Sequence record: LR745206.1
Direction: 5' to 3' (one strand)
DNA length: 64,000 bases
Shown here: in pieces, positions 1 through 64,000 of the stretch
How the letters are laid out: each line of letters begins with the position of its first letter
Position numbering within the stretch: the first letter of the stretch is position 1
Translations under genes and position numbers: made by a program
Notes under the pieces: generated by a model
Databases searched by the model: none
Told to the model about the DNA's origin: nothing
The model's input: only the letters and a program-made list of their open reading frames with translations

Positions 1-2
1 CA

Positions 3-191
3 TTCAAAGGTGAAATAAAATCTCTTGATATGACTAAATTGGATTTATCAGATATTGATAAAATTAAAAATGAAAATGACTCCAAGTTCACGATAAATGA
101 TGTATTGGATAAGATAAGTAAAAGTGGGATGGATAGTCTTACATTTGAAGAAAGAATATTTCTTGATGAATATAGTAAAAACAATGGATAG
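3..191 (+). CDS. 5'-truncated protein ending in a DUF6576-like motif
   Basis: Open frame from window edge to TAG 189-191; C-terminus DVLDKISKSGMDSLTFEERIFLDEYSK. Confidence 0.7.
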   Translation, partial: FKGEIKSLDMTKLDLSDIDKIKNENDSKFTINDVLDKISKSGMDSLTFEERIFLDEYSKNNG

Positions 192-534
192 GATAGTAAA
201 TCTAACTCCATTCTCTATACTTTCTCAAGTAAATGAAATAGAACATCACACTTTATTAGAGATTACCACTATCGTAATAGAAAATAGTGGTAATTTTTTT
301 TACATAAAAGATGAAGTTGAAAAGATATTAGATGTCTCTAATATGCCTCAGTATATTAAAGAAGATTGGATTAATTATAACAAAAAAGAATTAAATATTG
401 CTTTATTGAATCACCAGATAAAGAATCTCGAAAATATTCTTGAATATAAAAGACCATATGATGAAAAGGATGAAGAAGCTCTTATTTTATTGAAATCTTT
501 GAGAAGGGATTTAATTATCAACGGGCTTATCTAA
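184..534 (+). CDS. hypothetical protein
   Basis: ORF 124..534; ATG184 overlaps the end of the upstream gene. Confidence 0.6.
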   Translation: MDRIVNLTPFSILSQVNEIEHHTLLEITTIVIENSGNFFYIKDEVEKILDVSNMPQYIKEDWINYNKKELNIALLNHQIKNLENILEYKRPYDEKDEEALILLKSLRRDLIINGLI

Positions 535-966
535 ACTAAAAACAATATCAATAAATAAAATAAAACTAGTATTGATTTTATTTTCCTTAGTGTATTCTCT
601 TAGTGTATCAACATCACTAAACCATTGTCCACCAGTAACCCTAACAAATAGTGAGTTTAATTTACAAACACATCTGCTTTCGAAGTGTTCAATAGAACTT
701 TGTAAATCATCAAAAAAATCATCAGTGAAGTTGAAATTTTTATTACTTAATCTAACACAAAGACCCTTGAATGATTTTTTATTATTGAAATCATTTGGAT
801 TGTCTATAATTTTTTTACCATCCATTGGTGAAAAATTACCAACAAAACAATCATTTACTGATAATCCGTGATCTGCTACGGGAAGAAATATATCACGTAC
901 CTCATCAAATGAGATGCTTTTTTCAAAGTTCTCAATAAAGTTCTCAAACAATTTAACATACTTCAT
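511..966 (-). CDS. putative virion-internal protein with N-terminal tag
   Basis: Restarted at MKYVKLFENF (ATG 966), TAATATATA 4 nt upstream. Confidence 0.7.
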   Translation of the reverse strand: MKYVKLFENFIENFEKSISFDEVRDIFLPVADHGLSVNDCFVGNFSPMDGKKIIDNPNDFNNKKSFKGLCVRLSNKNFNFTDDFFDDLQSSIEHFESRCVCKLNSLFVRVTGGQWFSDVDTLREYTKENKINTSFILFIDIVFSLDKPVDN

Positions 967-990
967 AGTGTATATATTAATATAATTCCT

Positions 991-998
991 TATATTTG
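991..998 (+). promoter_or_regulatory. Bacteroidota-type -7 promoter element TAnnTTTG
   Basis: TATATTTG 4 nt before ATG1003. Confidence 0.65.
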
Positions 999-1002
999 CT
1001 TC

Positions 1003-1164
1003 ATGGATAATATAACTACACATAAAGACCCAACAGAAAACTACACACCAGTAGGTCAAACATTCTGTAAGGGTAAATGCGATACGAAAGCTATAAGAAC
1101 GAAAGAAGGTCTTGTTGTTCTTTGTGATGGATGTAAAAGGGTTGTTATTGATAATAGAGATTAG
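1003..1164 (+). CDS. small Cys-rich (zinc-finger-like) protein, 53 aa
   Basis: Hand-translated MDNITTH...FCKGKC...LCDGCKRVVIDNRD; below ORF-track cutoff. Confidence 0.65.
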   Translation: MDNITTHKDPTENYTPVGQTFCKGKCDTKAIRTKEGLVVLCDGCKRVVIDNRD

Positions 1165-1529
1165 TGGAATATTTACCAGGTATAATAGATGAAAGTCTTC
1201 AAAAATTAAATTATTTTGAAATATTAAATGATTTTAATGTACCATTGTACCCTAATAGATTCGATGATGATATTTCAAACAATGATATTACGGATTCAAT
1301 AGAATTTAAAGGTGGTGAAATATTAATTCTTAGATGGTTTAAACCAAAAACAACAAGAACACTTTATAGTTTTGTGGTTGGATATTATAAATCAGATAAG
1401 TACCATGAGGTTAAAAGAGAATGTCCTATGAGTATGGATTTTGTTTCTATCAATACTGCTATACTTAATAATATAACCAATTCATTTGTAAGAGAATTGA
1501 AGATAGATTCTATATTATATGGTTTGTAG
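1164..1529 (+). CDS. hypothetical protein with C-terminal RxxK motif
   Basis: Ends VRELKIDSILYGL. Confidence 0.65.
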   Translation: MEYLPGIIDESLQKLNYFEILNDFNVPLYPNRFDDDISNNDITDSIEFKGGEILILRWFKPKTTRTLYSFVVGYYKSDKYHEVKRECPMSMDFVSINTAILNNITNSFVRELKIDSILYGL

Positions 1530-1791
1530 ATGTAAGTTAAATTTTATGATGAAGGATTTTCACTTTATTGATGGTGAAATCTATGATTATGATTATGATA
1601 GTCATGAAGAAACTGGAATTTTGATTTTTTATATAAAAGGTAGAAGATTATCATTTTCAACAGGTCTTCCATTTGTTGATGGTAAGCTTCCGATGGTAGA
1701 AGATAAATTCCGGAAGTATTTCGATGATTTACAATATTTAAGAGAAGAAAAATTAAAACAATTATTTGATGATATTAGCGAAAACAGTTAA
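1519..1791 (+). CDS. hypothetical protein with C-terminal RxxK motif
   Basis: Ends LREEKLKQLFDDISENS. Confidence 0.6.
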   Translation: MVCRCKLNFMMKDFHFIDGEIYDYDYDSHEETGILIFYIKGRRLSFSTGLPFVDGKLPMVEDKFRKYFDDLQYLREEKLKQLFDDISENS

Positions 1792-2326
1792 ACAGATTAC
1801 ATTATTAAATGTAATCATATTTATATTAGCATATATGACGGATTTTTCATTCTATGATCAATTCGCACTTTTTCCTGGTGATGGTCAACCACACCAATAT
1901 ATAACACATATGTTTCTACATGCTGGATTCACACACATCTTATTTAATATGTTAGCTTTTCTGTCATTTGGATCAGATGTTGAGAATTACTTTGGTAGAA
2001 ATAAATTTATAGTATTTTATCTATTATCAGGAATTGGAGCAGCACTTTTACATATCGTATTAACGGGAAGTCAATCTCCTATGGTTGGTGCTTCCGGTGC
2101 TATATTTGGTGTATTAGCAGCATCTGCAATTATTCACCCAGAACAAAAATTTTATGTATTTTTCATATTACCAATAAAGGCTAAATGGATAATGCCAATA
2201 CTAATAACAATAGAATTATATCTAGGAATAGTGTATAGTGATGGGAACATAGCCCACTTTGCTCATATTGGAGGAGCAATAACTGGAACATTATTTCTAC
2301 TAATTAACAAATATTTAAAAAAATGA
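1766..2326 (+). CDS. rhomboid family intramembrane serine protease
   Basis: FLHAG-x-x-H-x-x-FNM, GASGAIFG catalytic Ser, AHFAHIGG catalytic His, multiple TM segments. Confidence 0.92.
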   Translation: MMILAKTVKQITLLNVIIFILAYMTDFSFYDQFALFPGDGQPHQYITHMFLHAGFTHILFNMLAFLSFGSDVENYFGRNKFIVFYLLSGIGAALLHIVLTGSQSPMVGASGAIFGVLAASAIIHPEQKFYVFFILPIKAKWIMPILITIELYLGIVYSDGNIAHFAHIGGAITGTLFLLINKYLKK

Positions 2327-2883
2327 AACATCTACTAATATTAGATTTGGATGAAGCTTTATGGCACTCTGTTTATAACAGTGAGGTTAGTAAAGAAAGT
2401 TATGATTTTATCAAGAATTCTTTTGATGTTCTTGGTATGTACAGAACTATGCTTCGACCACATCTACAAGAATTTCTTGATTATGCTTTTGAAAATTTTG
2501 ATGTTGCTATTTGGACAGCTGCTGGTAAGGGGTATGCTGAGTTTGTTCTAAATGAAATGAATCTAGATATCACAAAGTTAAAATTCTTTTACACAGAGAA
2601 GAATTGTACACCTAAATATGATTATGGTGAAGGTTGGGGTATGGGTCAAATGGTTTATAAAAAGAGTATCAGTAAGTTAAGTAAAAAGGGTTATGATATG
2701 GATAAAGTGTTGATGGTTGATGATAAACCAGAACACATTGATTCTTATGGGAATGTTATTAAAATAAAAGCTTTTTATGGTGATTCTGATGATACTGAAT
2801 TATTAAAATTGATAAAATATTTGGATAAAATAAAAGATGAACCAAACATTAGAAGTATCGAGAAAAGAGATTGGTCTAATTAA
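2323..2883 (+). CDS. HAD-superfamily NIF/FCP1-like phosphatase
   Basis: LILDLDE, RPHLQEFL, WTAA, MVDDKP motifs. Confidence 0.85.
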   Translation: MKHLLILDLDEALWHSVYNSEVSKESYDFIKNSFDVLGMYRTMLRPHLQEFLDYAFENFDVAIWTAAGKGYAEFVLNEMNLDITKLKFFYTEKNCTPKYDYGEGWGMGQMVYKKSISKLSKKGYDMDKVLMVDDKPEHIDSYGNVIKIKAFYGDSDDTELLKLIKYLDKIKDEPNIRSIEKRDWSN

Positions 2884-2893
2884 TACATATAAA

Positions 2894-3217
2894 ATGAAAA
2901 AAATATTAACAATATTATTGATGTTTTTGTCGAGTTTATTATACTCACAAACTGTTTGTACAGATACTATATTTGCTCCTAACGCCTTTACACCAACATT
3001 AACAACAAATAATAAATTTATACCTTATATAAATTATTATACTGACTATCAGATGGTTATCTATAATAGATGGGGTTATTTAATTTATAGTGGTAAAGAA
3101 TGGGATGGTACATATAAAGGTACTTTGTGCCAACAAACAACATATATCTGGGAAATAAAAGCTTATGGATCAGAATGTGAAAGAAATTTTAGAGGAATGG
3201 TTGTGTTGATTAGGTAA
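2894..3217 (+). CDS. signal peptide plus T9SS type-B (CHU_C / gliding-motility-associated) C-terminal domain
   Basis: MKKILTILLMFLSSLLYSQ then PNAFTP, IYNRWG, WDG, TYxW, FRGMVVLIR. Confidence 0.85.
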   Translation: MKKILTILLMFLSSLLYSQTVCTDTIFAPNAFTPTLTTNNKFIPYINYYTDYQMVIYNRWGYLIYSGKEWDGTYKGTLCQQTTYIWEIKAYGSECERNFRGMVVLIR

Positions 3218-3245
3218 ATTAATAATTTTTTATTATATTTGTTCT

Positions 3246-3596
3246 ATGATGGCACCAGATAGAATTGAGTTATTTATTGATAAGAAGATACAAGGATTTT
3301 TGTTCGATGGAGAATCATATGATTTTGTCATTGATAATCTTAAAGAATGTATTGAAAGATTTAAGAATAAAGATACATTTATAAATGTAAGTAAGAGATA
3401 TCTCCTAAATAACTGGTCACAAATCGCTTTTAAAAAAAGATATACAGCTTATTATGTTATGTATTCAACTAAAAGATTACATGATATGGAATGGATTGTC
3501 AAAAGCACCAGTAAATTCCCAACATACCAAAGAAGTAAAATGTTTAGTCTTGTCCAATTAAAGGATAAGTTATCAGAACAAAAATCATCATGTTAG
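3246..3596 (+). CDS. hypothetical protein
   Basis: ORF preceded by TATATTTG 3234-3241. Confidence 0.65.
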   Translation: MMAPDRIELFIDKKIQGFLFDGESYDFVIDNLKECIERFKNKDTFINVSKRYLLNNWSQIAFKKRYTAYYVMYSTKRLHDMEWIVKSTSKFPTYQRSKMFSLVQLKDKLSEQKSSC

Positions 3597-4288
3597 AATT
3601 TTTTATAAGTTTACAAGTTGATGATGATTTCGGTGTTCCTCAAAATTCTTGGGGACCAATTTCTCCTTATATACCCAGTGGTTTGTTATGTATAATTGGT
3701 AATTTTGCGAAAGTAAATCCTGATATTTTTGATAGAAAAGATTTTTTTAAACCTATCGAATCCATAATTAGAAATAACATCAATATAAATGATTTATCAA
3801 AAAAAGATATTGAGAAAATAATGTCTAAATTTGGTGATTATGAAATGAATTCAGATGTTATGAAATTCAATCCTGATAACTATTATGATTTAGATCAAAT
3901 ATTTATTGATAAAAATAAAAATGATACTAGAATAAGTATTAGATATCTTAATTGCCCAATTAATTCATTTTACTTATTACAAGAAGGAAACGCACTAAAA
4001 GTTATAATAAGTCCATTCACACAAAACTATTATTCGATTACTGAAACAGAATGGTTAGAATTTCTAAACTATTTAAAAGAAAAAATTGGCATATCTGAAT
4101 TAAGAGATATTAAATTAAATCAAATTTTTGATGAAAAACCTAACAAATCCGTAAATTTAATAAGACAGCTTAGATTTAAGTTAAATAAAAGCTCTGATAG
4201 ATTTTTAAATAGTGTCTTAGATTTTTATGAAAAAAGAGGATATTTATCTGATAAACAATACAATTCTGTAGCTAAGAATATTTGGTAA
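3590..4288 (+). CDS. hypothetical protein
   Basis: Internal LRDIKLNQIF motif followed by a short tail FLNSVLDFYEKRGYLSDKQ. Confidence 0.65.
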   Translation: MLEFFISLQVDDDFGVPQNSWGPISPYIPSGLLCIIGNFAKVNPDIFDRKDFFKPIESIIRNNININDLSKKDIEKIMSKFGDYEMNSDVMKFNPDNYYDLDQIFIDKNKNDTRISIRYLNCPINSFYLLQEGNALKVIISPFTQNYYSITETEWLEFLNYLKEKIGISELRDIKLNQIFDEKPNKSVNLIRQLRFKLNKSSDRFLNSVLDFYEKRGYLSDKQYNSVAKNIW

Positions 4289-4314
4289 TTCATATATTTT
4301 CCGTATATTTGTGT

Positions 4315-4539
4315 ATGGGAAATAAGAAAGAAATACTATGGTCAGTTCTTGAAAAGTATGATGGTTTATCAAATTTAAGTAGATTTTGTGATTCTATTTC
4401 CAATTTCATCCAAAATAAACAAGATGGTAATGATATAATCAATGTATATCGATCATTGGACACAATTGAACAATCTGATAGAAAAAAAATAAATATCACA
4501 ATTGGTGGTGATATAGACGCTTTTCTCTTTAGTATCTAA
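4315..4539 (+). CDS. hypothetical protein
   Basis: ATG4315 just after TATATTTG 4304-4311. Confidence 0.55.
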   Translation: MGNKKEILWSVLEKYDGLSNLSRFCDSISNFIQNKQDGNDIINVYRSLDTIEQSDRKKINITIGGDIDAFLFSI

Positions 4540-4622
4540 GTTCATGTAACATCATGATACCTTATTATTATATAACTTGGCGGTTTTTTATTGTTTAAAA
4601 CCTCTGGATTTTTTATGGTTAA

Positions 4623-5510
4623 TTAATCTATACAAGATGGTGGTTTTTTCATTCTTTTAAACTTCCAATGCAGGTTTTCCCAATCTTTTATTTCAGCATC
4701 TAACTTAACAATCTCTTCACCCCAATCTTGGAACTCTTCTTGCTTTCTTTCTAAATCTCTAACTAAATCATTTATTTCCGATTCTCTTTCTAAAAGTTTA
4801 TCCTCTCTCTTTTTGATACTTTTTAGACCTACTTCTAAATCCTTTTCTTTCTCTGAAACAATTTTCAAATCTTTGTCAATCTTTGATTGTAGCTCACCAT
4901 ATTTAGAATCGATATCTTTTGATGATTCTAAAATAGTTCTGTCTAGATTCCTCTCCTTTTCGTTTATATCTTGTAGTTTATCCTGTACATCTAACTCTCT
5001 TTCAACTAAATCTCTAGATTTTTCTCTTAAATCATCTTCTTTCTTATCTAATAATTTAAGATCCTCTTTATAGTCTTTCTCTCTCTTATCAACCCTACCA
5101 AGTCTTATTTCAACTTCCTCTTCCTTACTTTTAATCCTTCTTTCTCTACTATCTAATTCAGACTCTTTATTTTCAATTTCTTTTAGTCTCTCCTCATCAA
5201 CTTGAATACCTGTATCAGAAAGATTCATAGATGAAAGTATCATATCTTCTATGAATGGGATTAATTTCTTACCTAATTGTGCTGGTTGCGGCATTTTATT
5301 CATCTTCATATAAGACATCAACTCAGCTTTCCAGTCTATATTTTCAAAAAATTCAGGATTATTATCAATAATATCTCTATCAATCTGTATTAACTCATCT
5401 TTAACCTTATAAATATATTCTTCTAGAATAGTTCCTATTTTAAGAATAAAAATCTTCTTCTCCGGACTAAGATATTGAAATTCCTTTATTACCTTATGTT
5501 TTATTTTCAT
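4623..5510 (-). CDS. long coiled-coil protein
   Basis: E/K/R-rich heptad pattern; ATG5510 with a TTTATATATA element upstream. Confidence 0.7.
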   Translation of the reverse strand: MKIKHKVIKEFQYLSPEKKIFILKIGTILEEYIYKVKDELIQIDRDIIDNNPEFFENIDWKAELMSYMKMNKMPQPAQLGKKLIPFIEDMILSSMNLSDTGIQVDEERLKEIENKESELDSRERRIKSKEEEVEIRLGRVDKREKDYKEDLKLLDKKEDDLREKSRDLVERELDVQDKLQDINEKERNLDRTILESSKDIDSKYGELQSKIDKDLKIVSEKEKDLEVGLKSIKKREDKLLERESEINDLVRDLERKQEEFQDWGEEIVKLDAEIKDWENLHWKFKRMKKPPSCID

Positions 5511-5584
5511 AATAATTTTACTCAATTTTTATTATATATAAAAAACCTTTGTTTTTCTTTCAATTTTACGTATATTTGTTAATT

Positions 5585-6058
5585 ATGACAAGATCACAAT
5601 TAAATAATCTTATTGGATTTACTTTTAATTTTCATGAAAACATGGGAAATAAAGTTCTAGATTGCGATTCTTCTTATTTATTAGAGAAATGGGAGAAATA
5701 TATTGGAGTATCTACAAAAAATAACATATCTTATGATTATTTTTTAGAAAATAAAACATACTTTCATTTGGTTATAAGAAGATGGTTTGGTAAATGGGAT
5801 AAGAATGGTAAAGATTGGGATAATATATTACCAATACTTAATTTTATCAATGAGATTAATCTTTTGGATCCTATGGGTAGATTTAATAATATAATGACAC
5901 CGGATGATTTAATAAAATTATTCAATAAACATATCGGTGATGTCAATGAAATTAATAAATGTGAATATAAACACTTACATGCTAATGTAGTTAAAAGAGT
6001 TGATACTTGGATAAATAAATTAAAAAGAGAATATAATTTAACATTAATATTAGATTAG
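5585..6058 (+). CDS. hypothetical protein
   Basis: ATG5585 after TATATTTG 5571-5578; ends KREYNLTLILD. Confidence 0.65.
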   Translation: MTRSQLNNLIGFTFNFHENMGNKVLDCDSSYLLEKWEKYIGVSTKNNISYDYFLENKTYFHLVIRRWFGKWDKNGKDWDNILPILNFINEINLLDPMGRFNNIMTPDDLIKLFNKHIGDVNEINKCEYKHLHANVVKRVDTWINKLKREYNLTLILD

Positions 6059-6282
6059 TATAAGTCAGAGAAGCTATCGCCGGTCCCGAAAGGGTGAAAT
6101 AACTGGAGAAACTTCGACACTACTGAACCTAACGTGGGAGGCAATCTTCGGATAGCCGTTACTACCACGGAAGTAGCAACACATACAGACCTAGGATATC
6201 GGTTCTCCTTTGATGGTCGGGTTTGTGGCAATAGATAGATGATAGCTTAAAGCAAAATGTCGGGTAAGCTCAACTTATACTA
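6056..6282 (+). ncRNA. rnpB: minimal RNase P RNA (catalytic domain, S-domain largely absent)
   Basis: Hand-folded P1, P2, P3, P4 pseudoknot with bulged U, P5, P6 pseudoknot, P7, P15-P17 with GGU in L15; conserved-region-like GGAGAAACUUCG, UAGAUAGAUG, CAAAAUGUCGGGUA. Confidence 0.88.
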
Positions 6283-6301
6283 ATTTTTTAATAAAAAAGA
6301 T

Positions 6302-6508
6302 ATGAAGAAAGGTGATAAATTAATATGCACTAAAGAAGTTAATAATTTTTTAGGAAACACTCTATTTGAAAAGGATAAAGAATATGATGTTCTTTATGTT
6401 GATAATGAGGATATAGAAGTAATGGTTTGTTTAAATCATGTTTTATATGCTAATGAGTATAATTTATTTCCATTGGAATGGGTATTAAATAATTTCAAAA
6501 AAATATGA
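6302..6508 (+). CDS. hypothetical protein
   Basis: 68-aa ORF in operon. Confidence 0.6.
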   Translation: MKKGDKLICTKEVNNFLGNTLFEKDKEYDVLYVDNEDIEVMVCLNHVLYANEYNLFPLEWVLNNFKKI

Positions 6509-6912
6509 TAAAGGAAAAAATAGAAGAGGTTATTGAAAACCTAATAATAAATACCGAATTGGGAACACTAGTTTGGGAGGAAGGTGATACCAAAGATAGA
6601 AGATATGAGAGGTGTTTAATTTCTTATGGTGAGGATGGTACTCAGTTTGAGATAGAAATAAAATATACTTTAATTAATAACAAATGGAAATTTGATGATT
6701 CTAAGTATATTTGGGTACGTAATAAAAAACTACCAAAGGGACATTATTATGGATCGACCGATTCTGTTATGAAACTTAAAGAGATTTTACTAAAAAAATA
6801 TTGCCAAGATTTAAATCCAAGTGAGAGCGATGTTGCTGATATACTTGGTGAGATATCCAAGGGTATATCATTATCAACATATAGGGATAATAAACTAAAT
6901 AAAATTTTATGA
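6505..6912 (+). CDS. hypothetical protein with C-terminal RxxK motif
   Basis: Ends YRDNKLNKIL. Confidence 0.65.
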   Translation: MIKEKIEEVIENLIINTELGTLVWEEGDTKDRRYERCLISYGEDGTQFEIEIKYTLINNKWKFDDSKYIWVRNKKLPKGHYYGSTDSVMKLKEILLKKYCQDLNPSESDVADILGEISKGISLSTYRDNKLNKIL

Positions 6913-7550
6913 AAAATGCTTGGAAACTATTTGATTATGGTGAGACTCCAATCTATCTAAAATATTGGTTTTTAGGTCTTTTTCTATTCATACCAGTGAG
7001 CTTAGTATTGATGATATTTGTATCTATACTTATACATGAAATGGCTCATGTCCGTACAGCTAGAAAATTAGGATACAATACAGATTATATTTTTATAGAT
7101 ATATTACATGGTGGTGCTTTGGTAGATTCCAAACACGGTGATAACAACAAACACGCTATATCAGTAGCTTTAGCAGGTCCAACATCCAATTTGATATTAG
7201 CATTAATTATAACTTTAGGTACAACAATATTTACATCATTTAGTCCGGATAATATAGATTCACCAATAATTCCATTTTTAGCAGAATTTATCGGTATTAA
7301 TTTAATATTATTTATTGCTAATTTAATACCAATATACCCACTTGATGGTGGTAGGATAAGTAAAGCATTTTCAAAAATGTGTTTTGGTGAAAATAAAGGT
7401 AGAGTTATAAATGGTATAATCTCAATGATTTTATCTTTTTGTGTTTTGAGTTATGGTATAATAAAGGTTGATTTTATATGGATAATATTCTCAGTAATAT
7501 TTATTATAACATCATATGGTGAAATTAAATCAAAAAAAGATGAACTTTGA
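6909..7550 (+). CDS. M50 family site-2 intramembrane metalloprotease
   Basis: HEMAH, LAGP, NLIPIYPLDGGRI, TM helices. Confidence 0.92.
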   Translation: MKNAWKLFDYGETPIYLKYWFLGLFLFIPVSLVLMIFVSILIHEMAHVRTARKLGYNTDYIFIDILHGGALVDSKHGDNNKHAISVALAGPTSNLILALIITLGTTIFTSFSPDNIDSPIIPFLAEFIGINLILFIANLIPIYPLDGGRISKAFSKMCFGENKGRVINGIISMILSFCVLSYGIIKVDFIWIIFSVIFIITSYGEIKSKKDEL

Positions 7551-7950
7551 TAATTTAATAGATGATGTTATAGATTTAGGTAAAAAATATACTATAATAT
7601 CAGGATATTGTGATGTTATTAATCATGAAAGCCAACATCACAAGTGTATAAAAAAAATCGATAGTGATTCTTATTATACTATAATAGGATGTTTTGATGA
7701 TGAAATGATAGAAGAGTGTATTTCTGAATATGAAATAGATTTTGATGAAATAATAGAGGGTGAATATAATTTTTATGCTGTTTTTACTTATGATGGTGGG
7801 GATTATGATGAATATGGTAGATGTACTATGAGACCATACTTGGAAGTTGAGTACATAAGATGGGATTTTATTCAAACCTTTGAGGAAAGAGATAGAGAGT
7901 TTAAATTAAGCCAGATATTAGAATCTGATTTTGATATATTTAATATATGA
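7540..7950 (+). CDS. acidic hypothetical protein with RxxK motif
   Basis: Near C-terminus DREFKLSQILE. Confidence 0.6.
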   Translation: MNFDNLIDDVIDLGKKYTIISGYCDVINHESQHHKCIKKIDSDSYYTIIGCFDDEMIEECISEYEIDFDEIIEGEYNFYAVFTYDGGDYDEYGRCTMRPYLEVEYIRWDFIQTFEERDREFKLSQILESDFDIFNI

Positions 7951-8258
7951 GAGAAGCACTAATTATAGAAACAGGGGATATATTGGATATAAAATTTCAA
8001 TATAAAATGATGAATTTCAGATTCAGTCTTCCTGAGGGAATTGAGATAGATGATAATTCTTTATTAGAAAAGGAAACCTATGTAAGAACAGAACCAGGTA
8101 AACCTTTGAAACTTGAAGGTTCTTTGACAAAACCTGGAGAAGATGATGAAAAAAGAACTTATTATATATTATCGGACGGAAAAAAGTACTATGAAAATGA
8201 ACTTATCATAGGTTTGAATAATATAAGGGAATATAAGATAAAAAATATAATTGAATAA
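7947..8258 (+). CDS. hypothetical protein with RxxK motif
   Basis: Ends IREYKIKNIIE. Confidence 0.6.
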   Translation: MREALIIETGDILDIKFQYKMMNFRFSLPEGIEIDDNSLLEKETYVRTEPGKPLKLEGSLTKPGEDDEKRTYYILSDGKKYYENELIIGLNNIREYKIKNIIE

Positions 8259-8847
8259 TATGTTTATAATTGACACAAACAAAGAAGATGTATTGAATGA
8301 TTTTCCATTTATACAAGAATGGATAGATACATTACAATTGAACATCATTAAAAAAGAAATTGATGATTCAAAAATTGAATTTTACTACTCTTATGGATTT
8401 TTCGTACCAAAAGTGGATAATAAAGAAGATCTTTATAATGATATGTATGAGAAATGTTCTAAGATGTTATTTGATGATAGATTAACATTTGAGCTATCTA
8501 AAGTAAGAGTAAATCTTACCATGAAGATAGGAAAATTGATATTATCAAATAGATTAGATAAAGGTAATATACCATCTTTATTAAAAAAAATAGTTACTGA
8601 ATTAACTAAGGTTAAAATGACAGTTGAGGCTGAGTATCATGAAAACAAGGATGTAATTGACTCTATTCCGGAGATAGATACTAATATAGTATCATTTGAT
8701 GTTATCAGGGATGTTATATCCAGTGATTACTCAGAATCTCAAAATTTTGATATTGATTCTATTTTAGATAAAATTTCTAAAAAAGGTGTAGAGTCTTTAT
8801 CAGATGAAGAGAAAGAATTCTTGGATAAGAAAAGTAAAGACATTTAA
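8251..8847 (+). CDS. protein with DUF6576-like C-terminus
   Basis: Ends IDSILDKISKKGVESLSDEEKEFL. Confidence 0.65.
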   Translation: MNNMFIIDTNKEDVLNDFPFIQEWIDTLQLNIIKKEIDDSKIEFYYSYGFFVPKVDNKEDLYNDMYEKCSKMLFDDRLTFELSKVRVNLTMKIGKLILSNRLDKGNIPSLLKKIVTELTKVKMTVEAEYHENKDVIDSIPEIDTNIVSFDVIRDVISSDYSESQNFDIDSILDKISKKGVESLSDEEKEFLDKKSKDI

Positions 8848-9665
8848 TGTTAGATTTAAATAAAATATACCAAGGTGATTCATTACAATTATTAAAAGAT
8901 ATGCCGGACAACTCTGTTGATCTGGTAATAACCTCACCTCCATATGCTGATTTGAAAACATATATAGATTTCAAGGGAATATTAGCAGATGATTATGTGG
9001 AATGGTTTCTACCGTATTGTAATGAGATATGTCGAGTTATTAAACCAACTGGTTCATTTATTCTAAATATAAATGATAAGGTTGAAAATAGGTTCAGACA
9101 TCCTTATGTATTTGATTTAATATCTGAGTTACATAAAAGAACAGATCTTAAATTATTTGAGAGACTATTTTGGAATAAAATGAAAGGTTTACCAAATAGG
9201 TATAGATTTGGTGATAGAGTAGAGTATCTATTTTGGTTTGCTAAAGATAAAGAATTCTATTTTAATATAGATGAAATGAGAACCGAGTATGCTGAGAAAT
9301 CCATAAAAAGAATGAAGAAACCTTTGAAGAAGAGGTTTGCTAGAACTGATGGTGATGGTGAAGTAGATTATAAAGACTGGAACCCGAATCCAAAGGGTGC
9401 TTTACCAACCACACTTGTTAATATATCATCCGAGTCCAAAAGGATTGCTGATAATCATGTGGCTGTTTATCCAGTTGAGTTGGTTAAATACTTTATAAAA
9501 GGTTCTTCGAAAGAAGGAGATGTAATTCTAGATCCATTTATGGGTACTGGTACAACTGCTTTAGCAGCAAAGGAGTTGAATAGAAATTATATCGGATTTG
9601 AGCTACAACCTGATTATATAAAAGTTGCTAAGAAAAGAATAGATGATTATGTTAAGAATATCTAA
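8847..9665 (+). CDS. DNA methyltransferase, N4-C/N6-A beta class
   Basis: ITSPPY, HVAVYP, ILDPFMGTGTT. Confidence 0.92.
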   Translation: MLDLNKIYQGDSLQLLKDMPDNSVDLVITSPPYADLKTYIDFKGILADDYVEWFLPYCNEICRVIKPTGSFILNINDKVENRFRHPYVFDLISELHKRTDLKLFERLFWNKMKGLPNRYRFGDRVEYLFWFAKDKEFYFNIDEMRTEYAEKSIKRMKKPLKKRFARTDGDGEVDYKDWNPNPKGALPTTLVNISSESKRIADNHVAVYPVELVKYFIKGSSKEGDVILDPFMGTGTTALAAKELNRNYIGFELQPDYIKVAKKRIDDYVKNI

Positions 9666-9933
9666 GAATTTAAATAAAATAGTTTCAATAAAAAGATACT
9701 TATCTGAGGTTAATGAATCTGTTGATATAGACAGTTTTCTAATTATACCTGGTGTAACAATATACACTGGTATCTATCAAAGTAAGAATACACTTTGTTT
9801 CATGGAACAAACAGGGGATTCAGTATTGGTAGTTGAATTTCCATCAGAGGGAGATGTTGATAGATTTTTCACATTTATAATGAGGGATATTAAATTAAAT
9901 CAAATAATGAATTTAAATGACTCTAAAGAATAG
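9643..9933 (+). CDS. hypothetical protein with RxxK motif
   Basis: MRDIKLNQIM near C-terminus. Confidence 0.6.
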   Translation: MIMLRISKNLNKIVSIKRYLSEVNESVDIDSFLIIPGVTIYTGIYQSKNTLCFMEQTGDSVLVVEFPSEGDVDRFFTFIMRDIKLNQIMNLNDSKE

Positions 9934-9957
9934 AGATAAAAATTGACCAAATGTTAA

Positions 9958-10203
9958 TTGAAAGTTTATTGTAAGAGAACAGTTATAAATGAAAATAGTA
10001 ATAAAATTAGATGGAGTAGAGATAAGTATTATCAAACGAAAACTCCTGATGATTATGAATTAAATAATGGTGTTTATATGTATGTTATAGTGGAAGATCA
10101 TAAAAAATTATATTATCCATTATCAAAAAAAGATTTTGATAGATATTTTATTGGTATGGATGAAATTAGAAATAATAAATTAAATCAAATATTAAATGAT
10201 TGA
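9958..10203 (+). CDS. hypothetical protein with RxxK motif
   Basis: Ends IRNNKLNQILND. Confidence 0.6.
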   Translation: MKVYCKRTVINENSNKIRWSRDKYYQTKTPDDYELNNGVYMYVIVEDHKKLYYPLSKKDFDRYFIGMDEIRNNKLNQILND

Positions 10204-10936
10204 TTTTAACTTCCTAACGGATTTAGAAATATTGAAATGGAATGATAGATTATTTGGTAGTAAATACCAAGTAAAACCACATTATGGTAATAAAATGTCT
10301 TATCCAGAACTTTTGGTATTTAAAAAAGATTATAATGGTGGGTTATTAACCATACCAGATCCATCTATAAATTTTGATTTTATATTTTCTGTCAGTTCAA
10401 ATAGAACACAGAATTTTTTTGATATTTTAGATAAAATAATTAAAAAGGATTTTATCACTGAATTTACACATCATGTTGGTAATAACAAATATGAATCAAA
10501 TAATATTTTAATTACTGATGGTTTAGTAACATCTAAGAGTGAGGAAGAACACTATTTACTAAAAAGGAAATATATAAAATATACATATAAGTTCACTGGT
10601 AAATTATCATCCATAATGGCATATGTTTCATGTATAAGTGATAGTATAAATATATTTGAATTGATTTGGGGATATGATGAGAAAGGTAATGAGCATTGCT
10701 TACTCGACTATCCAATTGGTACTATTGTATCTATTGAGAAGGATAAGTCCAAGGACTATTTAGTATTGGAGTATAAATATGAAAAATCCACAAATAATGA
10801 ATTTATTATAAAATATATCTGTTCTGAAATGTTAAACACCGATTCTTGTATTATACAATACAGTGATACGAAGATATATAAAAGTGATGAATTGTGTTAT
10901 AGTAGAAACAATCGAATTGATGATATCTTAAATTAA
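10196..10936 (+). CDS. hypothetical protein with RxxK-like motif
   Basis: Ends SRNNRIDDILN. Confidence 0.65.
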   Translation: MIDFNFLTDLEILKWNDRLFGSKYQVKPHYGNKMSYPELLVFKKDYNGGLLTIPDPSINFDFIFSVSSNRTQNFFDILDKIIKKDFITEFTHHVGNNKYESNNILITDGLVTSKSEEEHYLLKRKYIKYTYKFTGKLSSIMAYVSCISDSINIFELIWGYDEKGNEHCLLDYPIGTIVSIEKDKSKDYLVLEYKYEKSTNNEFIIKYICSEMLNTDSCIIQYSDTKIYKSDELCYSRNNRIDDILN

Positions 10937-10937
10937 A

Positions 10938-11312
10938 ATGGATTATAAGGAATTTGTATATAAAAACAATAAACCATATATATTGGACTTCTCCACAAAG
11001 AGTTGTGTTAGAGAGGTTCTTATAGAAGAAAGACTTGAACAACTTCTATCACTATTTAAGGATAAAGATATTGTTACTGGAAAAGAAATAGTTAATAATT
11101 TAAAATTATCTGATGATGATAGATATATCAATGGTCATGGTGATAACCCGGAATATGTTAAATGTTTTTTTAAGCATTTCTTACATGAAAATAAAGTGTT
11201 AGTAACAAACCCTGGTCAAGATTTAGCATCATCAGTTTTGATTATTAATCATTATGGGTTAACAAAAGAGTATCAAAGAGAATTAAAACTATCAAGAATA
11301 TTGGATAATTAA
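10938..11312 (+). CDS. hypothetical protein with RxxK motif
   Basis: Ends QRELKLSRILDN. Confidence 0.6.
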   Translation: MDYKEFVYKNNKPYILDFSTKSCVREVLIEERLEQLLSLFKDKDIVTGKEIVNNLKLSDDDRYINGHGDNPEYVKCFFKHFLHENKVLVTNPGQDLASSVLIINHYGLTKEYQRELKLSRILDN

Positions 11313-11322
11313 TTTTAATCCT

Positions 11323-11330
11323 TATATTTG
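11323..11330 (+). promoter_or_regulatory. TAnnTTTG promoter element upstream of atypical tRNA
   Basis: TATATTTG 9 nt before the acceptor stem. Confidence 0.6.
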
Positions 11331-11339
11331 TAAAAATAT

Positions 11340-11420
11340 GCGGGTGGTTCCTAATCAGTACAGGTGTGCTGGGTGGCTTCTAACCCCACTGGATTTGGGG
11401 TTCGACTCCTCTCACCCGCA
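11340..11420 (+). tRNA. atypical tRNA-like element, probably tRNA-Arg(TCT)-derived
   Basis: Acceptor GCGGGTG/CACCCGC, T-arm GGGG-TTCGACT-CCTC, loop CTTCTAA; irregular D region and anticodon stem; no encoded CCA. Confidence 0.6.
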
Positions 11421-11622
11421 CAAATTGGAAAAGGCAAACTATATAGGATACGACTTCATGTTTGATGTTTATTATCTTTGGGATAAAGGATCAAGATTGG
11501 GTGTTAAACGGAATCCACATTACACCGATAATAATGGGTGGATGTCAAGTAGGGTATGGGAGACTGATAGAAGTTATGGTCAATTCCAAACAATATTAAA
11601 TGTTTTACATATAAAATTGAAG

Positions 11623-11910
11623 ATGAAAGGAAAATGGAATGGTCAAACCAAGACCGAATTTGATAAAAACTCAAGACGAGTAAAAGATATCGTTGATAAA
11701 AGCGCTGGTGATAAAGATAAGGCTATCGCTTTAGCAACAACACAATCCAATAGAATAACAGATGAGTGGAAAGCTATCAATAGAGCTATGGCTGCTAAAG
11801 AAGCAAACCAAGAACATATCTTCGAGGTATTCTTCCAAAGAGCATATGAGTTAGGATCTGTATCAAAACAAGATTATCGTAATTATAAACTTGAAAAGTT
11901 AGGGATATGA
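11623..11910 (+). CDS. hypothetical protein with RxxK motif
   Basis: Likely start MKGKW within ORF 11338..11910; ends YRNYKLEKLGI. Confidence 0.6.
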   Translation: MKGKWNGQTKTEFDKNSRRVKDIVDKSAGDKDKAIALATTQSNRITDEWKAINRAMAAKEANQEHIFEVFFQRAYELGSVSKQDYRNYKLEKLGI

Positions 11911-12215
11911 TAATTAAATCTACAAATTTATTTGATTTAATATGTGATAATATTAAAGGATATAAAGGATATACTCTTGTTGAGATTTCACAAGAAGGTG
12001 ATTCTAAAATCATACATTATGATACAAAAGAAGAGTTTGATAAATATTTCGAAACCAAAAAACACCCTTATTACCCCGGTAATATGTTAGTTCCTAAAAA
12101 CATAACAGGAAATTATGGTGATAGTAAAGAATGTCTAATTGATGATTCGAATGTATCGGAATATATAGAATTCAATAATCTCTATTTATTCATTGATGGT
12201 AAATTATCAAGATAA
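11907..12215 (+). CDS. hypothetical protein
   Basis: Translationally coupled ORF. Confidence 0.6.
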   Translation: MIIKSTNLFDLICDNIKGYKGYTLVEISQEGDSKIIHYDTKEEFDKYFETKKHPYYPGNMLVPKNITGNYGDSKECLIDDSNVSEYIEFNNLYLFIDGKLSR

Positions 12216-12218
12216 ATT

Positions 12219-12536
12219 ATGGGTAAAATAATCAAAACAAAATTTTATTGCAAAGGTACAAGTAAGACAGCTCCGAGAGGATCTAGTTTTGATAATTTAC
12301 AATGGAGTGATAGATTTATCGAAGGTAAATGGTATGATGGTGTTTATGAACTTTGGTATGATGATGAAGAAAGAAATAAAGAATCATATAGGTTAAATAA
12401 TCGATGGAGGAAATATCTAGTAATTAATGAAAGTGGTATTGAAGAAGAAATTTCAAAACCAATGATGAACGCTATATTCGAAATGGATAAAGATGAAATG
12501 AGAAATATAAAAATAGAACAAATACTTAAAAAATAA
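12219..12536 (+). CDS. hypothetical protein with RxxK motif
   Basis: Ends MRNIKIEQILKK. Confidence 0.6.
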   Translation: MGKIIKTKFYCKGTSKTAPRGSSFDNLQWSDRFIEGKWYDGVYELWYDDEERNKESYRLNNRWRKYLVINESGIEEEISKPMMNAIFEMDKDEMRNIKIEQILKK

Positions 12537-12539
12537 ATT

Positions 12540-12950
12540 ATGGATATGGAAGATTACACAGGTACAAAAGAGGTTAAGAAGATTGAAGTTTCAGACCTAT
12601 TTGTTGACATCTACAAAAATTTTAATGTAGTTACACAAATTGAAAAAATGAATCAATTATCAAAAAGAGAACTTTATCTATTACTACTTATTTGTTTGGA
12701 TAAACATTCTGATGAAGATCCGGTTGTTGTTCATAATTTCACGGAATTTAAGAATGAGTGTTTGCAAATATTTGATGTACAAGATGATAAGGATACATCA
12801 GATGAAAGTTTATTAGAGTTAATAAAAGAAACTGGTGATAAATATATTGAGACTGATAATATAGTAGATTCTAATGGTAAACCTTTAACATCACCTTTAA
12901 ATAAAGAAGAGGTTAGAGATGCCAAGATTGATATTATTAATGAGAAATAA
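12540..12950 (+). CDS. hypothetical protein with RxxK motif
   Basis: Ends VRDAKIDIINEK. Confidence 0.6.
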   Translation: MDMEDYTGTKEVKKIEVSDLFVDIYKNFNVVTQIEKMNQLSKRELYLLLLICLDKHSDEDPVVVHNFTEFKNECLQIFDVQDDKDTSDESLLELIKETGDKYIETDNIVDSNGKPLTSPLNKEEVRDAKIDIINEK

Positions 12951-13006
12951 TTTGATATAGTTAAATAAATTAACTATATTTGTAGAAATACTATAAAAAA
13001 GAAAAT

Positions 13007-15202
13007 ATGAAGATAACATTTGATGAAAATACCTTTAGTGAGTTACAGGATGAAAAAAAGAATTCTGGTGGAGCTAGAACTGATAAAAATTGTAAAGTTG
13101 CTTTCTGTGTCGAGGGATTTGAAAGTGATTCTATTTGCGCACCAACAGATGGTACACTAAAACTTATTGGTGTTATGGAGAATGTTGATGTTTGGTGTGA
13201 TGATGGTGCCGCTTTCTACATAACCAAAGATGGTAAATCACATTTAGTTATTGAAGCTATTTTTACTGAAAATTATGATGAATTCGTTGCTGATTATGAC
13301 TTCACTGATATTGATCCAAAAATAAAAGAATTGGATGGTAAGGTTATGTTTGTTAGAAGTAATGAGAATATCTATCGTGATATAGATGGTGATGGTGGTA
13401 TTGGTGAATTAAACAATACACCAACAGCACCTATAATTGGTGATTTTAAACCGAAAAGAAAATTCTTAAATTTCGTATCTGCTGTAAATGGTGTGAAAGT
13501 TCGTTTCATTCGTGATATTGCCTTTCTTAAAGGTGAAAAACTTTCTGGTACACTTGAGGGTGTAGTTTTCAAAATCACTATTTGTGATGAAGGAACTATT
13601 AATTTCGAAGAGGTAGATACAGAAAGGACAGATGTTGCACAAAGACAAAGACTACTTGATGATATTGAAGTAATGGATGTAACAGGATATGCACAAAAAT
13701 TTGTTGTATCTGGTATTCAATTTGCTGATAAAGATGGGGGTATTTGTTATTTAGAAGTTGAGCATCAAAAACCAATTGATAGATTGAGATCATTTTTTGA
13801 TGATGTTGATGAAGAGAGAAAGGTTAAAGAAACCACTTTATCTACTAAAGGATTAAGTATCTTAGACTCTTTATTTGGTGACTCTGATGAATCAGAAAAT
13901 ACTGAACTATCTGATGATATAAATATTATTGATGATGAAAATGTAATTGATGTTGTAGAAGAAAATAAAACAGCACCAGCATTATCATATATGGAGCAAC
14001 AATTTCAAAAAATGAATGAAGATAAAGTAAATGAGTTAAAATCTAGAATAGATGATACTCAAAAAGATGTTAAGAAATATATTAGAGATATTTCGTTCGC
14101 TGAATCTAAGTTAAAAGAAACTAATGATCAATTAGGAGTACTTGAAACAAGATTAGAAACTATGTCTCCTGGTGATGAACCGAACGGTATTTTATTTTTT
14201 GTATCAGAAGAGCAAAAAAATGAAACTGGTCTTGACGAAACAACTAAAGGTATAGCAGATAAAATCGCTAACTTAATGAACCTCAAAAAGGATGTACTTT
14301 TTGATTATTTAACTGGTGGGTTTTATAAGATAAGAATTGCCGAAAAGGGTGATTTTGAAAATAAAGAAACAAAATTTGACAAAGAAATATTGAAAAAGGT
14401 TGTTTCAATTGATCCATCTGCTAAAATCTCAATGATTGGTAATGGTGAGTTTGAATATAGAGGTGATTTAACTTGGCACCAATTGGTTAGTAAAATGATC
14501 CGAAGAGGGTTTGAACAAGAACCAGACTTTGATAAGTTATGTAACTCAAACTCTTATGATTCATCGGTATTAAATGATGGTCCAGAAGATAGCTCTATTG
14601 ATATGAAAAATTCTATTATAGATATGGCTAAAGGTTTGGGTATGAAAGATGTTAAGTTTGGAGAGGATGGTATTGAATTAGTACCAGAAGATAAATCAAA
14701 TACAGAATTTAAAGCATTGAAACTAAGAAGTTATAAGGAACCAACCACTTTAGTAGTAATGGGATCAGTAGATCATAATGATAATAATGATTTTAGTATA
14801 ACTGATGATTATAGTTCATTTGGAGTTTATGTTGGTGGTAAAAAAATAAAAAGAAAATATGGATATGAGTGTGATGGATTTGTTTCTATTATGACAATAC
14901 CAGAATTTCAAAAATTAGTTAAATCTAACCCACATATGACAGAAGATGGTGGTGGGTGTGATTCATTTATACTACCAAACTTCGTTGGAGACATTGAGGT
15001 AGCTGTTAAGTTAGAAGATGGTAGTTATACTACTGACTTTGATTTGGGTGATTATATACAACACCAAGAGTTAGATGGTGAAGATGGATATGTTGATGTG
15101 TTTATGAACTTCCCTGAGGGAACACAAGTAATTGATATGGAAAACCACCAATTCCCAACACAAGTCATTAGAGACTTGAAACTTGAAAAAATATTAAACT
15201 AA
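13007..15202 (+). CDS. large acidic protein with central coiled coil and RxxK motif
   Basis: 731-aa ORF after TATATTTG 12975-12982; ends IRDLKLEKILN. Confidence 0.75.
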   Translation: MKITFDENTFSELQDEKKNSGGARTDKNCKVAFCVEGFESDSICAPTDGTLKLIGVMENVDVWCDDGAAFYITKDGKSHLVIEAIFTENYDEFVADYDFTDIDPKIKELDGKVMFVRSNENIYRDIDGDGGIGELNNTPTAPIIGDFKPKRKFLNFVSAVNGVKVRFIRDIAFLKGEKLSGTLEGVVFKITICDEGTINFEEVDTERTDVAQRQRLLDDIEVMDVTGYAQKFVVSGIQFADKDGGICYLEVEHQKPIDRLRSFFDDVDEERKVKETTLSTKGLSILDSLFGDSDESENTELSDDINIIDDENVIDVVEENKTAPALSYMEQQFQKMNEDKVNELKSRIDDTQKDVKKYIRDISFAESKLKETNDQLGVLETRLETMSPGDEPNGILFFVSEEQKNETGLDETTKGIADKIANLMNLKKDVLFDYLTGGFYKIRIAEKGDFENKETKFDKEILKKVVSIDPSAKISMIGNGEFEYRGDLTWHQLVSKMIRRGFEQEPDFDKLCNSNSYDSSVLNDGPEDSSIDMKNSIIDMAKGLGMKDVKFGEDGIELVPEDKSNTEFKALKLRSYKEPTTLVVMGSVDHNDNNDFSITDDYSSFGVYVGGKKIKRKYGYECDGFVSIMTIPEFQKLVKSNPHMTEDGGGCDSFILPNFVGDIEVAVKLEDGSYTTDFDLGDYIQHQELDGEDGYVDVFMNFPEGTQVIDMENHQFPTQVIRDLKLEKILN

Positions 15203-15256
15203 TTAAGTTTAATAGAATAATATTACGTATATTTGTAAAAATAATAAATAGTTAAA

Positions 15257-16741
15257 ATGGTTATAAAAAACATACACGAAAAACTTCTGAATGGTATTCA
15301 GACAATGCTAATCGATACTAAAGTTAACTTACCTTATTACGGTGAATTTAACTTACATATCAGTTTCCACGAACAAGACTCTATTGGTACTTGTGCGGTT
15401 AACGTAACTTCCAAAGGTATGAACTTTTTCTACTCACCGAAGTTTCTTGAGCATATGTCACAAAAAGAAGTAAACTTCATTACACTTCACGAAGATTTTC
15501 ACTTACTATTTAATCACCCTAAACGTACAGTTAGTGGTCAATACGACCATAAGATGTCAAACATTGTACAAGATATGATTATCAATCATGTTATTTGGGA
15601 AGATATCTCTCATACATTCGTTGAAATCCCTAAATCAAAAGATGGGAAAAATATGGCTTTGTTTGTTCCTAAAGAATACACAGGAAAGCTTATTTTCGAA
15701 GAGTTATATGAGTGGATGAAAGAAGAAAAAGAGAAATGGGATAAAGAAAACAAAAAGAATTCTGAGTGCCAATCTTGTAAAGGTTCTGGTAAAAAGGGAG
15801 AAAAAGGAGAAGGAAAAGATCCTAGTGAAGGAAAAGGTGAAAAAGGAGAAGGTCAGGGTAAAGAACCAGGTGATGGTCAAGGACAAGGAGAACCTAGTGA
15901 AGGAAAAGGCGATGGTCAAGGAGAATCATGTCCAGATTGCCAAGGTACTGGAAATGAAGGTGGTAAAGACTCTAGTGGTAAACCATCATATGGTCCTTAT
16001 GGTAAAAATCCATCCAAAGATGGTGAATCATTAGACACTTGGTCAACAGAACAAATTTTCCAAGATATGGAAAACAACAACGGTGAGTATATGGATAAAC
16101 ATATCGCTGATGATGTTCCGGAAGAAATGAGAGAAGGTATGATTAAGGATGTTATGGAAAGATTAGCATCTCGTGGATTATCAGCGGGTAATGTTGAACA
16201 AACACTTAATAAACTTCGTAAGAAAAGAAAAGATTATTTACGTGAGATTAAAAGAGCAGTATCAAATATGATTTTTGGTACTACTAAACAAAAGACAATT
16301 GTTAAACCTAACAGACGACAAATTGCTGGTCTTAAAGGTAACCGTAAGGTGAAAACAAAAATAAATTGTATCCTTGATACCTCTGGTTCAATGGGTGGTA
16401 CTTTTGAAAAAGTTCTTTCTTATGTTTATAGAAATGATATTGAGATTAACCTAATTGAGGCTGATACACAAGTTAAGTGGGTTGAGAATATTAAAAAGAA
16501 ACGAGGACTTGAGACATTGGTTATTAAAGGACTTGGTGGGACAATATTACAACCAGCTATCAATATGGTTGCTGAGGACTTCAACCAATACAACACAGTT
16601 GTATTAACTGATGGGTATTGTGATTCATTAGACCTTTCTAAGATTAAAGGCAAAGTTCTTATGATTTCGATTGGTGTTAAAGTTCCTATCTCAAGATCTA
16701 ATGGGAAAGTGAAACATATAATGGTTGAGAAAAGCGACTAA
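15257..16741 (+). CDS. DUF2201-like metallopeptidase-motif plus VWA domain protein
   Basis: HEDFH, DxxIN, LDTSGSM MIDAS, GLGGT, LTDG; G/K/E-rich linker flanked by CxxCxGxG. Confidence 0.85.
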   Translation: MVIKNIHEKLLNGIQTMLIDTKVNLPYYGEFNLHISFHEQDSIGTCAVNVTSKGMNFFYSPKFLEHMSQKEVNFITLHEDFHLLFNHPKRTVSGQYDHKMSNIVQDMIINHVIWEDISHTFVEIPKSKDGKNMALFVPKEYTGKLIFEELYEWMKEEKEKWDKENKKNSECQSCKGSGKKGEKGEGKDPSEGKGEKGEGQGKEPGDGQGQGEPSEGKGDGQGESCPDCQGTGNEGGKDSSGKPSYGPYGKNPSKDGESLDTWSTEQIFQDMENNNGEYMDKHIADDVPEEMREGMIKDVMERLASRGLSAGNVEQTLNKLRKKRKDYLREIKRAVSNMIFGTTKQKTIVKPNRRQIAGLKGNRKVKTKINCILDTSGSMGGTFEKVLSYVYRNDIEINLIEADTQVKWVENIKKKRGLETLVIKGLGGTILQPAINMVAEDFNQYNTVVLTDGYCDSLDLSKIKGKVLMISIGVKVPISRSNGKVKHIMVEKSD

Positions 16742-16752
16742 TATAAAAATGT

Positions 16753-16780
16753 AAAGACCTGGTGAAAACTGGGTCTTTTT
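16753..16780 (+). terminator. intrinsic terminator
   Basis: AAAGACCTGG-TGAAAA-CTGGGTCTTTTT. Confidence 0.7.
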
Positions 16781-16794
16781 ATGAAATTAAAAAT

Positions 16795-17052
16795 ATGAGA
16801 TTATCAGAAGTAAAAGAAAATCAAATTGTTAAAATTGGTGAAATGGTTTTGTTGAAATTACCAAATGGTGAATTTGATTGCGCTTTACCTGGTTGTAAAT
16901 TAAAAACTGGTAAAATGACAATGGATGTCAATGTTGAGTTGGCTACAAAAGAAGAATTCCTAAATGCGATTGATAAAGCAGAACATGATAGTGATTGGTA
17001 TTCCTTACTATTGAAGGATGTTATGATATATCATACAAATAAAATATTTTAA
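16795..17052 (+). CDS. hypothetical protein
   Basis: ATG after terminator, MRLSEVKENQ. Confidence 0.55.
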   Translation: MRLSEVKENQIVKIGEMVLLKLPNGEFDCALPGCKLKTGKMTMDVNVELATKEEFLNAIDKAEHDSDWYSLLLKDVMIYHTNKIF

Positions 17053-17303
17053 TATTCTATCTTAGTAACATTTCTTAATTCCACCTCATATTCACTACCA
17101 TCAATCTCAACAGTTACCAATCCATCATTATCAATACTAACAGCTTTTAATGGATCCGCTGGATCATTACCTGGTAAATCTATCACTATTGTTGCATAGA
17201 TAACACCATCACTTTTAATACACTCAATTACATCATCTTGTGTAATGAGAGTTCCACCCTCATTATTTTTCTTAAAATCCTCAAAAAGCATTACCCATTT
17301 CAT
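17049..17303 (-). CDS. small protein with N-terminal tag
   Basis: MKWVMLFEDF; TTTATATATA 5 nt upstream. Confidence 0.65.
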   Translation of the reverse strand: MKWVMLFEDFKKNNEGGTLITQDDVIECIKSDGVIYATIVIDLPGNDPADPLKAVSIDNDGLVTVEIDGSEYEVELRNVTKIEY

Positions 17304-17338
17304 AAATCTATATATAAATAATAATATATAGAATTACT

Positions 17339-17392
17339 ATGAAGTGGATGAAAAAATATGAAGAGTTAGATACAAAGGTTTATAGACGATAG
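17339..17392 (+). pseudogene. 17-codon remnant of the downstream paralog family
   Basis: MKWMKKYEELDTKVYRR* resembles MKYLRKFNEELKPQTYRR; TAATATATA upstream. Confidence 0.5.
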
Positions 17393-17450
17393 TAATAAGA
17401 GAGCGAGTGCTTGGTATAACTCATATGGGTACAAAAATCACGAATAAGAT

Positions 17451-18197
17451 ATGAAATATTTGAGAAAATTTAATGAAGAACTTAAACCACAGACTTATAG
17501 AAGAGCTGCTTATAAGCTTAAGAAAATGGGTCATGTTGATAGAGCATCTGAGTTAGATAAATGGGGTGATAAAATAGAAGATGATTTAAATTATAAGAAA
17601 TGGGGAAAAAACTTAGAAGAATATGCTAAGTTTGGAACATATAAATTAAATATCAAAACAAAGAAGGGTGATATAAATGGTGATTTCTATTTAGATATTA
17701 ACTTTGATGGTGATTCTTTTATTGATTCATTATATGATAATGATGAAAATGGAAATAAAGAAGGTGGTATATGGTTTTTCGTTGGTATTATACCAACAAC
17801 AGAAGAATTGATGAAAGATTGTATGAGTAAATTTCCTGATCCTGATATGGGTAATGGGTTTTTCTGTGGACTTAGTGTTGGATTGGATTTTGAAATAATT
17901 AATAATAAAGTTGAATTTAAAAAATTCAATTTATCTAATTATGATGAATCAATTTCTGGTGATATTTCATTAGGTGATAGACAATCTGCTGGTAGATTTA
18001 GAAATCTATTAAAATCAATGTTTACGAATCCATCGTTGAATTATCCAAGTGGTAGAACTGATGTTGAGTATATGTATCAAGCATTCGAACAAATTATTTT
18101 AAGTGAAGCTGGATTTTCATCTGATTATGGATTTAGATTAGAAGATGCTGTTGAATTTATTAACACTATATCACCAAATACAATGTATAAAGCTTAA
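17451..18197 (+). CDS. tagged putative virion-internal protein, paralog 1
   Basis: MKYLRKFNEEL...KMGHVDRASEL; GDFYLDINF. Confidence 0.75.
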   Translation: MKYLRKFNEELKPQTYRRAAYKLKKMGHVDRASELDKWGDKIEDDLNYKKWGKNLEEYAKFGTYKLNIKTKKGDINGDFYLDINFDGDSFIDSLYDNDENGNKEGGIWFFVGIIPTTEELMKDCMSKFPDPDMGNGFFCGLSVGLDFEIINNKVEFKKFNLSNYDESISGDISLGDRQSAGRFRNLLKSMFTNPSLNYPSGRTDVEYMYQAFEQIILSEAGFSSDYGFRLEDAVEFINTISPNTMYKA

Positions 18198-18198
18198 T

Positions 18199-19074
18199 AT
18201 GAAATACTTAAAGAGATTTAATGAAGAGTTACAACCTTATACTTATAGAAAGGCTGCTGATAAATTAACCAAAATGGGTCATGTTAGAAGAGGTAGTGAA
18301 TTAACAAAATGGGCTGATGAAACACAAATTAAATTAGATAAACAAAGAGAAATAGAAAATTATAATAGACTATCTAAATATCCATCATTTGAAATGGAGA
18401 TAAGAAAAGATAGATGGAATTCAAGTTCAAAATCCAGGGATTTCGCACAAGAACCTCTGATAAAAGGTAATTTCTTCATAGATATATCATTTGAAGATGA
18501 TATGTTTAATGATCAATATAGTGATTGGTTGGATGATAAATCATATGGATTAAACATATTCTTCACCGTTGGTATTTTCCCAGCAGATGATGAAACTAGA
18601 ATTAAACTAAAACAAATAGAAGATAAATTATCCGATGAAGTATATGATTCTGCTTACTATCCAATTTGGATGGGTTTCAAGTTATCAAATCCAAAAGACA
18701 CTAAAATAGATTTCCCGAAATCATTTATATGGGACACCAGAGAAAATGACACTTTGTTATTTTCAAATAGAAGAGAAGCTCTAAAGTTTAAACGATTATT
18801 ATCAGATTGTTTTGAGGGTAAGAATAAATTTGGTGAATCCAAATGGTCTCCTGATGGTATAGGTGAGGTTGTTAAGAAAAGGTTTACACTAACCGAGGAT
18901 CAACAAATAGAAAGATTTTCTTGGATACATAAAAATGATACACCAGAAGATATTCAAGAGAAAAGAAGAAAATCTATTGAAAGAATTGGTGATAATTTTC
19001 TTACAATAGATAATTATAATGAATTAGTGAGTGTTATTAAGTCTATATCAATAAATAAATTATATAGACATTAA
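18199..19074 (+). CDS. tagged putative virion-internal protein, paralog 2
   Basis: MKYLKRFNEEL...KMGHVRRGSEL; GNFFIDISF. Confidence 0.75.
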   Translation: MKYLKRFNEELQPYTYRKAADKLTKMGHVRRGSELTKWADETQIKLDKQREIENYNRLSKYPSFEMEIRKDRWNSSSKSRDFAQEPLIKGNFFIDISFEDDMFNDQYSDWLDDKSYGLNIFFTVGIFPADDETRIKLKQIEDKLSDEVYDSAYYPIWMGFKLSNPKDTKIDFPKSFIWDTRENDTLLFSNRREALKFKRLLSDCFEGKNKFGESKWSPDGIGEVVKKRFTLTEDQQIERFSWIHKNDTPEDIQEKRRKSIERIGDNFLTIDNYNELVSVIKSISINKLYRH

Positions 19075-19843
19075 ATGAAATATTTAAAAAAAATATCAGA
19101 GGAATTAAAAAGTAGTGTCTATAAATCTGCTGCTGATATCAAAAAAGAGAGTGGTTGATTTGGAAGAATGGTCTAATATAAAAGCAGATAAGGAAAAATT
19201 AGAAGAAAGAAAGGAACTAATTAAAAAAATTGGAACTATTGGAACTTTTAATATGAGTATGAATAATGAGTATGTTGGTGATTTTTATATAAATCTTTCT
19301 TTTGATAGTTGGCAACTTAATGATCATTATAGTAATTGGATTTCAGATGGTGTTGGTTCCGGTCTCTTCTTATACCTTAATATAGCTGTTTTACCATTGA
19401 ATTCAGATTTTGATTCGAGTGATTTTGCTAATTCTAATAATAAGAACACTGATGGTACCTATTGGATTGGTGAGATTGGATTACATTTAGGTAATTATCC
19501 TAGTGATGTGGATGTAGATGAAATGTATAATATATATGAAGAAGATAACCTTTCACCTAATTTACCACACCCGATAAACCCAAATGGTTATTTGGGTTTT
19601 GATTATTGGGAAAAACCCTTTCTATTCTCGGATAGAAGGAATGCTGCTAAGTTCAGAAAGGCTTTGATTGATATATTCAGAGGAAATGTTATTTATAAAG
19701 AAACTCCGGAGAATCCTGGTGGATTAAAAGGTGATGTTATGGATATTCTTTGCTCTGATCGACCAATATATACCATTGGTGAGTTTGAAGGATTTATAAA
19801 ATCATTAAGTAGAATAAATATTAATAGATTTTTTAAAGATTAA
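19075..19843 (+). pseudogene. paralog 3, frameshifted near codon 22-27
   Basis: MKYLKKISEELKSSVYKSAAD ends at TGA 19156-19158; homologous body (GDFYINLSF) continues in the +1 frame. Confidence 0.65.
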
Positions 19844-19856
19844 ACCTTATATTTGT

Positions 19857-20201
19857 ATGATAATTAAGAAATATATAAGATTTTTAGAATCAAATTGGAC
19901 ACCAGAGGATATACTAAAAGAGTTATCTTTGGATTTGAAAGATAATGGTCTACATGTTGATTTTCCAAATGATAATAAATTTGGTGGTAGATTCTATCTT
20001 AGTGTAGATGATACTGATAAAGTATTTTGTAAAAATTATCCAAGTGATGATATGGATTGGTTACATAATAAACCAATTATGTTGAAGTTCTATGATGAAT
20101 TATCCGACTTCGGATTCAATAGAGATATAGACTTTAAACTTTATGGTGGTGGAACTGGTGTTAATATAGTATTTGATGATAAGAAAGTAGTTAAATTGTA
20201 A
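19857..20201 (+). CDS. small tagged protein
   Basis: MIIKKYIRFLES; DILKELSLDLKDNG module. Confidence 0.65.
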   Translation: MIIKKYIRFLESNWTPEDILKELSLDLKDNGLHVDFPNDNKFGGRFYLSVDDTDKVFCKNYPSDDMDWLHNKPIMLKFYDELSDFGFNRDIDFKLYGGGTGVNIVFDDKKVVKL

Positions 20202-21373
20202 TGATATTAAAAAAATATAAAATGTTTTTAGAAAGTAGAGAGAGTGATATGTGGGATATTATTCCAAAGTCAGTTAAAGACTTACATAAACTTTTTCAAG
20301 CAAGTGGTAAGAAGTTATACCTTGTTGGTGGATCAGTGCGTGACTTCTTAACAAAGGATAAACCAAAAGATTTTGACTTAGCAACAGATGCTCTTCCTGA
20401 TGAAGTGTTAGAGATTGTTGGTGGTAAATATAGAACTAATCTACAAGGTAAAGCCTTTGGTGTTGTTGTAGTTTACACAAAAGAAATTCCAGAGGGAATG
20501 GAAATTGCAACTTTTAGAGAGGATATTTCTAAAGGTAGAAATCCTGAGGTTAAATTAGGAGTTACTATTGAAGATGATGTTAAACGTAGGGATATCACAT
20601 ATAACGCATTATTCTATGATTTGGATAAGAAAGAGATTATTGATTTAACTGGTGGTAGAACAGATCTAGAATCTGGTATTACTAGAATGGTTGGTGATCC
20701 AATGGAAAGATTTGATGAGGATTCACTTCGTATTCTTCGAGCATTTCGATTTGCTTCGAGATATGAACATCCACTACATAAAGATACAGAACGTGCAATA
20801 GAGAAGAGGAAACAACTAGAGAATGTTGATCCAGAGAGTGGTGAAATGAAAAGAATTTCACAAGAAAGAGTTTGGGAAGAAATGACTAAAGCTTGGAAAC
20901 AAGCTAAGGATTACAATTATTATTTAAACTTCTTTACTAAGTTTGGTATGTGGGATCAAGTATTCCCTGGTGCTGATATCAATACCAATTTGATAGATTC
21001 TAAAAACTTTGTCATTTTGATTGCTAATCTATTCAAGAATGAAAGTACTGATGGATTGGAAGAAAGACTAATACAGGAATATAAAATTGATGGTGATACT
21101 GTAACAAAAGTAATCTTTTTGATTAAGTTTTTGAAATTTACACCAGAGGTTGTATTTGATACTTATAAAAAGAAACAACAATGTGGTATTGACGATGCAA
21201 CTATTCTAGAATGGATAGATGTTAATAATATTACTGATGAATCATTTATTAAATTTGTTGAATATAAACCATCTGTCTCTGCTCAAGATTTGATGTCACA
21301 AGGTTTCAAAGGTGCTGAATTGGGTATAGAGATTAAAAGATTGGAGATAGAAAAATTCAAGAAAATACTATGA
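20201..21373 (+). CDS. cca: class II tRNA nucleotidyltransferase (CCA-adding / poly(A) polymerase family)
   Basis: VGGSVRD, KDFDLAT, EIATFR, EDDVKRRDITYNAL, EDSLRILRAFRF. Confidence 0.92.
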   Translation: MILKKYKMFLESRESDMWDIIPKSVKDLHKLFQASGKKLYLVGGSVRDFLTKDKPKDFDLATDALPDEVLEIVGGKYRTNLQGKAFGVVVVYTKEIPEGMEIATFREDISKGRNPEVKLGVTIEDDVKRRDITYNALFYDLDKKEIIDLTGGRTDLESGITRMVGDPMERFDEDSLRILRAFRFASRYEHPLHKDTERAIEKRKQLENVDPESGEMKRISQERVWEEMTKAWKQAKDYNYYLNFFTKFGMWDQVFPGADINTNLIDSKNFVILIANLFKNESTDGLEERLIQEYKIDGDTVTKVIFLIKFLKFTPEVVFDTYKKKQQCGIDDATILEWIDVNNITDESFIKFVEYKPSVSAQDLMSQGFKGAELGIEIKRLEIEKFKKIL

Positions 21374-22329
21374 GATTAAAAAAATATAATCAATTTATAA
21401 AAGAATCTCTTGGTATTAGATTGGATCATGAGGGTAAGCCAAGATGCACCGCTTTTGATGGTGGCGTCGAACATGGTGATATTGATTATACTGAGGTAGA
21501 AAATCTAAAGCCTAATGTTATAGATGAATTTATTGAAGAGATAAAAAGATGTATTGAGATTAATCATGAGGTTTTAGCTACTGATTTATCAAGTAGGATA
21601 GACACTGCTATTAATAAGGTTTTTGGTAGTGATATTAAATGGTATTTCAAACCGGTTGATACAGAAAAAGATTCAAGTAAGTTTTCATTTCATTATGATG
21701 ATTTATCATTAGCTTTGGCTAAGTTGATTAACCTAGGGTACTCAATAGGATATGTAACTCAAAAATACTCCACTGATAGAAGTTGGAACTTTTCAAATTT
21801 TTTTGGTTATGATGGTGAAATATACACAAGTGAAAAGGATTTTAAGAAAATATCTTCCAATCCAATAGACTATCATGGACCAGATATATCACACCATTGT
21901 ATATTAGCTAGTTCATTTGATATAAAAACCTCATTATCAGAGGAACATATTACTTATGGTATAGAGGACCAAGGTAGGAGTGAAATATCTGTTATATTCC
22001 CAAAAGCATTTGGATATGGTTATGATGCTGGTGCTAAAATGGTTGACCTCGAAAGAGATTTATATTATGAGAAAATAGGAACAACTTATGATAGATATCA
22101 TAACTTGATGATGAATGATGATAGAACTACGGAAGAAGAAAAGGAGTATGTAGATATACAACGTAAAGAAGATGTCATTAGATATGGTGAGGAACATGTT
22201 AAGAAGAGAGAACAAGAAAGAAAGGATTTTGATGCCTTACCGAAAGAAGAACAAGAAAGAAGAAGGAAAATTAATAAAGAAAAAATGGCTGAATTTCTCA
22301 AAGATTTAGACCTTGATGGGATTTTATAA
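21370..22329 (+). CDS. tagged hypothetical protein
   Basis: MRLKKYNQFIKES; charged C-terminus. Confidence 0.65.
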   Translation: MRLKKYNQFIKESLGIRLDHEGKPRCTAFDGGVEHGDIDYTEVENLKPNVIDEFIEEIKRCIEINHEVLATDLSSRIDTAINKVFGSDIKWYFKPVDTEKDSSKFSFHYDDLSLALAKLINLGYSIGYVTQKYSTDRSWNFSNFFGYDGEIYTSEKDFKKISSNPIDYHGPDISHHCILASSFDIKTSLSEEHITYGIEDQGRSEISVIFPKAFGYGYDAGAKMVDLERDLYYEKIGTTYDRYHNLMMNDDRTTEEEKEYVDIQRKEDVIRYGEEHVKKREQERKDFDALPKEEQERRRKINKEKMAEFLKDLDLDGIL

Positions 22330-22361
22330 TAAATACATTTTATTTTACAATATATAGTCAT

Positions 22362-23102
22362 ATGATAAATTTCGTAACACACATAAAGGATACGATTGGT
22401 AATAACTACCTTGGTATAAAAATGGAGAAAGGATTAGTCGATAAGTTTCTTAATGAATTAGAAGAAATTATTGGTGATGATTTCGAAACATTTACACAAA
22501 ATCAACAAAATAGAGATCATGGATCATATCACATAACTGTTATTAATGTGATGGATTATAATAGATTATCCAAAGAAATGGGTATTGATAAATTTGTTAA
22601 TTCGTTAGATCCTATTATGAAATACCCAATAGATGATTTGAAAATGATGGGTATTGGTACGGCTGAGAAAAATGGTAATCGTGCTTATTTTATCGTCTGT
22701 CAAAGTGATAAACTGGACGCTGCTAGAGATAGATATGGTCTACCTAAACAAGACTTTCACACAACACTTGGATTCAAACATAAAGATGTTTTTGGTGTTA
22801 GAAAAAATGAGGTGTTGAAAAAAGAAGGAAAGTTTTTAAAACTTTTGAAGCAAGAATTTTATAAGAATGACAATTGGCAATTTGTGAAAAGAATTGAAAA
22901 TTTTGATTTAGATCCTAAATCTGAAATTATACCTATATCCATATCAACATCCTACTTAAAAATTAAATGTGATGGATACTATTTAGATATTGGTTATATG
23001 GAAGAGGGTGAGAAGTTTTGGGTGATGACAAAGTACCCAATTGATGAAGAGTTACCAAGAATGTCAGAAACAGAAATTGCTAAAATTTTAAATAAAAAAT
23101 AG
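22362..23102 (+). CDS. 2H phosphoesterase superfamily protein
   Basis: Two HxT motifs: YHITVI and DFHTTLGF. Confidence 0.8.
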   Translation: MINFVTHIKDTIGNNYLGIKMEKGLVDKFLNELEEIIGDDFETFTQNQQNRDHGSYHITVINVMDYNRLSKEMGIDKFVNSLDPIMKYPIDDLKMMGIGTAEKNGNRAYFIVCQSDKLDAARDRYGLPKQDFHTTLGFKHKDVFGVRKNEVLKKEGKFLKLLKQEFYKNDNWQFVKRIENFDLDPKSEIIPISISTSYLKIKCDGYYLDIGYMEEGEKFWVMTKYPIDEELPRMSETEIAKILNKK

Positions 23103-23106
23103 AATT

Positions 23107-23382
23107 ATGAAAATGGAATTATCAAAAGATTATTATAGTCTAGATGAATGTTCGGATAGAAATACCGTAATAAAAAGATTGGATAAACTAGAAAACGAAG
23201 GAAAAATATATTATGATATAGATGTTGATATGTTGGAGATTGAGGATCTCGATATGGATGACCAGGATATAGAAGATTTGGAAGATCTTCTTGATAGTTG
23301 TGATGTTTTTCCTTATCTTGAAAGAGATGGTGAGGATGAAGAATATGATGATTTGTATGATGATGAAGATGATGATTTTTAA
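23107..23382 (+). CDS. very acidic small protein
   Basis: D/E-rich 91-aa ORF. Confidence 0.6.
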   Translation: MKMELSKDYYSLDECSDRNTVIKRLDKLENEGKIYYDIDVDMLEIEDLDMDDQDIEDLEDLLDSCDVFPYLERDGEDEEYDDLYDDEDDDF

Positions 23383-23391
23383 ATAAATATT

Positions 23392-23970
23392 ATGATAAGA
23401 GTTGGTATCACTGGTGAAATGGGAAGCGGTAAAAGCTTTTGTTCAAAACTATTTGGACAATTGGGTATTCCAGTTTTTAACTCAGATGATGTTGCTAGAA
23501 CAATTGTCAATTCAAATTTAAGTCTAAAAGAAGAAATCAAAAAAGAATTTGGTGAAGTTTATGATGATAAAGGTATAATGATACCTTCGTCAATAAGAAG
23601 TATTGTCTTTGTCAAAGGTGCTGAAGATAGATTAAAGAAATTAAATAGTTTAATACACCCATATGTATTTAATAATTTCAATGAATTCTGTTTACTTAAA
23701 AAGAGTAGTCCTTATATAATAGCTGAATCCGCAATACTATTTGAATCTGGAATGGATAAGATAATGGATAAGATAATATATGTATCTACTGATTTGGAAT
23801 TAAGAATAAAAAGAACATTTGATAGAAGTGGATTCTCAGAAGAAGAATATAATCAACGAATGAAAGATCAAATACCCAATAAAGAGAAAATATCTGATTA
23901 TATAATCTATAATAATATAGGAGATAATGTTGAAGAACAAGTTATGTTAATTCATAAATCTATGATTTAG
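23392..23970 (+). CDS. coaE: dephospho-CoA kinase
   Basis: VGITGEMGSGKS, LNSLIHP, ESAILFE, RMKDQ. Confidence 0.9.
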   Translation: MIRVGITGEMGSGKSFCSKLFGQLGIPVFNSDDVARTIVNSNLSLKEEIKKEFGEVYDDKGIMIPSSIRSIVFVKGAEDRLKKLNSLIHPYVFNNFNEFCLLKKSSPYIIAESAILFESGMDKIMDKIIYVSTDLELRIKRTFDRSGFSEEEYNQRMKDQIPNKEKISDYIIYNNIGDNVEEQVMLIHKSMI

Positions 23971-23987
23971 TTTTAATATATACTAAT

Positions 23988-24356
23988 ATGAAGAAGTTCA
24001 GTGATATAACAAATAAGGAAAGTTCAATAGAATTTAAAAAGGATAAACCAGCTGATTTATCTAATGATATCCAAAATCTGGATGATCAAATACTAGATCA
24101 AGTAAAAACTACTATACTTGATGGTGATTGGGAAATCGTTAATGTTATAGATGTTTCAACTAATAAACCTACAAATGAGGCTATTATAATTAATGCTGAA
24201 TTAGGTGATAAGCAAATCAAAAGAGGTGAATTTCTTTATGTAACAGCTCTTATCAATAAAAAGGGTAGACCATATCACCAAAGTCAAATGGGTGTTGTAA
24301 AGGTAAGAGTTGTTGAAATATACAATACATTATTGGTACTAAACACATTAAGATAA
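23988..24356 (+). CDS. tagged hypothetical protein
   Basis: MKKFSDI; TAATATATA 5 nt upstream. Confidence 0.65.
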   Translation: MKKFSDITNKESSIEFKKDKPADLSNDIQNLDDQILDQVKTTILDGDWEIVNVIDVSTNKPTNEAIIINAELGDKQIKRGEFLYVTALINKKGRPYHQSQMGVVKVRVVEIYNTLLVLNTLR

Positions 24357-24359
24357 TCT

Positions 24360-24680
24360 ATGAAATACTTAAAAGCTATTGAAAATTTTAATCCAAAATT
24401 TAAAGAACCAAAATACACAAGTGGTCCTAATATTGGATTAGATATACGTGATAGACATGGTGTTAAAATGATTGATAATATGATATCAAAAAAACAAGGT
24501 GTTATAGATGGTGATAATATTTTGTGGAAATATGTAAACGATCAATGGGTTGGTAAAAGATATGTTATGACTACTAAACACAGACATATTTGGTTAAGTG
24601 AACTACGTCCCGGGGAAGAAATAAAATCTTGGGTATCTGGTGAAAATGCTGACTATGAAGAAGTATTTAATGATAATTAA
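24360..24680 (+). CDS. tagged hypothetical protein
   Basis: MKYLKAIENF. Confidence 0.65.
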   Translation: MKYLKAIENFNPKFKEPKYTSGPNIGLDIRDRHGVKMIDNMISKKQGVIDGDNILWKYVNDQWVGKRYVMTTKHRHIWLSELRPGEEIKSWVSGENADYEEVFNDN

Positions 24681-24682
24681 AT

Positions 24683-25135
24683 ATGAAACATATAAAAACC
24701 TTTAATCAAAAGTATCATACTGAAAGTTATCCAGAAAATTGGAAGGATATCAAAAAAGAATTGGATGAAAAGTCTTATTACTTAGATTATCCTGAGTTAA
24801 TATATGCTTTTGCTGATTTAATCGATGAAGAAGTTATAAAAATAGAAGATATCACTAAACTATATAAATATCAAAAATCATCTAAAACAAATAGTGGAGT
24901 AACGAAAGATGCTTATTATGGTGTGATAGTATATGATATCAAAATCAAAATATTAGATAAATCTAGAGTAGATGAATATATCAATTATAGGTCTAAAGAA
25001 GCTTATTTCCTATTTCGAGAATATTATGGTTATACCATTTTGAATGGTCACACACTTGATTACTTTACTAAATGGTATACAGATAGAGATATTGATGAAT
25101 TTAATCTTTATTCTAAAGCGGTTTGGGTTGATTAA
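24683..25135 (+). CDS. tagged hypothetical protein
   Basis: MKHIKTFNQ. Confidence 0.65.
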   Translation: MKHIKTFNQKYHTESYPENWKDIKKELDEKSYYLDYPELIYAFADLIDEEVIKIEDITKLYKYQKSSKTNSGVTKDAYYGVIVYDIKIKILDKSRVDEYINYRSKEAYFLFREYYGYTILNGHTLDYFTKWYTDRDIDEFNLYSKAVWVD

Positions 25136-25520
25136 AATATCCACTTCGTTTACCCCACTTATCAATTTTAATAATACAGAAGTTATCACCTCCACTTTTT
25201 GATCTCCAACCCAACCCATATGATTTTAAACTATCGATAAAATCATCTATTATGTGGTTATTAGTTAGATTGTTATCTAATATATTATTATCATCAGTTA
25301 TTTTTATTATAATATAATTTTTATACTCATTGGAATATCTGGTGTTTGTGTGTATTGTTATTCTAGGATCTCTTAATAAATGTGTATGATTACCATTAAC
25401 AATTTCAACTTGTAATCCAATATCTTCAAGTTCTAGTGAAAGGTCCTTTAAAACTTGAATTTTTTTATCAACTAAGGTTTCCTTCCTTTCGAATATTTCA
25501 TATGATAATATATTAATCAT
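25113..25520 (-). CDS. tagged hypothetical protein
   Basis: Restarted at MINILSYEIFE (ATG 25520), AATATATA upstream. Confidence 0.6.
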   Translation of the reverse strand: MINILSYEIFERKETLVDKKIQVLKDLSLELEDIGLQVEIVNGNHTHLLRDPRITIHTNTRYSNEYKNYIIIKITDDNNILDNNLTNNHIIDDFIDSLKSYGLGWRSKSGGDNFCIIKIDKWGKRSGYFNQPKPL

Positions 25521-25560
25521 AAAGATATATATTTTATTAAATTTTTGTATATTTGTATTA

Positions 25561-25791
25561 ATGAAGATTAATGACAAACTTATACAAGAAGGATTCACTG
25601 AATCTATATTAGAATTCTATCACAGTAGAACCAAACAAGGTGATACTGTTATTAAGAGTGCTTTTTTATTTGGTAAAAAAGAAGATAATCATATTGTTAA
25701 AGTTGAATTGGTTACTGGTAGAGTGGTTTGTTATGAAATGAATCTAGCTAATATCAGACAGAAAAAAATAAATTTATTTCTTTCTAGATAA
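25561..25791 (+). CDS. hypothetical protein with RxxK motif
   Basis: TATATTTG 25548-25555; ends IRQKKINLFLSR. Confidence 0.6.
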   Translation: MKINDKLIQEGFTESILEFYHSRTKQGDTVIKSAFLFGKKEDNHIVKVELVTGRVVCYEMNLANIRQKKINLFLSR

Positions 25792-25890
25792 TTTGTATTT
25801 ATATTAAATTATGATTATATTTGTTGTGTGAATGGGAACGATTCAGATACAAATATTCACAGAAATTAAATCAAAAAACATTGAAAAAGA

Positions 25891-25922
25891 TTTGGTAAAA
25901 CAATGAATGTTCCTTATCTTTG
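25891..25922 (+). promoter_or_regulatory. full Bacteroidota consensus promoter (TTTG-N20-TAnnTTTG)
   Basis: TTTG 25891-25894 and TATCTTTG 25915-25922. Confidence 0.7.
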
Positions 25923-25973
25923 TAAGACAAGAAAGTTAAATAATTAATCACTACATAAAAACTAAAAAAAACT

Positions 25974-26591
25974 ATGGCAAATTTATTCTCAAAAGCAAAA
26001 AAAGTAGCACCGAAAACGGCAAAAGCTAAAGACCAAAAAGTTCGTATCTCTATTACAGATTCAACTTTTTTCGATAAAGTACAAAAATTAGAGTCTCTAC
26101 AAGATTCTATGAAAACTGCTAAGGCGAAAGCGGATATGATATCTGACGAACTTCGTGACCTTGGTAAAACTGAGTGGGCAAAACTTTATGACCAAACAGG
26201 TAAAAACCCAGGATCGGTTATGTTAGAGCAAATCAACGCTGATGATGTGGCACAACTTATGTTCGTACCAACTGATAAATACATCACTATCACTGAGGAG
26301 AGAGCAGAAGAGCTTCGTGAGACTTACGGTGAAGAAATCGTTAGTGAAGATACTACATTCTCTTTTGATTCTGTTATGATTGAGAAATACGGAGAGATCC
26401 TTTCTCGTCTAATCGAAGAGTCTAGTGAAATCACTGAGTCTGATAAAGAAAGAATAATCAAAGCAACTACTAAATTCTCTGTAGCGAAAGGTACAATTGA
26501 CAACTTCAAAACCTATGGTGATGTTGAAGAAGTTATGGAGTCTGTAAAACCAGTAGTAGCACTTAAAAACATTGAAGTTATCAAAGGATAA
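25974..26591 (+). CDS. hypothetical protein, probably highly expressed
   Basis: 205-aa ORF with own promoter and terminator; frequent TTC/ATC/CGT codons. Confidence 0.75.
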   Translation: MANLFSKAKKVAPKTAKAKDQKVRISITDSTFFDKVQKLESLQDSMKTAKAKADMISDELRDLGKTEWAKLYDQTGKNPGSVMLEQINADDVAQLMFVPTDKYITITEERAEELRETYGEEIVSEDTTFSFDSVMIEKYGEILSRLIEESSEITESDKERIIKATTKFSVAKGTIDNFKTYGDVEEVMESVKPVVALKNIEVIKG

Positions 26592-26599
26592 TATAATAT

Positions 26600-26626
26600 A
26601 GTTGTGGGTTTATCCCACAACTTTTT
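26600..26626 (+). terminator. intrinsic terminator
   Basis: AGTTGTGGG-TTTAT-CCCACAACT-TTTT. Confidence 0.75.
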
Positions 26627-26650
26627 GCATTGGTGTCGGTATAAGACATT

Positions 26651-26724
26651 GGTCTTTTAGCTCAGTCGGTTAGAGCGCCTCGCTCATAACGAGGATGTCG
26701 TAGGTTCGAGCCCTACAAAGACCA
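26651..26724 (+). tRNA. tRNA with CAT anticodon (Ile2 or elongator Met)
   Basis: Cloverleaf GGTCTTT/AAAGACC, CCTCG-CTCATAA-CGAGG, TTCGA loop; G1-C72 so not initiator; followed by CAA rather than CCA. Confidence 0.93.
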
Positions 26725-26737
26725 CAAAATTGAAAAA

Positions 26738-26923
26738 ATGGATAAGAAAACAGACCCACAAATTGTTTTAGATTTAACTAATCAGTTTGGAAATGACCAA
26801 GATTTGGGTAAAGCATATCGTAAACTTATATTATCTTATAAAGGTTCGTTAGATGAATTTTGTAAGAAATATCCTAATGATTTTGAATTAGGAACATTTT
26901 TAAGAAAAAAAGTGAGAAAATAA
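26738..26923 (+). CDS. hypothetical protein with internal duplication
   Basis: Repeated NDQDLGKAYRK / NDFELGTFLRK. Confidence 0.6.
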   Translation: MDKKTDPQIVLDLTNQFGNDQDLGKAYRKLILSYKGSLDEFCKKYPNDFELGTFLRKKVRK

Positions 26924-26979
26924 TTAGGTAGATTAAAATAATTAATAGTATATTTGTAAAAATAAATAAAAAGAAAAAT

Positions 26980-28101
26980 ATGTCAAAACAATTAAGTCCA
27001 GAATTCCAAGAGAAATTAAATCTCTTAACACCTAAAGAAAGAAAGTATTTTGCTGTTATGTGGGCGAAGTATGGAGTTCTTAACATTACCTCTAAACCAG
27101 GAGTTGCTAAGTCAGCAATTGGTCGTTCTATCGCAGATAAAATGGGATTCCGTTACATGGATATTCGTTTATCAATGGTTGATGAAACTGATGTTGGTTT
27201 ATACCCAAATGTATCTGAGATCGAGGTTGATGGTAAGAATGTTAAATGTTTGGACTTCGTTGTTCCACGTTGGGCAATTGAGGCTAATAAACAACCTACG
27301 ATAATTCACTTTGAAGAGTTGAACAGAGCTTCACAACAAGTTCGTAACGCGGCTCTACAAATCTTACTTGAGCGTCAAATCGGAACTGAATTCAATTTCA
27401 ATGAAAATGTTCTTATGATGTCTTCTGGTAACCTTGGAGACGAAGATGGAACTGATGTTGAAGAGTTCGATTCAGCACTTAATAACCGTCTTGTCCACCT
27501 TAATCACGTTCTTAGTGTTGAAGAATGGTTAAAAGATTACGCTGAAGAAAATGTTCACCGTTTGATTACATCATTTATTAAGGCTCACCCAGAGCAAATG
27601 TATAAAACTACTGAGAATGCTAAGGCATATGCTACACCACGTTCTTGGACTATGATGTCTGAGTTCATTGTGACAAACTTTGGTAAAGACGCATCTCCTC
27701 GTGATTTCCTTCCACTTTTGAAAGAAGTTGCAACAGGATATATCGGAAACTCTTCTATGAAGTTTATCCAATATTGTGAAGATATGTTGAACATTTCTAT
27801 CAATGATGTCCTTAACAACTATGATGGTATTAAGAAAGATTTGGCGAAATACAACCGTGATAAAAACTCTGAATTGATTCAATCATTGAAAGAGATTGAT
27901 GTCACTAAGTTAAAAGAAAACCAACTTAAAAACATTGTTAAATTCTTAGCAAATGTTGGTGATGATGAAAAAACAGCATATTTACTATTCATCTTGGATA
28001 ACGTAGCTGATGTTACTAATCCGAAATTGAAAACCTTCCTTTTGGAGTTTGAAGATTTATTGAGAACTATCAAGAAAATAAACAAACCAGGTAGTAAGTA
28101 A
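26980..28101 (+). CDS. MoxR-type AAA+ ATPase
   Basis: SKPGVAKS Walker A, IHFEELNRA Walker B, ALNNRL, ATPRSW. Confidence 0.88.
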   Translation: MSKQLSPEFQEKLNLLTPKERKYFAVMWAKYGVLNITSKPGVAKSAIGRSIADKMGFRYMDIRLSMVDETDVGLYPNVSEIEVDGKNVKCLDFVVPRWAIEANKQPTIIHFEELNRASQQVRNAALQILLERQIGTEFNFNENVLMMSSGNLGDEDGTDVEEFDSALNNRLVHLNHVLSVEEWLKDYAEENVHRLITSFIKAHPEQMYKTTENAKAYATPRSWTMMSEFIVTNFGKDASPRDFLPLLKEVATGYIGNSSMKFIQYCEDMLNISINDVLNNYDGIKKDLAKYNRDKNSELIQSLKEIDVTKLKENQLKNIVKFLANVGDDEKTAYLLFILDNVADVTNPKLKTFLLEFEDLLRTIKKINKPGSK

Positions 28102-28147
28102 TAAGATATATCTGACAAAGGTGTTCTTGGCTTCACCTAATCAGATC

Positions 28148-28180
28148 AAAAGGGGGTATCTTTGATACCCCCTTTTTTTT
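28148..28180 (+). terminator. intrinsic terminator
   Basis: AAAAGGGGGTATC-TTT-GATACCCCCTTTT. Confidence 0.8.
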
Positions 28181-28215
28181 GTAAAACCAAAAGAATAAAA
28201 AATGATATATAAATA

Positions 28216-28449
28216 ATGAATGTTGAAATACAAATAGTACTAACTAATAATTTTGGTGAATTCATCGGTAAAAAAGCAACACTTGATGAATCACAATACA
28301 GTAACCTATTATCAATGTGTAAGTCTTTTTACAGTGATGGTGGGTTTGAGTTAACATTAGAAGATGGAACATTTGTGATTTTTCCTCCAGAGATAGTCCG
28401 ACAATCTATTTTACAAGTAAAAAAAATAATAAAAGAAGAAGATGTTTAA
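28216..28449 (+). CDS. hypothetical protein
   Basis: 77-aa ORF, GATATATA 4 nt upstream. Confidence 0.6.
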   Translation: MNVEIQIVLTNNFGEFIGKKATLDESQYSNLLSMCKSFYSDGGFELTLEDGTFVIFPPEIVRQSILQVKKIIKEEDV

Positions 28450-29104
28450 GAATAAATTTAAAAAGTTTGGAGGCGATTACATCCCAGATATAATCGAGTA
28501 CATTAAGGAGTTTTTAGAAAACGATCCAACCGCAACAGTAACAGTTGGTTGTGATTCTATACAAAAACGTAGAAAAACTGTTTATGCAAATACTATTATG
28601 CTTTATAATACCGATGTAAAGAAAGGTGCTCATGTTGTTTTCTTTAGAGAATCTTGTGCTAAAGTTAGAGATAATCAAGAGAGATTATATAAAGAAGCTG
28701 TTTACTTACATGATTTAGGTATGTACCTTGATAAAGAATTATCAAGCTTTTATACTAGAAAAGATTTGAATGATAATGAAATAAAGAGATATAAGTATCA
28801 CTTATTGAAGTGCGCTGGTGAATTTTCTAATATTTCTGTACACCAAGAAGATGGTGTTTTGAAAAATCTAAATGTAACTGACATCGATAGATATCCTAAT
28901 GGACTACAACCTAGATTGGTAGATCTTCATGTTGACTTTAATCCATTTGAGGGTAATATGAATGAGAAGGGTGTTCATAAGAATAAATCTTATATCGCTT
29001 ATAAGAGTTATGTTCCTTGGTTAAGGGGGATGGGTTTCAGAACTTGGGCTAAACCGATGGCTTTTGCATCTACGAGTGCCGCTGATCTTTTATTACAAGA
29101 TTAA
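28442..29104 (+). CDS. RNase H-like (YkuK/DUF458-type) protein
   Basis: VTVGCDS, GAHVVF, RLYKEA, LHVDFN, AADLL. Confidence 0.75.
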   Translation: MFKNKFKKFGGDYIPDIIEYIKEFLENDPTATVTVGCDSIQKRRKTVYANTIMLYNTDVKKGAHVVFFRESCAKVRDNQERLYKEAVYLHDLGMYLDKELSSFYTRKDLNDNEIKRYKYHLLKCAGEFSNISVHQEDGVLKNLNVTDIDRYPNGLQPRLVDLHVDFNPFEGNMNEKGVHKNKSYIAYKSYVPWLRGMGFRTWAKPMAFASTSAADLLLQD

Positions 29105-29460
29105 TGAACTTTGAGATAAATAAATATCTACTTAATAAAATGGGATGGGTAACCTATTCCCAGGTAAGAGGAATCGGACTAATGTTAAAACATTCTCTAT
29201 TTGAGAATGATCCATTAGTCCGATTTTTTATCGATATATCTGATAAAAAAAAGTGTTATGTTATAAAAGAACTTTCTGAATCAGAAAAACAAAAATCAAA
29301 AAATACATATAAGTTTATAATAACTGATTATGATGGTTCAACAAATATAATAGTTTTTGAATTTAATTCTAATCATGAAATGTTCACGTTGATTATTGAA
29401 CATGAGGCTTGTGGTGATGAATACCAAAGACATTTTAAATTAAATAAATTATTAAAATAA
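29104..29460 (+). CDS. hypothetical protein with RxxK motif
   Basis: Ends QRHFKLNKLLK. Confidence 0.6.
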   Translation: MNFEINKYLLNKMGWVTYSQVRGIGLMLKHSLFENDPLVRFFIDISDKKKCYVIKELSESEKQKSKNTYKFIITDYDGSTNIIVFEFNSNHEMFTLIIEHEACGDEYQRHFKLNKLLK

Positions 29461-30068
29461 TGAAAAGAAGAGAATTAAAAATTTTAGGACTATCCTACAG
29501 CCAAAGTCAAATTGGATCTTATGTATTGGTTCTATCTGATAAAAAAGGTAGTAGAAAATTACCACTAATAGTTAAACCTCTGGAGGCTCAACGAATAGCT
29601 CTAGAGATAGAGGGTATAAAATCACCTCGACCATTGACACATGATTTGTTTAAATCTTTAGGTGATGCTTATGGTATAGATATACAAGAAATATTTATAC
29701 ATTCCTTATTAGAGGGTGTATTCTATACTAAAATAATAACAACAAATGGAATAGAAGAATTTGAGCTTGAGTGTACTGCTGGTGATGCTATTGCCCTTTC
29801 TGTTATTTATAAATGTCCGATAATGGTAACTCAAGAGATACTAGACACAGCGGGTGTTATTATATCTGATGATGGTAGTATTCCTGATGGGAATGATGTT
29901 GATTATGAAGAGTATGGTGAATATATTGAAGATGAAGAAGTAAAACCAGATAGAATAGTTTCCGTTGAGGATCTCGAAAAGATGATGCAGGAAGCTATTG
30001 TTAATGAAGAATATGAGATAGCGGCGGAGATTCGTGATAGAATAAACACTTTGAGAGAAGATAAGTAA
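29460..30068 (+). CDS. bifunctional nuclease (DUF151) with UvrB/UvrC motif
   Basis: LPLIV, PRPLTHDL, EGVFY, DAIALS; C-terminal AIVNEEYEIAAEIRD. Confidence 0.88.
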   Translation: MKRRELKILGLSYSQSQIGSYVLVLSDKKGSRKLPLIVKPLEAQRIALEIEGIKSPRPLTHDLFKSLGDAYGIDIQEIFIHSLLEGVFYTKIITTNGIEEFELECTAGDAIALSVIYKCPIMVTQEILDTAGVIISDDGSIPDGNDVDYEEYGEYIEDEEVKPDRIVSVEDLEKMMQEAIVNEEYEIAAEIRDRINTLREDK

Positions 30069-30082
30069 TTAAATTATAAAAT

Positions 30083-30979
30083 ATGGCATTATCATACATT
30101 GGCGGCAAGAGTCGTATCGGGACATGGATAAGAAATTATATCCCAAATAACATAGAGACTTATGTTGAACCCTTTAGTGGGATGTTTTGGGTATTCTTTA
30201 AGTTGAATCTACCACTTTATCCAAACCTTAAAAGAGTTGTCTATAATGATTCTAACCCACTGAATGTTAACCTATTTAATTGTATTAAAAATTATGTTGA
30301 TTTTTATGATGTTATAAAAGATTATCATTCACAAGACAAAGAATTATTTAACCAATACCAAAAAGAGATATTCCACCCAGATTTCGAAGTGGATTTATCT
30401 GAGCCAGATTATCACACAGCGGCTAAATATGCTTATGTTCTTAGTCAAGTATGGTCAGGAACTAATCCTGAGAAATCTAAATTCATTGATCTTAAAGGAA
30501 AATATAAATCAAAGTTTGATTCATTCAAAGGTAAATTGATAAATGAGAAATGGCAAAATTATTTTGATAAGATTACAATCTGTGAGAGTATGGATTTCCA
30601 AGATGTAATTGATAAATATGATTCATCAACAACCTATTTCTACTGCGATCCACCATATTATAAAACAGAGAAGTATTATGCTAATCATGACTTTGATATA
30701 GAAACACATGAAAGATTAGCTAACTCGTTAAAATCTATTGATGGTAAGTTTTCTTTGAGCTACTATCATTTCGATAAATTAGATGAATGGTTTCCGAAAG
30801 GTGAGTTTATTTGGAAAAATAAAGATTTCCACAAAGCAGCTATGGCTAAATCTGGAAAATCACAAACAAAAGGAACTGAACTTCTAATAATGAACTATGG
30901 TGAAATAAAAGAGGAAACAAAAGAAGAAGAATTTGTTGTGGTTGAAAGTGATGATGATGATTTCTTCAAAATTAATTAA
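30083..30979 (+). CDS. dam: Dam-family (D12 class) DNA adenine methyltransferase
   Basis: YIGGK, YVEPFSG, YNDSN, FYCDPPY. Confidence 0.88.
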   Translation: MALSYIGGKSRIGTWIRNYIPNNIETYVEPFSGMFWVFFKLNLPLYPNLKRVVYNDSNPLNVNLFNCIKNYVDFYDVIKDYHSQDKELFNQYQKEIFHPDFEVDLSEPDYHTAAKYAYVLSQVWSGTNPEKSKFIDLKGKYKSKFDSFKGKLINEKWQNYFDKITICESMDFQDVIDKYDSSTTYFYCDPPYYKTEKYYANHDFDIETHERLANSLKSIDGKFSLSYYHFDKLDEWFPKGEFIWKNKDFHKAAMAKSGKSQTKGTELLIMNYGEIKEETKEEEFVVVESDDDDFFKIN

Positions 30980-30983
30980 CTAA

Positions 30984-31328
30984 ATGATAAATCCATCATC
31001 AATAAACATCGATAATAAAATATTGATGAATTACGATTCCAGATTGGAAGTTAAATCAACTATGATTTACACCACAAATCATTATAATTTTAAATTATTT
31101 GGTGATTATTACGGTGGTGATTTTAATGATTTCCAAGTATCTAATATAATTATATTGATATGTAATCTAAACACAATAGAATCTTATTGGGAAGAATTAA
31201 AAGATCAAATTCTACACAAACCTACACTATTACAATCAATGTTACCAAATATTTCATCAATACAAGAAATGGATAGTAAACATAAAAGCTGGTTCAGAGA
31301 TAGAAAGATAGATGAGGTATTGAAGTAA
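30984..31328 (+). CDS. hypothetical protein with RxxK motif
   Basis: Ends FRDRKIDEVLK. Confidence 0.6.
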   Translation: MINPSSINIDNKILMNYDSRLEVKSTMIYTTNHYNFKLFGDYYGGDFNDFQVSNIIILICNLNTIESYWEELKDQILHKPTLLQSMLPNISSIQEMDSKHKSWFRDRKIDEVLK

Positions 31329-31360
31329 TTAATAAATAGGTTAATAAAACTTATTTTTAT

Positions 31361-31588
31361 ATGAGATACAAATCAGGAGACGTTGTGATTAAAACCACTG
31401 GTGGTAATAAAATGTCAATATTTGATGTTGTTAGTGAGGGAGTTTATAAATGTATTTGGTGTGTTGGTAGTAGAATGAATGAATCCCTATTTAAAGAAGA
31501 TGAAATAATACCAATTTCTGAGTATAGAATTGTTGAAGAAAGGCAGTATAAGATTGATGAATTATTGAAAAATTCTAAGGATGAATAA
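31361..31588 (+). CDS. DUF2158-like small protein with RxxK motif
   Basis: KSGDVV..KTTGGNKM..CIW; ends ERQYKIDELLKN. Confidence 0.55.
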   Translation: MRYKSGDVVIKTTGGNKMSIFDVVSEGVYKCIWCVGSRMNESLFKEDEIIPISEYRIVEERQYKIDELLKNSKDE

Positions 31589-32180
31589 CTTTACCAGATG
31601 ATGTTTTGAAAACTGGCCATTTACAATCCATTTCAAAATAAACTCTAATTTCTAAAGGATTAATATGACTCATACTTCTTATTTGAGATTCTGTAAACTT
31701 AGTTTGCCAAAAACACATTTCCATTTTATACCCAATTGATTTTAATCTATTTTTAGCTTCGATTATATCATCCAATAAATCCACACCTTCTTCTCCTAAC
31801 CAACCAGCCTTTTCATATGGGAAATCAATACCGATGGATAAAAATCCAATAATCCATTTACCATTATATTTAGGTATATAAAAATCTGATATTGATTCTA
31901 AATCATGTTCTGATGGTGTTGGGTAAAAATTTCTATTATAAAGAAATCTCTCATCATTTTCAATTATTGAGTTAGTAGATGCGTTAAACCCTTCATAGAA
32001 ACCACCAAATGTATATGATTTTATAATACCCATGTCATTTAATGGTGCTAATGTATCAGTTATATTACCGAATATATCAATTATCTTAATAGAGTTAGAT
32101 TTAGTTAATTCTCTTTTAACATCTAAATAAGATGGTATTTCACTATTATCCTCATTGAATTTGTCCCAGCCTTGAATCAT
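31575..32180 (-). CDS. tagged hypothetical protein
   Basis: MIQGWDKFNE; KNRLKSIGY module. Confidence 0.65.
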   Translation of the reverse strand: MIQGWDKFNEDNSEIPSYLDVKRELTKSNSIKIIDIFGNITDTLAPLNDMGIIKSYTFGGFYEGFNASTNSIIENDERFLYNRNFYPTPSEHDLESISDFYIPKYNGKWIIGFLSIGIDFPYEKAGWLGEEGVDLLDDIIEAKNRLKSIGYKMEMCFWQTKFTESQIRSMSHINPLEIRVYFEMDCKWPVFKTSSGKVIHP

Positions 32181-32182
32181 AA

Positions 32183-32194
32183 TAATATATATTA
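32183..32194. promoter_or_regulatory. palindromic TAATATATATTA between divergent start codons
   Basis: Perfect 12-bp palindrome between ATG32180(-) and ATG32198(+). Confidence 0.6.
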
Positions 32195-32197
32195 AAT

Positions 32198-32542
32198 ATG
32201 AAACTGGATATTAATGAGGTGTATCATAATTACATAACAAAAGTTATAATATTTGCTCTATTTACATTTAAGAGGCAATCAAGACAACCTGCCATTTATA
32301 GACAGTCCGTATTACTCTTTGTTAATAAGAGATTACCATGGAAAATTCATTTAGATGTTTCAATTGATAGAAGATATAAATTAGAGGATGAAAGAGATTA
32401 TTTGTTAGAAGATATATTAAATAATATAGAATCTAATGTCCTACCTATTGTTATAATTAGTTTTACATCACCATTAAAAGAAACTCAGATGGTTATTGAT
32501 TTAAAAGATGAGGATAAATATCAAAAATTTCTGTATAATTAA
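32198..32542 (+). CDS. hypothetical protein
   Basis: 114-aa ORF. Confidence 0.6.
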   Translation: MKLDINEVYHNYITKVIIFALFTFKRQSRQPAIYRQSVLLFVNKRLPWKIHLDVSIDRRYKLEDERDYLLEDILNNIESNVLPIVIISFTSPLKETQMVIDLKDEDKYQKFLYN

Positions 32543-32557
32543 ATTAATATATAGTTT

Positions 32558-33244
32558 ATGCAACACTTAGACAAGTATAAATATTTCCAAATAAATGAAG
32601 CTGATGAGAATAAACCTAAAGATCAACCAAAAAGATCTGAGAGGGTTTTAAATCAAGCACAAAAGGAATGGGATGGTGAGCAAGAATCTAAAATAGATCA
32701 AAATACTGAAAGTATGCCAACTATGTTGTTTACTGATGTTGTTGGATCATCAAAGATGTGGTCAGATGATCCAAAGAGTATGTCTGAGCAATTAAAAGAA
32801 CATCATGAATTAGTAAATAGTTTATCTGAGAAGTATCATGGTTGGGTTGTTAAGACAATTGGAGATGCTTTTATGATATATTTTGATCCAAGTAAGGATT
32901 CTTTAATAAATGCTCTTAAATTCTCAAAAGAGTTAACCAAGAATGAAAAGAAATATCAACTAAGAATTGGTGTATGTTCTGGTAACATGGAGACTAGGAC
33001 ATATAGATTACAAAAGGTTAATCTTAAAGACTTCTTTGGTAATGCTGTTAATACTGCATCAAGAATGGAGTCGAAAGTTTCTGACTCAAGGGGAGTAGCT
33101 TTCACATCAGTTAAGCCAATTTCTAAAGAGATATTGAGTAGAATAGGCAAAGAGGTTGGTCAGGTATTAAAAGCAGATCTTTCTGATATTGATCTAAGAG
33201 GTGTAAGTGTTGAATCAGCTTATAAGATAAGATTTGGTAATTAA
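32558..33244 (+). CDS. class III adenylate/guanylate cyclase
   Basis: LFTDVVGSS, VKTIGDAFM, LRIGVCSG, DFFGNAVNTASRMES. Confidence 0.9.
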   Translation: MQHLDKYKYFQINEADENKPKDQPKRSERVLNQAQKEWDGEQESKIDQNTESMPTMLFTDVVGSSKMWSDDPKSMSEQLKEHHELVNSLSEKYHGWVVKTIGDAFMIYFDPSKDSLINALKFSKELTKNEKKYQLRIGVCSGNMETRTYRLQKVNLKDFFGNAVNTASRMESKVSDSRGVAFTSVKPISKEILSRIGKEVGQVLKADLSDIDLRGVSVESAYKIRFGN

Positions 33245-33942
33245 TCCTCTGACTCAGAAATATCATCGACCCAGAATTTAACAGTTAACCAGGTATTACC
33301 TTGGTGTGTTCCATGTTCATAATAATCAAATCCAAATTTCTGAATCATTCTATCTAACTTATCTTCTATATCACTTGGTATTTCACCATCATAACTAAAA
33401 GACTCAGCTCCAACATGTATGATATTACCATCATATTCAATTTCTTCCACCTTTAACCCAAAAAATTCAAATTGTTTTATTATATCATCCTTTGTTGGAA
33501 TATCCGAATCAGTTTTTATATCTGGTTTTGTGAAGTAATAACTAATTGATATAAATTCACCGGAGTTAGTATCAGAGAAGTCAAATTTATTCATTGACCA
33601 ACCCATATCAACTATCCTACTAACAGCAGGCACCATTCCTGTAATAATATTACTGAATTCTTTATAATCACATCGTTTTGATATTATAATATGAAATGCA
33701 CTTTTAATTTTATTACCAGCTACATATATCGGTTTAAATTCATTTATCTTTTCATCATTCTTATTAAGAAAATCATCCATACTAATCCCACCGAATCTTG
33801 AGTTAAATTTCACATTATATCCATCATCTATAAATTCACTCATAATATCAACTAAATTAGGTAATAATTCATTAATTTCACCCTTCATAGATTTATCCTC
33901 TTTGATATAAGTATATTTATTATATTTGTGTAAATATTTCAT
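33241..33942 (-). CDS. tagged hypothetical protein
   Basis: MKYLHKYN; DIMSEFIDDG module. Confidence 0.65.
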   Translation of the reverse strand: MKYLHKYNKYTYIKEDKSMKGEINELLPNLVDIMSEFIDDGYNVKFNSRFGGISMDDFLNKNDEKINEFKPIYVAGNKIKSAFHIIISKRCDYKEFSNIITGMVPAVSRIVDMGWSMNKFDFSDTNSGEFISISYYFTKPDIKTDSDIPTKDDIIKQFEFFGLKVEEIEYDGNIIHVGAESFSYDGEIPSDIEDKLDRMIQKFGFDYYEHGTHQGNTWLTVKFWVDDISESED

Positions 33943-33975
33943 TAGATAGTATATATAAAAAACACAATAGAATAC

Positions 33976-34006
33976 TTTGAATAATGGGATATATTTACTA
34001 TATTTG
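33976..34006 (+). promoter_or_regulatory. full Bacteroidota consensus promoter (TTTG-N19-TAnnTTTG)
   Basis: TTTG 33976-33979 and TATATTTG 33999-34006. Confidence 0.7.
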
Positions 34007-34022
34007 TATGTAAATAAAAAAT

Positions 34023-34895
34023 ATGAGAGATTATAATAAGGATGAGATATTTAATTATATAGATAACCTTTCTATTGAAAAATCTGGTAGCCAGATAGTA
34101 ACAAAATATAACGATAAAGTTATTAAGGTTGCTAATGTTTCAAATAGATATGAGATATTTGATATTGTTAAGTATCTTAAAGATAAGATAAATGATATTG
34201 AAAAAAACTTCAATATCACCAAATATCAATTGGTTATAAAAGGAGGACAACAATACCTTAAATTAATCTCGGATAGAGTTGAAGTTGGTGGGATTGAATT
34301 CTATAAATCTTTTTATATACTAAACTCAAGTGATAAATCAAGAAGATTAAGTTTTAATATAGGTCTTTATTCAAAAGATTCTAACTTCTCTATTATATCA
34401 GGTGTTAGAAATATAGGATTGACAAAGAAACATCTAAAAGGTGTTACTCAAGCAGCAGAAGATGCAACAGTTGGATTAAATGATGAAACATTCAATGAAC
34501 AAATCGAAGCACTCAACTCGATTGTTGGTCATAGAATTGCATTTTCAAAAATTAGGGAAATAATACTTGGTGATTCAGATCTTTTTTTAGCAGATATACC
34601 ACAAATAAACCATCGTAAATTTGACGCATTTAAGAATTCAGTTAGATTTGCTGGTTCTAATAGTCAATTAGATATAACAAGAGAACAAAGAGATATGTTG
34701 TTCACTGAATCCGAAAGACTATTTTATGTAACAAAAGAACAAGATTTTTATATGGATGCTTTTTGGGCATTCCAAGTTTATCTTAGATTGTTTAATAAAC
34801 AAGACTCTCATATTATAAGAAATGAAACAGAAAGAATTATGAAAATGACACAATGGTCAATTAGAAACTCAGTATTAGAATCATTAGGAATTTAA
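34023..34895 (+). CDS. DUF932-like protein
   Basis: YILNSSDKS..LSFNIGLY..KKH pattern; ends IRNSVLESLGI. Confidence 0.5.
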   Translation: MRDYNKDEIFNYIDNLSIEKSGSQIVTKYNDKVIKVANVSNRYEIFDIVKYLKDKINDIEKNFNITKYQLVIKGGQQYLKLISDRVEVGGIEFYKSFYILNSSDKSRRLSFNIGLYSKDSNFSIISGVRNIGLTKKHLKGVTQAAEDATVGLNDETFNEQIEALNSIVGHRIAFSKIREIILGDSDLFLADIPQINHRKFDAFKNSVRFAGSNSQLDITREQRDMLFTESERLFYVTKEQDFYMDAFWAFQVYLRLFNKQDSHIIRNETERIMKMTQWSIRNSVLESLGI

Positions 34896-34899
34896 ATTT

Positions 34900-35373
34900 A
34901 TGTTAAAAGAAGATAACTCAGGATTTATTAACTTTCCAATACCAGGGAAGGATTTTAATAAAATAGAAGATGGTGGCAGAACATTCATTTATCTAGCCGC
35001 TTTTGATGTGGAGGATTTTGTTAATGTTGGATATGATCTTTCTAATATTAATTTAATACTAAGAGGTAATTTTGTATCTGATGATATGGCTATGAGATCC
35101 AGAAAGGATTTTAAGAAATCTTTATTAGATAGTACAGAAAGATACTTCCCAAATGAGATTACAAAAGATTCAGAGGTGCTAAAAACATCAATACCATTAA
35201 CCACTTGTATATGTGTGGGTTGGTCAGAGGCAATGTATGAACTGCGTGATGAAAATATGCCATGGTGTGCTACTTTTAGAGATTTAACATCCGAAGGTAG
35301 AAAACTATACTACTCGATTAAAAAGTTACATAATACAAAAGAAGTCCGAATTTTAACATTTAATAATGTTTGA
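34900..35373 (+). CDS. hypothetical protein
   Basis: 157-aa ORF. Confidence 0.65.
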   Translation: MLKEDNSGFINFPIPGKDFNKIEDGGRTFIYLAAFDVEDFVNVGYDLSNINLILRGNFVSDDMAMRSRKDFKKSLLDSTERYFPNEITKDSEVLKTSIPLTTCICVGWSEAMYELRDENMPWCATFRDLTSEGRKLYYSIKKLHNTKEVRILTFNNV

Positions 35374-35412
35374 AATCAAAAATAATTAATTATATTTGTA
35401 AAAAATAAATTT

Positions 35413-37089
35413 ATGCCATACGAAAGAAAAACAATTGATATTTTTATATCTGATGAATTGAAGAATATTTTGCAAGAAATAGAATCAGAATCATTAGTAG
35501 CACATCTTTTATTGAAAAAGAGACACAACAAAGAAGATATTGTTGAGGATAATGTAAACTACATTTCTGTATCTGCTTCTGATAAAAGGAGAATATCTTA
35601 TATGTCACATGATAGAATTGACTCTATTGATGAATCAGAATTTTGGGTATCTTCTCGTAGGTATAATGTAAAACCTGGATCTTTTATTTCGAAAGTGTTC
35701 AAAAATATACCTGCTAAAGAAGTTGAAAAATTTTCAAATTTATTTAGAGCGGAGGTTGTAAAACCTAATTTTAGATTCGAGGTTATCACTGGTGAAAGAA
35801 TTAAGGAATTATATAAATATGATTCTTATGCTTCTGATAGAGGATCACTTGGTATTTCATGTATGAAACATGAACATTGTCAAAAATTCTTCAATATTTA
35901 TTCTGATAATACTGATAATATTTCATTACTAGCTATGTTTGATAATGATAATTTACTTATCGGAAGAGCATTGCTTTGGAACTTTGATTCTTTCAAAATA
36001 ATGGATAGAATCTATACAAAATGTGATGAAGAATATTCATTATATTTTAAGAAATGGGCAGTTAAGAATGATTACTTACATAAAAGTGAGCAGAATTGGT
36101 ACAATACAATATTCTTTGAGCAATTTGGTCAAAAACAAATTGAACTAAAATTGGAAGTAAAGCTACCATATGGTCAACAAGAACTATATCCATATATGGA
36201 TACATTTAAATTTATTAGTGATGATGGTAACCTTTATAATTATCAACCAGAGGGTATAAGATATAAAACACTTTGTTCTTGTGATGGTCAAAAACAATCA
36301 AGTGATTATCTTAGATTCGATTCTATTAGTAAAGTATTTAGATATCCTGGTGATACTGTTTGGTTAGAATATTTATCAATCTATACACATCATGATAGTT
36401 GTTATTACTCTGAGTCTAATGATAGACATATCTTGAGAAAAGATACTATCTATGATGAAGAGATTAGAGATTATATTTTCAATGAAGAGAATGATTCTTT
36501 TAATAATAAAAAAAGAATTGAAGAAAGAAGATCATATTATAAAGAGAGAGAACAATCTCGATCTAAGAAGATGAAATTGAAATCAGTAGAATATGATATG
36601 GGATCTCCATTTGATAACATTTCTTTAGACAATGCTGGTGTTGATATTAGTAGATTCTATAACTACATCACAACAAGAATGTCTAATAGAGGAGAATCTA
36701 CTAGAATTGAAGATACTAGAGAAGAAGTGAGTAGAGAAGAAGTAAACGAGGCACCTGCTCTTCGTGCTTCTACATCTAGAATTGAAGATACTAGAGAAGA
36801 AGTGAGTAGAGAAGAAGTAAACGAGGAAGTTGATACTACAAATGAAAACACAGTTAGATTCGGGGTTCCATCACCTGCTTCTACATCCGATAGATATAAC
36901 AATTATTCCGGATACGTTTCTGAAATGATGTATAACCACCCTTTACCAAGAGGTTGGAGACAACATCCGGTTGAAGAATCCGAAGGTAGTATAACTAATA
37001 GAACAGAATCAGATACACCGATAGAATCGGATAATACTGAGTCAGGTATTAGTAGAGATCAAATAGAACAATATCTTTTTGATATTTAA
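35413..37089 (+). CDS. conserved-looking phage protein with low-complexity tail
   Basis: GSLGISCM, GRALLW, MDRIY, YPYMDTF motifs; TATATTTG 35391-35398 upstream. Confidence 0.75.
   Translation: MPYERKTIDIFISDELKNILQEIESESLVAHLLLKKRHNKEDIVEDNVNYISVSASDKRRISYMSHDRIDSIDESEFWVSSRRYNVKPGSFISKVFKNIPAKEVEKFSNLFRAEVVKPNFRFEVITGERIKELYKYDSYASDRGSLGISCMKHEHCQKFFNIYSDNTDNISLLAMFDNDNLLIGRALLWNFDSFKIMDRIYTKCDEEYSLYFKKWAVKNDYLHKSEQNWYNTIFFEQFGQKQIELKLEVKLPYGQQELYPYMDTFKFISDDGNLYNYQPEGIRYKTLCSCDGQKQSSDYLRFDSISKVFRYPGDTVWLEYLSIYTHHDSCYYSESNDRHILRKDTIYDEEIRDYIFNEENDSFNNKKRIEERRSYYKEREQSRSKKMKLKSVEYDMGSPFDNISLDNAGVDISRFYNYITTRMSNRGESTRIEDTREEVSREEVNEAPALRASTSRIEDTREEVSREEVNEEVDTTNENTVRFGVPSPASTSDRYNNYSGYVSEMMYNHPLPRGWRQHPVEESEGSITNRTESDTPIESDNTESGISRDQIEQYLFDI
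36701..36826 (+). repeat. 51-bp direct repeat x2 (75-bp period)
   Basis: 36701-36751 identical to 36776-36826, encoding RIEDTREEVSREEVNE. Confidence 0.9.
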
Positions 37090-37090
37090 T

Positions 37091-37121
37091 AAAAAGGGGA
37101 GATTAATCTCTCCTTTTTTTT
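37091..37121 (+). terminator. intrinsic terminator
   Basis: AAAAAGGGGAGA-TTAA-TCTCTCCTTTTTT. Confidence 0.75.
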
Positions 37122-37174
37122 GCATAAAACTTTAATTTTTTATTAGATATAAACAGTATAAAAATTAAAATACT

Positions 37175-37903
37175 GTGAAAGAAGAACTTTTAGAGAAATT
37201 AAAATGTTTTGAAGACTCCGAGTTTAAATTCGAGCCAAAATATCACAAATACACCTATAATGGTGATCAATTTATATCAGTAACAAAGTACATTCAACAA
37301 TTTCATAAACCATTCGAACATGAATATTGGTCAAAAAAGAAAGCGGAGGAAGCTGGTGTTCCACAAGAGGATATAAAGAAAAAATGGCAAGCATTAAATG
37401 ATTATGCTAATGAAATTGGTACAGATACACACCAATGGATAGAAGACTATTATAATGAGATATGGAGAGAAATCCCAACAAACCAAGACCTACTACACCG
37501 AATAACTAAATTCAATAAGATATTCTCTAAACAACTACATAAACTTCAACCATTGAAATTTGAAGTTCGAGTTTTCTCAAAAAAATGGAAAATAGCTGGT
37601 ATGATAGATTCTCTTTTCATTTATAATGATAAGATATTTATACTAGATTGGAAAACAAATAAAAAATGGACAAATGATGAGAATAATCGGTACCAAAAGC
37701 TTTTGTATCCATTTGGTGAGTTTTATGAAAACCATCAAAATGAATATTCAATACAATTATCATTATATGGTTTGATATTAGAAGAATGGGGATTTGAAGT
37801 GGGTGGTGCTTATATAGTACATATTGGACCAGGTGATGAAGATGCTAATATCTATCCAGTTGTGGATATGAGAGATAAGTTAAGAACATTTTTAGAAGCA
37901 TAA
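37175..37903 (+). CDS. PD-(D/E)xK (Cas4/RecB-like) nuclease
   Basis: GTDTH, IAGMIDSL, ILDWKTNK, QLSLY. Confidence 0.85.
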   Translation: MKEELLEKLKCFEDSEFKFEPKYHKYTYNGDQFISVTKYIQQFHKPFEHEYWSKKKAEEAGVPQEDIKKKWQALNDYANEIGTDTHQWIEDYYNEIWREIPTNQDLLHRITKFNKIFSKQLHKLQPLKFEVRVFSKKWKIAGMIDSLFIYNDKIFILDWKTNKKWTNDENNRYQKLLYPFGEFYENHQNEYSIQLSLYGLILEEWGFEVGGAYIVHIGPGDEDANIYPVVDMRDKLRTFLEA

Positions 37904-37930
37904 AAAAAGAGAGTTAAACACTCTCTTTTA
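37904..37930. terminator. bidirectional terminator between convergent genes
   Basis: AAAAGAGAG-TTAAACA-CTCTCTTTT. Confidence 0.7.
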
Positions 37931-38387
37931 CATTTACCATATCTTCAACAAATAATCCACGTTTCTTTAGCAATTCTAGAATATCATTAGTTGATTCAAA
38001 TTTAGGATTCGCATAAACGATTTCCATTTTACCACTAATTAAGTCAATAGAGTTATCAATCGACCAATCGGTTATTATTTTAGATAATTCATCATATATT
38101 TTTGAATTAAGTTCACCTCTCATCCCTTTCATTCTGTGTTGAAACTCTTCATCTATAACCATAGCTTCTTGTTGTAATTGTTGAAACCTCTCATTCCTGG
38201 ATTTTTGGGTTGTATTATCAACAACCAATCCACTATTGGCTAATTTTATTATTGATTCCATTTCCATCTTTAATGGATTTAATCTATCGATGAATCTTTT
38301 TCTTTCAACATTTATTTCTTTCACACCCGTTTGGTAATTTAGATAATGTCTAGTTAAGATTTCGAAATCTACTACTCTAGTTTGCAT
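37914..38387 (-). CDS. OmpH/Skp-like protein lacking a signal peptide
   Basis: VVDFEIL beta strand, long coiled coil, C-terminal IDLI...VY...DILELL. Confidence 0.7.
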   Translation of the reverse strand: MQTRVVDFEILTRHYLNYQTGVKEINVERKRFIDRLNPLKMEMESIIKLANSGLVVDNTTQKSRNERFQQLQQEAMVIDEEFQHRMKGMRGELNSKIYDELSKIITDWSIDNSIDLISGKMEIVYANPKFESTNDILELLKKRGLFVEDMVNVKESV

Positions 38388-38433
38388 AATTATAAGTTTA
38401 ATTTAATACTTATAGTTAGTAAAATTAAAATGT

Positions 38434-39303
38434 TTAAGCTAATAGTATATCGAGAGCTAGGTTATATCTATTTAATAGATTTTGATCGAAAGATAGATAC
38501 GGATCCTCATCACTTACTATTGATATGACACCATTCTTGTGAACTTCTAGAAAGTATCGAACCTCACCAATTAATCTAGCATATAATTTATTTTCTAATA
38601 GATACTTTATATCTTGTGTATAGGTATCAATTTCTATTATCTGACCAATTAGATTATCTTTTGTGGTATCTAACTTATAGTTTATTTCCATAAAATCAGG
38701 TCTTTCGAATGTTTTTATAGAATATTCTCTACCATAACTTACTGGTATTTCTGTTTGTATAATTGATTGTGTTCCAACATTTATATTTTGTATAAGTTCA
38801 ACATTAGTTGGTTCTCCATCTACCCAATCAGATTTTGATATTTGGATTAGATATAAATTGGAGTTTATTATATTTAAGTTGATAATATCATTATCTCTTA
38901 CTAATGTAAATGATTGTGTATATCCAACAATATTTGAATAAGTTGTTGATAATGGTTGTGATAAATCTATTTGTAGAATATTTGGATTATCTGAATATAT
39001 ATCATATGAACTTTGGTAAACATTTTTAGCCTTATATAAACTTGATAACTTCTTTAAGAAAGGTGTTGTTGTTTGGAATAATATAGTGTTCCAAGTATTT
39101 TTCTTAACTATATCAACATTATCAATGTTAGATATCTCTATTTTATAATAATAAGAAAGAACTTGTTCGAATGATCCATAATCACCCTTTTGGATTATTT
39201 CATCAATATATTTATAGTACTCAAGTGTATTATCCTTACCCTTGACAGCAAGCTTATCTATTTGTTTATAGATTTTTTCTAATTTTCTACGATAAAGATT
39301 CAT
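38434..39303 (-). CDS. hypothetical, probably structural protein
   Basis: 289 aa; TAATATATA 4 nt upstream. Confidence 0.65.
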   Translation of the reverse strand: MNLYRRKLEKIYKQIDKLAVKGKDNTLEYYKYIDEIIQKGDYGSFEQVLSYYYKIEISNIDNVDIVKKNTWNTILFQTTTPFLKKLSSLYKAKNVYQSSYDIYSDNPNILQIDLSQPLSTTYSNIVGYTQSFTLVRDNDIINLNIINSNLYLIQISKSDWVDGEPTNVELIQNINVGTQSIIQTEIPVSYGREYSIKTFERPDFMEINYKLDTTKDNLIGQIIEIDTYTQDIKYLLENKLYARLIGEVRYFLEVHKNGVISIVSDEDPYLSFDQNLLNRYNLALDILLA

Positions 39304-39340
39304 GTCTTATATATTATCTTAACGATTCCACATATAGTGA

Positions 39341-39784
39341 TTAAACATCATATGGTGCCCAATCATCAGATTCTCCCTCTTCTGACTTTATACCACTATG
39401 TTTCATGTGACAAACAACATTTACATATGCTGTTGTTGAGAAATTCAATTCAAATTCAAATCCTATTATATATCCTAGAGCTTCTAATCTATTTTTTGAT
39501 TCTTCTAGAATTTTAAATATATCTAATTCTTCTTCTATCCTTTTAAGATTAGTATATCCATAGGCATCACCCTTATTTATGAAACCAAGTGATAAATCTT
39601 CGGTTAGACTCTTTTTTAATTCAAAAAAGTATTTACCATTATAGTGAGAAACACCACCATAGAATTTTATCTCATGTCCACTATCTATCAACTCTATGAA
39701 ATAATCTTTTACATCATCATTAGTAAGATACTCTGGTTTATCGGATTCGAAAAGTTTGAAATTCTTAAGCTGTTTCACCACCAA
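39341..39784 (-). CDS. tagged hypothetical protein
   Basis: KQLKNFKLFES; DVKDYFIELIDSG; KNRLEALGY. Confidence 0.65.
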   Translation of the reverse strand: MVVKQLKNFKLFESDKPEYLTNDDVKDYFIELIDSGHEIKFYGGVSHYNGKYFFELKKSLTEDLSLGFINKGDAYGYTNLKRIEEELDIFKILEESKNRLEALGYIIGFEFELNFSTTAYVNVVCHMKHSGIKSEEGESDDWAPYDV

Positions 39785-40880
39785 CTATCTTTTTTATTTG
39801 ATCAATTTGGTCTTTCTTAGTATCATCTTGTAAGATATCAGCAATATCTGCAACAGTTTTCATCTTCTCTGGATCATCCTTTATCTTACCTAGTGATTCT
39901 GCTGCTTTCTTAGCTTCTTCACTTTTATCACCAGACTTCATTAAAATATCAGATAGTGTTTTCTTAAATGGTTTACCCTCAGCATCTTCAAATCCAACTT
40001 CTTCTCCTGTTATTGATTTAATTTCCTTTATACCTATTTGTTCATTTTGAAGCTCTTTCATTTTACCTTCTTCTGGTTTCTTTTTCTCATCATCACTAAG
40101 ACTTTTCCACTCTTCTTCATTGAACTTATCTCTCTTATAAACAACAACATCACCAACTTTATATTCTTCTGTTGTAGTTTCTTCTTGTTTAATACCTTTT
40201 GAATCAAGATATGCTTTAATTTCCTCTGGTTTTATTTCCTTTATATATTTTAATATAGTAGGTATTAAGTTTTTACTTACCCAATTTGATGTAGATTCCT
40301 TCTTTTTCTTATTATCTTCACCAGACCCTTGTAAAATCTTTTTAAGATCAGGCAGGTGTGTCTTGTCAGTTAAATCCATCTTCTTAGCTTCTGGATTCAC
40401 CTTAGATTCTTCACCGACTTTCAAATCAGGACCACCAGCGAATTTATAATCTTTGATAGCTCTATTTCTAGCGGTTTCAAAATAAAATTTAATTGTTTCT
40501 AATTCTCTATTATCATTACCAAATACTTTCGATAATCCATCATATAATGGTTGTAATCCTTGTGATCCAAGAGCACCTGTTTGTGGATCCAATATATCAT
40601 CCACTAGTTTGAGACAATCTTCATTATTAGCTTCTGTCTTTTTCTTAAATTCTTCTAAAACACTTTTAAATAAATAAGTACCACTTGATGGGTTAAACAC
40701 ATTATTTTCAACCCAATTATCCAATTGTTCTGTTGTTGGTTTTTCCCCAAGTTTCTTTAATTCTTCGGTAGCTTTATTCCACATATTTTTAAAGAAATTA
40801 ATCAAACCACCTAATAATTCTTCATTAACTGGTTCCGTCTTTTTGTTTCTGAATGATTCAAATGTTCTTACGTATTTCAT
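39765..40880 (-). CDS. tagged hypothetical protein
   Basis: MKYVRTFESF...PVNEELLG; K/E-rich. Confidence 0.7.
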   Translation of the reverse strand: MKYVRTFESFRNKKTEPVNEELLGGLINFFKNMWNKATEELKKLGEKPTTEQLDNWVENNVFNPSSGTYLFKSVLEEFKKKTEANNEDCLKLVDDILDPQTGALGSQGLQPLYDGLSKVFGNDNRELETIKFYFETARNRAIKDYKFAGGPDLKVGEESKVNPEAKKMDLTDKTHLPDLKKILQGSGEDNKKKKESTSNWVSKNLIPTILKYIKEIKPEEIKAYLDSKGIKQEETTTEEYKVGDVVVYKRDKFNEEEWKSLSDDEKKKPEEGKMKELQNEQIGIKEIKSITGEEVGFEDAEGKPFKKTLSDILMKSGDKSEEAKKAAESLGKIKDDPEKMKTVADIADILQDDTKKDQIDQIKKIVGGETA

Positions 40881-40977
40881 ATTAAAAATTTATATTAAAG
40901 TATATATTAGTTTTATAAACTATAATTAAATTACATATATAAGAATTGTATAACTAAATTAAAAATAATTAATAGAA

Positions 40978-41454
40978 ATGGAAAAGATTAACGCATTAAA
41001 CCAAGTAGCGGAGTTTCATCAAACATTTGATGCTCCAATTTTAGATAAACCACAGATACCAGATGAACAAAGATGTCAACTTAGAGTAAATCTCTTACAA
41101 GAAGAATTGAATGAGTTATCACAAGCGATAAAAGATAATGATATAATTGAAATAGCTGATGCTCTTTGTGATTTACAATATGTTTTATCAGGAGCAGTTC
41201 TTGAATTCGGATTGGGTGATAAATTCGTAGAATTGTTTGATGAAGTTCAGAGAAGTAATATGTCAAAGGCATGTGATACAATGCAAGAAGCATTAGCAAC
41301 CTTATCACATTATAAACAAAGAGATGGAACAGAAGGAAATTACAAAAAAGTAAATGGTAAATGGGTCGTTTATAGAAATGAAGATAACAAAGTTCTTAAA
41401 TCTGTTAATTACTCACCAGCTGAATTAAAAAATATAATAGATGATGAAGATTAA
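40978..41454 (+). CDS. MazG-like / PRA-PH-type NTP pyrophosphohydrolase
   Basis: VAEFH, LLQEELNEL, IADALCDLQYV, VQRSNMSK, KVLKS. Confidence 0.85.
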   Translation: MEKINALNQVAEFHQTFDAPILDKPQIPDEQRCQLRVNLLQEELNELSQAIKDNDIIEIADALCDLQYVLSGAVLEFGLGDKFVELFDEVQRSNMSKACDTMQEALATLSHYKQRDGTEGNYKKVNGKWVVYRNEDNKVLKSVNYSPAELKNIIDDED

Positions 41455-41896
41455 TAAATTTAATGAACACAAAAATACTATGGTGGTATCAGCATTCCCT
41501 GGGTGTGGTAAATCACATCTATTTAGAAATAAAGGAGATAAGAAGATATTAGATAGTGATTCCTCAACTTTTGATAAATCACAATTCCCACAAAACTACA
41601 TCGAACACATAAAGTCAAATATTGGATTGGTTGATGTTATCTTAGTATCTTCTCATAAAGAGGTAAGAGATGCTCTTGTCGAAGAAGGTATAGAATTCAC
41701 ACTTGTTTATCCAGGTAGAGATATAAAAGATGAGTATATACAGAGATACATTGATCGAGGTAATGATGATAACTTTGTCAAATTATTAAAAAGCAACTGG
41801 GATATCTGGTTGAGTGAATTAGAAGATCAAACTGGGTGTAGTAAAATGGAGTTAAATTCCGGTCAATACTTATCTGATGTTTTAAATATAAATTAA
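41441..41896 (+). CDS. small P-loop NTPase/kinase
   Basis: AFPGCGKS Walker A; N-terminus MKINKFNE. Confidence 0.7.
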   Translation: MMKINKFNEHKNTMVVSAFPGCGKSHLFRNKGDKKILDSDSSTFDKSQFPQNYIEHIKSNIGLVDVILVSSHKEVRDALVEEGIEFTLVYPGRDIKDEYIQRYIDRGNDDNFVKLLKSNWDIWLSELEDQTGCSKMELNSGQYLSDVLNIN

Positions 41897-41899
41897 GAT

Positions 41900-42943
41900 A
41901 TGAAAACAATTTTAGTAACCGGAGGAGCTGGATATATTGGATCACATACAGTTGTGGAATTATTAGAAAAGAATTATGATGTTATCATAGTTGATAATTT
42001 TTCAAACTCCAATCCCATAATGATGAATAAATTACATCAACTAACCGGCAAATCAGTAAAGATATACACAAAAGATTGTCGAGAACAATTGGATGATATA
42101 CTTTCACATTATAAGATAGATGGTGTTATACACTTTGCGGCATATAAATCTGTCGGGGAATCTGTCGAGATACCTATTAATTATTATGACAATAACATCA
42201 ATTCACTTTTAAATATAATTGACGCTTGTAAAACATTCGATATAAAAAATATTGTATTTTCTTCTTCTTGTTCATTATATGGTAATGTTGATTCTTCCTC
42301 ATATAAATTTCCTGGTCAGATATTTGGACCAGTAAATGAGGATACTCCACTATCAGATCCACAATCACCATATGCCTTTACTAAATTGGTTGGTGAGAGA
42401 ATATTATCAGACTTTTGTAAAGTTAATAAAGATATAAATGGAATATCATTGAGATATTTTAACCCAGTTGGTGCTCACGAAAGTGGGTTGATTGGTGAGC
42501 TTCCACTAGATAAACCAAATAATATTATGCCTGTGTTGTGTAATTCTGTTGATGATGAAGAAATGATGGTCTTCGGTGAAGATTATGAGACTCGTGATGG
42601 ATCTTGTATAAGAGATTATGTACACGTTTCTGATATTGCATCAGCTCATGTCTTAGCACTTGAGTATATGATGAGTGGTCCGGATAAGAATTATGATGTT
42701 TTTAATTTGGGATCTGAATCAGGTGTTTCTGTTTTAGAATTAATAAAAACATTCGAAGAAGTTAATAATGTTAAAGTTAATTATAAAATAAGTGGTAGAA
42801 GAGAAGGAGATGTTGTTCAAATATATTCTGATTCAACAAAAGCCAAAAGCCTATTAGGGTGGGAACCTAAGTATGATATAAAAGATATGGTATCGAGTGC
42901 TTGGAAATGGCACAATAACAACAAAACTACTAATGTTATTTAA
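41900..42943 (+). CDS. galE: UDP-glucose 4-epimerase
   Basis: TGGAGYIGSHT, HFAAYKSVGES, YAFTK, LRYFNPVGAH, RDYVHV. Confidence 0.95.
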   Translation: MKTILVTGGAGYIGSHTVVELLEKNYDVIIVDNFSNSNPIMMNKLHQLTGKSVKIYTKDCREQLDDILSHYKIDGVIHFAAYKSVGESVEIPINYYDNNINSLLNIIDACKTFDIKNIVFSSSCSLYGNVDSSSYKFPGQIFGPVNEDTPLSDPQSPYAFTKLVGERILSDFCKVNKDINGISLRYFNPVGAHESGLIGELPLDKPNNIMPVLCNSVDDEEMMVFGEDYETRDGSCIRDYVHVSDIASAHVLALEYMMSGPDKNYDVFNLGSESGVSVLELIKTFEEVNNVKVNYKISGRREGDVVQIYSDSTKAKSLLGWEPKYDIKDMVSSAWKWHNNNKTTNVI

Positions 42944-43172
42944 TGAATTTGAATTAAAAGAAACTGATGAATGGTATAAAGATGACTTAATTATATACCG
43001 TGGATTAGGACAAGATAGTAATGATGACTTTGTTATTGAATTATATACACTTTGTGGTATTAATGATGTTGGGTTATCTGATAAAATTATATTTAGAGGT
43101 GAATATAATGAAATGGTTAACTTTATAAAAACCGAGTATAGAGATGATCAATTAATTAAGTTGTTAAACTAA
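42897..43172 (+). CDS. hypothetical protein with RxxK-like motif
   Basis: Ends YRDDQLIKLLN; true start probably downstream. Confidence 0.5.
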   Translation: MLGNGTITTKLLMLFNEFELKETDEWYKDDLIIYRGLGQDSNDDFVIELYTLCGINDVGLSDKIIFRGEYNEMVNFIKTEYRDDQLIKLLN

Positions 43173-43204
43173 AATATTTTAATTAACTTTGTGAAAAGAG
43201 TTGT

Positions 43205-43558
43205 ATGATATCAAATAAGACGAAGAAAAGAAGACAACATGAAAAAGAACTAAACTCACTTAGAAATAAGATGGGTAGTAATATCGTTTGGTTTGATTCA
43301 CTATCTAAAAAAGATAAGTTCGATATACTCTTCCAATGGAAGAAAGAAAAATATCAAAATAAATTAACAAAACCTGAAAAGGTTAATGTTAAACTATTCC
43401 TACCTTATGGGTTTAGTTCCAGAAGGTTCAAATGGGTGGAACAAACAAACTATCCACCAAATCTAAAACATTTCATCAATTTAGCAAAACTACGTTATAG
43501 ACCAAGTGTTGTTCGTGTAAGAGAGGCTGCTATTGATTTACTTTTAAAAAATAAATAA
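43205..43558 (+). CDS. basic hypothetical protein
   Basis: TAACTTTG 43184-43191; ends VREAAIDLLLK. Confidence 0.65.
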   Translation: MISNKTKKRRQHEKELNSLRNKMGSNIVWFDSLSKKDKFDILFQWKKEKYQNKLTKPEKVNVKLFLPYGFSSRRFKWVEQTNYPPNLKHFINLAKLRYRPSVVRVREAAIDLLLKNK

Positions 43559-43563
43559 ATTAT

Positions 43564-44502
43564 ATGAAAATTTTCAGCGGATCATCAAGTAAAAAACTAA
43601 CAAAACAGATATGTAATATACTCAGTAATGAGTTCGGATATGATGTAGAAATGGGTAGGTTAAAAATAGATAAGTTCTCCGATGGTGAGATACTACCACT
43701 ATTCGAGGAAACTGTCCGTGATGAGGATGTATTCTTTGTACAATCTACATTAACATCTGATTCTATTATGGAAACACTACTAACAATAGATGCTGCTAAA
43801 CGAGCAGGATGTAATTCATTTACTCTCGTTGCTCCTTTCCAAGGATATTCTAGACAAGATAAAACAGACCATCTTAGATCATCAATTGGATCTAAAATGT
43901 TGGCTGATATATTAGAAAAGGCTGGTATGTCTAGAATTATAACAATTGACTTACACGCATCGGCAATACAGGGATTTTATAATGTTCCTGTTATCCACCT
44001 AAATGGTAATAAAATATTCATAGAATATATCAGAGAACATCAAATTGATGATCTAACTATAATTGCTCCAGATCAAGGTGCGGTTAAAAGAGCATCTGAC
44101 TTCTGTAAAGCTTTTCCCGATGCAACTTTCGCTATGATTAATAAGAAAAGAATTAAACCAAATGAAATACATTCAATGGAATTGGTTGGTGAAGTAGAGG
44201 GAAGAAATGTTGTTATTGTTGATGATTTGATTGATACTGGTGGTACTTTGAAAAAAGCTGCTGAATTATTAATGGAGAAAGGAGCTAAGTCAGTTCGAGC
44301 AATTGCTACTCACGGTGTATTGAGTGGTAAAGCATATAAAAATATGGAATCATCTACATTAACAGAATTAATGGTTTCTGATTCGATCCAACAAACAGTT
44401 GAATCTGATAAAATAAGATATATTTCTTGTGATAAAATAATTGCAAAGGCTATTTGGTCTATTTCACAAAGAAAAAGTATTCATGAAATAAATGTGATAT
44501 AA
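43564..44502 (+). CDS. prs: ribose-phosphate pyrophosphokinase
   Basis: FSDGE, YSRQDK, DLH, APDQGAVKRA, VDDLIDTGGTL. Confidence 0.95.
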   Translation: MKIFSGSSSKKLTKQICNILSNEFGYDVEMGRLKIDKFSDGEILPLFEETVRDEDVFFVQSTLTSDSIMETLLTIDAAKRAGCNSFTLVAPFQGYSRQDKTDHLRSSIGSKMLADILEKAGMSRIITIDLHASAIQGFYNVPVIHLNGNKIFIEYIREHQIDDLTIIAPDQGAVKRASDFCKAFPDATFAMINKKRIKPNEIHSMELVGEVEGRNVVIVDDLIDTGGTLKKAAELLMEKGAKSVRAIATHGVLSGKAYKNMESSTLTELMVSDSIQQTVESDKIRYISCDKIIAKAIWSISQRKSIHEINVI

Positions 44503-45075
44503 ATGTCAAAGAGTAGAGAGGATATTAAGAGTTATATACGAGATTTAAATCTAAGTCTCATTATGAATGATCATAAAGTTGATACTGATATCTCAAAGAG
44601 AAAAGATAAATACCAATTTATGAAAAAAAATTATAAATTGATTAAGTATATAACTAAATCTGGTGGGGTATTAACTGGATCTAGAGCAATACGTTGTTAT
44701 TCGGTAGATGGGAAACAATTACTTGATAGACATTCAAAAGATTGGGATTTTATAATAACAAGAGAAATGGCTTTCAAGATATGTGAACACTTTGGTATGA
44801 AATATGATCTATCCAATTTCATTAGTGTTAAGAAACAAAGATGGACAGTTCATCCATCATATAGTGATTCTTATAGAATTGGTGCTGTTGATGTACAAAT
44901 GATGGTTAAGGATAAATTACCGGATTACAAAGAAATTGATGGTGTTAGAATATCAGATTTAACATATACATTGGCTCAAAAAACAAAAATGTTATTTGAT
45001 GCTAATGATTCCGATCAATTTGAAAAACACCAAGATGATTTATTACAAATAATAACAAAATTTAATAGTTTATGA
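44503..45075 (+). CDS. Pol-beta-superfamily nucleotidyltransferase-like protein
   Basis: LTGSRAI...KDWDFII, later VDV. Confidence 0.6.
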   Translation: MSKSREDIKSYIRDLNLSLIMNDHKVDTDISKRKDKYQFMKKNYKLIKYITKSGGVLTGSRAIRCYSVDGKQLLDRHSKDWDFIITREMAFKICEHFGMKYDLSNFISVKKQRWTVHPSYSDSYRIGAVDVQMMVKDKLPDYKEIDGVRISDLTYTLAQKTKMLFDANDSDQFEKHQDDLLQIITKFNSL

Positions 45076-45626
45076 TAGATTATGGTAGAATAGATAGATC
45101 AATAGAATTCTACGAATCTTATGGATTTAAAAGGATTGAATCCCCCTGGACAGTCACAAAGGAGGTATCTGGTATAACTAAACCACCAAATGGTACAGAT
45201 TGGGAAATACTTGGTAAAGATAAAGTTTTGGTCGCATCTGGTGAGCAAAGCTTTTTGTATTTATACTTAAAGGGATTTTTACCAAAAGGTAATTACCAAA
45301 CCGTGACACCATGTTTTAGAGAAGAGCCATTTGATAAAACACATACTAAATATTTTATTAAGAATGAATTGATAATAACAGAGAATGTTAGTGAGGATTC
45401 TCTGTTTTATGTTGCCGGTATTTGTAAACAATTTTATGAAAAAGAACTAGGAGTTAAAATTGACTTGATTAAAACTAATGAAGGTGTTGACTTGGAAATT
45501 AATGGTATTGAGATTGGATCTTATGGTATTAGAAGTTGTGAGTATCTTGATTGGATATATGCGACTGGATTAGCAGAGCCAAGATTTACATTTATTAAAA
45601 ATATGATTAAAAATGGGATATCATAA
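45072..45626 (+). CDS. class II aminoacyl-tRNA-synthetase-like catalytic core only
   Basis: ASGEQ, TPCFREE (motif 2), EIGSYG and GLAEPR (motif 3); 184 aa. Confidence 0.7.
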   Translation: MIDYGRIDRSIEFYESYGFKRIESPWTVTKEVSGITKPPNGTDWEILGKDKVLVASGEQSFLYLYLKGFLPKGNYQTVTPCFREEPFDKTHTKYFIKNELIITENVSEDSLFYVAGICKQFYEKELGVKIDLIKTNEGVDLEINGIEIGSYGIRSCEYLDWIYATGLAEPRFTFIKNMIKNGIS

Positions 45627-45867
45627 AACAGAAATACCAAGAGGTAAATTCGGAGAGTTTTCAAAGATTCGTGAAGAGTTTTTAGAAGCTGAGGATGCAA
45701 TTGAACAAGATAATAAAGTTATGTTACTTGTTGAATTATCAGATCTAATTGGTGCTATTGAGGGGTATTGTGAAAATAAACATAATATCACATTAAAAGA
45801 TTTATTAATAATGAAAGAAGCCACTAAAGGTGCATTTAATGATGGAACAAGAAGTCCTAGATCTTAA
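45613..45867 (+). CDS. small MazG-like protein
   Basis: KIREEFLEAEDA...VELSDLIGAI. Confidence 0.65.
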   Translation: MGYHKTEIPRGKFGEFSKIREEFLEAEDAIEQDNKVMLLVELSDLIGAIEGYCENKHNITLKDLLIMKEATKGAFNDGTRSPRS

Positions 45868-46258
45868 AATAAAATATTTTGACGAGGATAGATTAAAAAA
45901 AGATTTATCTGTGAAAAATAAAATACCTTATTGGCCATCACCTTATGATAGAAGTTGGGGAGCATATTTCACATCAAAGTTAGTTGAACGTGTTCTAATA
46001 ATAGACACAATTTATATAGATGGTAATCTATTCTATATTTTAGATGATGATATACTTTGGTTTGAAGCTATACCGACCTATAAGAATGGTGAATTTGAAT
46101 GGGTGCGTTCCGAGTACTCAAGTTTATACTCAATAAAGGATATGTTAAGAAGAGATAAATCATTTGGTTTAGAAGATCCATTTTATACTAAAAATGAATA
46201 TGAAAATCTTTTCATTATGTTAAATAGAAACGATAAATTAAAACAAATATTATCATGA
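45830..46258 (+). CDS. hypothetical protein with RxxK motif
   Basis: Ends NRNDKLKQILS. Confidence 0.55.
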   Translation: MHLMMEQEVLDLKIKYFDEDRLKKDLSVKNKIPYWPSPYDRSWGAYFTSKLVERVLIIDTIYIDGNLFYILDDDILWFEAIPTYKNGEFEWVRSEYSSLYSIKDMLRRDKSFGLEDPFYTKNEYENLFIMLNRNDKLKQILS

Positions 46259-47142
46259 AGATATTAGACGGTAAATTAGTAGCCAATGAGTTACTTAATG
46301 GTGTTAAAGAGAAAATAGATTATCACATAAGAAGCAAACATTTAGGTTATGAATTTACTAGACCAAGTATGGCTATTGTTATGGTTGGTAATAATCCAGC
46401 TAGTGAATCGTATATAAAAGGTAAGATAAAGGCTTGTGAGAAAGCTGGTATAAACCATAATCTAATTAGATTTGATGAATCAATATCCGGATATGATCTA
46501 TTTAATGAAGTTAGAAAACTTAACAAGTCTCATTTCGATGGATTTATAGTTCAACTACCATTACCATCACATATAGATGCTGATGGTATAATAAACGAGA
46601 TAAGTTCGGATAAAGATATTGATGGATTTCATCCACTAAATTTTGGTAAAATGGCACTTGGTCAAAAGGCTATGAGACCAGCAACACCATATGGTATTCT
46701 AAAACTATTACAACATTATCAAGTTGAAACAAGAGGTAAGCATGTTGTGGTTATAGGTCGGTCAAATATAGTCGGTAAACCTATTTCTATTATGTTAGGT
46801 AATGACTTTGATATTGGGCGAGCTACTGTTACCTCTTGTGATATAAACACACCCAAATCTCTCCTAATTGAAGAAACGAAGAAAGCTGATATTATAATTG
46901 TTGCTGTTGGTAAACCAAATTTATTAACATCTGATATGGTTAAAGAAGGTGTAGTTGTTATTGATGTTGGTATTAATAAACTGGAATCAGGTAAGTTAGT
47001 TGGGGATGTTGATTTCGAAAATGTTTCAAAGAAGTGTAGTTGGATATCTCCTGTTCCAGGTGGGGTTGGTCCAATGACTATTGCTGGGTTAATATTGAAT
47101 ACTTATGAAGCCTGGAAGACTAAAAACTTTATACATGAATAA
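46255..47142 (+). CDS. folD: methylene-THF dehydrogenase/cyclohydrolase
   Basis: VQLPLP, KDIDGFHP, PATPYG, GRSNIVGKP, PVPGGVGPMT. Confidence 0.95.
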   Translation: MKILDGKLVANELLNGVKEKIDYHIRSKHLGYEFTRPSMAIVMVGNNPASESYIKGKIKACEKAGINHNLIRFDESISGYDLFNEVRKLNKSHFDGFIVQLPLPSHIDADGIINEISSDKDIDGFHPLNFGKMALGQKAMRPATPYGILKLLQHYQVETRGKHVVVIGRSNIVGKPISIMLGNDFDIGRATVTSCDINTPKSLLIEETKKADIIIVAVGKPNLLTSDMVKEGVVVIDVGINKLESGKLVGDVDFENVSKKCSWISPVPGGVGPMTIAGLILNTYEAWKTKNFIHE

Positions 47143-47371
47143 ATGGGTTTGTAATACTAAAAATTTCGGACACTTCACCTATGGTAAAACATATGAAGGT
47201 GAGGTGTTTGGATCCTTACTTGATGTTAAAGATGATATAGGTCAGAATCCTATGCCATGTTTATATGGTACTGAATTGAGTATATCAACTATACCAACTA
47301 AAAGGATATATTACTTTATAACATTGGAGGAGTGGCGTGATAAACAATTAACTGAGATAATAAATGAATGA
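47135..47371 (+). CDS. hypothetical protein with RxxK motif
   Basis: Ends WRDKQLTEIINE. Confidence 0.55.
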   Translation: MNKWVCNTKNFGHFTYGKTYEGEVFGSLLDVKDDIGQNPMPCLYGTELSISTIPTKRIYYFITLEEWRDKQLTEIINE

Positions 47372-47672
47372 TCAAAATAAAAAAAATCAAAAAGTATTTT
47401 TTGATTTTCTATTAGAGACGCCAGAGATACTTAATCAGAGTTATGTTTCTATTGATTTAAGACCAAGTCTTGATAAGGGAAAAGGATTTGCTCCAAATGA
47501 TACACAAGCTCAATTAGATCTAATAAAAGAATGTCCTGATATATTTTCCTATATAAGAAGTGGATATATTATAGAAATTAGAGAAACAAGATATCTAACT
47601 ATACTCGTTGATGAATGGACATCAATTAAAAGGGATATTAAAATCTATCAATTAATAAATGATATAAAATAA
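47364..47672 (+). CDS. hypothetical protein with RxxK motif
   Basis: Ends KRDIKIYQLIND. Confidence 0.6.
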   Translation: MNDQNKKNQKVFFDFLLETPEILNQSYVSIDLRPSLDKGKGFAPNDTQAQLDLIKECPDIFSYIRSGYIIEIRETRYLTILVDEWTSIKRDIKIYQLINDIK

Positions 47673-47673
47673 T

Positions 47674-48372
47674 ATGTGGTTTAAGAAGAAAAATATAGAA
47701 AATAAAGAAAAATCTATAAGAGAGTTAAAAGAGAGACAAATTCAAGATACTTTACTTGGTTTTGCTTTAGAGGCTTATCAAAATAAGAATTTTTCTGTTG
47801 CTTTCAAAAGTGACTATGATAGAGAATCTATGGAGTTCATACCAAACCTTGTAGATGTTGGTAGGTATCATGATAAAGATAATACAAATCATGAACAAAT
47901 AATACTCAAACATTTAGAAAATGGACCTCTTGTAGTAATACATAAGAATCAATCAATATCTTGGGATTGGGGTAGTGGTGCGTATAAAACTGGTGGTCTT
48001 AACTTCAAAATTTATACAAGAAATGATGAAGGACACATTTTAGTTTATAGTTATAATAATGTATCATATGGTAGAAATTATTCCAACACTATGAATAAAT
48101 TTACCCTGTATAACAGGATATATGATGGATCACATTATGATAAACAATATGAAGTAGATTATGCTTTTGATAGAAGATGGAGTGATAAGAATATTGAAGT
48201 TGAAATAAACCGAATGAAGAATCTTGAAAAAATTGTTGAACTTATGGTTGATGAACAAACTATTGACCAAGAGGCTAGAAATTTAGATAGAATGGATAAG
48301 TTATTGGGTGTTATACCTAAACAAAGTAAGAGAGATAGAATATTAAAAGAGTTATTAAATGATCAGAAATAG
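47674..48372 (+). CDS. hypothetical protein with RxxK-like motif
   Basis: Ends KRDRILKELLND. Confidence 0.65.
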   Translation: MWFKKKNIENKEKSIRELKERQIQDTLLGFALEAYQNKNFSVAFKSDYDRESMEFIPNLVDVGRYHDKDNTNHEQIILKHLENGPLVVIHKNQSISWDWGSGAYKTGGLNFKIYTRNDEGHILVYSYNNVSYGRNYSNTMNKFTLYNRIYDGSHYDKQYEVDYAFDRRWSDKNIEVEINRMKNLEKIVELMVDEQTIDQEARNLDRMDKLLGVIPKQSKRDRILKELLNDQK

Positions 48373-48392
48373 AAAATTAAAAATGATATTAA

Positions 48393-48716
48393 ATGAAGTA
48401 TAAATTTAAATTTGAAATAGATTACTCAGGTATGAGTAAGGAAGATATGAGAGATGCTAAACTAAGTATATTAGATTCTGATGTTGAAATGATGGAATCA
48501 GAAGTTGATCCACAAATAAAATTACCTATACCAGAAGTTGGTAGTATTATATTGGTTGGTAATGAAGATTACGAAGTAACCAATATGAAATATAAAATAG
48601 ATGAAGATTACACCATTATATTTTGTCTTACATCAGTTAAAGTTAAAAAGGAAAGAAAAACAAAAAATAATAATGCTAAGTTAAGTAGAATGTCATCAAT
48701 GTTATCATCAATATAA
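48393..48716 (+). CDS. hypothetical protein
   Basis: 107-aa ORF. Confidence 0.6.
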   Translation: MKYKFKFEIDYSGMSKEDMRDAKLSILDSDVEMMESEVDPQIKLPIPEVGSIILVGNEDYEVTNMKYKIDEDYTIIFCLTSVKVKKERKTKNNNAKLSRMSSMLSSI

Positions 48717-48723
48717 AAAGTAT

Positions 48724-49086
48724 ATGAATACAAATACAAGATCTTACTTACATGGTTATGAGATATATTGGGATGAGGATAAATCACAATGGTTTTATGT
48801 TGATTCTGGTGAACCAGCAAATGATGTTCCTGTGGAATTAAAAAAGAGACCTTGTCCAAGTTGTAGAGAAATTATGCCAGAATCCGGACAAGATGCTTGT
48901 ATTCAGAATTTACCAAATACTAAATACGCTTGTTGTGGACATGGATTAAAATCTGATGATATTGGTTTCGAACAAGCATATATTATGTTGGATGATGATA
49001 CTATACATAGATTTGATACAACAGAAGAATTTTACAAATGGTTAGAAGATAACCTAAATTATAAAGCAAATAATAAACATATATGA
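48724..49086 (+). CDS. Cys-containing small protein
   Basis: RPCPSC...DACIQNLP...ACCGHG. Confidence 0.65.
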   Translation: MNTNTRSYLHGYEIYWDEDKSQWFYVDSGEPANDVPVELKKRPCPSCREIMPESGQDACIQNLPNTKYACCGHGLKSDDIGFEQAYIMLDDDTIHRFDTTEEFYKWLEDNLNYKANNKHI

Positions 49087-50075
49087 GTATAAATGAATTT
49101 ATAAAAGATTTATCAATTAAAGATAAGAAAAACCTAGCTGGTAAGTTTACTAAGTTAATAGAAGAGACTGGTGAATTAGCTAGAGTTATTCTACCATTTG
49201 AATCGGCGCCTGGGACTAACCATAGATTCACAGATAAAGAATCTATTTTAGAAGAAATTGTTGATGTTCACCTATGTAATATGTCTATTGCTTATTCATT
49301 GGGATTTACAGAAGAAGAGTTTAATGAGATGCTGGTTAAGAAATCTAAGAAATGGTCTCAACTACAATCCAATGAGGAACAAGCACAATTCCCATTGCCA
49401 TTTGAAATACACATAACTATTGATGCTAGTGGTGTTATGGATAGATGGGAAAGACATGAGTATGATTTTGAGATAGAAGATTTTAGAGAAGTTTGTAAAG
49501 AAGTAGGAGTAAAGCCAATTGTTTTAGATTTAGAGATAAATGGTGAAAATCCAATTAAAGATGTTATGACAAGCTCAAAACATTTCGGTGATAACAGAAC
49601 TGCTTATGAAGAATCTGAAAGAATTGCTGATGGATTGATTGCTTGTGGTTATAAAGTATTGAGAAAAAAAATAGAAACGGTTCCTTGGCATCCAGCAGCA
49701 CCAGTAATATCAAATGGTTATAAAATTCCAAATGATTGCTATTTCGAAAGTCATATAGGAGTTGTTATATCACCTGATCAAAAAAAGGATTTGGATTATT
49801 TTGTTCAGAATACATTAACTGATGGTCACTTAATTGAATTATGGGGCACAGCTAAATTATCACAAAACTTTTTCAAGAAATCTAAAGATGGTAGTAAGTA
49901 TGTTAATATACTAACTTATCGGTGTGATATGATAGGTAAACCAACATTTATTTCACAAGTAGAAGCAATAAAATATTTATTGAATCAGGAAGGATTTGAA
50001 TATGAAAAGGTTGAAGTTGAATATGCTATCTATGATACAAATGTAAGTCATGATTCAAAATGGATAACTGGATAA
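49083..50075 (+). CDS. MazG-like domain fused to an uncharacterised domain
   Basis: KLIEETGELA...EEIVDV; then FEIHIT and YFESHI segments. Confidence 0.7.
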   Translation: MSINEFIKDLSIKDKKNLAGKFTKLIEETGELARVILPFESAPGTNHRFTDKESILEEIVDVHLCNMSIAYSLGFTEEEFNEMLVKKSKKWSQLQSNEEQAQFPLPFEIHITIDASGVMDRWERHEYDFEIEDFREVCKEVGVKPIVLDLEINGENPIKDVMTSSKHFGDNRTAYEESERIADGLIACGYKVLRKKIETVPWHPAAPVISNGYKIPNDCYFESHIGVVISPDQKKDLDYFVQNTLTDGHLIELWGTAKLSQNFFKKSKDGSKYVNILTYRCDMIGKPTFISQVEAIKYLLNQEGFEYEKVEVEYAIYDTNVSHDSKWITG

Positions 50076-50083
50076 TAACAAAT

Positions 50084-50338
50084 ATGATAAAGAATGGTGT
50101 TATTGCTTATAATATAGGTGATGAGGTTGTTCTATTGAGAAGAAAGAAGAGTGGGTATCCAAGAGCGATAAAAGATGATGAGGTTTATATTATACAAAAT
50201 ATAGAAAATGATCAAGTAATAGTATCACAACACTCTTCTGATGGTGTTGGTTGGATAAACCCAATAAAAGTACATAAAACATATCTAATAAACAAATCAA
50301 AACTAAGAGATATTAAAATAAACTCAATACTTAAATAA
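50084..50338 (+). CDS. hypothetical protein with RxxK motif
   Basis: Ends LRDIKINSILK. Confidence 0.6.
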   Translation: MIKNGVIAYNIGDEVVLLRRKKSGYPRAIKDDEVYIIQNIENDQVIVSQHSSDGVGWINPIKVHKTYLINKSKLRDIKINSILK

Positions 50339-50383
50339 AACAAAATCTATATAAAAGATATAAAATAAAAATAATATTAATTA

Positions 50384-51562
50384 ATGGGAAAATTAGCGCT
50401 TAATTTCATATGTAAAGATGAATCGCACATAATAGAAAGAATGTTGAATAGTGCAAAATCATTCACAGACTTAATAGTTGTTACTGATACAGGATCTACT
50501 GATGGGACACAAGATTTAATAAGAAAGTTCGGAGAAGAGAATAACATACCTACTTATGTTTATGATAGACCATTTGATAGTTTCGAAAACAGTAGAAATA
50601 ACTCAATGGAGAAATTAAGAGAAGTTGTTGCTGAACTTGGTTGGGATCCAGATAAAGTACATGGTTACTGGTTTGATTGTGATGAAACTGTTGTACTAGA
50701 TTCTAAATTTGACAAAAATCAATTCACAAAAGATTTGTATATGATGAATACATATATTGGTCAGATGAAATATACAAGAAATACTTTCTTCAAGGTTTCT
50801 AAACCATTTAGATGGTATGGTCCTGTTCATGAGTTCATTGTTTGTGATGATAAAAACATAACATCAGGTATAGCTGAAAATATACATGTTGATGTTAAAA
50901 TGGAAGGAGCATCTTGGCAGGGTAATATACCTAATAAGTATTTATCACACGCTCATACATTAGAAAAATATATAAATGATAATAGAACAGATCCACGTTG
51001 GATATTCTATACCGCTCAATCATATCATGATTCAGCTTCACTTCCAGATAATAAAGCAGAGAATGAAGAAAGATTAAGAAGAGCTCTTAAATATTATAGA
51101 GAGAGAACTTCAAGACCGGATGGTTATGGTGAAGAGATATACTATTCACAATATAGAATAGGAACTGTTATGAGAATATTAGAAGAACCTTGGTCATTAA
51201 CACACCAAGAATGTCTAAAAGCTTATGCGATGGATCCAGCGAGGGGGGAATCAATAAAAACTATAATAGATTATTATTTACAAGTTGGTGAATGGCATAT
51301 GGCTTACCTATATACTAAGTTTAGTAAGGTTAACTTTCACGGTAAAAATCCATATCCAAAAAGATTGCTATTTGTTGATGAGGCACTTTATGTTTGGAAA
51401 TTTGCGGAAGCTCATGCAGCTGCTTGTTTTTATACAGGTAGAATGGATGAAGCAAAGGCTAATTTCCAAGAAATTATTAATCTAACTAAAACTAATCCAC
51501 AATGTTTTTCACCAGAAGATCTAAAGAAGATAGAACAAAATGGACAATTTTTTAACAAATAA
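50384..51562 (+). CDS. GT2 glycosyltransferase with TPR-like C-terminus
   Basis: ICKDE, DTGSTDGT, F.NSRN, DCDE, GPVHE; helical FY.AQSY repeats. Confidence 0.85.
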   Translation: MGKLALNFICKDESHIIERMLNSAKSFTDLIVVTDTGSTDGTQDLIRKFGEENNIPTYVYDRPFDSFENSRNNSMEKLREVVAELGWDPDKVHGYWFDCDETVVLDSKFDKNQFTKDLYMMNTYIGQMKYTRNTFFKVSKPFRWYGPVHEFIVCDDKNITSGIAENIHVDVKMEGASWQGNIPNKYLSHAHTLEKYINDNRTDPRWIFYTAQSYHDSASLPDNKAENEERLRRALKYYRERTSRPDGYGEEIYYSQYRIGTVMRILEEPWSLTHQECLKAYAMDPARGESIKTIIDYYLQVGEWHMAYLYTKFSKVNFHGKNPYPKRLLFVDEALYVWKFAEAHAAACFYTGRMDEAKANFQEIINLTKTNPQCFSPEDLKKIEQNGQFFNK

Positions 51563-51564
51563 TT

Positions 51565-51717
51565 ATGTGGAAATATATTAAAGAATATTCTTGGTGTTTC
51601 TGTCTTGGTGCTGGTACTAGTATAATATCTGGATATGGGTTAGGTGATCCAGAATGGTGGTGTTTTGTTATACCAATGATAATATTGGTAATGATAAGTA
51701 AGAATAAAGATGATTAA
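51565..51717 (+). CDS. small membrane protein, 50 aa
   Basis: Hand-translated MWKYIKEYSWCFCLGAG...WWCFVIPMIILVMISKNKDD. Confidence 0.55.
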   Translation: MWKYIKEYSWCFCLGAGTSIISGYGLGDPEWWCFVIPMIILVMISKNKDD

Positions 51718-52189
51718 TATAATTGTAGCAACTTCCAAGAATAGAGTTATTGGTAATGATAATTCTTTGATATGGAGTTTACCATCAGATTTAAAAAATT
51801 TCAAGAAGTTAACAACTAACAATTCAGTTATTATGGGTCGGAAGACTTATGAGTCAATTGGTAAGCCTCTACCCAATAGGAGGAATATAATAATAACAAG
51901 ACAATCTGATTATCATGTAGATGATTGTGAGGTTGTTGGTTCTTTAGAGGAAGCTTTGTTATTATGTGGTTATAATTGTTTTATAATAGGTGGTGGTGAA
52001 ATATACAAACAATCAATTAGTATAGCTGATAAAATATATTTAACATTAATTGATGAGGACTTTGAAGGTGATACTTATTTTCCAGAAATCGGTGATGATT
52101 GGGTGGAAGTTATAAGAGAGAATAAAGAACAGGATGAAAATAATAATTATAACTACTCATTTATAGAATATGAAAGATATAAATTCTAA
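51710..52189 (+). CDS. folA: dihydrofolate reductase
   Basis: VIG..N.L.W.LP.DL..FK, MGRKTYES, LPNRRNII, IGGGEIY, GDTYFP. Confidence 0.95.
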   Translation: MINIIVATSKNRVIGNDNSLIWSLPSDLKNFKKLTTNNSVIMGRKTYESIGKPLPNRRNIIITRQSDYHVDDCEVVGSLEEALLLCGYNCFIIGGGEIYKQSISIADKIYLTLIDEDFEGDTYFPEIGDDWVEVIRENKEQDENNNYNYSFIEYERYKF

Positions 52190-52745
52190 AGGTAAATTAA
52201 TAATGATAATGGGTCCACCAGCTAGTGGTAAATCAACACTAGCAGCAGAAGTTCATACAGAATTGAAGAAGAGTGGTATTAACTCAGTCTTTGTTAGTGA
52301 GGTTGCTACAGACTTCATAGCGGAGTATGGAATACCAAGCACACCAGTTGATCAAATGGTTATTTTTTATAAACAATTAAATAGAGAGAAGATGTTTATA
52401 GATACAAAGGATTATACTATATGTGATTCTAGTTCGATATTAAACTATTTCTATTTCAGAGGATTATTTCCAAAAACCCCATCAAATAAAGATATTGCTG
52501 CTATAAATCATATACAAAAAGAAATACTAAAACACATATCAAATATAGATTACATATTTTATGTACCATCTATGAAAAGTGATAGTTTAGATGATGGGAT
52601 AAGATTTCATGATAGTAGTGAGATAGATAAAATAGGACTTTGGATAAAATCCTATTTAGAAATGGAGAATATAAAACATATAGACTTATCTAATAAAAAT
52701 ATTGGAGAAAGAGTAGGTTATATAATAAGTAGTATATTGAAATAA
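52170..52745 (+). CDS. NadR/Ttd14-like (AAA_28) nucleotide kinase
   Basis: GPPASGKST, VSEVA, CDSS, DDGIR. Confidence 0.7.
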   Translation: MKDINSKGKLIMIMGPPASGKSTLAAEVHTELKKSGINSVFVSEVATDFIAEYGIPSTPVDQMVIFYKQLNREKMFIDTKDYTICDSSSILNYFYFRGLFPKTPSNKDIAAINHIQKEILKHISNIDYIFYVPSMKSDSLDDGIRFHDSSEIDKIGLWIKSYLEMENIKHIDLSNKNIGERVGYIISSILK

Positions 52746-53012
52746 TTATTCAGCTACTGTCTCAACACCATCACTCCATACTTCAATTACTAGTGTTTCA
52801 CCACTTTCATCAATTTCCTCATATGTTTCTATTATGTATGGCTCTTCGACTTCTTTATCCATTTCTTCACCAACCATACCTATGAATAGATAAATACAAT
52901 AACATAGTAAAATTATTGTTAGTTTACCCCAATGTTTTCCAAGAAACTTCCAGAATTTATCAAGAAAATTATCAGCTTGGTCTAATTTATCACCTGCTCC
53001 TTTAATATCCAT
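52746..53012 (-). CDS. small membrane protein
   Basis: One TM segment followed by an acidic tail. Confidence 0.6.
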   Translation of the reverse strand: MDIKGAGDKLDQADNFLDKFWKFLGKHWGKLTIILLCYCIYLFIGMVGEEMDKEVEEPYIIETYEEIDESGETLVIEVWSDGVETVAE

Positions 53013-53014
53013 AA

Positions 53015-53356
53015 TTATTTACTACTTTTTATTATACTAGATAATTCAGATTTTATCTTACCAAACTCATTATATTTGAATTCTTTAGCGAACTTATTAC
53101 CTTCTTTCTTAACTCCTATATAATCATCTCTAAACATCACTTGTGATAGTTTATCATCTCCTAGATGAATCTCAAGATCATTACCAACTTGTTTAGTTTT
53201 ACAATCCTGTGATTTTACATAGTCTTGTACCTTTTTTCTGAAATTATCAATCCTGTCAGGATTAACTTCTTTATTCTTATTCTTTACTCTAACTGCTTTT
53301 TCAGCAACTCCTTCGAATAGATTAAATGATGTTAATATATTAAAAAAATAAGGCAA
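53015..53356 (-). CDS. hypothetical protein, start codon uncertain
   Basis: ORF with TSFNLFE tag-like segment; no ATG near its 5' end. Confidence 0.55.
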   Translation of the reverse strand: MPYFFNILTSFNLFEGVAEKAVRVKNKNKEVNPDRIDNFRKKVQDYVKSQDCKTKQVGNDLEIHLGDDKLSQVMFRDDYIGVKKEGNKFAKEFKYNEFGKIKSELSSIIKSSK

Positions 53357-53361
53357 AAAAA

Positions 53362-53407
53362 CTCCAAGAACGTATCCTTGGAGGGGCTATGGAAACAATA
53401 TCCATAG
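53362..53407 (-). terminator. tandem hairpins ending in a U-tract (minus strand)
   Basis: CTATGGA/TCCATAG and CTCCAAG/CTTGGAG followed by T7 on the minus strand. Confidence 0.6.
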
Positions 53408-53424
53408 TGGGGTGTATTAATTTT

Positions 53425-54093
53425 TTATTTAGAAAGAAGTTTTATTAAATCTTCTGTTATTACAGTTATCATCTTTTTACCTTCTACTGTAACAAGTGGT
53501 ATATTCTTAACCATAGAATATTTATCATTACCATCTACATAAATAGACTCTACTAACTTTTGTAATTTTGGCTCATTTTTATATTTTTTAATATAATAGG
53601 ATTTTAACTCATTAACAAATTTACCTAAATCAACACCTTCTTTGTAGTTGTATTTAACCATTTGAAGCTCATTATCTTGTTTCTCAACCATTATATACCA
53701 AATAGATTTCTTAGGAACCTTAACATTTTCGAGGAAGTTATAAGCTTTGGAAGCTTTAACATTCTTAGGGAATTTAGCAACTCTACCAAATGTTTCTACC
53801 TTTGATTCATTCTCTTCATTAAACTCATCATCTTCAAAGTCATCACCATCAAAGTCATCCTCATCATCATATAAATTTATATCTTGATCTTCCGGCATTA
53901 GATTCTTTCTAGAAGCTGGCTTCTCTATTCTAGTAGAGTTTTTTGGTAAGTTAGGATTCATTGGTAAATCCGAATCTTTATCACCAACAAGCGGCATAGA
54001 TGGATCAATCTCTTCGATCTTCTTCGATTCAGTTTTGATATCTGAGAATTTCTTGAAACCCACTATCTTCTTGTTATTTGACTTGTCTGCCAT
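53425..54093 (-). CDS. hypothetical late-type protein
   Basis: KKFSDI tag near N-terminus; acidic linker. Confidence 0.65.
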   Translation of the reverse strand: MADKSNNKKIVGFKKFSDIKTESKKIEEIDPSMPLVGDKDSDLPMNPNLPKNSTRIEKPASRKNLMPEDQDINLYDDEDDFDGDDFEDDEFNEENESKVETFGRVAKFPKNVKASKAYNFLENVKVPKKSIWYIMVEKQDNELQMVKYNYKEGVDLGKFVNELKSYYIKKYKNEPKLQKLVESIYVDGNDKYSMVKNIPLVTVEGKKMITVITEDLIKLLSK

Positions 54094-54142
54094 CCTATTA
54101 AATTAGTTTTGTTTATTATATATTAAAATTTGAAATGGTTTT

Positions 54143-54397
54143 TTATCCTTGTTGTTTATAATGATATTTATCAACTAAATAATTTTTAAAGTTCTTCATC
54201 ACGTTCATATTATCAAATAATAAAGATAATAAAGATTGTGATTTTTTAAGAAAACCATTCATAACATCATTCTCATACATATATGGTGATAATGATTTAT
54301 CAAGTATATTTTTCTCATAATCAAAATAACTATCATCATCATCATGTATATGTTTGATGTAATTTAGCTCAGTAAGTTGTTTTCTATCATATAACAT
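54143..54397 (-). CDS. small baseplate-associated protein (putative)
   Basis: Coupled to wedge gene; DYEKNILDKSLSPY. Confidence 0.5.
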   Translation of the reverse strand: MLYDRKQLTELNYIKHIHDDDDSYFDYEKNILDKSLSPYMYENDVMNGFLKKSQSLLSLLFDNMNVMKNFKNYLVDKYHYKQQG

Positions 54398-56124
54398 TAT
54401 ACACCAGATCTATTTTTTGAATCAACAATACCCTTTTTAATGATATTAACTGATTTTAGTCCACCACCATCAATATTATCAGAATAATAAACTCCATTTT
54501 TATCATACCAGCCACCTCTTATAACAGGTATCTCATTAGCTTCGAATATTATATCACCTAAGACTGGATCTAGTCCCAAAACCTCTCTTGGGTTGTAACT
54601 AGGGTCAGCTTTCGGTGTTGAGATATCAGTATTTATATTAGAATCAAATTTAGATCTTTTATTCTTAACATTTATCATATTCTTTTTATGATAGTCTTCA
54701 TTTTTCTTACATATAAATTGAACATCAACAGAGTGTATATCTATTATAGATGATAATTCTCTGATAATATCTAATTTTGGTATTCTATCTATTCTTTTCA
54801 TATCCAAGAAGTATTCAGATATTTTATCTAATATCTGAGCATTTACTGAATCATCAGTAGCATCAGAATATGGAATAACAAATATGTTCATAACATAGTA
54901 TGATATAGATGGTGAATCTACTCTATATTTTCTAGTTAATTGTATATTACCACCAGTTCTTAAATATCTATCTATCTTTGATTTCTCATATCTATCTAAT
55001 TCAAATGCTCTTATATCTATCGTGAAATAATCAGCATTTTGATTCTTGAATAATCTTATATTTGGAGTAGCTACTATAAATATTGTACCTGATTTTTCAT
55101 AAGCATTTACATGTGAAAAAACTCCTAATTTTTTAATCTCATAAGCATATTGTTGTGGTAAACCCAAAACAAAGTTGTTACTAGCTATTGGTAAAATATT
55201 CTTAGTGAATAATAAGCTTTCAGCATCAGCTCCAAAATTTATATCGGTATAAATATCAATATTAAAAATATCAGCAGCGTTTATAGTTTCCCCACTACCA
55301 TCTAATACATCACCAACAAAATCCCAATCATCTCTAGTTCTTCTAAATATATTACCTCTAGCACCATCACTTATTAAATAAGATATTTCAATTCTAGATC
55401 CAATAGGTGGTATAGCACCAAATCCACTGTTACCAAAAATAACATCTATTCCACCATTAAAACCAGTTCTAACAACACATGCCTGTTCATCTGGTAACAT
55501 TTCCCAAATATGTTTCTTTATTGACCAATAATCACCATTTACTAAAACTTCAAAATTAAAGTTCTCAACATCTTTTTGTCCTATTTCAGAAAGAGATATC
55601 GATTGTAGTTGATTACCATCTCCTGTGAAATTCTTTCTTACCCATTTTCCTTGTATTAATGGAACAAAAAATTGATAATTAGGTGTTATTCTATGTGTAA
55701 CCTTTTCAGTACCAACATTAAATGAATAATCTAATGAGTTTGTTTTATTTTTCAATAATATTCTATTATTAAATGTTATTCTAGATCCAGGAATATCTGA
55801 CTCTATATCGGTGTTTGATTTAAGTGTAAACTTTAATGTACCAGTAGCACTTATTGATCTACCTGGATTATGACCAGCGAATATAGCTGCATTTCTTATA
55901 ACTTTTTGATTTAAAGCGTTTGGATTACTTAAATCAAATTGATCAATAGCATTTTTTAAGTATAAAATTGATAATTGGTGTAAATTTTCTATAACGGATA
56001 ATATCTGTCCATATGGAGAGGCAGGACTAAATAGAACACCAGCTTTATTGTGTTCTGTTTTTAGATATCTCTCTATCTCAGCTTTAATACTACTAAATGC
56101 TATTGATGAAAATTTAACAGCCAT
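54397..56124 (-). CDS. baseplate wedge subunit (T4 gp6-like)
   Basis: N-terminal F..IK..I..YL, A..A...G..P.R.ISA.G.L, FG...FG..P, GADAES, QQY pattern of gp6/J-like wedge proteins. Confidence 0.8.
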   Translation of the reverse strand: MAVKFSSIAFSSIKAEIERYLKTEHNKAGVLFSPASPYGQILSVIENLHQLSILYLKNAIDQFDLSNPNALNQKVIRNAAIFAGHNPGRSISATGTLKFTLKSNTDIESDIPGSRITFNNRILLKNKTNSLDYSFNVGTEKVTHRITPNYQFFVPLIQGKWVRKNFTGDGNQLQSISLSEIGQKDVENFNFEVLVNGDYWSIKKHIWEMLPDEQACVVRTGFNGGIDVIFGNSGFGAIPPIGSRIEISYLISDGARGNIFRRTRDDWDFVGDVLDGSGETINAADIFNIDIYTDINFGADAESLLFTKNILPIASNNFVLGLPQQYAYEIKKLGVFSHVNAYEKSGTIFIVATPNIRLFKNQNADYFTIDIRAFELDRYEKSKIDRYLRTGGNIQLTRKYRVDSPSISYYVMNIFVIPYSDATDDSVNAQILDKISEYFLDMKRIDRIPKLDIIRELSSIIDIHSVDVQFICKKNEDYHKKNMINVKNKRSKFDSNINTDISTPKADPSYNPREVLGLDPVLGDIIFEANEIPVIRGGWYDKNGVYYSDNIDGGGLKSVNIIKKGIVDSKNRSGV

Positions 56125-56129
56125 ATTTC

Positions 56130-56456
56130 TTAATTATTTATAGTTTCTATATAATCAGAGTTAAATCTATTCTTTTCGAATATATCTTTAACATCTTTTG
56201 TAAATAAACTAACCATTGAATTTCTATCAATTAAGTCAGAATTCTCATTCAGTGGATTAGCATAATATTTCCAATTAAATCTATCACTTTCCAAATCTGT
56301 TTTAGAAATAATAACCTTTAGATTTTTATTTCCTTCAAAAATTGACAATTCAATATAATTACCAAATTGTAAATCACTTTTTTCTGAAATATTAACCTCA
56401 TTGAAGTTATTAGATAGATCACCGTGTATCATATTTATATTAGTTCTAAGGTTCAT
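56130..56456 (-). CDS. hypothetical protein
   Basis: 108 aa, TAATATATA upstream. Confidence 0.6.
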   Translation of the reverse strand: MNLRTNINMIHGDLSNNFNEVNISEKSDLQFGNYIELSIFEGNKNLKVIISKTDLESDRFNWKYYANPLNENSDLIDRNSMVSLFTKDVKDIFEKNRFNSDYIETINN

Positions 56457-56582
56457 GATGATTCTTTTTATTTTATATATTAAATATCATTACTTACTTG
56501 TTTAATTTTAGTAAAAATATACCTTGGATTATTTTATAGTTCCGATAATAAATATATACAGTAATAAAAAACAAATATGTAG

Positions 56583-57302
56583 ATGGGGATAAGCGATATA
56601 ACATCACTGATAGATAAGTATGGTATTAAAGGTGCTATATTTATAGTACTTTCATTCTTACTAATAGCTATGTTCAAGAGTAAGTGGTTTGGTAATTTAC
56701 TATCGAAGTTATCTGATAAGTTCATTGAGAGATTTATGAAGAATAGAACAAAGGATGATTCATTAACAGTTAGAAATATAAATGATTCAGATATATCAAA
56801 TCATGATATATTTAATTATATTGATTTCTGGATGTATTCAAAAATACCAACATTTCACTTCTCAACTGAATATAGAATAGTTGTTTTTAGAAAATATCTA
56901 ACAGTATATCTTAGAAGTTATAAATCAAATATCTCCAAATTTGTTATCAATAAAGAGTATCAAGAGATGGATGATCCAAAAATATCAAAAGCTCTTTTAG
57001 ATCTAATAAATAGAATTGTTTATGATTATGAGAAAGAGATGGAGCAAGTTGGGTTACCAAAAGTAGTTATTGAAAAGATGAAAACTAAAAATAATGATAC
57101 TATAACTCTAATGATTGATCTAATAAAAGGTGTTTGTAGTTCGCAGTTCTATTCATCTGATAAAAACTACTTAAAAGTTTACTCAATATTAAATATACTA
57201 TTGTCTGTATTAGAAAATACAATAAGTAATTCTGAATCTGTTTGTAACAGTATAAACGGTCAATTGAAGGGATTAACCTTTGATGGTAAAAAAGAACCTT
57301 AA
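56583..57302 (+). CDS. single-pass membrane protein (possible holin-like)
   Basis: N-terminal TM (GAIFIVLSFLLIAMF) followed by a large soluble domain. Confidence 0.5.
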   Translation: MGISDITSLIDKYGIKGAIFIVLSFLLIAMFKSKWFGNLLSKLSDKFIERFMKNRTKDDSLTVRNINDSDISNHDIFNYIDFWMYSKIPTFHFSTEYRIVVFRKYLTVYLRSYKSNISKFVINKEYQEMDDPKISKALLDLINRIVYDYEKEMEQVGLPKVVIEKMKTKNNDTITLMIDLIKGVCSSQFYSSDKNYLKVYSILNILLSVLENTISNSESVCNSINGQLKGLTFDGKKEP

Positions 57303-57304
57303 AA

Positions 57305-57733
57305 ATGAAACACTTAAAGAAATTTAATGAGGAATTGGTTCCTAGATTCCCCTCATATAATAGAGGTGAAGTGATTGTTTTTTCTAAAGATTTGGATTAT
57401 AAAAGTGCTCAAATGTTTGCTAAGAAGCTTGGTTATGAAATAACAGGTGAGGTTAGAGATGATGGATACTTAGTAAAAACTCCAATTGGTGAAGAGGAAC
57501 AAGCTGGTGCTGATTTTGTTGATAATTATCCAGAATTCTTTTATAGTTACGAAAGGGAAGATATCAAAGATACTATGGTGTACGATGAGTTGGATGATAT
57601 CAAAAGTGATATTGAAGATTTAAGAGATTCATTAGGTAGTCTAAATAAGTTTGGTAAGAGTTTATTACCAAATGATTGGAATGATAATATAGATAAAATT
57701 ATTACAAGACTACAAAATACAAAACATGAATAA
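57305..57733 (+). CDS. tagged hypothetical protein
   Basis: MKHLKKFNEEL. Confidence 0.65.
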   Translation: MKHLKKFNEELVPRFPSYNRGEVIVFSKDLDYKSAQMFAKKLGYEITGEVRDDGYLVKTPIGEEEQAGADFVDNYPEFFYSYEREDIKDTMVYDELDDIKSDIEDLRDSLGSLNKFGKSLLPNDWNDNIDKIITRLQNTKHE

Positions 57734-57929
57734 AATAAAATCATTTAAATTATTTGAATCGGAAATATCTTGGAAGTCTTTTGAAGAATTTTTAAATGAT
57801 GTACAAGATGTTTTTGTTGAAATAATGGATGATGATATTCTAATAAGTGAATATGGTCAATATTCATTCATTTATCAAGATGATGATGTATCTATGATTA
57901 TAATGAATCAGTTGATAAAATCAAATTAA
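57726..57929 (+). CDS. short tagged protein, possibly truncated
   Basis: MNKIKSFKLFES; DVQDVFVEIMDD. Confidence 0.55.
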   Translation: MNKIKSFKLFESEISWKSFEEFLNDVQDVFVEIMDDDILISEYGQYSFIYQDDDVSMIIMNQLIKSN

Positions 57930-57943
57930 CAATAACATTATTA

Positions 57944-58492
57944 TCAGTACATTAATCCATAAACATCATCCGCATTGAAATCTGGATCAGTTATTTTCAA
58001 GTCATAATCGGTAAAGTTTTTAAAATCATCTTCATCAGCATCCAATCTTCTTTTAATAGAATCATTTTTATCCTCTCTTATATGTAGTCTTGATTCCCTG
58101 ATTTTCCTGGAAATATCCAAATAAACAATGAAACAATCTTTTCTTTGTTCTGGTGTTATATCCTCAAACTCACCAGGTGTCATGATAAATATTTGTGACT
58201 TTTCAAATTCCTCTAATGTTATACCATAATACCATTTTTCTGGATCAGAATTTTCAGGAGTAACTTCAAACTCTTGATATGTTAGAAACCTATTCTCATT
58301 AATAGATTGTATAAATTCATAATCATCAACAAAATTATACGTAATTCCTTGTTGTTCAGACTTTCTTTTAGGTCTTGTTGTCCATTTTAGACATGGATTT
58401 AGACCCTTTTCTGCTAGATTTCTCATTAAGAAGTCTTTCCCAGATCCTGATGGTCCAATAATAACAACTTTCTCTTTTTTAATACTTGTCAT
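57944..58492 (-). CDS. gmk: guanylate kinase-like protein
   Basis: IIGPSGSGKD, WTTRPKR.SE..G..YNFV, YYGI, IKRRLDAD. Confidence 0.8.
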   Translation of the reverse strand: MTSIKKEKVVIIGPSGSGKDFLMRNLAEKGLNPCLKWTTRPKRKSEQQGITYNFVDDYEFIQSINENRFLTYQEFEVTPENSDPEKWYYGITLEEFEKSQIFIMTPGEFEDITPEQRKDCFIVYLDISRKIRESRLHIREDKNDSIKRRLDADEDDFKNFTDYDLKITDPDFNADDVYGLMY

Positions 58493-58538
58493 TTAATAAC
58501 AATATTTTTCTTATTATAAAAGGAAATTGTTAAAAAGT

Positions 58539-58784
58539 TTATTTAAGTGGTTTGTAATTAGGTATTGCACCTTTGTAGTTAGAGTTACCTTTTCTAAGTT
58601 CTTCTCTCTCAGCTTCAACTGCAGCTTCGTATTCTGGATCATTCTTTTCTTCCTTCTTACAATCCATACATATAACATCCTCATTGAATTGGCTCATTGT
58701 TGTGATATTGTTTGTTGGTTTACCACATCTATCACAATTATCTCTTCTCATGGAGAATGATTCGAATGTTTCTAAATTATCCAT
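58539..58784 (-). CDS. small Cys4 zinc-finger protein with tag
   Basis: MDNLETFESF; CDRC...MSQFNEDVICMDC. Confidence 0.7.
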   Translation of the reverse strand: MDNLETFESFSMRRDNCDRCGKPTNNITTMSQFNEDVICMDCKKEEKNDPEYEAAVEAEREELRKGNSNYKGAIPNYKPLK

Positions 58785-59284
58785 TATTTCTTAATAGTAG
58801 TGATATCACTTTTGGTGAAATCATTAAAGTCCATAACTTTTTTCTCACCTTTCTTTCTTTCACCTTGTCCACTAGTAAAGTCTTGTCTTTTTGAAAATAC
58901 ATCTCTAAGAGCTTTCATATCTAATCTTTTAGTTCTAGATTTCTTACCTGTTCTAGATCCATGATCCTTACCCATTATTGGTATTTTTTGAGTAGCTCTA
59001 ACAGCACCACCTGGATTATAAGGAACAGAAACATCACCAGAACCTTCTGTGCCACCATTACTAGACCAATTTGTTCCTATTGTTTGACCAGCAAGACCAG
59101 ATGGTTGTGCTGAAACAACAGAACCCATACCAGCAGGTCCACCAGTAGCGGATGTTTCTAATATTAAATTCTCTTTATACTCAATAGCTTCAAGTACATC
59201 AAACATTAATTCATCCTCAGACATACCTTCGTTGATGATTCTTTTTTTAATCCTATAAAGTTCTATTAGATTTAATTCTTTCAT
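58784..59284 (-). CDS. Gly-rich late-type protein
   Basis: TAATATATA 5 nt upstream; ILETSATGGPAGMG segment. Confidence 0.65.
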   Translation of the reverse strand: MKELNLIELYRIKKRIINEGMSEDELMFDVLEAIEYKENLILETSATGGPAGMGSVVSAQPSGLAGQTIGTNWSSNGGTEGSGDVSVPYNPGGAVRATQKIPIMGKDHGSRTGKKSRTKRLDMKALRDVFSKRQDFTSGQGERKKGEKKVMDFNDFTKSDITTIKK

Positions 59285-59295
59285 AATGTTATATA

Positions 59296-59613
59296 TTAAT
59301 ATAGAAATCTGTTTATTTCATGGTCTATTTCATGACCATTTTTATTACACCATTCTCTAGCTTTATCTATATGATCACCAATTCCGAAATCTATATTAAG
59401 ATTTCTATCAGTGATACTGATATCATCGGATTGTACATCAACAATTAATTTCTTCAAACCGGTGAAGAATATAACTAATTCAAAATCTTTGGATTTTCTA
59501 AAAAAGCCATTCTTAACCTTACCTTTTATATAAAGTCTATTAAGATTTCGCCACTTTTTCTTTGGTTGCATAAATTCTCCAAATTTTTTTATTTTAGTAC
59601 TCCCGTGCCCCAT
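59296..59613 (-). CDS. tagged hypothetical protein
   Basis: KIKKFGEF near N-terminus; TTTATATATA upstream. Confidence 0.6.
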   Translation of the reverse strand: MGHGSTKIKKFGEFMQPKKKWRNLNRLYIKGKVKNGFFRKSKDFELVIFFTGLKKLIVDVQSDDISITDRNLNIDFGIGDHIDKAREWCNKNGHEIDHEINRFLY

Positions 59614-59651
59614 ATTTTATTATATATAAATAACCGAAATCAAAAAGTAAA

Positions 59652-60308
59652 ATGGATAAGTTAAAAACACTTGAGATCAAAAAGCTTCTAAAGGAATTAG
59701 ATTATATAGAATCTGATTTTGAATACCGATCAGAGGTTATAAGCGAAGCTGATTCTGAATTTATAAAGTGTGTTAATAGTTTTTTGGACGCACATCCTGA
59801 ATTAAAAGAAATATATGACCAAAAAATAACTGACCAAATAAATAGAACTATAAAGGAAAAAGTTGATATCTCTATTAAAAATGAGGAAGAGGCTATTGAA
59901 GTTGAAGAAGCTGAAAAGGAATTTATAGATTCTGGTGATGATATAGTAGTAGAATCTGATAAAATAATAGAAACCATTTCACCTAAATTAAAAAAGCTTT
60001 ATAGAGAGATTGTTAAATTAACACATCCAGATAAAGTTAAGAAGAAAAAGTTAAATGATATTTATATAAAGGCAACAGACTATTATAATCTAAATGATAA
60101 GATTGGTATTTATAAGATATGTTCCGACTTGGATATTTATTATGAAATTGAAATTGAAGATGGGGATTTCATATCCAATAAAATAGATTCATATAAAAAG
60201 AAAATAGGTTTTATGGAATCCACCTTTACTTGGAGATGGTATAGAACCGAGAATGAAAATGAGAAAAATCAAATATTGATTAATTATATTAAATTAAGAA
60301 TTCAATAA
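59652..60308 (+). CDS. J-domain protein
   Basis: LKKLYREIVKLTHPDK with HPD motif. Confidence 0.8.
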   Translation: MDKLKTLEIKKLLKELDYIESDFEYRSEVISEADSEFIKCVNSFLDAHPELKEIYDQKITDQINRTIKEKVDISIKNEEEAIEVEEAEKEFIDSGDDIVVESDKIIETISPKLKKLYREIVKLTHPDKVKKKKLNDIYIKATDYYNLNDKIGIYKICSDLDIYYEIEIEDGDFISNKIDSYKKKIGFMESTFTWRWYRTENENEKNQILINYIKLRIQ

Positions 60309-60310
60309 AC

Positions 60311-60946
60311 TCATAGAATATTCACTTTAACATTTCTATCAGATAATAAATCCTGTAATTCTTCTCTTCTAAATGATTTTTGATAAATATCATTCTCTTT
60401 ATCGATATTTTGAAGCACCCACTCATTACCATTTGATGTTTGGTAAATATAATTATCATCACCATCTAATATCTCGATGGTTCTAGATGTTAGTTTATCA
60501 TAAAATTTCTTAACATCATCATTTATCTTATAAAGTTTAACATCCTCCCAAGATTTCATTGTTTCATTCCAAACTTGGAATAATAAATAAACAGGATTTT
60601 CCAATTCATTACTATTGATATCAAAGATAAACATAAACTTACAAGGTTTATTTAGGAATGTTTGAAAGTCTTCACTATTCTTTAACTCAGATTTTTTAAG
60701 TGCTATACTTGATAGTGAATTTATAAACTCAACATTATCACTCAATGTGTCTATATCTAACTTACTAGAAAACATCTCTGTTGGTAATTTGAATGTATCA
60801 TAAATATCAACTTCCTCTGCTGATACTGAATTTAAAAGAGCACCATGCCATATATTTAATGATTCTAACAGATCTTGCATGTTCTGGAACGTTAAGTCAA
60901 CAACAACAGACTCCTTAAAAGTTTTATATGATTTAATATAACGCAT
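60311..60946 (-). CDS. tagged hypothetical protein
   Basis: MRYIKSYKTFKES. Confidence 0.7.
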   Translation of the reverse strand: MRYIKSYKTFKESVVVDLTFQNMQDLLESLNIWHGALLNSVSAEEVDIYDTFKLPTEMFSSKLDIDTLSDNVEFINSLSSIALKKSELKNSEDFQTFLNKPCKFMFIFDINSNELENPVYLLFQVWNETMKSWEDVKLYKINDDVKKFYDKLTSRTIEILDGDDNYIYQTSNGNEWVLQNIDKENDIYQKSFRREELQDLLSDRNVKVNIL

Positions 60947-60968
60947 TAATGTTTTGAGTTTAATTTTT

Positions 60969-60980
60969 TAATATATATTA
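60969..60980. promoter_or_regulatory. second palindromic TAATATATATTA between divergent genes
   Basis: Between ATG60946(-) and ATG61002(+). Confidence 0.55.
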
Positions 60981-61001
60981 AAAATCGATTCTGATAAATA
61001 A

Positions 61002-62378
61002 ATGAAGTGGTTAAGAAATTTCGAATTATTCAAAGAGGCTAAGACCTATTCTAATAAAAACATCATTAGTGAACTGTGTATATCTATGGTTTTATTGAAT
61101 GGTGAATTTTTAGATAATATTTTGGATCGTGGGTTAAAAGCTAGATATTCTGAAAACTCAGATATATTTCTAACTGATCTAAAGAATCTACTTCTTGCTA
61201 AGAATAGATTATGTCTTGGTAAATTTATTGATAATAAGTGTGTACAGGATGATGAGATATCAAAGATAAATGGATTATTTGATTCAGTTGAGTTCAATAT
61301 TGAGAAAGACTGGAATGTTCTTGTTAATTCTAGAATATCAGCTAGAAATATAATTGATAAGTTAATACCTGATGAAAAATTAGAATCAGAAAGAATCAGA
61401 AAGATATTTTGGATAGGTCCAAATAAGGATGGTGATTACCAAGAGGATATAGTTATCGAATTGAGTGATGGGAAGCAATTTTCTTTCTTCTTGAATAAGA
61501 ATCTATCAGCTAGTAAAACTTCATCATTTAGCTTATTTGCTGAAGAGTTGATAGGAGCTGACCTTGATAGATTATTCAAAGAGGATTATCTACCTAGATG
61601 GGATAAGCTTACACAAGAATGGATTAGAATACTTTATGAGCATTCTAATAAGAACATACAGTTACATATAGAGAAGTTTATAGATCCTAAAAGAATTGAG
61701 TCAATTGGTTATTTTGAATATTTTGATATAAGACATAGTGATGTTAGGTTCAAGCACTTAGGTGAGTTCATGAGAGATTTCAATAAGAATATATTGAAAT
61801 TTCAAGATCTAATGTCGGAGATTTGGAAAAATAGAGATAGTTGTTTCTCTGATCCAGAAGGTGTTTATAAAGAATGGATGGAAACTAAAATAGTTATACT
61901 AAATTCTAAAATATTAGAAAATTTAATAACAACTTCATTGAAGTATAATTATGGTGAGAATATTGAAAAATTAGAAGATGGTTTTAAGTTAGCATCAGGT
62001 ACAATCAAAATGAAGTTATTCAAAACACTTGTTGAGAAGATGGGTTGTCTTGAAAGACCACTTTATTTTTTAGGTAATAATGGTAATGTATTTCATATGG
62101 TACCATCCAGAGAATTCTTTAGAGAATTTTATGATGATTTGAAAATAAAATTTGATTATCATGTTAACTTCTCTGTTAGTGAGGATGAGGATAATAATGA
62201 TTTCAATATGGTGATAAAGCTTGATCTTGATGATGATACATTATTAGAGATGTTAATTACTATTAAGTTTTCTGGTGGTGAGATGTCTGGTAAGCTATCT
62301 GCTAAGCATAAGTTTGAATTATCAGACAATTTCAATTATTTAATATCCAAGAAACAATTAGGGGAAACCGAGGAATAG
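61002..62378 (+). CDS. tagged 458-aa hypothetical protein
   Basis: MKWLRNFELFKEA. Confidence 0.75.
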   Translation: MKWLRNFELFKEAKTYSNKNIISELCISMVLLNGEFLDNILDRGLKARYSENSDIFLTDLKNLLLAKNRLCLGKFIDNKCVQDDEISKINGLFDSVEFNIEKDWNVLVNSRISARNIIDKLIPDEKLESERIRKIFWIGPNKDGDYQEDIVIELSDGKQFSFFLNKNLSASKTSSFSLFAEELIGADLDRLFKEDYLPRWDKLTQEWIRILYEHSNKNIQLHIEKFIDPKRIESIGYFEYFDIRHSDVRFKHLGEFMRDFNKNILKFQDLMSEIWKNRDSCFSDPEGVYKEWMETKIVILNSKILENLITTSLKYNYGENIEKLEDGFKLASGTIKMKLFKTLVEKMGCLERPLYFLGNNGNVFHMVPSREFFREFYDDLKIKFDYHVNFSVSEDEDNNDFNMVIKLDLDDDTLLEMLITIKFSGGEMSGKLSAKHKFELSDNFNYLISKKQLGETEE

Positions 62379-62417
62379 TACATTCGGAAATATATACCTT
62401 AAAATTTTTAAAATTTA

Positions 62418-64000
62418 ATGGGTTTAAAATCAGGATTTCCAACATATCCAAGTGGAATTAACTACGCAGTTTCTTTCAGCTTCCCAGGTCCAAGTAGTGG
62501 TATATCAAAATCAGTTGGTGCTAATGGTGCTTCTGCTTTAATGGTGCCAAATGCTAATTTTTTAGTTGAATTTATAAAGGGTAATCTAGGTATATCTGAT
62601 GGTATGTTGAAGAGCATGATGTTCAAGAACATGAATTCACCAGTTGCCTCATCAAATGAGATGGTTTTTAGAAGTTTTTCGGAAACTAATAAACTTAATC
62701 TAGATAGTGATAGTTTAAAATATAAGAAAGGTAATAAGTTTTCTTTACCAAAAGACCAAGTTAAATTGAGCCCGGAAAATGATCTTGTTGGTTTGAAAGG
62801 ACTTGAAGTTACAACATTAAAATCAATATTTGAAACACAGAAGCCATATATGGAGGTGGCTAAATTGGTAATTGGTAATTTAGCTAAGATGGAGGATATT
62901 TGCGCCAGAGTAATGCCATTACTTGGAGTACCACTTACAACAAAATCCAAAAAACCAAAGGGTAACCCCAATGCTATTGGTTATCAAGGAGGAGCTGTAT
63001 TAAAAAGTGAATTAGCTAGAATAGAAGCTATACGTAAAAAGGGCGGGGAAACTAAATTTGGACCTGGTTTGAATGGTGGTGTTATTAGAACAAAAAATTC
63101 AGGTGAAGATGATGGAACATCAACATCTAATGGTAATGGTAATAATGGTCCTGTTTCCACCTATGGTGATTGGAAAGTAATATCAACAGTTTATTCAACT
63201 GGTTTGTTCGATCCAAATAGTGACTACCTTTATAAATATATTAATTTACCACCTGATGATGAGTTAGGTAAAGATAAATCAGATTTAGATTTAGAATTGG
63301 ATGCGGAAGCTGATCCATATATGAAATATAAACCAAAAACAATAATATTTGGTATTTTTGATTCGAGAGGAAATCCATTAAATCCATTATCAAAGGTTAA
63401 GGGTATTGATAATCTTGGTGATAAGGTTGATACGAATCATAATAAAGCTGGGTGGATATTAAATTCACCTAAGTGGGTATTTAGACCAAATGTATTTCAA
63501 TGGCCAGTTTTTGCTGGAGCTCAATATTATGGATTAGATAGTGAAGGTAATGCTATAAAATATGGAGAGGGACAAACCAATGTACTCAATGGTGAAAGGG
63601 CTATACCAGGAACACCAATAGTAACTGGGTTTAATACAGTTGAGGAAACTGAGTATAAAGAATTTTTTTCCGATCTAATAAATATTAAAATGTTACAAGT
63701 TGATGATTTATCTAATTCTGAAAAAAATGATATATCGAATGAAATAAACTCTTCTTTCAATAGGAGTGTTGGTAGAAATGGTAAAGTTACATACCCAATA
63801 AAATCACATTTGGAGAATGTTTTTAATTGGGGTCAAGCTAAGTCATCATATTATCAGAGGATAGGAATACCAAGTGCATATCTACAAAAAAATGGATTAT
63901 CATTTCAAGATGATCCTTATCCAGAGAATTTAAAAAAATCTTTCAAACCATTGAAAATATACTCAAATGAAGCATCTGGTGATGAGAAGTTAAAAGCTTA
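62418..64000 (+). CDS. large Gly/Pro/Asn-rich protein, 3'-truncated by window edge (probably structural)
   Basis: ATG62418, first ~180 codons hand-translated without a stop (MGLKSGFPTYPSGINYAVSF...); appears open to the end and so is absent from the ORF track. Confidence 0.7.
   Translation, partial: MGLKSGFPTYPSGINYAVSFSFPGPSSGISKSVGANGASALMVPNANFLVEFIKGNLGISDGMLKSMMFKNMNSPVASSNEMVFRSFSETNKLNLDSDSLKYKKGNKFSLPKDQVKLSPENDLVGLKGLEVTTLKSIFETQKPYMEVAKLVIGNLAKMEDICARVMPLLGVPLTTKSKKPKGNPNAIGYQGGAVLKSELARIEAIRKKGGETKFGPGLNGGVIRTKNSGEDDGTSTSNGNGNNGPVSTYGDWKVISTVYSTGLFDPNSDYLYKYINLPPDDELGKDKSDLDLELDAEADPYMKYKPKTIIFGIFDSRGNPLNPLSKVKGIDNLGDKVDTNHNKAGWILNSPKWVFRPNVFQWPVFAGAQYYGLDSEGNAIKYGEGQTNVLNGERAIPGTPIVTGFNTVEETEYKEFFSDLINIKMLQVDDLSNSEKNDISNEINSSFNRSVGRNGKVTYPIKSHLENVFNWGQAKSSYYQRIGIPSAYLQKNGLSFQDDPYPENLKKSFKPLKIYSNEASGDEKLKA

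Follow-up and report, generated by a model that had tools for sequence, protein, structure and literature searches.

The RNA gene and its locus

The window, i.e., the whole stretch of DNA analysed, comprises 64,000 nucleotides of the 634,780-bp phage genome LR745206.1 and contains a gene for a miniature RNase P RNA. The features of the locus, together with a tRNA gene located further downstream, are the following:

5585..6058, + strand: conserved upstream ORF of unknown function, 157 aa from the Met at 5585
6056..6282, + strand: miniature RNase P RNA gene, 227 nt
26651..26724, + strand: tRNA-Met(CAU), the sole candidate substrate gene inside the window; CCA not encoded

The stretch 6056-6282 is free of genes and stands out as a GC island (0.38-0.40 vs 0.20-0.30). 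The RNA gene is single copy: the R1 search scores 277 bits at 6056..6282 and detects no second copy in the rest of the LR745206.1 genome. The upstream ORF ends with a UAG stop codon that also supplies the first three bases of the RNA, and the RNA begins at the ORF's stop codon in several lineages. In the window clade and in the L025, L026 and L009 lineages, and in no others, this ORF immediately precedes the RNA. It has no Pfam match and its AF2 model is too weak for use (pLDDT 59). The ORF (ORF169) was considered as a possible dedicated protein partner of the RNA and rejected as an obligatory one, since distant relatives (L010-L012) occur without the RNA; the different neighbours found in L029, L137, L063 and further lineages also disfavour it.

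A 58-codon minus-strand ORF at 6055-6231 was dismissed, since the substitutions follow base-pair compensation and not codon conservation. MFE folding (z -0.82 for the + strand and -2.03 for the - strand) is uninformative because the RNA is pseudoknotted, and was left out of the evidence. A scan of the locus for sigma-70 promoters and intrinsic terminators gave no enrichment; Bacteroidota promoters are outside the coverage of the tool.

LR745206.1 carries 59 tRNA genes, with 27 spacers of 3-10 nt, and only about 2 of the 59 encode CCA. The nearest tRNA array is placed some 80 kb or more from the RNA gene. In the L137/L128/L134 lineages the RNA gene is located between tRNA-Thr and tRNA-Gly, the latter beginning 2 nt past the RNA, and in L088, L104, L099 and L073 same-strand tRNA arrays are found 1-3 kb from it.

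Secondary structure of the RNA

The helices and conserved elements of the RNA, all on the + strand, are listed below by position in the window:

6056..6070: P1 5' strand; 6056-6065 pairs with 6273-6282, and GAG 6068-6070 with CUC 6269-6271
6071..6078: P2 5' strand, pairs with 6241-6248
6080..6106: P3; 6080-84/6102-06 (CCGGU/ACUGG) and 6085-87/6092-94 (CCC/GGG), GAAA loop
6106..6119: CR-I and P4 5' strand, GAGAAACU[U]CGACA; 6111-6113 and 6115-6119 pair with 6258-6265, U6114 bulged
6120..6123: P5 5' strand, pairs with 6173-6176
6125..6129: P6 pseudoknot 5' strand, GAACC, pairs with GGUUC 6201-6205
6133..6169: remnant specificity module (P7, GA(G), UUCG-loop hairpin and conserved loop)
6133-37/6165-69: P7, CGUGG/CCACG
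6140-6157: S-hairpin with UUCG loop, preceded by GA(G)
6158-6164: conserved loop GUUACUA; family consensus G-N-U-N-N-N-A, U and A invariant
6177 (start): J5/15, CAA; AAC 6178-6180 invariant
6180-82/6225-27: P15, CAC/GUG
6188-91/6215-18: P16, GACC/GGUC
6193-96/6206-09: P17, AGGA/UCCU
6220-6222: L15 GGU, conserved in 16/16/15 of 16 lineage representatives
6228..6240: J15/2 block, (G)CAAUAGAUAGAU, with the highest conservation in the family
6249..6272: CR-V and P4 3' strand, AAAGCAAAA, then UGUCGGGU (6258-6265), then UAAG and CUC

The initial annotation had quoted these helix strands from the sequence alone. All of them are present at the coordinates it gave and the assignments held, except for the register of the bulge in P4: the bulged U exists, and it is the second U (U6114) instead of U6113. 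With the bulge set at U6114, the alignment column 89-338 reads CG12/UG6/UA2/GC1, and the bulged base is invariant in 21/21 sequences.

The retained parts correspond to the type-A catalytic domain: P1-P5, P15-P17, the P4/P6 pseudoknots, the bulged U, J5/15, L15 GGU, J15/2 and CR-V. The 3' strand of P6 (6201-6205) is formed by the final 5 nt of the 9-nt P17 loop. P18 is absent between P15 and P2, and in place of the specificity domain (S-domain) there are only P7, one hairpin and a short conserved loop. The inner AUC/GAU of P2 and the following G and C (6076-6080) are invariant, whereas P3 is variable across the family, with CAC-UACG-GUG only in L025/L029 and a 15-nt insertion in L018. G6106, A6107, A6110, A6111, U6114 and C6115 are invariant or almost so. 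Among the 16 lineage representatives, CAAUAGA, A6237, A6239 and U6240 of J15/2 are invariant, and the conserved bases of the CR-V region are C6253, A6254, A6256, A6257, G6262 and A6266. The remnant of the specificity module is enlarged in L070, L066, L099, L104 and L026. Its G-N-U-N-N-N-A loop could possibly be a single T-loop-like or G.A element, an inference that makes the earlier statement that the RNA has no T-loops too strong.

Distribution of the family

The family comprises 22 distinct intact sequences of 203-263 nt (the 21 of alignment A5 plus that of LR756511.1), found in about 39 phage contigs of 10-642 kb. The same reduced architecture is found across about a dozen lineages, with only 31-38% identity between their flanking proteins. 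Broken copies also exist, L024 being truncated by an internal deletion and L026/L027 being chimeric; the gene can therefore be lost or broken.

A two-block pattern that finds four of the phage lineages gave 8 matches in cellular genomes, none of them real, and 28 matches in metagenome contigs, five of them real and none from a new lineage. The exact 16-mer GGAGAAACTTCGACAC has seven matches in IMG/VR, all by chance. A blastn search of GenBank phages with the window RNA retrieved only the RNA itself, and the same search with four divergent family members retrieved nothing for three of them.

Evidence for RNase P identity

The window RNA aligns with the full length of the RNaseP_bact_a model at 21.3 bits (E 7.7e-05, 451-nt search). 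The homologues L009 (32.4 bits, E 4e-07), L086 (48.9 bits, E 9e-13) and L029 (29.7 bits) also match RNase P models, so that end-to-end matches are obtained in four independent lineages, with E from 1e-4 to 1e-12. The scores of 21-49 bits are far under the gathering scores of 84-100, yet every alignment spans the whole model. The low scores result from the lack of the S-domain and P18: the positions of P8-P14 and P18 are deleted in every alignment, with P7, one hairpin and a 7-nt loop remaining.

The blocks GA..AA..[U]C, AAC, CAAUAGA.A.AUGAU and CA.AA are invariant in 15-16 of the 16 lineage representatives and align with the same blocks of RF00010 and RF00373. In particular, the J15/2 block aligns with J18/2 ('uAGAugAAUG') of the Rfam model, and the CR-V stretch with 'ACAGAAC.CCGGCUUA' of RF00010. 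The invariant bases, i.e., those of CR-I, J5/15, L15 GGU, J15/2 and CR-V, coincide with the universal RNase P core.

Covariation was evaluated in the 21 aligned sequences of A5, LR756511.1 being left out. The proportion of paired cells is 94.7%, compared with 31-40% when the partners are slid; doubly changed cells number 319 vs 14-45, and the covariation score is 0.587 vs 0.03-0.08. The observed values are reached in none of 500 shuffles. Compensatory changes occur at 56/68 pairs. In P1 both sides change at 13/13 pairs (95.5% paired), in P5 compensation is observed at 4/4 pairs (100% paired), and P7 and the hairpin are compensated at 4/5 and 4/6 pairs, respectively; P15, P16 and P17 all covary. 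P4 and P6, which are outside the covariance model, re-pair repeatedly across lineages, around the invariant bulged U. P4 is compensatory at 6/8 pairs (94.6% paired, observed values reached by 0/500 shuffles), and P6 at 4/5 pairs (98.8% paired), with seven distinct sequence pairs among lineages. A lack of P4/P6 covariation among homologues, which would have refuted the initial annotation, is thus not observed.

The window RNA is a genuine homologue of bacterial-type RNase P RNA. The homology and the conserved structure are shown, and catalysis is inferred from them. The central claim of the initial annotation, a phage RNase P RNA whose catalytic core is complete and whose specificity domain is almost entirely missing, therefore held, on the basis of full-length covariance-model matches in several lineages, covariation that includes P4 and P6, the invariant core and the location within or next to tRNA arrays.

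The phage RnpA protein

The genome also encodes a homologue of the bacterial protein subunit:

LR745206.1 76,444-76,752: phage RnpA gene, 103 aa, about 426 kb from the RNA gene

The protein matches Pfam PF00825 at 49.7 bits (cut-off 22.3) and TIGR00188 at 44.3 bits (cut-off 38.35). It contains the RNR motif, and AVDRNRIKRLMRE is invariant among 12 relatives. Its AF2 model (pLDDT 85) has the alpha-beta RnpA fold, and the top 16 PDB matches of the model are all RnpA proteins (TM 0.78-0.84, rmsd 1.5-2.0 A). The earlier suggestion that the RNA probably uses the host RnpA hence failed for LR745206.1. RnpA is also encoded in the RNA-bearing LR756502.1 and on a 483-kb IMG/VR contig that carries the RNA, whereas none is detectable by tblastn in LR756511.1, which also bears the RNA. 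The partnership of RNA and RnpA is inferred from the co-occurrence in three genomes; the genes are not adjacent and there are no association data.

Comparison with known RNase P systems

The phage RNA shares with bacterial type A RNase P RNA (RF00010) the helix order P1-P2-P3-P4-P5-P15-P16-P17, the bulged U of P4, a P6 formed from the P17 loop, L15 GGU, a P2 of 6-8 bp and the CR-I, J5/15, J18/2-like and CR-V sequences, as well as a putative partner, an RnpA with the RNR motif and the RnpA fold. On the other hand, it lacks P18 and the P8-P14 specificity domain, including the J11/12-J12/13 T-loop module, it has 203-263 nt vs 367 Rfam model positions, and it is encoded by a phage and not by a cell. 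Against RF00010, whose gathering score is 100, the phage RNAs reach just 21-49 bits.

Archaeal type T RNA is also natural, and it too combines a retained catalytic domain with the loss of most of the specificity domain, a short terminal stem being left past P7. Type T has a 3-bp P2 and a 2-nt P5/P15 linker (PMC3579882), an archaeal-type C-domain, very high GC and the protein partners Pop5, Rpp30 and Rpp29. In contrast, the phage RNA has a P2 of 6-8 bp, a 3-nt linker (CAA/AAA), about 44% GC and a bacterial RnpA. Membership of type T was rejected, as the lengths of P2 and of the linker do not fit. Given the differences in P2, linker, GC and protein partner, the reduction is convergent, and the likeness to the type T S-domain loss pointed out in the initial annotation held as a resemblance only.

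Engineered RNAs containing only the C-domain (e.g., Eco CP RPR, PMC5839562) still cleave pre-tRNA, at reduced efficiency, which indicates that the retained parts suffice for the chemistry. Like the phage RNA, such constructs are essentially the catalytic domain alone. They are laboratory truncations, whereas the phage RNAs are natural, under selection, lack P18 and carry a conserved mini-module in place of the S-domain.

The orthopoxvirus RNase P-like RNA is the sole earlier claim of a virus-encoded RNase P-like RNA in the literature searched. It shows only some secondary-structure similarity and does not cleave pre-tRNA in vitro (PMC3001073). In the phage RNAs, by contrast, the conserved core is complete and the pseudoknots covary; a gene for a putative protein partner is present, and the RNA gene is linked to tRNA arrays. 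RPM1 of yeast mitochondria is likewise a strongly reduced RNase P RNA, whose gene is placed between tRNA genes and co-transcribed with them; the RNA gene of L137/L128/L134 is likewise flanked by tRNA genes. RPM1 is organellar, has still fewer helices than the phage RNA and works with an unrelated protein subunit.

The searched full-text literature, which included the huge-phage paper, jumbo-phage reviews and a 2024 RNase P review and excluded subscription-only papers, contains no description of an RNase P RNA or holoenzyme encoded by a phage. Within that literature, a virus-borne miniature RNase P is likely to be undescribed.

Proposed role in phage tRNA maturation

The explanation that best fits the data, and which is considered likely, is that the phage encodes an RNase P holoenzyme for the maturation of its own pre-tRNAs. 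Homology, conserved structure, the association with tRNA arrays and the co-encoded RnpA are shown. Catalysis, the pairing of the RNA with RnpA and the substrates are inferred, and there are no activity or expression data. The poor catalysis of isolated C-domains of bacterial RNase P RNA in vitro (PMC5839562) counts against this explanation. So do the Rfam scores far under gathering, the separate locations of the RNA and rnpA genes, the failure of tblastn to detect an RnpA in LR756511.1, the scarcity of encoded CCA, the distance of the RNA gene from the nearest tRNA array in LR745206.1 and the broken copies L024 and L026/L027.

In the proposed mechanism, which is inferred from homology with the bacterial enzyme, 6056-6282 would provide the RNA component of a bacterial-type RNase P carried by the phage. 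This RNA would team with the 103-aa RnpA that the phage itself encodes, the catalytic Mg2+ ions would be positioned by P4 and its bulged U, L15 GGU and J5/15 would hold the acceptor end and the -1 nucleotide, and RnpA would bind the short 5' leader. The contact between L15 GGU and CCA would need prior CCA addition, because only about 2/59 tRNA genes encode CCA. The enzyme would then cut the 5' leaders from the phage's 59 tRNAs, mostly in arrays with 3-10 nt spacers. In the lineages with the gene inside an array, the 5' cleavage of the downstream tRNA would also generate the 3' end of the ribozyme itself.

A bolder reading can be formulated as one joint claim, towards which the balance of the evidence leans by a small margin: some of the largest phages would carry a self-sufficient two-subunit RNase P, whose RNA (203-263 nt) would be the smallest natural bacterial-type ribozyme, would recognise pre-tRNA without the canonical specificity domain, and would mature the phage's own dense tRNA arrays independently of the host, suppressor or otherwise atypical phage tRNAs included. 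The route of recognition may be the one conserved T-loop-like or G.A loop (G-N-U-N-N-N-A), which is no more than a possibility.

Alternative explanations

The alternative that survives best, and is nevertheless unlikely, is a genuine RNase P ribozyme that acts mainly on substrates other than tRNAs. Polycistronic mRNAs of the phage, host RNAs or tRNA-like elements would be cleaved through a specificity relaxed by the S-domain loss. Almost nothing is left of the S-domain, whose normal task is to check the tRNA elbow, the gene of the window phage adjoins a protein-coding ORF at its 3' end, far from the tRNA arrays, and few LR745206.1 tRNA genes encode CCA. However, in other lineages the gene is within or beside same-strand tRNA arrays, the tRNA-specific contacts L15 GGU and J5/15 AAC are conserved, and 59 phage tRNAs require 5' maturation.

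There is very little support for a catalytically dead decoy that sequesters host RnpA or pre-tRNAs and disturbs host tRNA maturation, as once proposed for the orthopoxvirus RNase P-like RNA. In its favour, that only earlier viral example is inactive in vitro (PMC3001073), and the regions that bind protein and substrate are kept in the phage RNA while the S-domain is lost. Against it, an RnpA encoded by the phage itself is hard to reconcile with a decoy, the residues that serve chemistry alone (the bulged U and the CR-I/CR-V adenines) have stayed invariant across lineages in which the helices are all rewritten, and the gene is placed in tRNA arrays.

A decaying host rnpB fragment, acquired by the phage and persisting as a functionless pseudogene, is also very improbable. 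The internal deletion of L024, the chimeric L026/L027 and a length far below that of any cellular bacterial RNase P RNA would agree with it. On the other hand, the reduced architecture recurs in about a dozen lineages with flanking proteins of 31-38% identity, compensation at 56/68 pairs with 94.7% paired cells indicates purifying selection on the structure, and the pattern that finds four phage lineages finds no copy in cellular genomes.

Finally, a structured RNA unrelated to RNase P and similar to it by chance, for instance a 3' UTR element that regulates the upstream ORF in cis, is suggested by the Rfam scores under gathering and by the start at the ORF stop codon in several lineages, but is all but excluded by the end-to-end RNase P matches of four independent lineages (E 1e-4 to 1e-12), by the two pseudoknots, bulged U and conserved joining regions that all fit RNase P, and by the wholly different neighbours in other lineages.

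Implications for phage biology

RNase P, one of two universal ribozymes, has so far been regarded as a strictly cellular or organellar enzyme. The viruses described here carry the genes of both RNase P subunits, their assembly into a holoenzyme being inferred. Since the current Rfam thresholds miss this miniature class, RNase P is probably under-annotated in viral and other reduced genomes.

The phage RNA represents a natural minimisation experiment that reveals what a bacterial RNase P RNA can dispense with under selection: the S-domain and P18 are lost, and P6, P15-17 and every core joining region are kept. The small RNA, of about 205-230 nt, and its 103-aa putative partner make an attractive compact system for structural studies, for engineering and for examining how substrates are recognised in the absence of the T-loop module. 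If the inferred maturation of phage pre-tRNAs is correct, tRNA 5' maturation would be added to the translation functions of huge phages, next to tRNAs, synthetases and ribosomal proteins.

RNA Locus and Genomic Setting

The sequence at 6056-6282 is a phage RNA whose homology to RNase P RNA and conserved structure are essentially certain. The initial annotation had folded this 227-nt stretch by hand, from sequence alone, as a phage RNase P RNA; its observation is confirmed, since the sequence it quoted is identical to that of the window and every helix lies where it had been drawn. The stretch forms a GC island (0.38-0.40 against a background of 0.20-0.30). The features of the window used here are:

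5549/5585-6058, + strand: upstream ORF, whose stop codon borders the RNA
6158-6164, within the RNA: GUUACUA loop (family consensus G-N-U-N-N-N-A), with U and A invariant in the family
6302 (start), + strand: downstream ORF, the next after the RNA
26651-26724: tRNA-Met, matched by Rfam at the gathering threshold

The UAG stop codon of the upstream ORF (6056-6058) provides the first three nucleotides of P1, and therefore the upstream mRNA may yield the RNA from its 3' end. A U-run (AUUUUUU, 6283-6289) lies 3' of the P1 3' strand. Just downstream are genes for a Peptidase_M50 (site-2 protease-like, 6909-7550) and an N6/N4 DNA methyltransferase (8847-9665), both conserved in related contigs.

The window is a 100% match to LR745206.1, an unannotated 'uncultured phage' record of 634,780 bp. 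This genome ranks among the four largest phage genomes that are complete and circularised, and belongs to the Mahaphage clade, with Bacteroidetes as predicted host (PMC7162821). An ORF a few kb upstream of the RNA (2837-3217) has homologues in four retrieved contigs (L013, L016, L018, L019). When these homologues, and not the window ORF, were scanned, they showed the Bacteroidota-typical CHU_C/T9SS sorting domain (PF13585), which is consistent with the predicted host.

Homologues and Distribution

Homologues of both flanking ORFs (31-35% identity) occur in LR756502.1, another huge phage (642 kb), with a 210-nt RNA immediately 3' of the upstream one. Through metagenomic proteins homologous to the upstream one, 15 more contigs came to light; in each, the RNA occupies a gap of about 245 nt that is free of genes. 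Further copies were recovered from the IMG/VR and JGI metagenomes with a covariance model (R1, built from eight variants and nested helices only) and three degenerate DNA patterns. When a divergent member served as blastn query, it matched LR756511.1 (595 kb) at 92 bits and E 6e-27, which brings the deposited huge phages with the RNA to three. The family comprises 22 distinct intact sequences from about a dozen lineages, on some 39 contigs that range from 1 to 642 kb, many being 150-640 kb long; the GC content of the locus ranges from 0.24 to 0.41. A two-block DNA pattern gave eight matches in 185,579 cellular genomes, all spurious. No second copy was found in the rest of LR745206.1, where two weak R1 matches (L151:22059-22165 and L142:9443-9480, on pieces of this record; 15 bits, E about 0.02) are probably noise.

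Two aberrant copies were observed. The first (L024:506-661, one Logan contig) is a window-type RNA that has lost P5 to part of P17, with point changes in CR-I and J15/2, and is likely a dead derivative. The second is chimeric (L026:742-978, equal to L027:732-968). Its 5' ~190 nt resemble the RNA of contig L025, and after the conserved CAAUAGACAAAUGAU block it switches to the P2/CR-V/P4/P1 3' strand of the L070 type, which cannot pair with the 5' half and is followed by a different gene. The identical sequence occurs in two independent assemblies; a natural recombination at the conserved block and a shared assembly artefact are both possible.

Covariation and the Conserved Core

Covariation was measured on an alignment of 21 family sequences, to which the pseudoknots P4 and P6 were added. 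Standard pairs occupy 94.7% of the cells, against 31-40% when the partners are slid by 1-3 columns; the doubly changed cells number 319 against 14-45, and the covariation score is 0.587 against 0.03-0.08. Changes on both sides occur in 56 of 68 pairs, and none of 500 shuffles matches any observed measure. The nested helices guided the fitting of the alignment, and their counts are therefore biased toward the structure. P4 and P6 lie outside the model and rank among the best supported helices, and both covary across homologues. Compensatory changes affect 6/8 pairs of P4 (94.6% paired), 4/5 of P6 (98.8%) and 4/4 of P5 (100%). P6 is formed by seven different sequence pairs:

GAACC/GGUUC
UUGCU/AGCAA
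CUUCU/AGAAG
UCACG/CGUGA
UAGCU/AGCUA
CAGUU/AGCUG
GACCU/AGGUC

The bulged U of P4 recognized by the initial annotation is invariant (21/21 sequences), but its position is not upheld. A bulge at the second U (6114) is favoured, with the preceding pair being CG in 12 sequences, UG in 6, UA in 2 and GC in 1, and the register, shifted by one, scores 0.702 against 0.621 for that first drawn. Cellular RNase P RNAs have an AAG[U]CC arrangement, with which the U6114 register agrees.

The following blocks, by which the RNase P catalytic core is defined, do not vary in 15-16 of 16 lineage representatives:

P2 end and P3 start: AUCGC
CR-I: GA..AA..[U]C
before the P5 3' strand: GA
J5/15: AAC
L15: GGU
before P2: CAAUAGA.A.AUGAU
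before the P4 3' strand: CA.AA

Relation to Known RNase P RNAs

At gathering thresholds, Rfam gave no match at the RNA, tRNA-Met being its sole match in the window, and the family is absent from Rfam 15. When 5950-6400 was scanned permissively, the bacterial type A model spans the RNA from first to last position (21.3 bits, E 7.7e-05, below the gathering threshold). It matches P1/P2/P3, CR-I, the GCAA linker, CGGGU of L15, the UAGAU..AUG joining region and CR-V, with deletions at the specificity domain (S-domain) and P18. Independently, the LR756502.1 RNA gives an end-to-end RNaseP_arch match (32.4 bits, E 4e-07), and the divergent RNAs of contigs L086 (48.9 bits, E 9e-13) and L029 (29.7 bits) also match Rfam RNase P models by themselves. 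Minimum-free-energy folding of the window RNA was uninformative (z -0.82), which is no surprise for an RNA with two pseudoknots.

The family lacks P18 and P8-P14. Beyond P7 there are only GA(G), one hairpin and the G-N-U-N-N-N-A loop. The hairpin has a UUCG cap in the window RNA and is variable or expanded elsewhere (~60 nt in contig L104). The near-total S-domain loss proposed initially therefore held, with one amendment: the asymmetric loop might, by inference only, be a T-loop-like or G.A-type substitute for the lost tRNA-elbow-binding module. Some members carry additions, namely a GAAA hairpin between P16 and P17 (L063, L064, L071, L129) or a second layer on P7 (L070, L066).

The phage RNA is homologous to bacterial type A RNA, and is inferred to work alike, but without S-domain and P18, and below the Rfam threshold, it does not meet the full type A definition. 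The likeness to archaeal type T suggested by the initial annotation holds for S-domain loss only. The features that define type T, a 3-bp P2 and a 2-nt P5/P15 linker (PMC3579882), are absent, which rules out membership; with the inferred bacterial protein partner as well, the reduction is taken as convergent. Laboratory constructs of the catalytic domain retain cleavage with lower efficiency (PMC5839562). An orthopoxvirus RNase P-like candidate RNA is without activity (PMC3001073), and no other viral RNase P-like RNA was found in the literature searched. Phage-encoded RNase P is unmentioned in the huge-phage paper (PMC7162821), in jumbo-phage reviews and in a 2024 RNase P review, and no report was found in the full-text literature searched.

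The Proposed Protein Subunit

Among the six-frame ORFs of LR745206.1, all searched by profile, one is RnpA-like:

record 76,444-76,752 (L143 26647-26955, on a piece of LR745206.1): phage rnpA

The use of host RnpA, as initially inferred, thus fails for this phage, which encodes its own. The protein scores 49.7 bits against Pfam Ribonuclease_P (cut-off 22.3; profile positions 1-107 of 109) and 44.3 bits against the NCBIfam equivalog TIGR00188 rnpA (cut-off 38.35), and has the RNR motif. An AlphaFold model of it (pLDDT 85) fits experimentally determined RnpA structures at TM 0.78-0.84 and rmsd 1.5-2.0 Å; RnpA accounts for each of the 16 best PDB matches, one of which is the T. maritima holoenzyme-tRNA complex. 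LR756502.1 encodes a homologue (51.6% identity), and one 483-kb IMG/VR contig (L154 and L028) carries both a homologue and the RNA. The metagenomic relatives number 645, of about 100 aa, some on contigs of 100-480 kb. In the loci sampled rnpA never lies beside the RNA gene, and tblastn detected none in the RNA-bearing LR756511.1; some lineages may therefore still rely on host RnpA.

Several GenBank 'phage' records (MG065691.1 and AFYI01000003.1 among them) with 97-99% E. coli/Salmonella-type rnpA were rejected as cases of phage-encoded RnpA, as they seem to be bacterial DNA deposited under a phage label. Next to the phage rnpA are genes that, by eye only, resemble a ClpP-type protease (L143:25319-26059, - strand) and a large TonB-dependent-receptor/SusC-like outer-membrane protein (L143:27654-30302, - strand); if true, these would be unusual phage cargo.

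tRNA Context

On three contigs (L137, L128, L134) the RNA gene lies between tRNA-Thr and tRNA-Gly on the same strand, in an array of 17 tRNAs in 6.4 kb. The tRNA-Gly begins 2 nt beyond the RNA 3' end, so that RNase P cleavage at its 5' end would also trim the ribozyme. Four others (L088, L104, L099, L073) have arrays of 3-14 tRNAs on the strand of the RNA gene, 1-3 kb upstream of it. Of the 59 tRNA genes that LR745206.1 carries, most are packed densely into four same-strand arrays, and 27 of the spacers measure 3-10 nt. Only about 2 of the 59 encode CCA in a crude check, a caveat for the GGU-CCA contact.

Other tRNA-related genes were observed. CUA-anticodon tRNAs (amber suppressors, labelled 'Pyl' by ARAGORN) lie ~5 kb from the RNA in two lineages (L008:10564-10635 and L063:6112-6186), a hint of possible stop-codon recoding in these phages. 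ARAGORN also reported tRNA-like genes with irregular anticodon loops, one being a 4-nt 'gtag', inside phage tRNA arrays (L150:8964-9037, L150:21436-21523 and L134:378-461); they may be frameshift-suppressor-like or mispredictions. The gene just 3' of the RNA on a 508-kb contig (L029:799-1210) is YqeY/GatB-domain-like by eye only; this family is associated with tRNA and translation.

Interpretation

Four alternatives are considered unlikely. An active RNA with mainly non-tRNA substrates has to be set beside the tRNA arrays near the gene in other lineages, a decoy beside the invariant catalytic core, and a pseudogene beside the compensatory changes in the helices. An RNA unrelated to RNase P is dismissed by the homology itself. 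The initial interpretation as a phage RNase P RNA is supported, amended on RnpA, the P4 register and the residual loop. Catalysis and the partnership of the RNA with RnpA are inferred. The best explanation, which is likely, is a phage-encoded RNase P holoenzyme whose miniature RNA would mature the phage pre-tRNAs.

Follow-up and report, generated by a model that had tools for sequence, protein, structure and literature searches.

Does a huge bacteriophage that carries an RNase P-like RNA as well as tRNA-processing enzymes possess the means to mature, or even repair, both ends of its own tRNAs? This question was raised by a 64,000-nt stretch (referred to as the window) of LR745206.1, the 634,780-bp genome of an uncultured "Mahaphage" predicted to infect Bacteroidota. 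A first-pass annotation of the sequence had noticed an RNase P-like RNA, a class II CCA-adding enzyme, a 2H phosphoesterase and two tRNA genes without encoded CCA, one of them closely preceded by a short sequence element, and had inferred that the phage can build or repair both tRNA ends independently of host processing. Our analysis confirmed each of these observations, whereas the interpretation drawn from them was only partly supported. Specifically, the RNA is RNase P-like, the enzymes are real and the lack of encoded CCA extends to the entire genome, but neither repair nor independence from the host was shown.

The RNA at window positions 6055-6282 appeared as an intergenic island of up to 52% GC (in 60-nt windows) within a window of 29% GC. 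Rfam searches gave it no hit, even at E<=10, and the thermodynamic stability of this copy was not exceptional (z = -1.1). The RNA belongs to a family of 25 distinct members located on large phage contigs (individual relatives are referred to below by L numbers). A covariance model built only from relatives, without the window copy in its seed, matched the latter from end to end at 129.6 bits (E=7e-29), while no second copy was detected in the other 570 kb of the genome. Five relatives in turn yielded significant, full-length hits to RNase P models only: L124 to RF00010 (44.4 bits, E=1e-10 to 7e-13), L135 to RF00010 (39 bits, E=9e-9), L145 to RF00373 (34.3 bits, E=3e-6), L136 to RF00373 (25.3 bits) and L119 to RF00373 (24.2 bits, E=2e-5). 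However, no family member reached an RNase P gathering score, and in a reciprocal test the phage-family model did not detect E. coli rnpB, even with filters off. The phage origin of the family is supported by synteny between two curated huge-phage genomes and by Gp23 capsid genes next to family members.

The fold of the RNA was examined in more detail via covariation among the relatives, which supports P1-P5, P15-P17 and the P4 pseudoknot with its bulged U. Of all pair cells, 93-94% pair (94.2% in the evaluation in which 34 of 49 pairs were compensatory), against 68% (68.3%) in shuffles and 32-43% with slid partners. Moreover, the P4 pseudoknot was supported although it had not been part of the model that made the alignment. 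The CR-I-like consensus, the conserved GG(U) at the L15 position and the J5/15 GCAA seen in most members were likewise not selected by the search motif, and correspond to positions 61-70, 292-294 and 247-249 of E. coli M1 RNA, respectively. In contrast, conservation of J18/2 and CR-V across the family is partly by construction, because they were the search motif, and in the window subtype the J2/4 sequence is GCAAAA rather than the usual ACAGAA. Most of the specificity domain, which binds the tRNA T-loop in known enzymes, and all of P18 are missing. The features of the RNA and of the other loci discussed below are listed in the table.

Features of the window, with their positions, strand and supporting evidence
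Position	Strand	Feature	Support
5549-6058	+	Upstream ORF of unknown function (169 aa; ATG start at 5585 gives 157 aa), directly upstream of the RNA in both phages; TATATTTG at 5571-5578 is a candidate promoter for the ORF and the RNA together	tblastn 31% identity to L119 8452-9024; no Pfam, PHROG, NCBIfam or PDB match
6055-6282	+	Miniaturised RNase P RNA homologue (about 228 nt), single copy in the 635-kb genome	Family model R1; RNase P hits of relatives; covariation
6056-6070	+	P1 5' strand: UAGUAUAAGU at 6056-6065 and GAG at 6068-6070, pairing with 6269-6282; stop codon of the upstream ORF (6056-6058) lies inside it	Helix 1: 11 pairs, 10 with compensatory changes, 98% paired
6071-6078	+	P2 5' strand (AAGCUAUC), pairing with GAUAGCUU at 6241-6248	Six modelled pairs of helix 2: 99% paired, 3 of 6 covary
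6080-6106	+	P3: CCGGU/ACUGG enclosing a CCC-GAAA-GGG tetraloop hairpin	Read from the sequence; variable in length across the family
6106-6119	+	CR-I-like GAGAAAC plus P4 5' strand (A6111 C6112 U6113 [U6114 bulged] C6115 G6116 A6117 C6118 A6119)	Family consensus aG.AA..UC (upper case >=95%, lower case >=75%); U6114 invariant; compare M1 RNA GAGGAAAGUC at 61-70
6120-6176	+	P5 (CUACU 6120-6124 with AGUAG 6172-6176) enclosing a vestigial specificity domain: stem CGUGG 6133-6137 with CCACG 6165-6169, and a UUCG-capped hairpin at 6140-6157	Helices 5-8: 94-100% paired, 9 of 11 pairs covary; loops of the small hairpin are GNRA or UUCG in relatives
6176-6228	+	J5/15 GCAA (6176-6179); P15 CACA 6180-6183 with UGUG 6224-6227; P16-like GACC 6188-6191 with GGUC 6215-6218; P17-like hairpin 6192-6210; L15-position GGU at 6220-6222	All 3 P15 pairs covary in relatives; the CACA/UGUG pairing of the window copy is read by eye and sits one column off that register; GG >=95% and U >=75% conserved; Rfam alignment places CGGGU on the L15 segment of the model; M1 RNA has G292 G293 U294 there
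6230-6248	+	J18/2-like AAUAGAUAGAUGAU running into the P2 3' strand	Compare M1 RNA UAGAUGAAUGACUG at 327-340; family conservation by construction (search motif)
6258-6265	+	P4 3' strand (UGUCGGGU), preceded by the J2/4 and CR-V-like AAAGCAAAA at 6249-6257	95.6% paired, 6 of 8 pairs covary; the C-G pair beside the bulged U never varies
11323-11330	+	TATATTTG, a Bacteroidota-type -7 promoter-like element, 9 nt upstream of the tRNA-like gene	Same distance in L119; present in L143; L123 keeps it in front of the downstream ORF but lacks the tRNA-like gene
11340-11420	+	Non-canonical tRNA-like gene: 7-bp acceptor stem, 9-nt linker, 6-bp D stem with a 4-nt loop, anticodon region Y-U-CUA-A-C (CUA at 11380-11382) flanked by a C.C mismatch, T-loop UUCGACU, discriminator A followed by CAAA, no CCA	RF01852 28.5 bits, E=0.017; three orthologues have 5 compensatory pairs
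20201-21373	+	Class II nucleotidyltransferase (CCA-adding enzyme / poly(A) polymerase family), 390 aa	PF01743 (E=1e-29); phrog_2244 'tRNA nucleotidyltransferase' (E=2e-57); motifs GGSVRD43-48, D57xD59, RRD129-131 and EDSLR173-177; more than 120 homologue clusters at about 80% identity, on contigs of up to 816 kb
21370-22329	+	319-aa ORF of unknown function overlapping the stop of the nucleotidyltransferase gene (ATGA)	Only 8 homologues; AF2 pLDDT 72.5, mostly helical; no significant fold or sequence match in the PDB; no tblastn match in the syntenic L119 block
22362-23102	+	2H phosphoesterase (2H-SAK family), 246 aa	PF22547 (E=2.6e-20); both HxT motifs (H57-I-T59, H133-T-T135) conserved in the L119 orthologue (62-63% identity)
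23392-23970	+	Dephospho-CoA-kinase-family P-loop kinase (CoaE-like)	PF01121 (E=1.7e-36), full length
26651-26724	+	tRNA-Met(CAU), elongator-type or Ile2-type, no encoded CCA (discriminator A, then CAAAA)	Canonical in ARAGORN; Rfam 73 bits

The reduced architecture might in turn indicate that the RNA derives from RNase P but is not a catalyst, and instead acts as a decoy that binds host RnpA protein or pre-tRNAs, thereby redirecting or throttling host tRNA processing during infection. In line with this, the specificity domain is nearly absent, the window subtype departs from the conserved ACAGAA, and no RnpA homologue appeared among the first 25 Pfam families listed for the window or among the first 25 listed for 116 neighbouring ORFs of relatives. 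In this genome, moreover, the RNA lies about 75 kb or more from the nearest tRNA array, with only one tRNA and one tRNA-like gene within 50 kb. However, the elements that matter for catalysis and substrate docking (i.e. the bulged U and its neighbouring C-G pair, J5/15 GCAA, the L15 GGU and the P4 geometry) are retained under selection, while a protein sponge would need little more than the protein-binding region. Embedding of relatives within tRNA arrays also fits co-expression with substrates, and we therefore consider a decoy role unlikely.

Indeed, several relatives sit inside tRNA arrays, and the RNA abuts tRNA genes in L142 (at 0 and 2 nt), L127 (1 nt), L150 (overlapping by one base), L137 (9 nt) and L148 (12 nt). 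Neighbouring genes of relatives include Tpt1/KptA, cREC, PTH2, a tRNA-binding domain and L7/L12. The LR745206.1 genome itself has 59 tRNA genes in tight arrays with uniform flanks (...AAAU before and N73-CAAA after) and a median spacer of 8 nt. Position -1 is U in 37 of 59, and trailers start with C in 58 of 59, usually as CAAA, and read CAA in 49. None of the 59 encodes CCA, so that a CCA-adding activity is obligatory for every phage tRNA.

Of the two tRNA genes in the window, tRNA-Met was canonical, whereas the gene at 11340 was missed by ARAGORN (as was its L119 copy) and scored only 28.5 bits against the tRNA-Sec model, whose gathering score is 47. Nevertheless, it is conserved in two other phages, with compensatory changes in the acceptor and D stems, and ARAGORN called the L143 orthologue a tRNA with anticodon CUA. 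The element in front of it is of a degenerate type, TANNTTTG, that as a whole is barely enriched (121 found, 100 expected), although the exact form TATATTTG occurs 20 times on the gene-rich + strand and 4 times on the - strand, often just upstream of ORF starts. Because the tRNA-like gene sits in the 5' UTR of ORF 11458-11910, behind a shared promoter, and because family members co-occur with tmRNA and GOLLD RNA (L137, L125), the RNase P-like RNA might mainly process non-tRNA substrates, such as phage polycistronic mRNAs, tmRNA, GOLLD-type RNAs or this tRNA-like 5' UTR element. This seems doubtful, however, since direct abutment to canonical tRNAs is the commonest context of the family and the uniform U(-1) leaders of the arrays in this genome fit classical pre-tRNA substrates.

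The first-pass annotation had named poly(A) polymerase activity of the nucleotidyltransferase as an outcome that would count against its reading, and on this point the sequence comparisons left the choice between CCA and poly(A) addition undecided. The NCBIfam PcnB subfamily model scored slightly higher than the CCA models (152 against 149 bits, effectively a tie), with all of them below their cut-offs, and E. coli poly(A) polymerase was the second-best PDB match. On the other hand, all class II motifs are present, the best PDB match is a CCA-adding enzyme (6ibp), the PHROG annotation points to a tRNA nucleotidyltransferase, and the protein shows no PcnB C-terminal domain hit. Moreover, all 59 phage tRNAs need CCA added, and phages with CCA-less tRNAs are reported to be enriched in this enzyme (PMC10879173). 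It is thus possible but unlikely that the enzyme is a poly(A) polymerase, or an A-adding or CC-adding enzyme, that would tag RNAs for decay.

We further considered whether the RNase P-like RNA, the nucleotidyltransferase and the 2H enzyme form an integrated, host-independent module that rebuilds tRNA ends damaged by host anticodon or acceptor-end nucleases, as originally proposed. The gene order Cca - x - 2H - x - CoaE-like kinase is conserved in LR756502.1, both 2H catalytic motifs are intact, jumbo phages combine 2H enzymes, kinases, ligases and CCA-adding enzymes for RNA repair (PMC7824862), and relatives of the RNA have Tpt1/KptA and cREC neighbours. However, an RNA ligase and Pnkp, for which a search elsewhere in the genome had been proposed in advance as a check on this reading, were not found among the families detected in the window, nor were a 5'-kinase or RtcB, and the ORF between the Cca and 2H genes has no recognisable fold, be it of a ligase or a kinase. 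The CoaE-like kinase matches dephospho-CoA kinase over its full length, and 2H enzymes in phages can have other roles, including the degradation of cyclic-nucleotide immune signals (Acb1). No RnpA-type protein subunit and no 3'-trailer nuclease was found among the families listed for the window and for the neighbours of relatives either, so that independence from host processing is not supported. Furthermore, the parts are scattered over 20 kb among unrelated genes (M50 protease, DNA methylase, DUF2201), and their co-location is explained by synteny of the whole block with LR756502.1 rather than by an operon, so that conserved proximity carries no functional signal. An integrated repair module appears unlikely.

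Together, these data lead us to propose, with moderate confidence, that window 6055-6282 is the single-copy gene for a miniaturised, bacterial-type RNase P RNA. Our analysis demonstrates that the RNA belongs to a conserved family on phage contigs, that it keeps the catalytic-domain architecture of RNase P RNA with a specificity domain cut down to one stem plus a small hairpin, that relatives sit inside tRNA arrays, and that the 59 tRNA genes of this phage lack CCA. What we infer from this, in the absence of expression or activity data, is its function, including catalysis: the RNA, probably bound to the host RnpA protein, would cut the 5' leaders of the phage pre-tRNAs, a host nuclease or an unidentified phage nuclease would remove the CAAA trailers, and the phage nucleotidyltransferase would then add CCA. 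This would boost tRNA 5'- and 3'-end maturation capacity for a sudden load of about 60 tRNA species. The 2H phosphoesterase and the CoaE-like kinase are neighbours whose role in tRNA repair is possible but unsupported. We found no earlier report of RNase P RNA in any virus.

Among known systems, bacterial class A RNase P RNA (RF00010; E. coli M1 RNA, rnpB) shares the order and geometry P1-P2-P3-P4-P5...P15-P16-P17...P2'-P4'-P1', a P4 of 5 bp, a bulged U and 3 bp, and the motifs CR-I GAGGAAA-like, CR-V ACAGAA-like, J5/15 GCAA, GGU in the P15/P16 internal loop and J18/2 UAGAU.AAUGA. The phage RNA differs in being about 200-230 nt rather than 377 nt, with P7-P14 reduced to one 5-bp stem plus a mini-hairpin, P18 absent and no P6 identified, and in being AT-rich and encoded by a virus. 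Type T minimal RNase P RNA of Thermoproteaceae (Pyrobaculum; Rfam RNaseP-T) and archaeal RNase P RNA (RF00373) are natural RNase P RNAs of about 200 nt that lack most of the specificity domain, and three phage members score best against the archaeal model. No hit to the RNaseP-T model was reported, however, and the phage RNAs keep the bacterial L15 GGU loop and J18/2 sequence, with two members scoring best against the bacterial class A model.

Theta (HDV-like) ribozymes next to tRNAs in gut phages (PMC10879173) are likewise phage-encoded ribozymes tied to maturation of CCA-less phage tRNAs in phages of Bacteroidota, and those phages are enriched in CCA-adding enzymes. Theta ribozymes, however, are small, self-cleaving and act in cis at tRNA 3' ends, while the present RNA is a homologue of the trans-acting 5'-end enzyme. 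Finally, CCA-adding enzymes and 2H phosphoesterases are already listed as equipment of jumbo and huge phages for tRNA 3'-end restoration and cyclic-phosphate processing (PMC7824862, PMC7162821), and nothing new was seen in the proteins themselves. What is new is their setting in a genome where 0 of 59 tRNAs encode CCA and which also has an RNase P RNA homologue.

The window is 100% identical to positions 496,001–560,000 of LR745206.1, an unannotated 634,780-bp "uncultured phage" genome (the offset being inferred from the matched stretch, window 6000–26800 = record 502000–522800). Genomes above 634 kb have been placed in the "Mahaphage" clade, with predicted Bacteroidetes hosts (Al-Shayeb et al. 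2020; PMC7162821), and this fits both the CHU_C/T9SS domain found among the proteins of the window and the presence of TATATTTG motifs. The exact octamer TATATTTG occurs 20 times on the + strand and 4 times on the – strand, commonly 2–30 nt before ORF starts, and is probably the (Bacteroidota-type) –7 box of the phage promoters, in which case some genes would be nearly leaderless. The window has a GC content of 29% and uses the standard code. Its further part encodes auxiliary metabolic and other genes, namely FolD, DHFR, PRPP synthetase, guanylate kinase, an NAD-dependent epimerase, rhomboid, NIF phosphatase, a bifunctional nuclease, a nucleotide cyclase and the protein with the CHU_C T9SS sorting domain.

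Every item listed in the first-pass annotation proved to be present: an RNase P-like RNA, a class II CCA-adding-type nucleotidyltransferase, a 2H phosphoesterase and two tRNA genes that do not encode CCA and both continue A-CAAA, with TATATTTG located 9 nt upstream of the first of these. Its interpretation, that the phage can build or repair both tRNA ends independently of host processing, was only partly supported, as detailed below.

Coordinates of the features examined in the window, in related phage loci and in the remainder of LR745206.1
Feature	Location	Remarks
ORF upstream of the RNA	window 5549-6058	orthologue lies directly before the GC island in LR756502.1
RNase P-like RNA	window 6055-6282	intergenic island of up to 52% GC
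P1	window 6056-6070 with 6269-6282	
P2	window 6071-6078 with 6241-6248	
P3	window 6080-6106	
P4	window 6111-6119 with 6258-6265	U6114 bulged
P5	window 6120-6124 with 6172-6176	
Vestigial S-stem	window 6133-6137 with 6165-6169	
UUCG hairpin	window 6140-6157	
P15	window 6180-6183 with 6224-6227	
P16/P17-like arm	window 6188-6218	
GGU	window 6220-6222	
TATATTTG octamers	window, e.g. 5571, 11323, 12975, 15228, 19848, 25548, 26949, 33999, 35391	+ strand
Non-canonical tRNA-like gene	window 11340-11420; L119 14116-14196; L143 10721-10801	CUA anticodon loop
ORF downstream of the tRNA-like gene	window 11458-11910	
Class II nucleotidyltransferase	window 20201-21373	PF01743, E=1e-29
ORF of unknown function	window 21370-22329	319 aa
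2H phosphoesterase	window 22362-23102	PF22547, E=2.6e-20
ORF before the hairpin	window 25974-26591	
Hairpin plus T-run	window 26601-26626	GTTGTGGG-TTTAT-CCCACAAC-TTTTT
tRNA-Met(CAU)	window 26651-26724	
Auxiliary metabolic and other genes	window 28100-62400	
tRNA genes of LR745206.1 outside the window	L173 42554-44023; L174 14870-19250 and 37898-40332; L175 6869-8120 and 19836-21559	
tRNAs with abnormal anticodon loops	L175 7364-7437 and 19836-19923	4-base "gtag" and 2-base "gt"
RNase P-like RNA of L142	L142 6465-6665	between tRNA-Asp (ending at 6464) and tRNA-Val (starting at 6668)
RNA islands	L137 8211-8583 and 10193-10653; L125 312-770 and 934-1179	tmRNA, GOLLD RNA and a group I intron interleaved with tRNAs
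tRNA-like hairpin	L160 6740-6850	followed by ...ACCA

Rfam did not recognise the RNA of the window at any of three sensitivities (no hit at E<=10), and its identity was approached via its relatives. A distant blastn search with the element only returned the source record, a 14-mer scan of viral contigs only returned chance hits, and a protein-anchored search with the upstream ORF found nothing. However, the related 642-kb phage LR756502.1 (locus L119), which is syntenic over the whole block, has a GC island at the same place, and this copy, which reads GAGGAAGUUCAAC ... ACAGAAAGUUGACUA, hit the archaeal RNase P model over its full length with the specificity domain deleted (24.2 bits, E=2e-5). 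Scanning viral contigs, metagenomes and genomes with a motif shared by the two copies then yielded, together with these two, 25 distinct members, many of which lie on very large viral contigs of 155–493 kb. The single hit among the genomes is a 425,361-bp contig deposited as a "Candidatus Pacearchaeota" MAG (JBBACR010000001.1, locus L163), which has the same length as the IMG/VR viral contig of family member L127 and carries the same RNase P-like RNA, so that it is probably a mis-binned huge phage.

Four more members gave significant, full-length hits to RNase P models and to nothing else, namely L124 and L135 to bacterial class A (44.4 and 39 bits) and L145 and L136 to archaeal RNase P (34.3 and 25.3 bits). 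None of these reached the curated gathering scores of the RNase P models (Rfam clan CL00002), as the best relatives attained 44.4 of 100 bits for RF00010 and 34.3 of 84 bits for RF00373. Moreover, a covariance model built from six members, without the window copy, found the window element end to end (129.6 bits, E=7e-29) and nothing else in the remaining 570 kb of the genome. The reciprocal search was negative, since the narrow, AT-rich family model does not find E. coli rnpB. Readings of the element as a group I intron, retron ncRNA, 6S RNA, tmRNA or riboswitch were also considered, but were dropped because there is no Rfam hit, no flanking RT and no split gene.

The fold of the family was examined in more detail on the 25-sequence alignment, in which 94.2% of pair cells form standard pairs, as opposed to 68.3% in shuffles and 32–43% with slid partners, and in which 34 of 49 pairs show double-sided changes. 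The long-range P4 pseudoknot was not part of the model that produced this alignment, yet it is 95.6% paired, with 6 of 8 pairs covarying, an invariant bulged U and an adjacent C-G pair that never varies, and it is flanked by CR-I (G.AA..UC) and CR-V (ACAGAA...UUA) motifs. In the window subtype, however, GCAAAA replaces the ACAGAA of most members and of M1 RNA, and MFE folding z-scores were unremarkable. The catalytic-domain helices P1, P2, P3, P5 and P15 occur in canonical order, with covariation in helices 1, 2, 5 and 9. Specifically, P15, for which pairing was counted on the unfitted alignment, covaries at all three of its pairs and closes an internal loop carrying a conserved GGU (GG at least 95% and U at least 75% conserved), corresponding to the GGU of the bacterial class A L15 loop that pairs with the tRNA 3′ CCA, while GCAA, including the equivalent of A248 in J5/15, follows P5 in most members. 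As J18/2 and CR-V were the search motif, their invariance across the family is by construction, whereas CR-I, GGU, GCAA and all the pairings are independent of it.

The Rfam class A alignment mapped the same elements, i.e. P1, P2, P3, CR-I/P4, P5, J5/15 GCAA, P15–P17 with CGGGU on the L15 segment, J18/2 and CR-V, and each motif was checked against the real E. coli rnpB sequence (CR-I at 61–75, A248, G292-G293-U294, J18/2 at 327–340 and CR-V at 347–361). The specificity domain (P7–P14, CR-II/CR-III), which binds the tRNA T and D loops, is not retained: about 140 specificity-domain positions and P18 are deleted in the class A alignment (model positions of roughly 75–215 in the Rfam alignments), and only one 5-bp stem, conserved GGAGA and CGUU..AC loops and a mini-hairpin remain. 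A non-catalytic decoy is therefore to be weighed as a rival to a functional ribozyme. No RnpA, the protein partner of bacterial RNase P, was seen in partial Pfam screens of the proteins of the window and of the ORFs neighbouring family members.

Family members often lie inside tRNA arrays. In L142 the RNA sits directly between two tRNA genes, L127, L148, L150 and L137 are similar, and L124 and L152 have 10-tRNA arrays within 2 kb. Neighbouring ORFs include Tpt1/KptA, cREC, PTH2, a tRNA-binding domain, L7/L12, HD domains and Gp23 capsid proteins. L137 and L125 also carry tmRNA, GOLLD RNA and a group I intron, forming dense "RNA islands" in large phage contigs, and an RNA acting mainly on non-tRNA substrates is a further rival reading.

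In LR745206.1 itself, ARAGORN found 58 tRNA genes outside the window, in tight arrays about 75–155 kb upstream of it, and none within 50 kb on either side. Across the 59 tRNA genes thus counted with tRNA-Met, none encodes CCA, the base after the discriminator is C in 58, and the trailer reads CAA in 49, usually CAAA. Leaders end in AAAU, with U at –1 in 37 of 59, and the median spacer is 8 nt. The A-CAAA continuation noted in the first-pass annotation is therefore a genome-wide rule and looks like a genome-wide processing signal, while U(–1) is the classical preference of bacterial RNase P. Two of the tRNAs in these arrays were reported by ARAGORN with abnormal anticodon loops and are further non-canonical tRNAs. 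Next to tRNA-Met in the window, a strong hairpin followed by a T-run lies after an ORF and 25 nt before the tRNA, which would need its own promoter in that short gap, or read-through of the hairpin.

The other tRNA of the window is tRNA-like but does not qualify as a canonical tRNA. ARAGORN was negative for the window and L119 copies, the element scored 28.5 bits against a threshold of 47 bits in Rfam, and it has a 9-nt linker and either a 9-nt loop or a C.C mismatch at 31–39. Nevertheless, it has a 7-bp acceptor stem, a Sec-like 6-bp D stem with a 4-nt loop, a T-arm with the loop UUCGACU, a discriminator, and an anticodon region in which Y-U-CUA-A-C is flanked by a mismatch. Moreover, the three orthologues (window, L119 and phage locus L143) show five compensatory pairs, and ARAGORN calls the L143 copy tRNA(cta). 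The close relative L123 lacks the gene but keeps the promoter and the downstream ORF, so that in the window the element sits in the 5′ UTR of that ORF. TAG recoding as a reason for the CUA anticodon is rejected for this window, because TAG is an ordinary stop that ends 9 of 85 ORFs, including the full-length 2H and CoaE genes, and the purpose of an amber-reading tRNA is unexplained. A scan for relatives of this gene mostly returned unrelated tRNA-like hairpins in GC-rich contigs. In the GC-rich viral contigs L158–L162, tRNA-like hairpins not recognised as tRNAs by ARAGORN contain UUCUAACCCCAC and a GGGUUCGA T-arm and lie directly after stop codons.

The nucleotidyltransferase carries the motifs of the class II Pol-beta head domain (motif A, G43GSVRD48 and D57xD59; motif B, R129RD131; motif D, E173DSLR177) and belongs to a large clade on contigs of up to 816 kb. 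Whether it might be a poly(A) polymerase had been flagged at the outset as a point on which the proposed role in tRNA maturation could fail. When profile models were compared, the PcnB and CCA models tied below their cut-offs, which leaves the enzyme undecided between CCA-adding, poly(A), CC-adding and A-adding activity, although PDB and PHROG matches lean towards CCA-adding and the 59 CCA-less tRNAs make that activity necessary. The 2H phosphoesterase scored 73.4 bits against a cut-off of 27 and has two conserved HxT motifs (HIT57–59 and HTT133–135), but its fold was not confirmed, as the single-sequence AF2 model had an unusable pLDDT of 35. The ORF between these genes overlaps the stop codon of the nucleotidyltransferase gene, to which it is translationally coupled. 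It has only 8 homologues in 5.8 billion proteins and a mostly helical model (pLDDT 72.5), and the possibility of a hidden ligase or kinase was rejected because there was no sequence or fold match in the PDB.

These data bear on the proposed integrated, host-independent repair module. A search for an RNA ligase or Pnkp elsewhere in the genome had been named in advance as a check on this idea. Neither family was found among the ORFs of the window, the rest of the genome not having been searched for proteins, and within this scope the module lacks its defining ligase and kinase, repair pathways of the T4 Pnkp + Rnl or RtcB type requiring an RNA ligase together with an end-healing kinase and phosphatase. 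The order Cca - x - 2H - x - CoaE-like kinase is kept in L119, but so is the whole block, and the module rests on proximity that synteny alone explains.

The best-supported reading is a phage-encoded, miniaturised RNase P RNA that would work, probably with host RnpA, on the phage's own tRNA arrays, with a phage CCA-adding enzyme completing the 3′ ends. We have high confidence in homology to RNase P RNA, whereas catalytic function in tRNA 5′ processing is inferred, with moderate confidence. No activity data are available on removal of pre-tRNA 5′ leaders. In its furthest form, which we consider only slightly more likely than not, this reading would mean that huge phages of Bacteroidota and their relatives encode a functional, trans-acting RNase P ribozyme. 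This would be the first viral RNase P and the smallest natural bacterial-type RNase P RNA, having lost nearly all of its specificity domain yet still processing the phage's own densely packed, CCA-less tRNA arrays, possibly with host RnpA, as part of a takeover of tRNA maturation.

To our knowledge, RNase P RNA has been treated as a hallmark of cells and organelles. Full-text searches, which covered open-access papers and bioRxiv and thus do not exclude a report elsewhere, found no paper describing an RNase P RNA encoded by a phage or virus, and the two main comparative papers on huge and jumbo phages do not mention RNase P (PMC7824862, PMC7162821). These RNAs fall below the thresholds of Rfam, so that standard annotation pipelines miss them. 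A conserved phage family of about 200–230 nt shows how far a bacterial-type RNase P RNA can be pared down in nature, which bears on the minimal-ribozyme and specificity-domain questions, and the uniform tRNA flanks of this genome (AAAU before, N73-CAAA after, no CCA) give a well-defined substrate set for testing phage-specific tRNA maturation. The accompanying proteins are familiar, as CCA-adding and 2H enzymes are already described in jumbo and huge phages (PMC7824862, PMC7162821) and phages with CCA-less tRNAs are enriched in the CCA-adding enzyme (PMC10879173), whereas the RNA would add 5′-end processing to the list of translation functions that huge phages carry.
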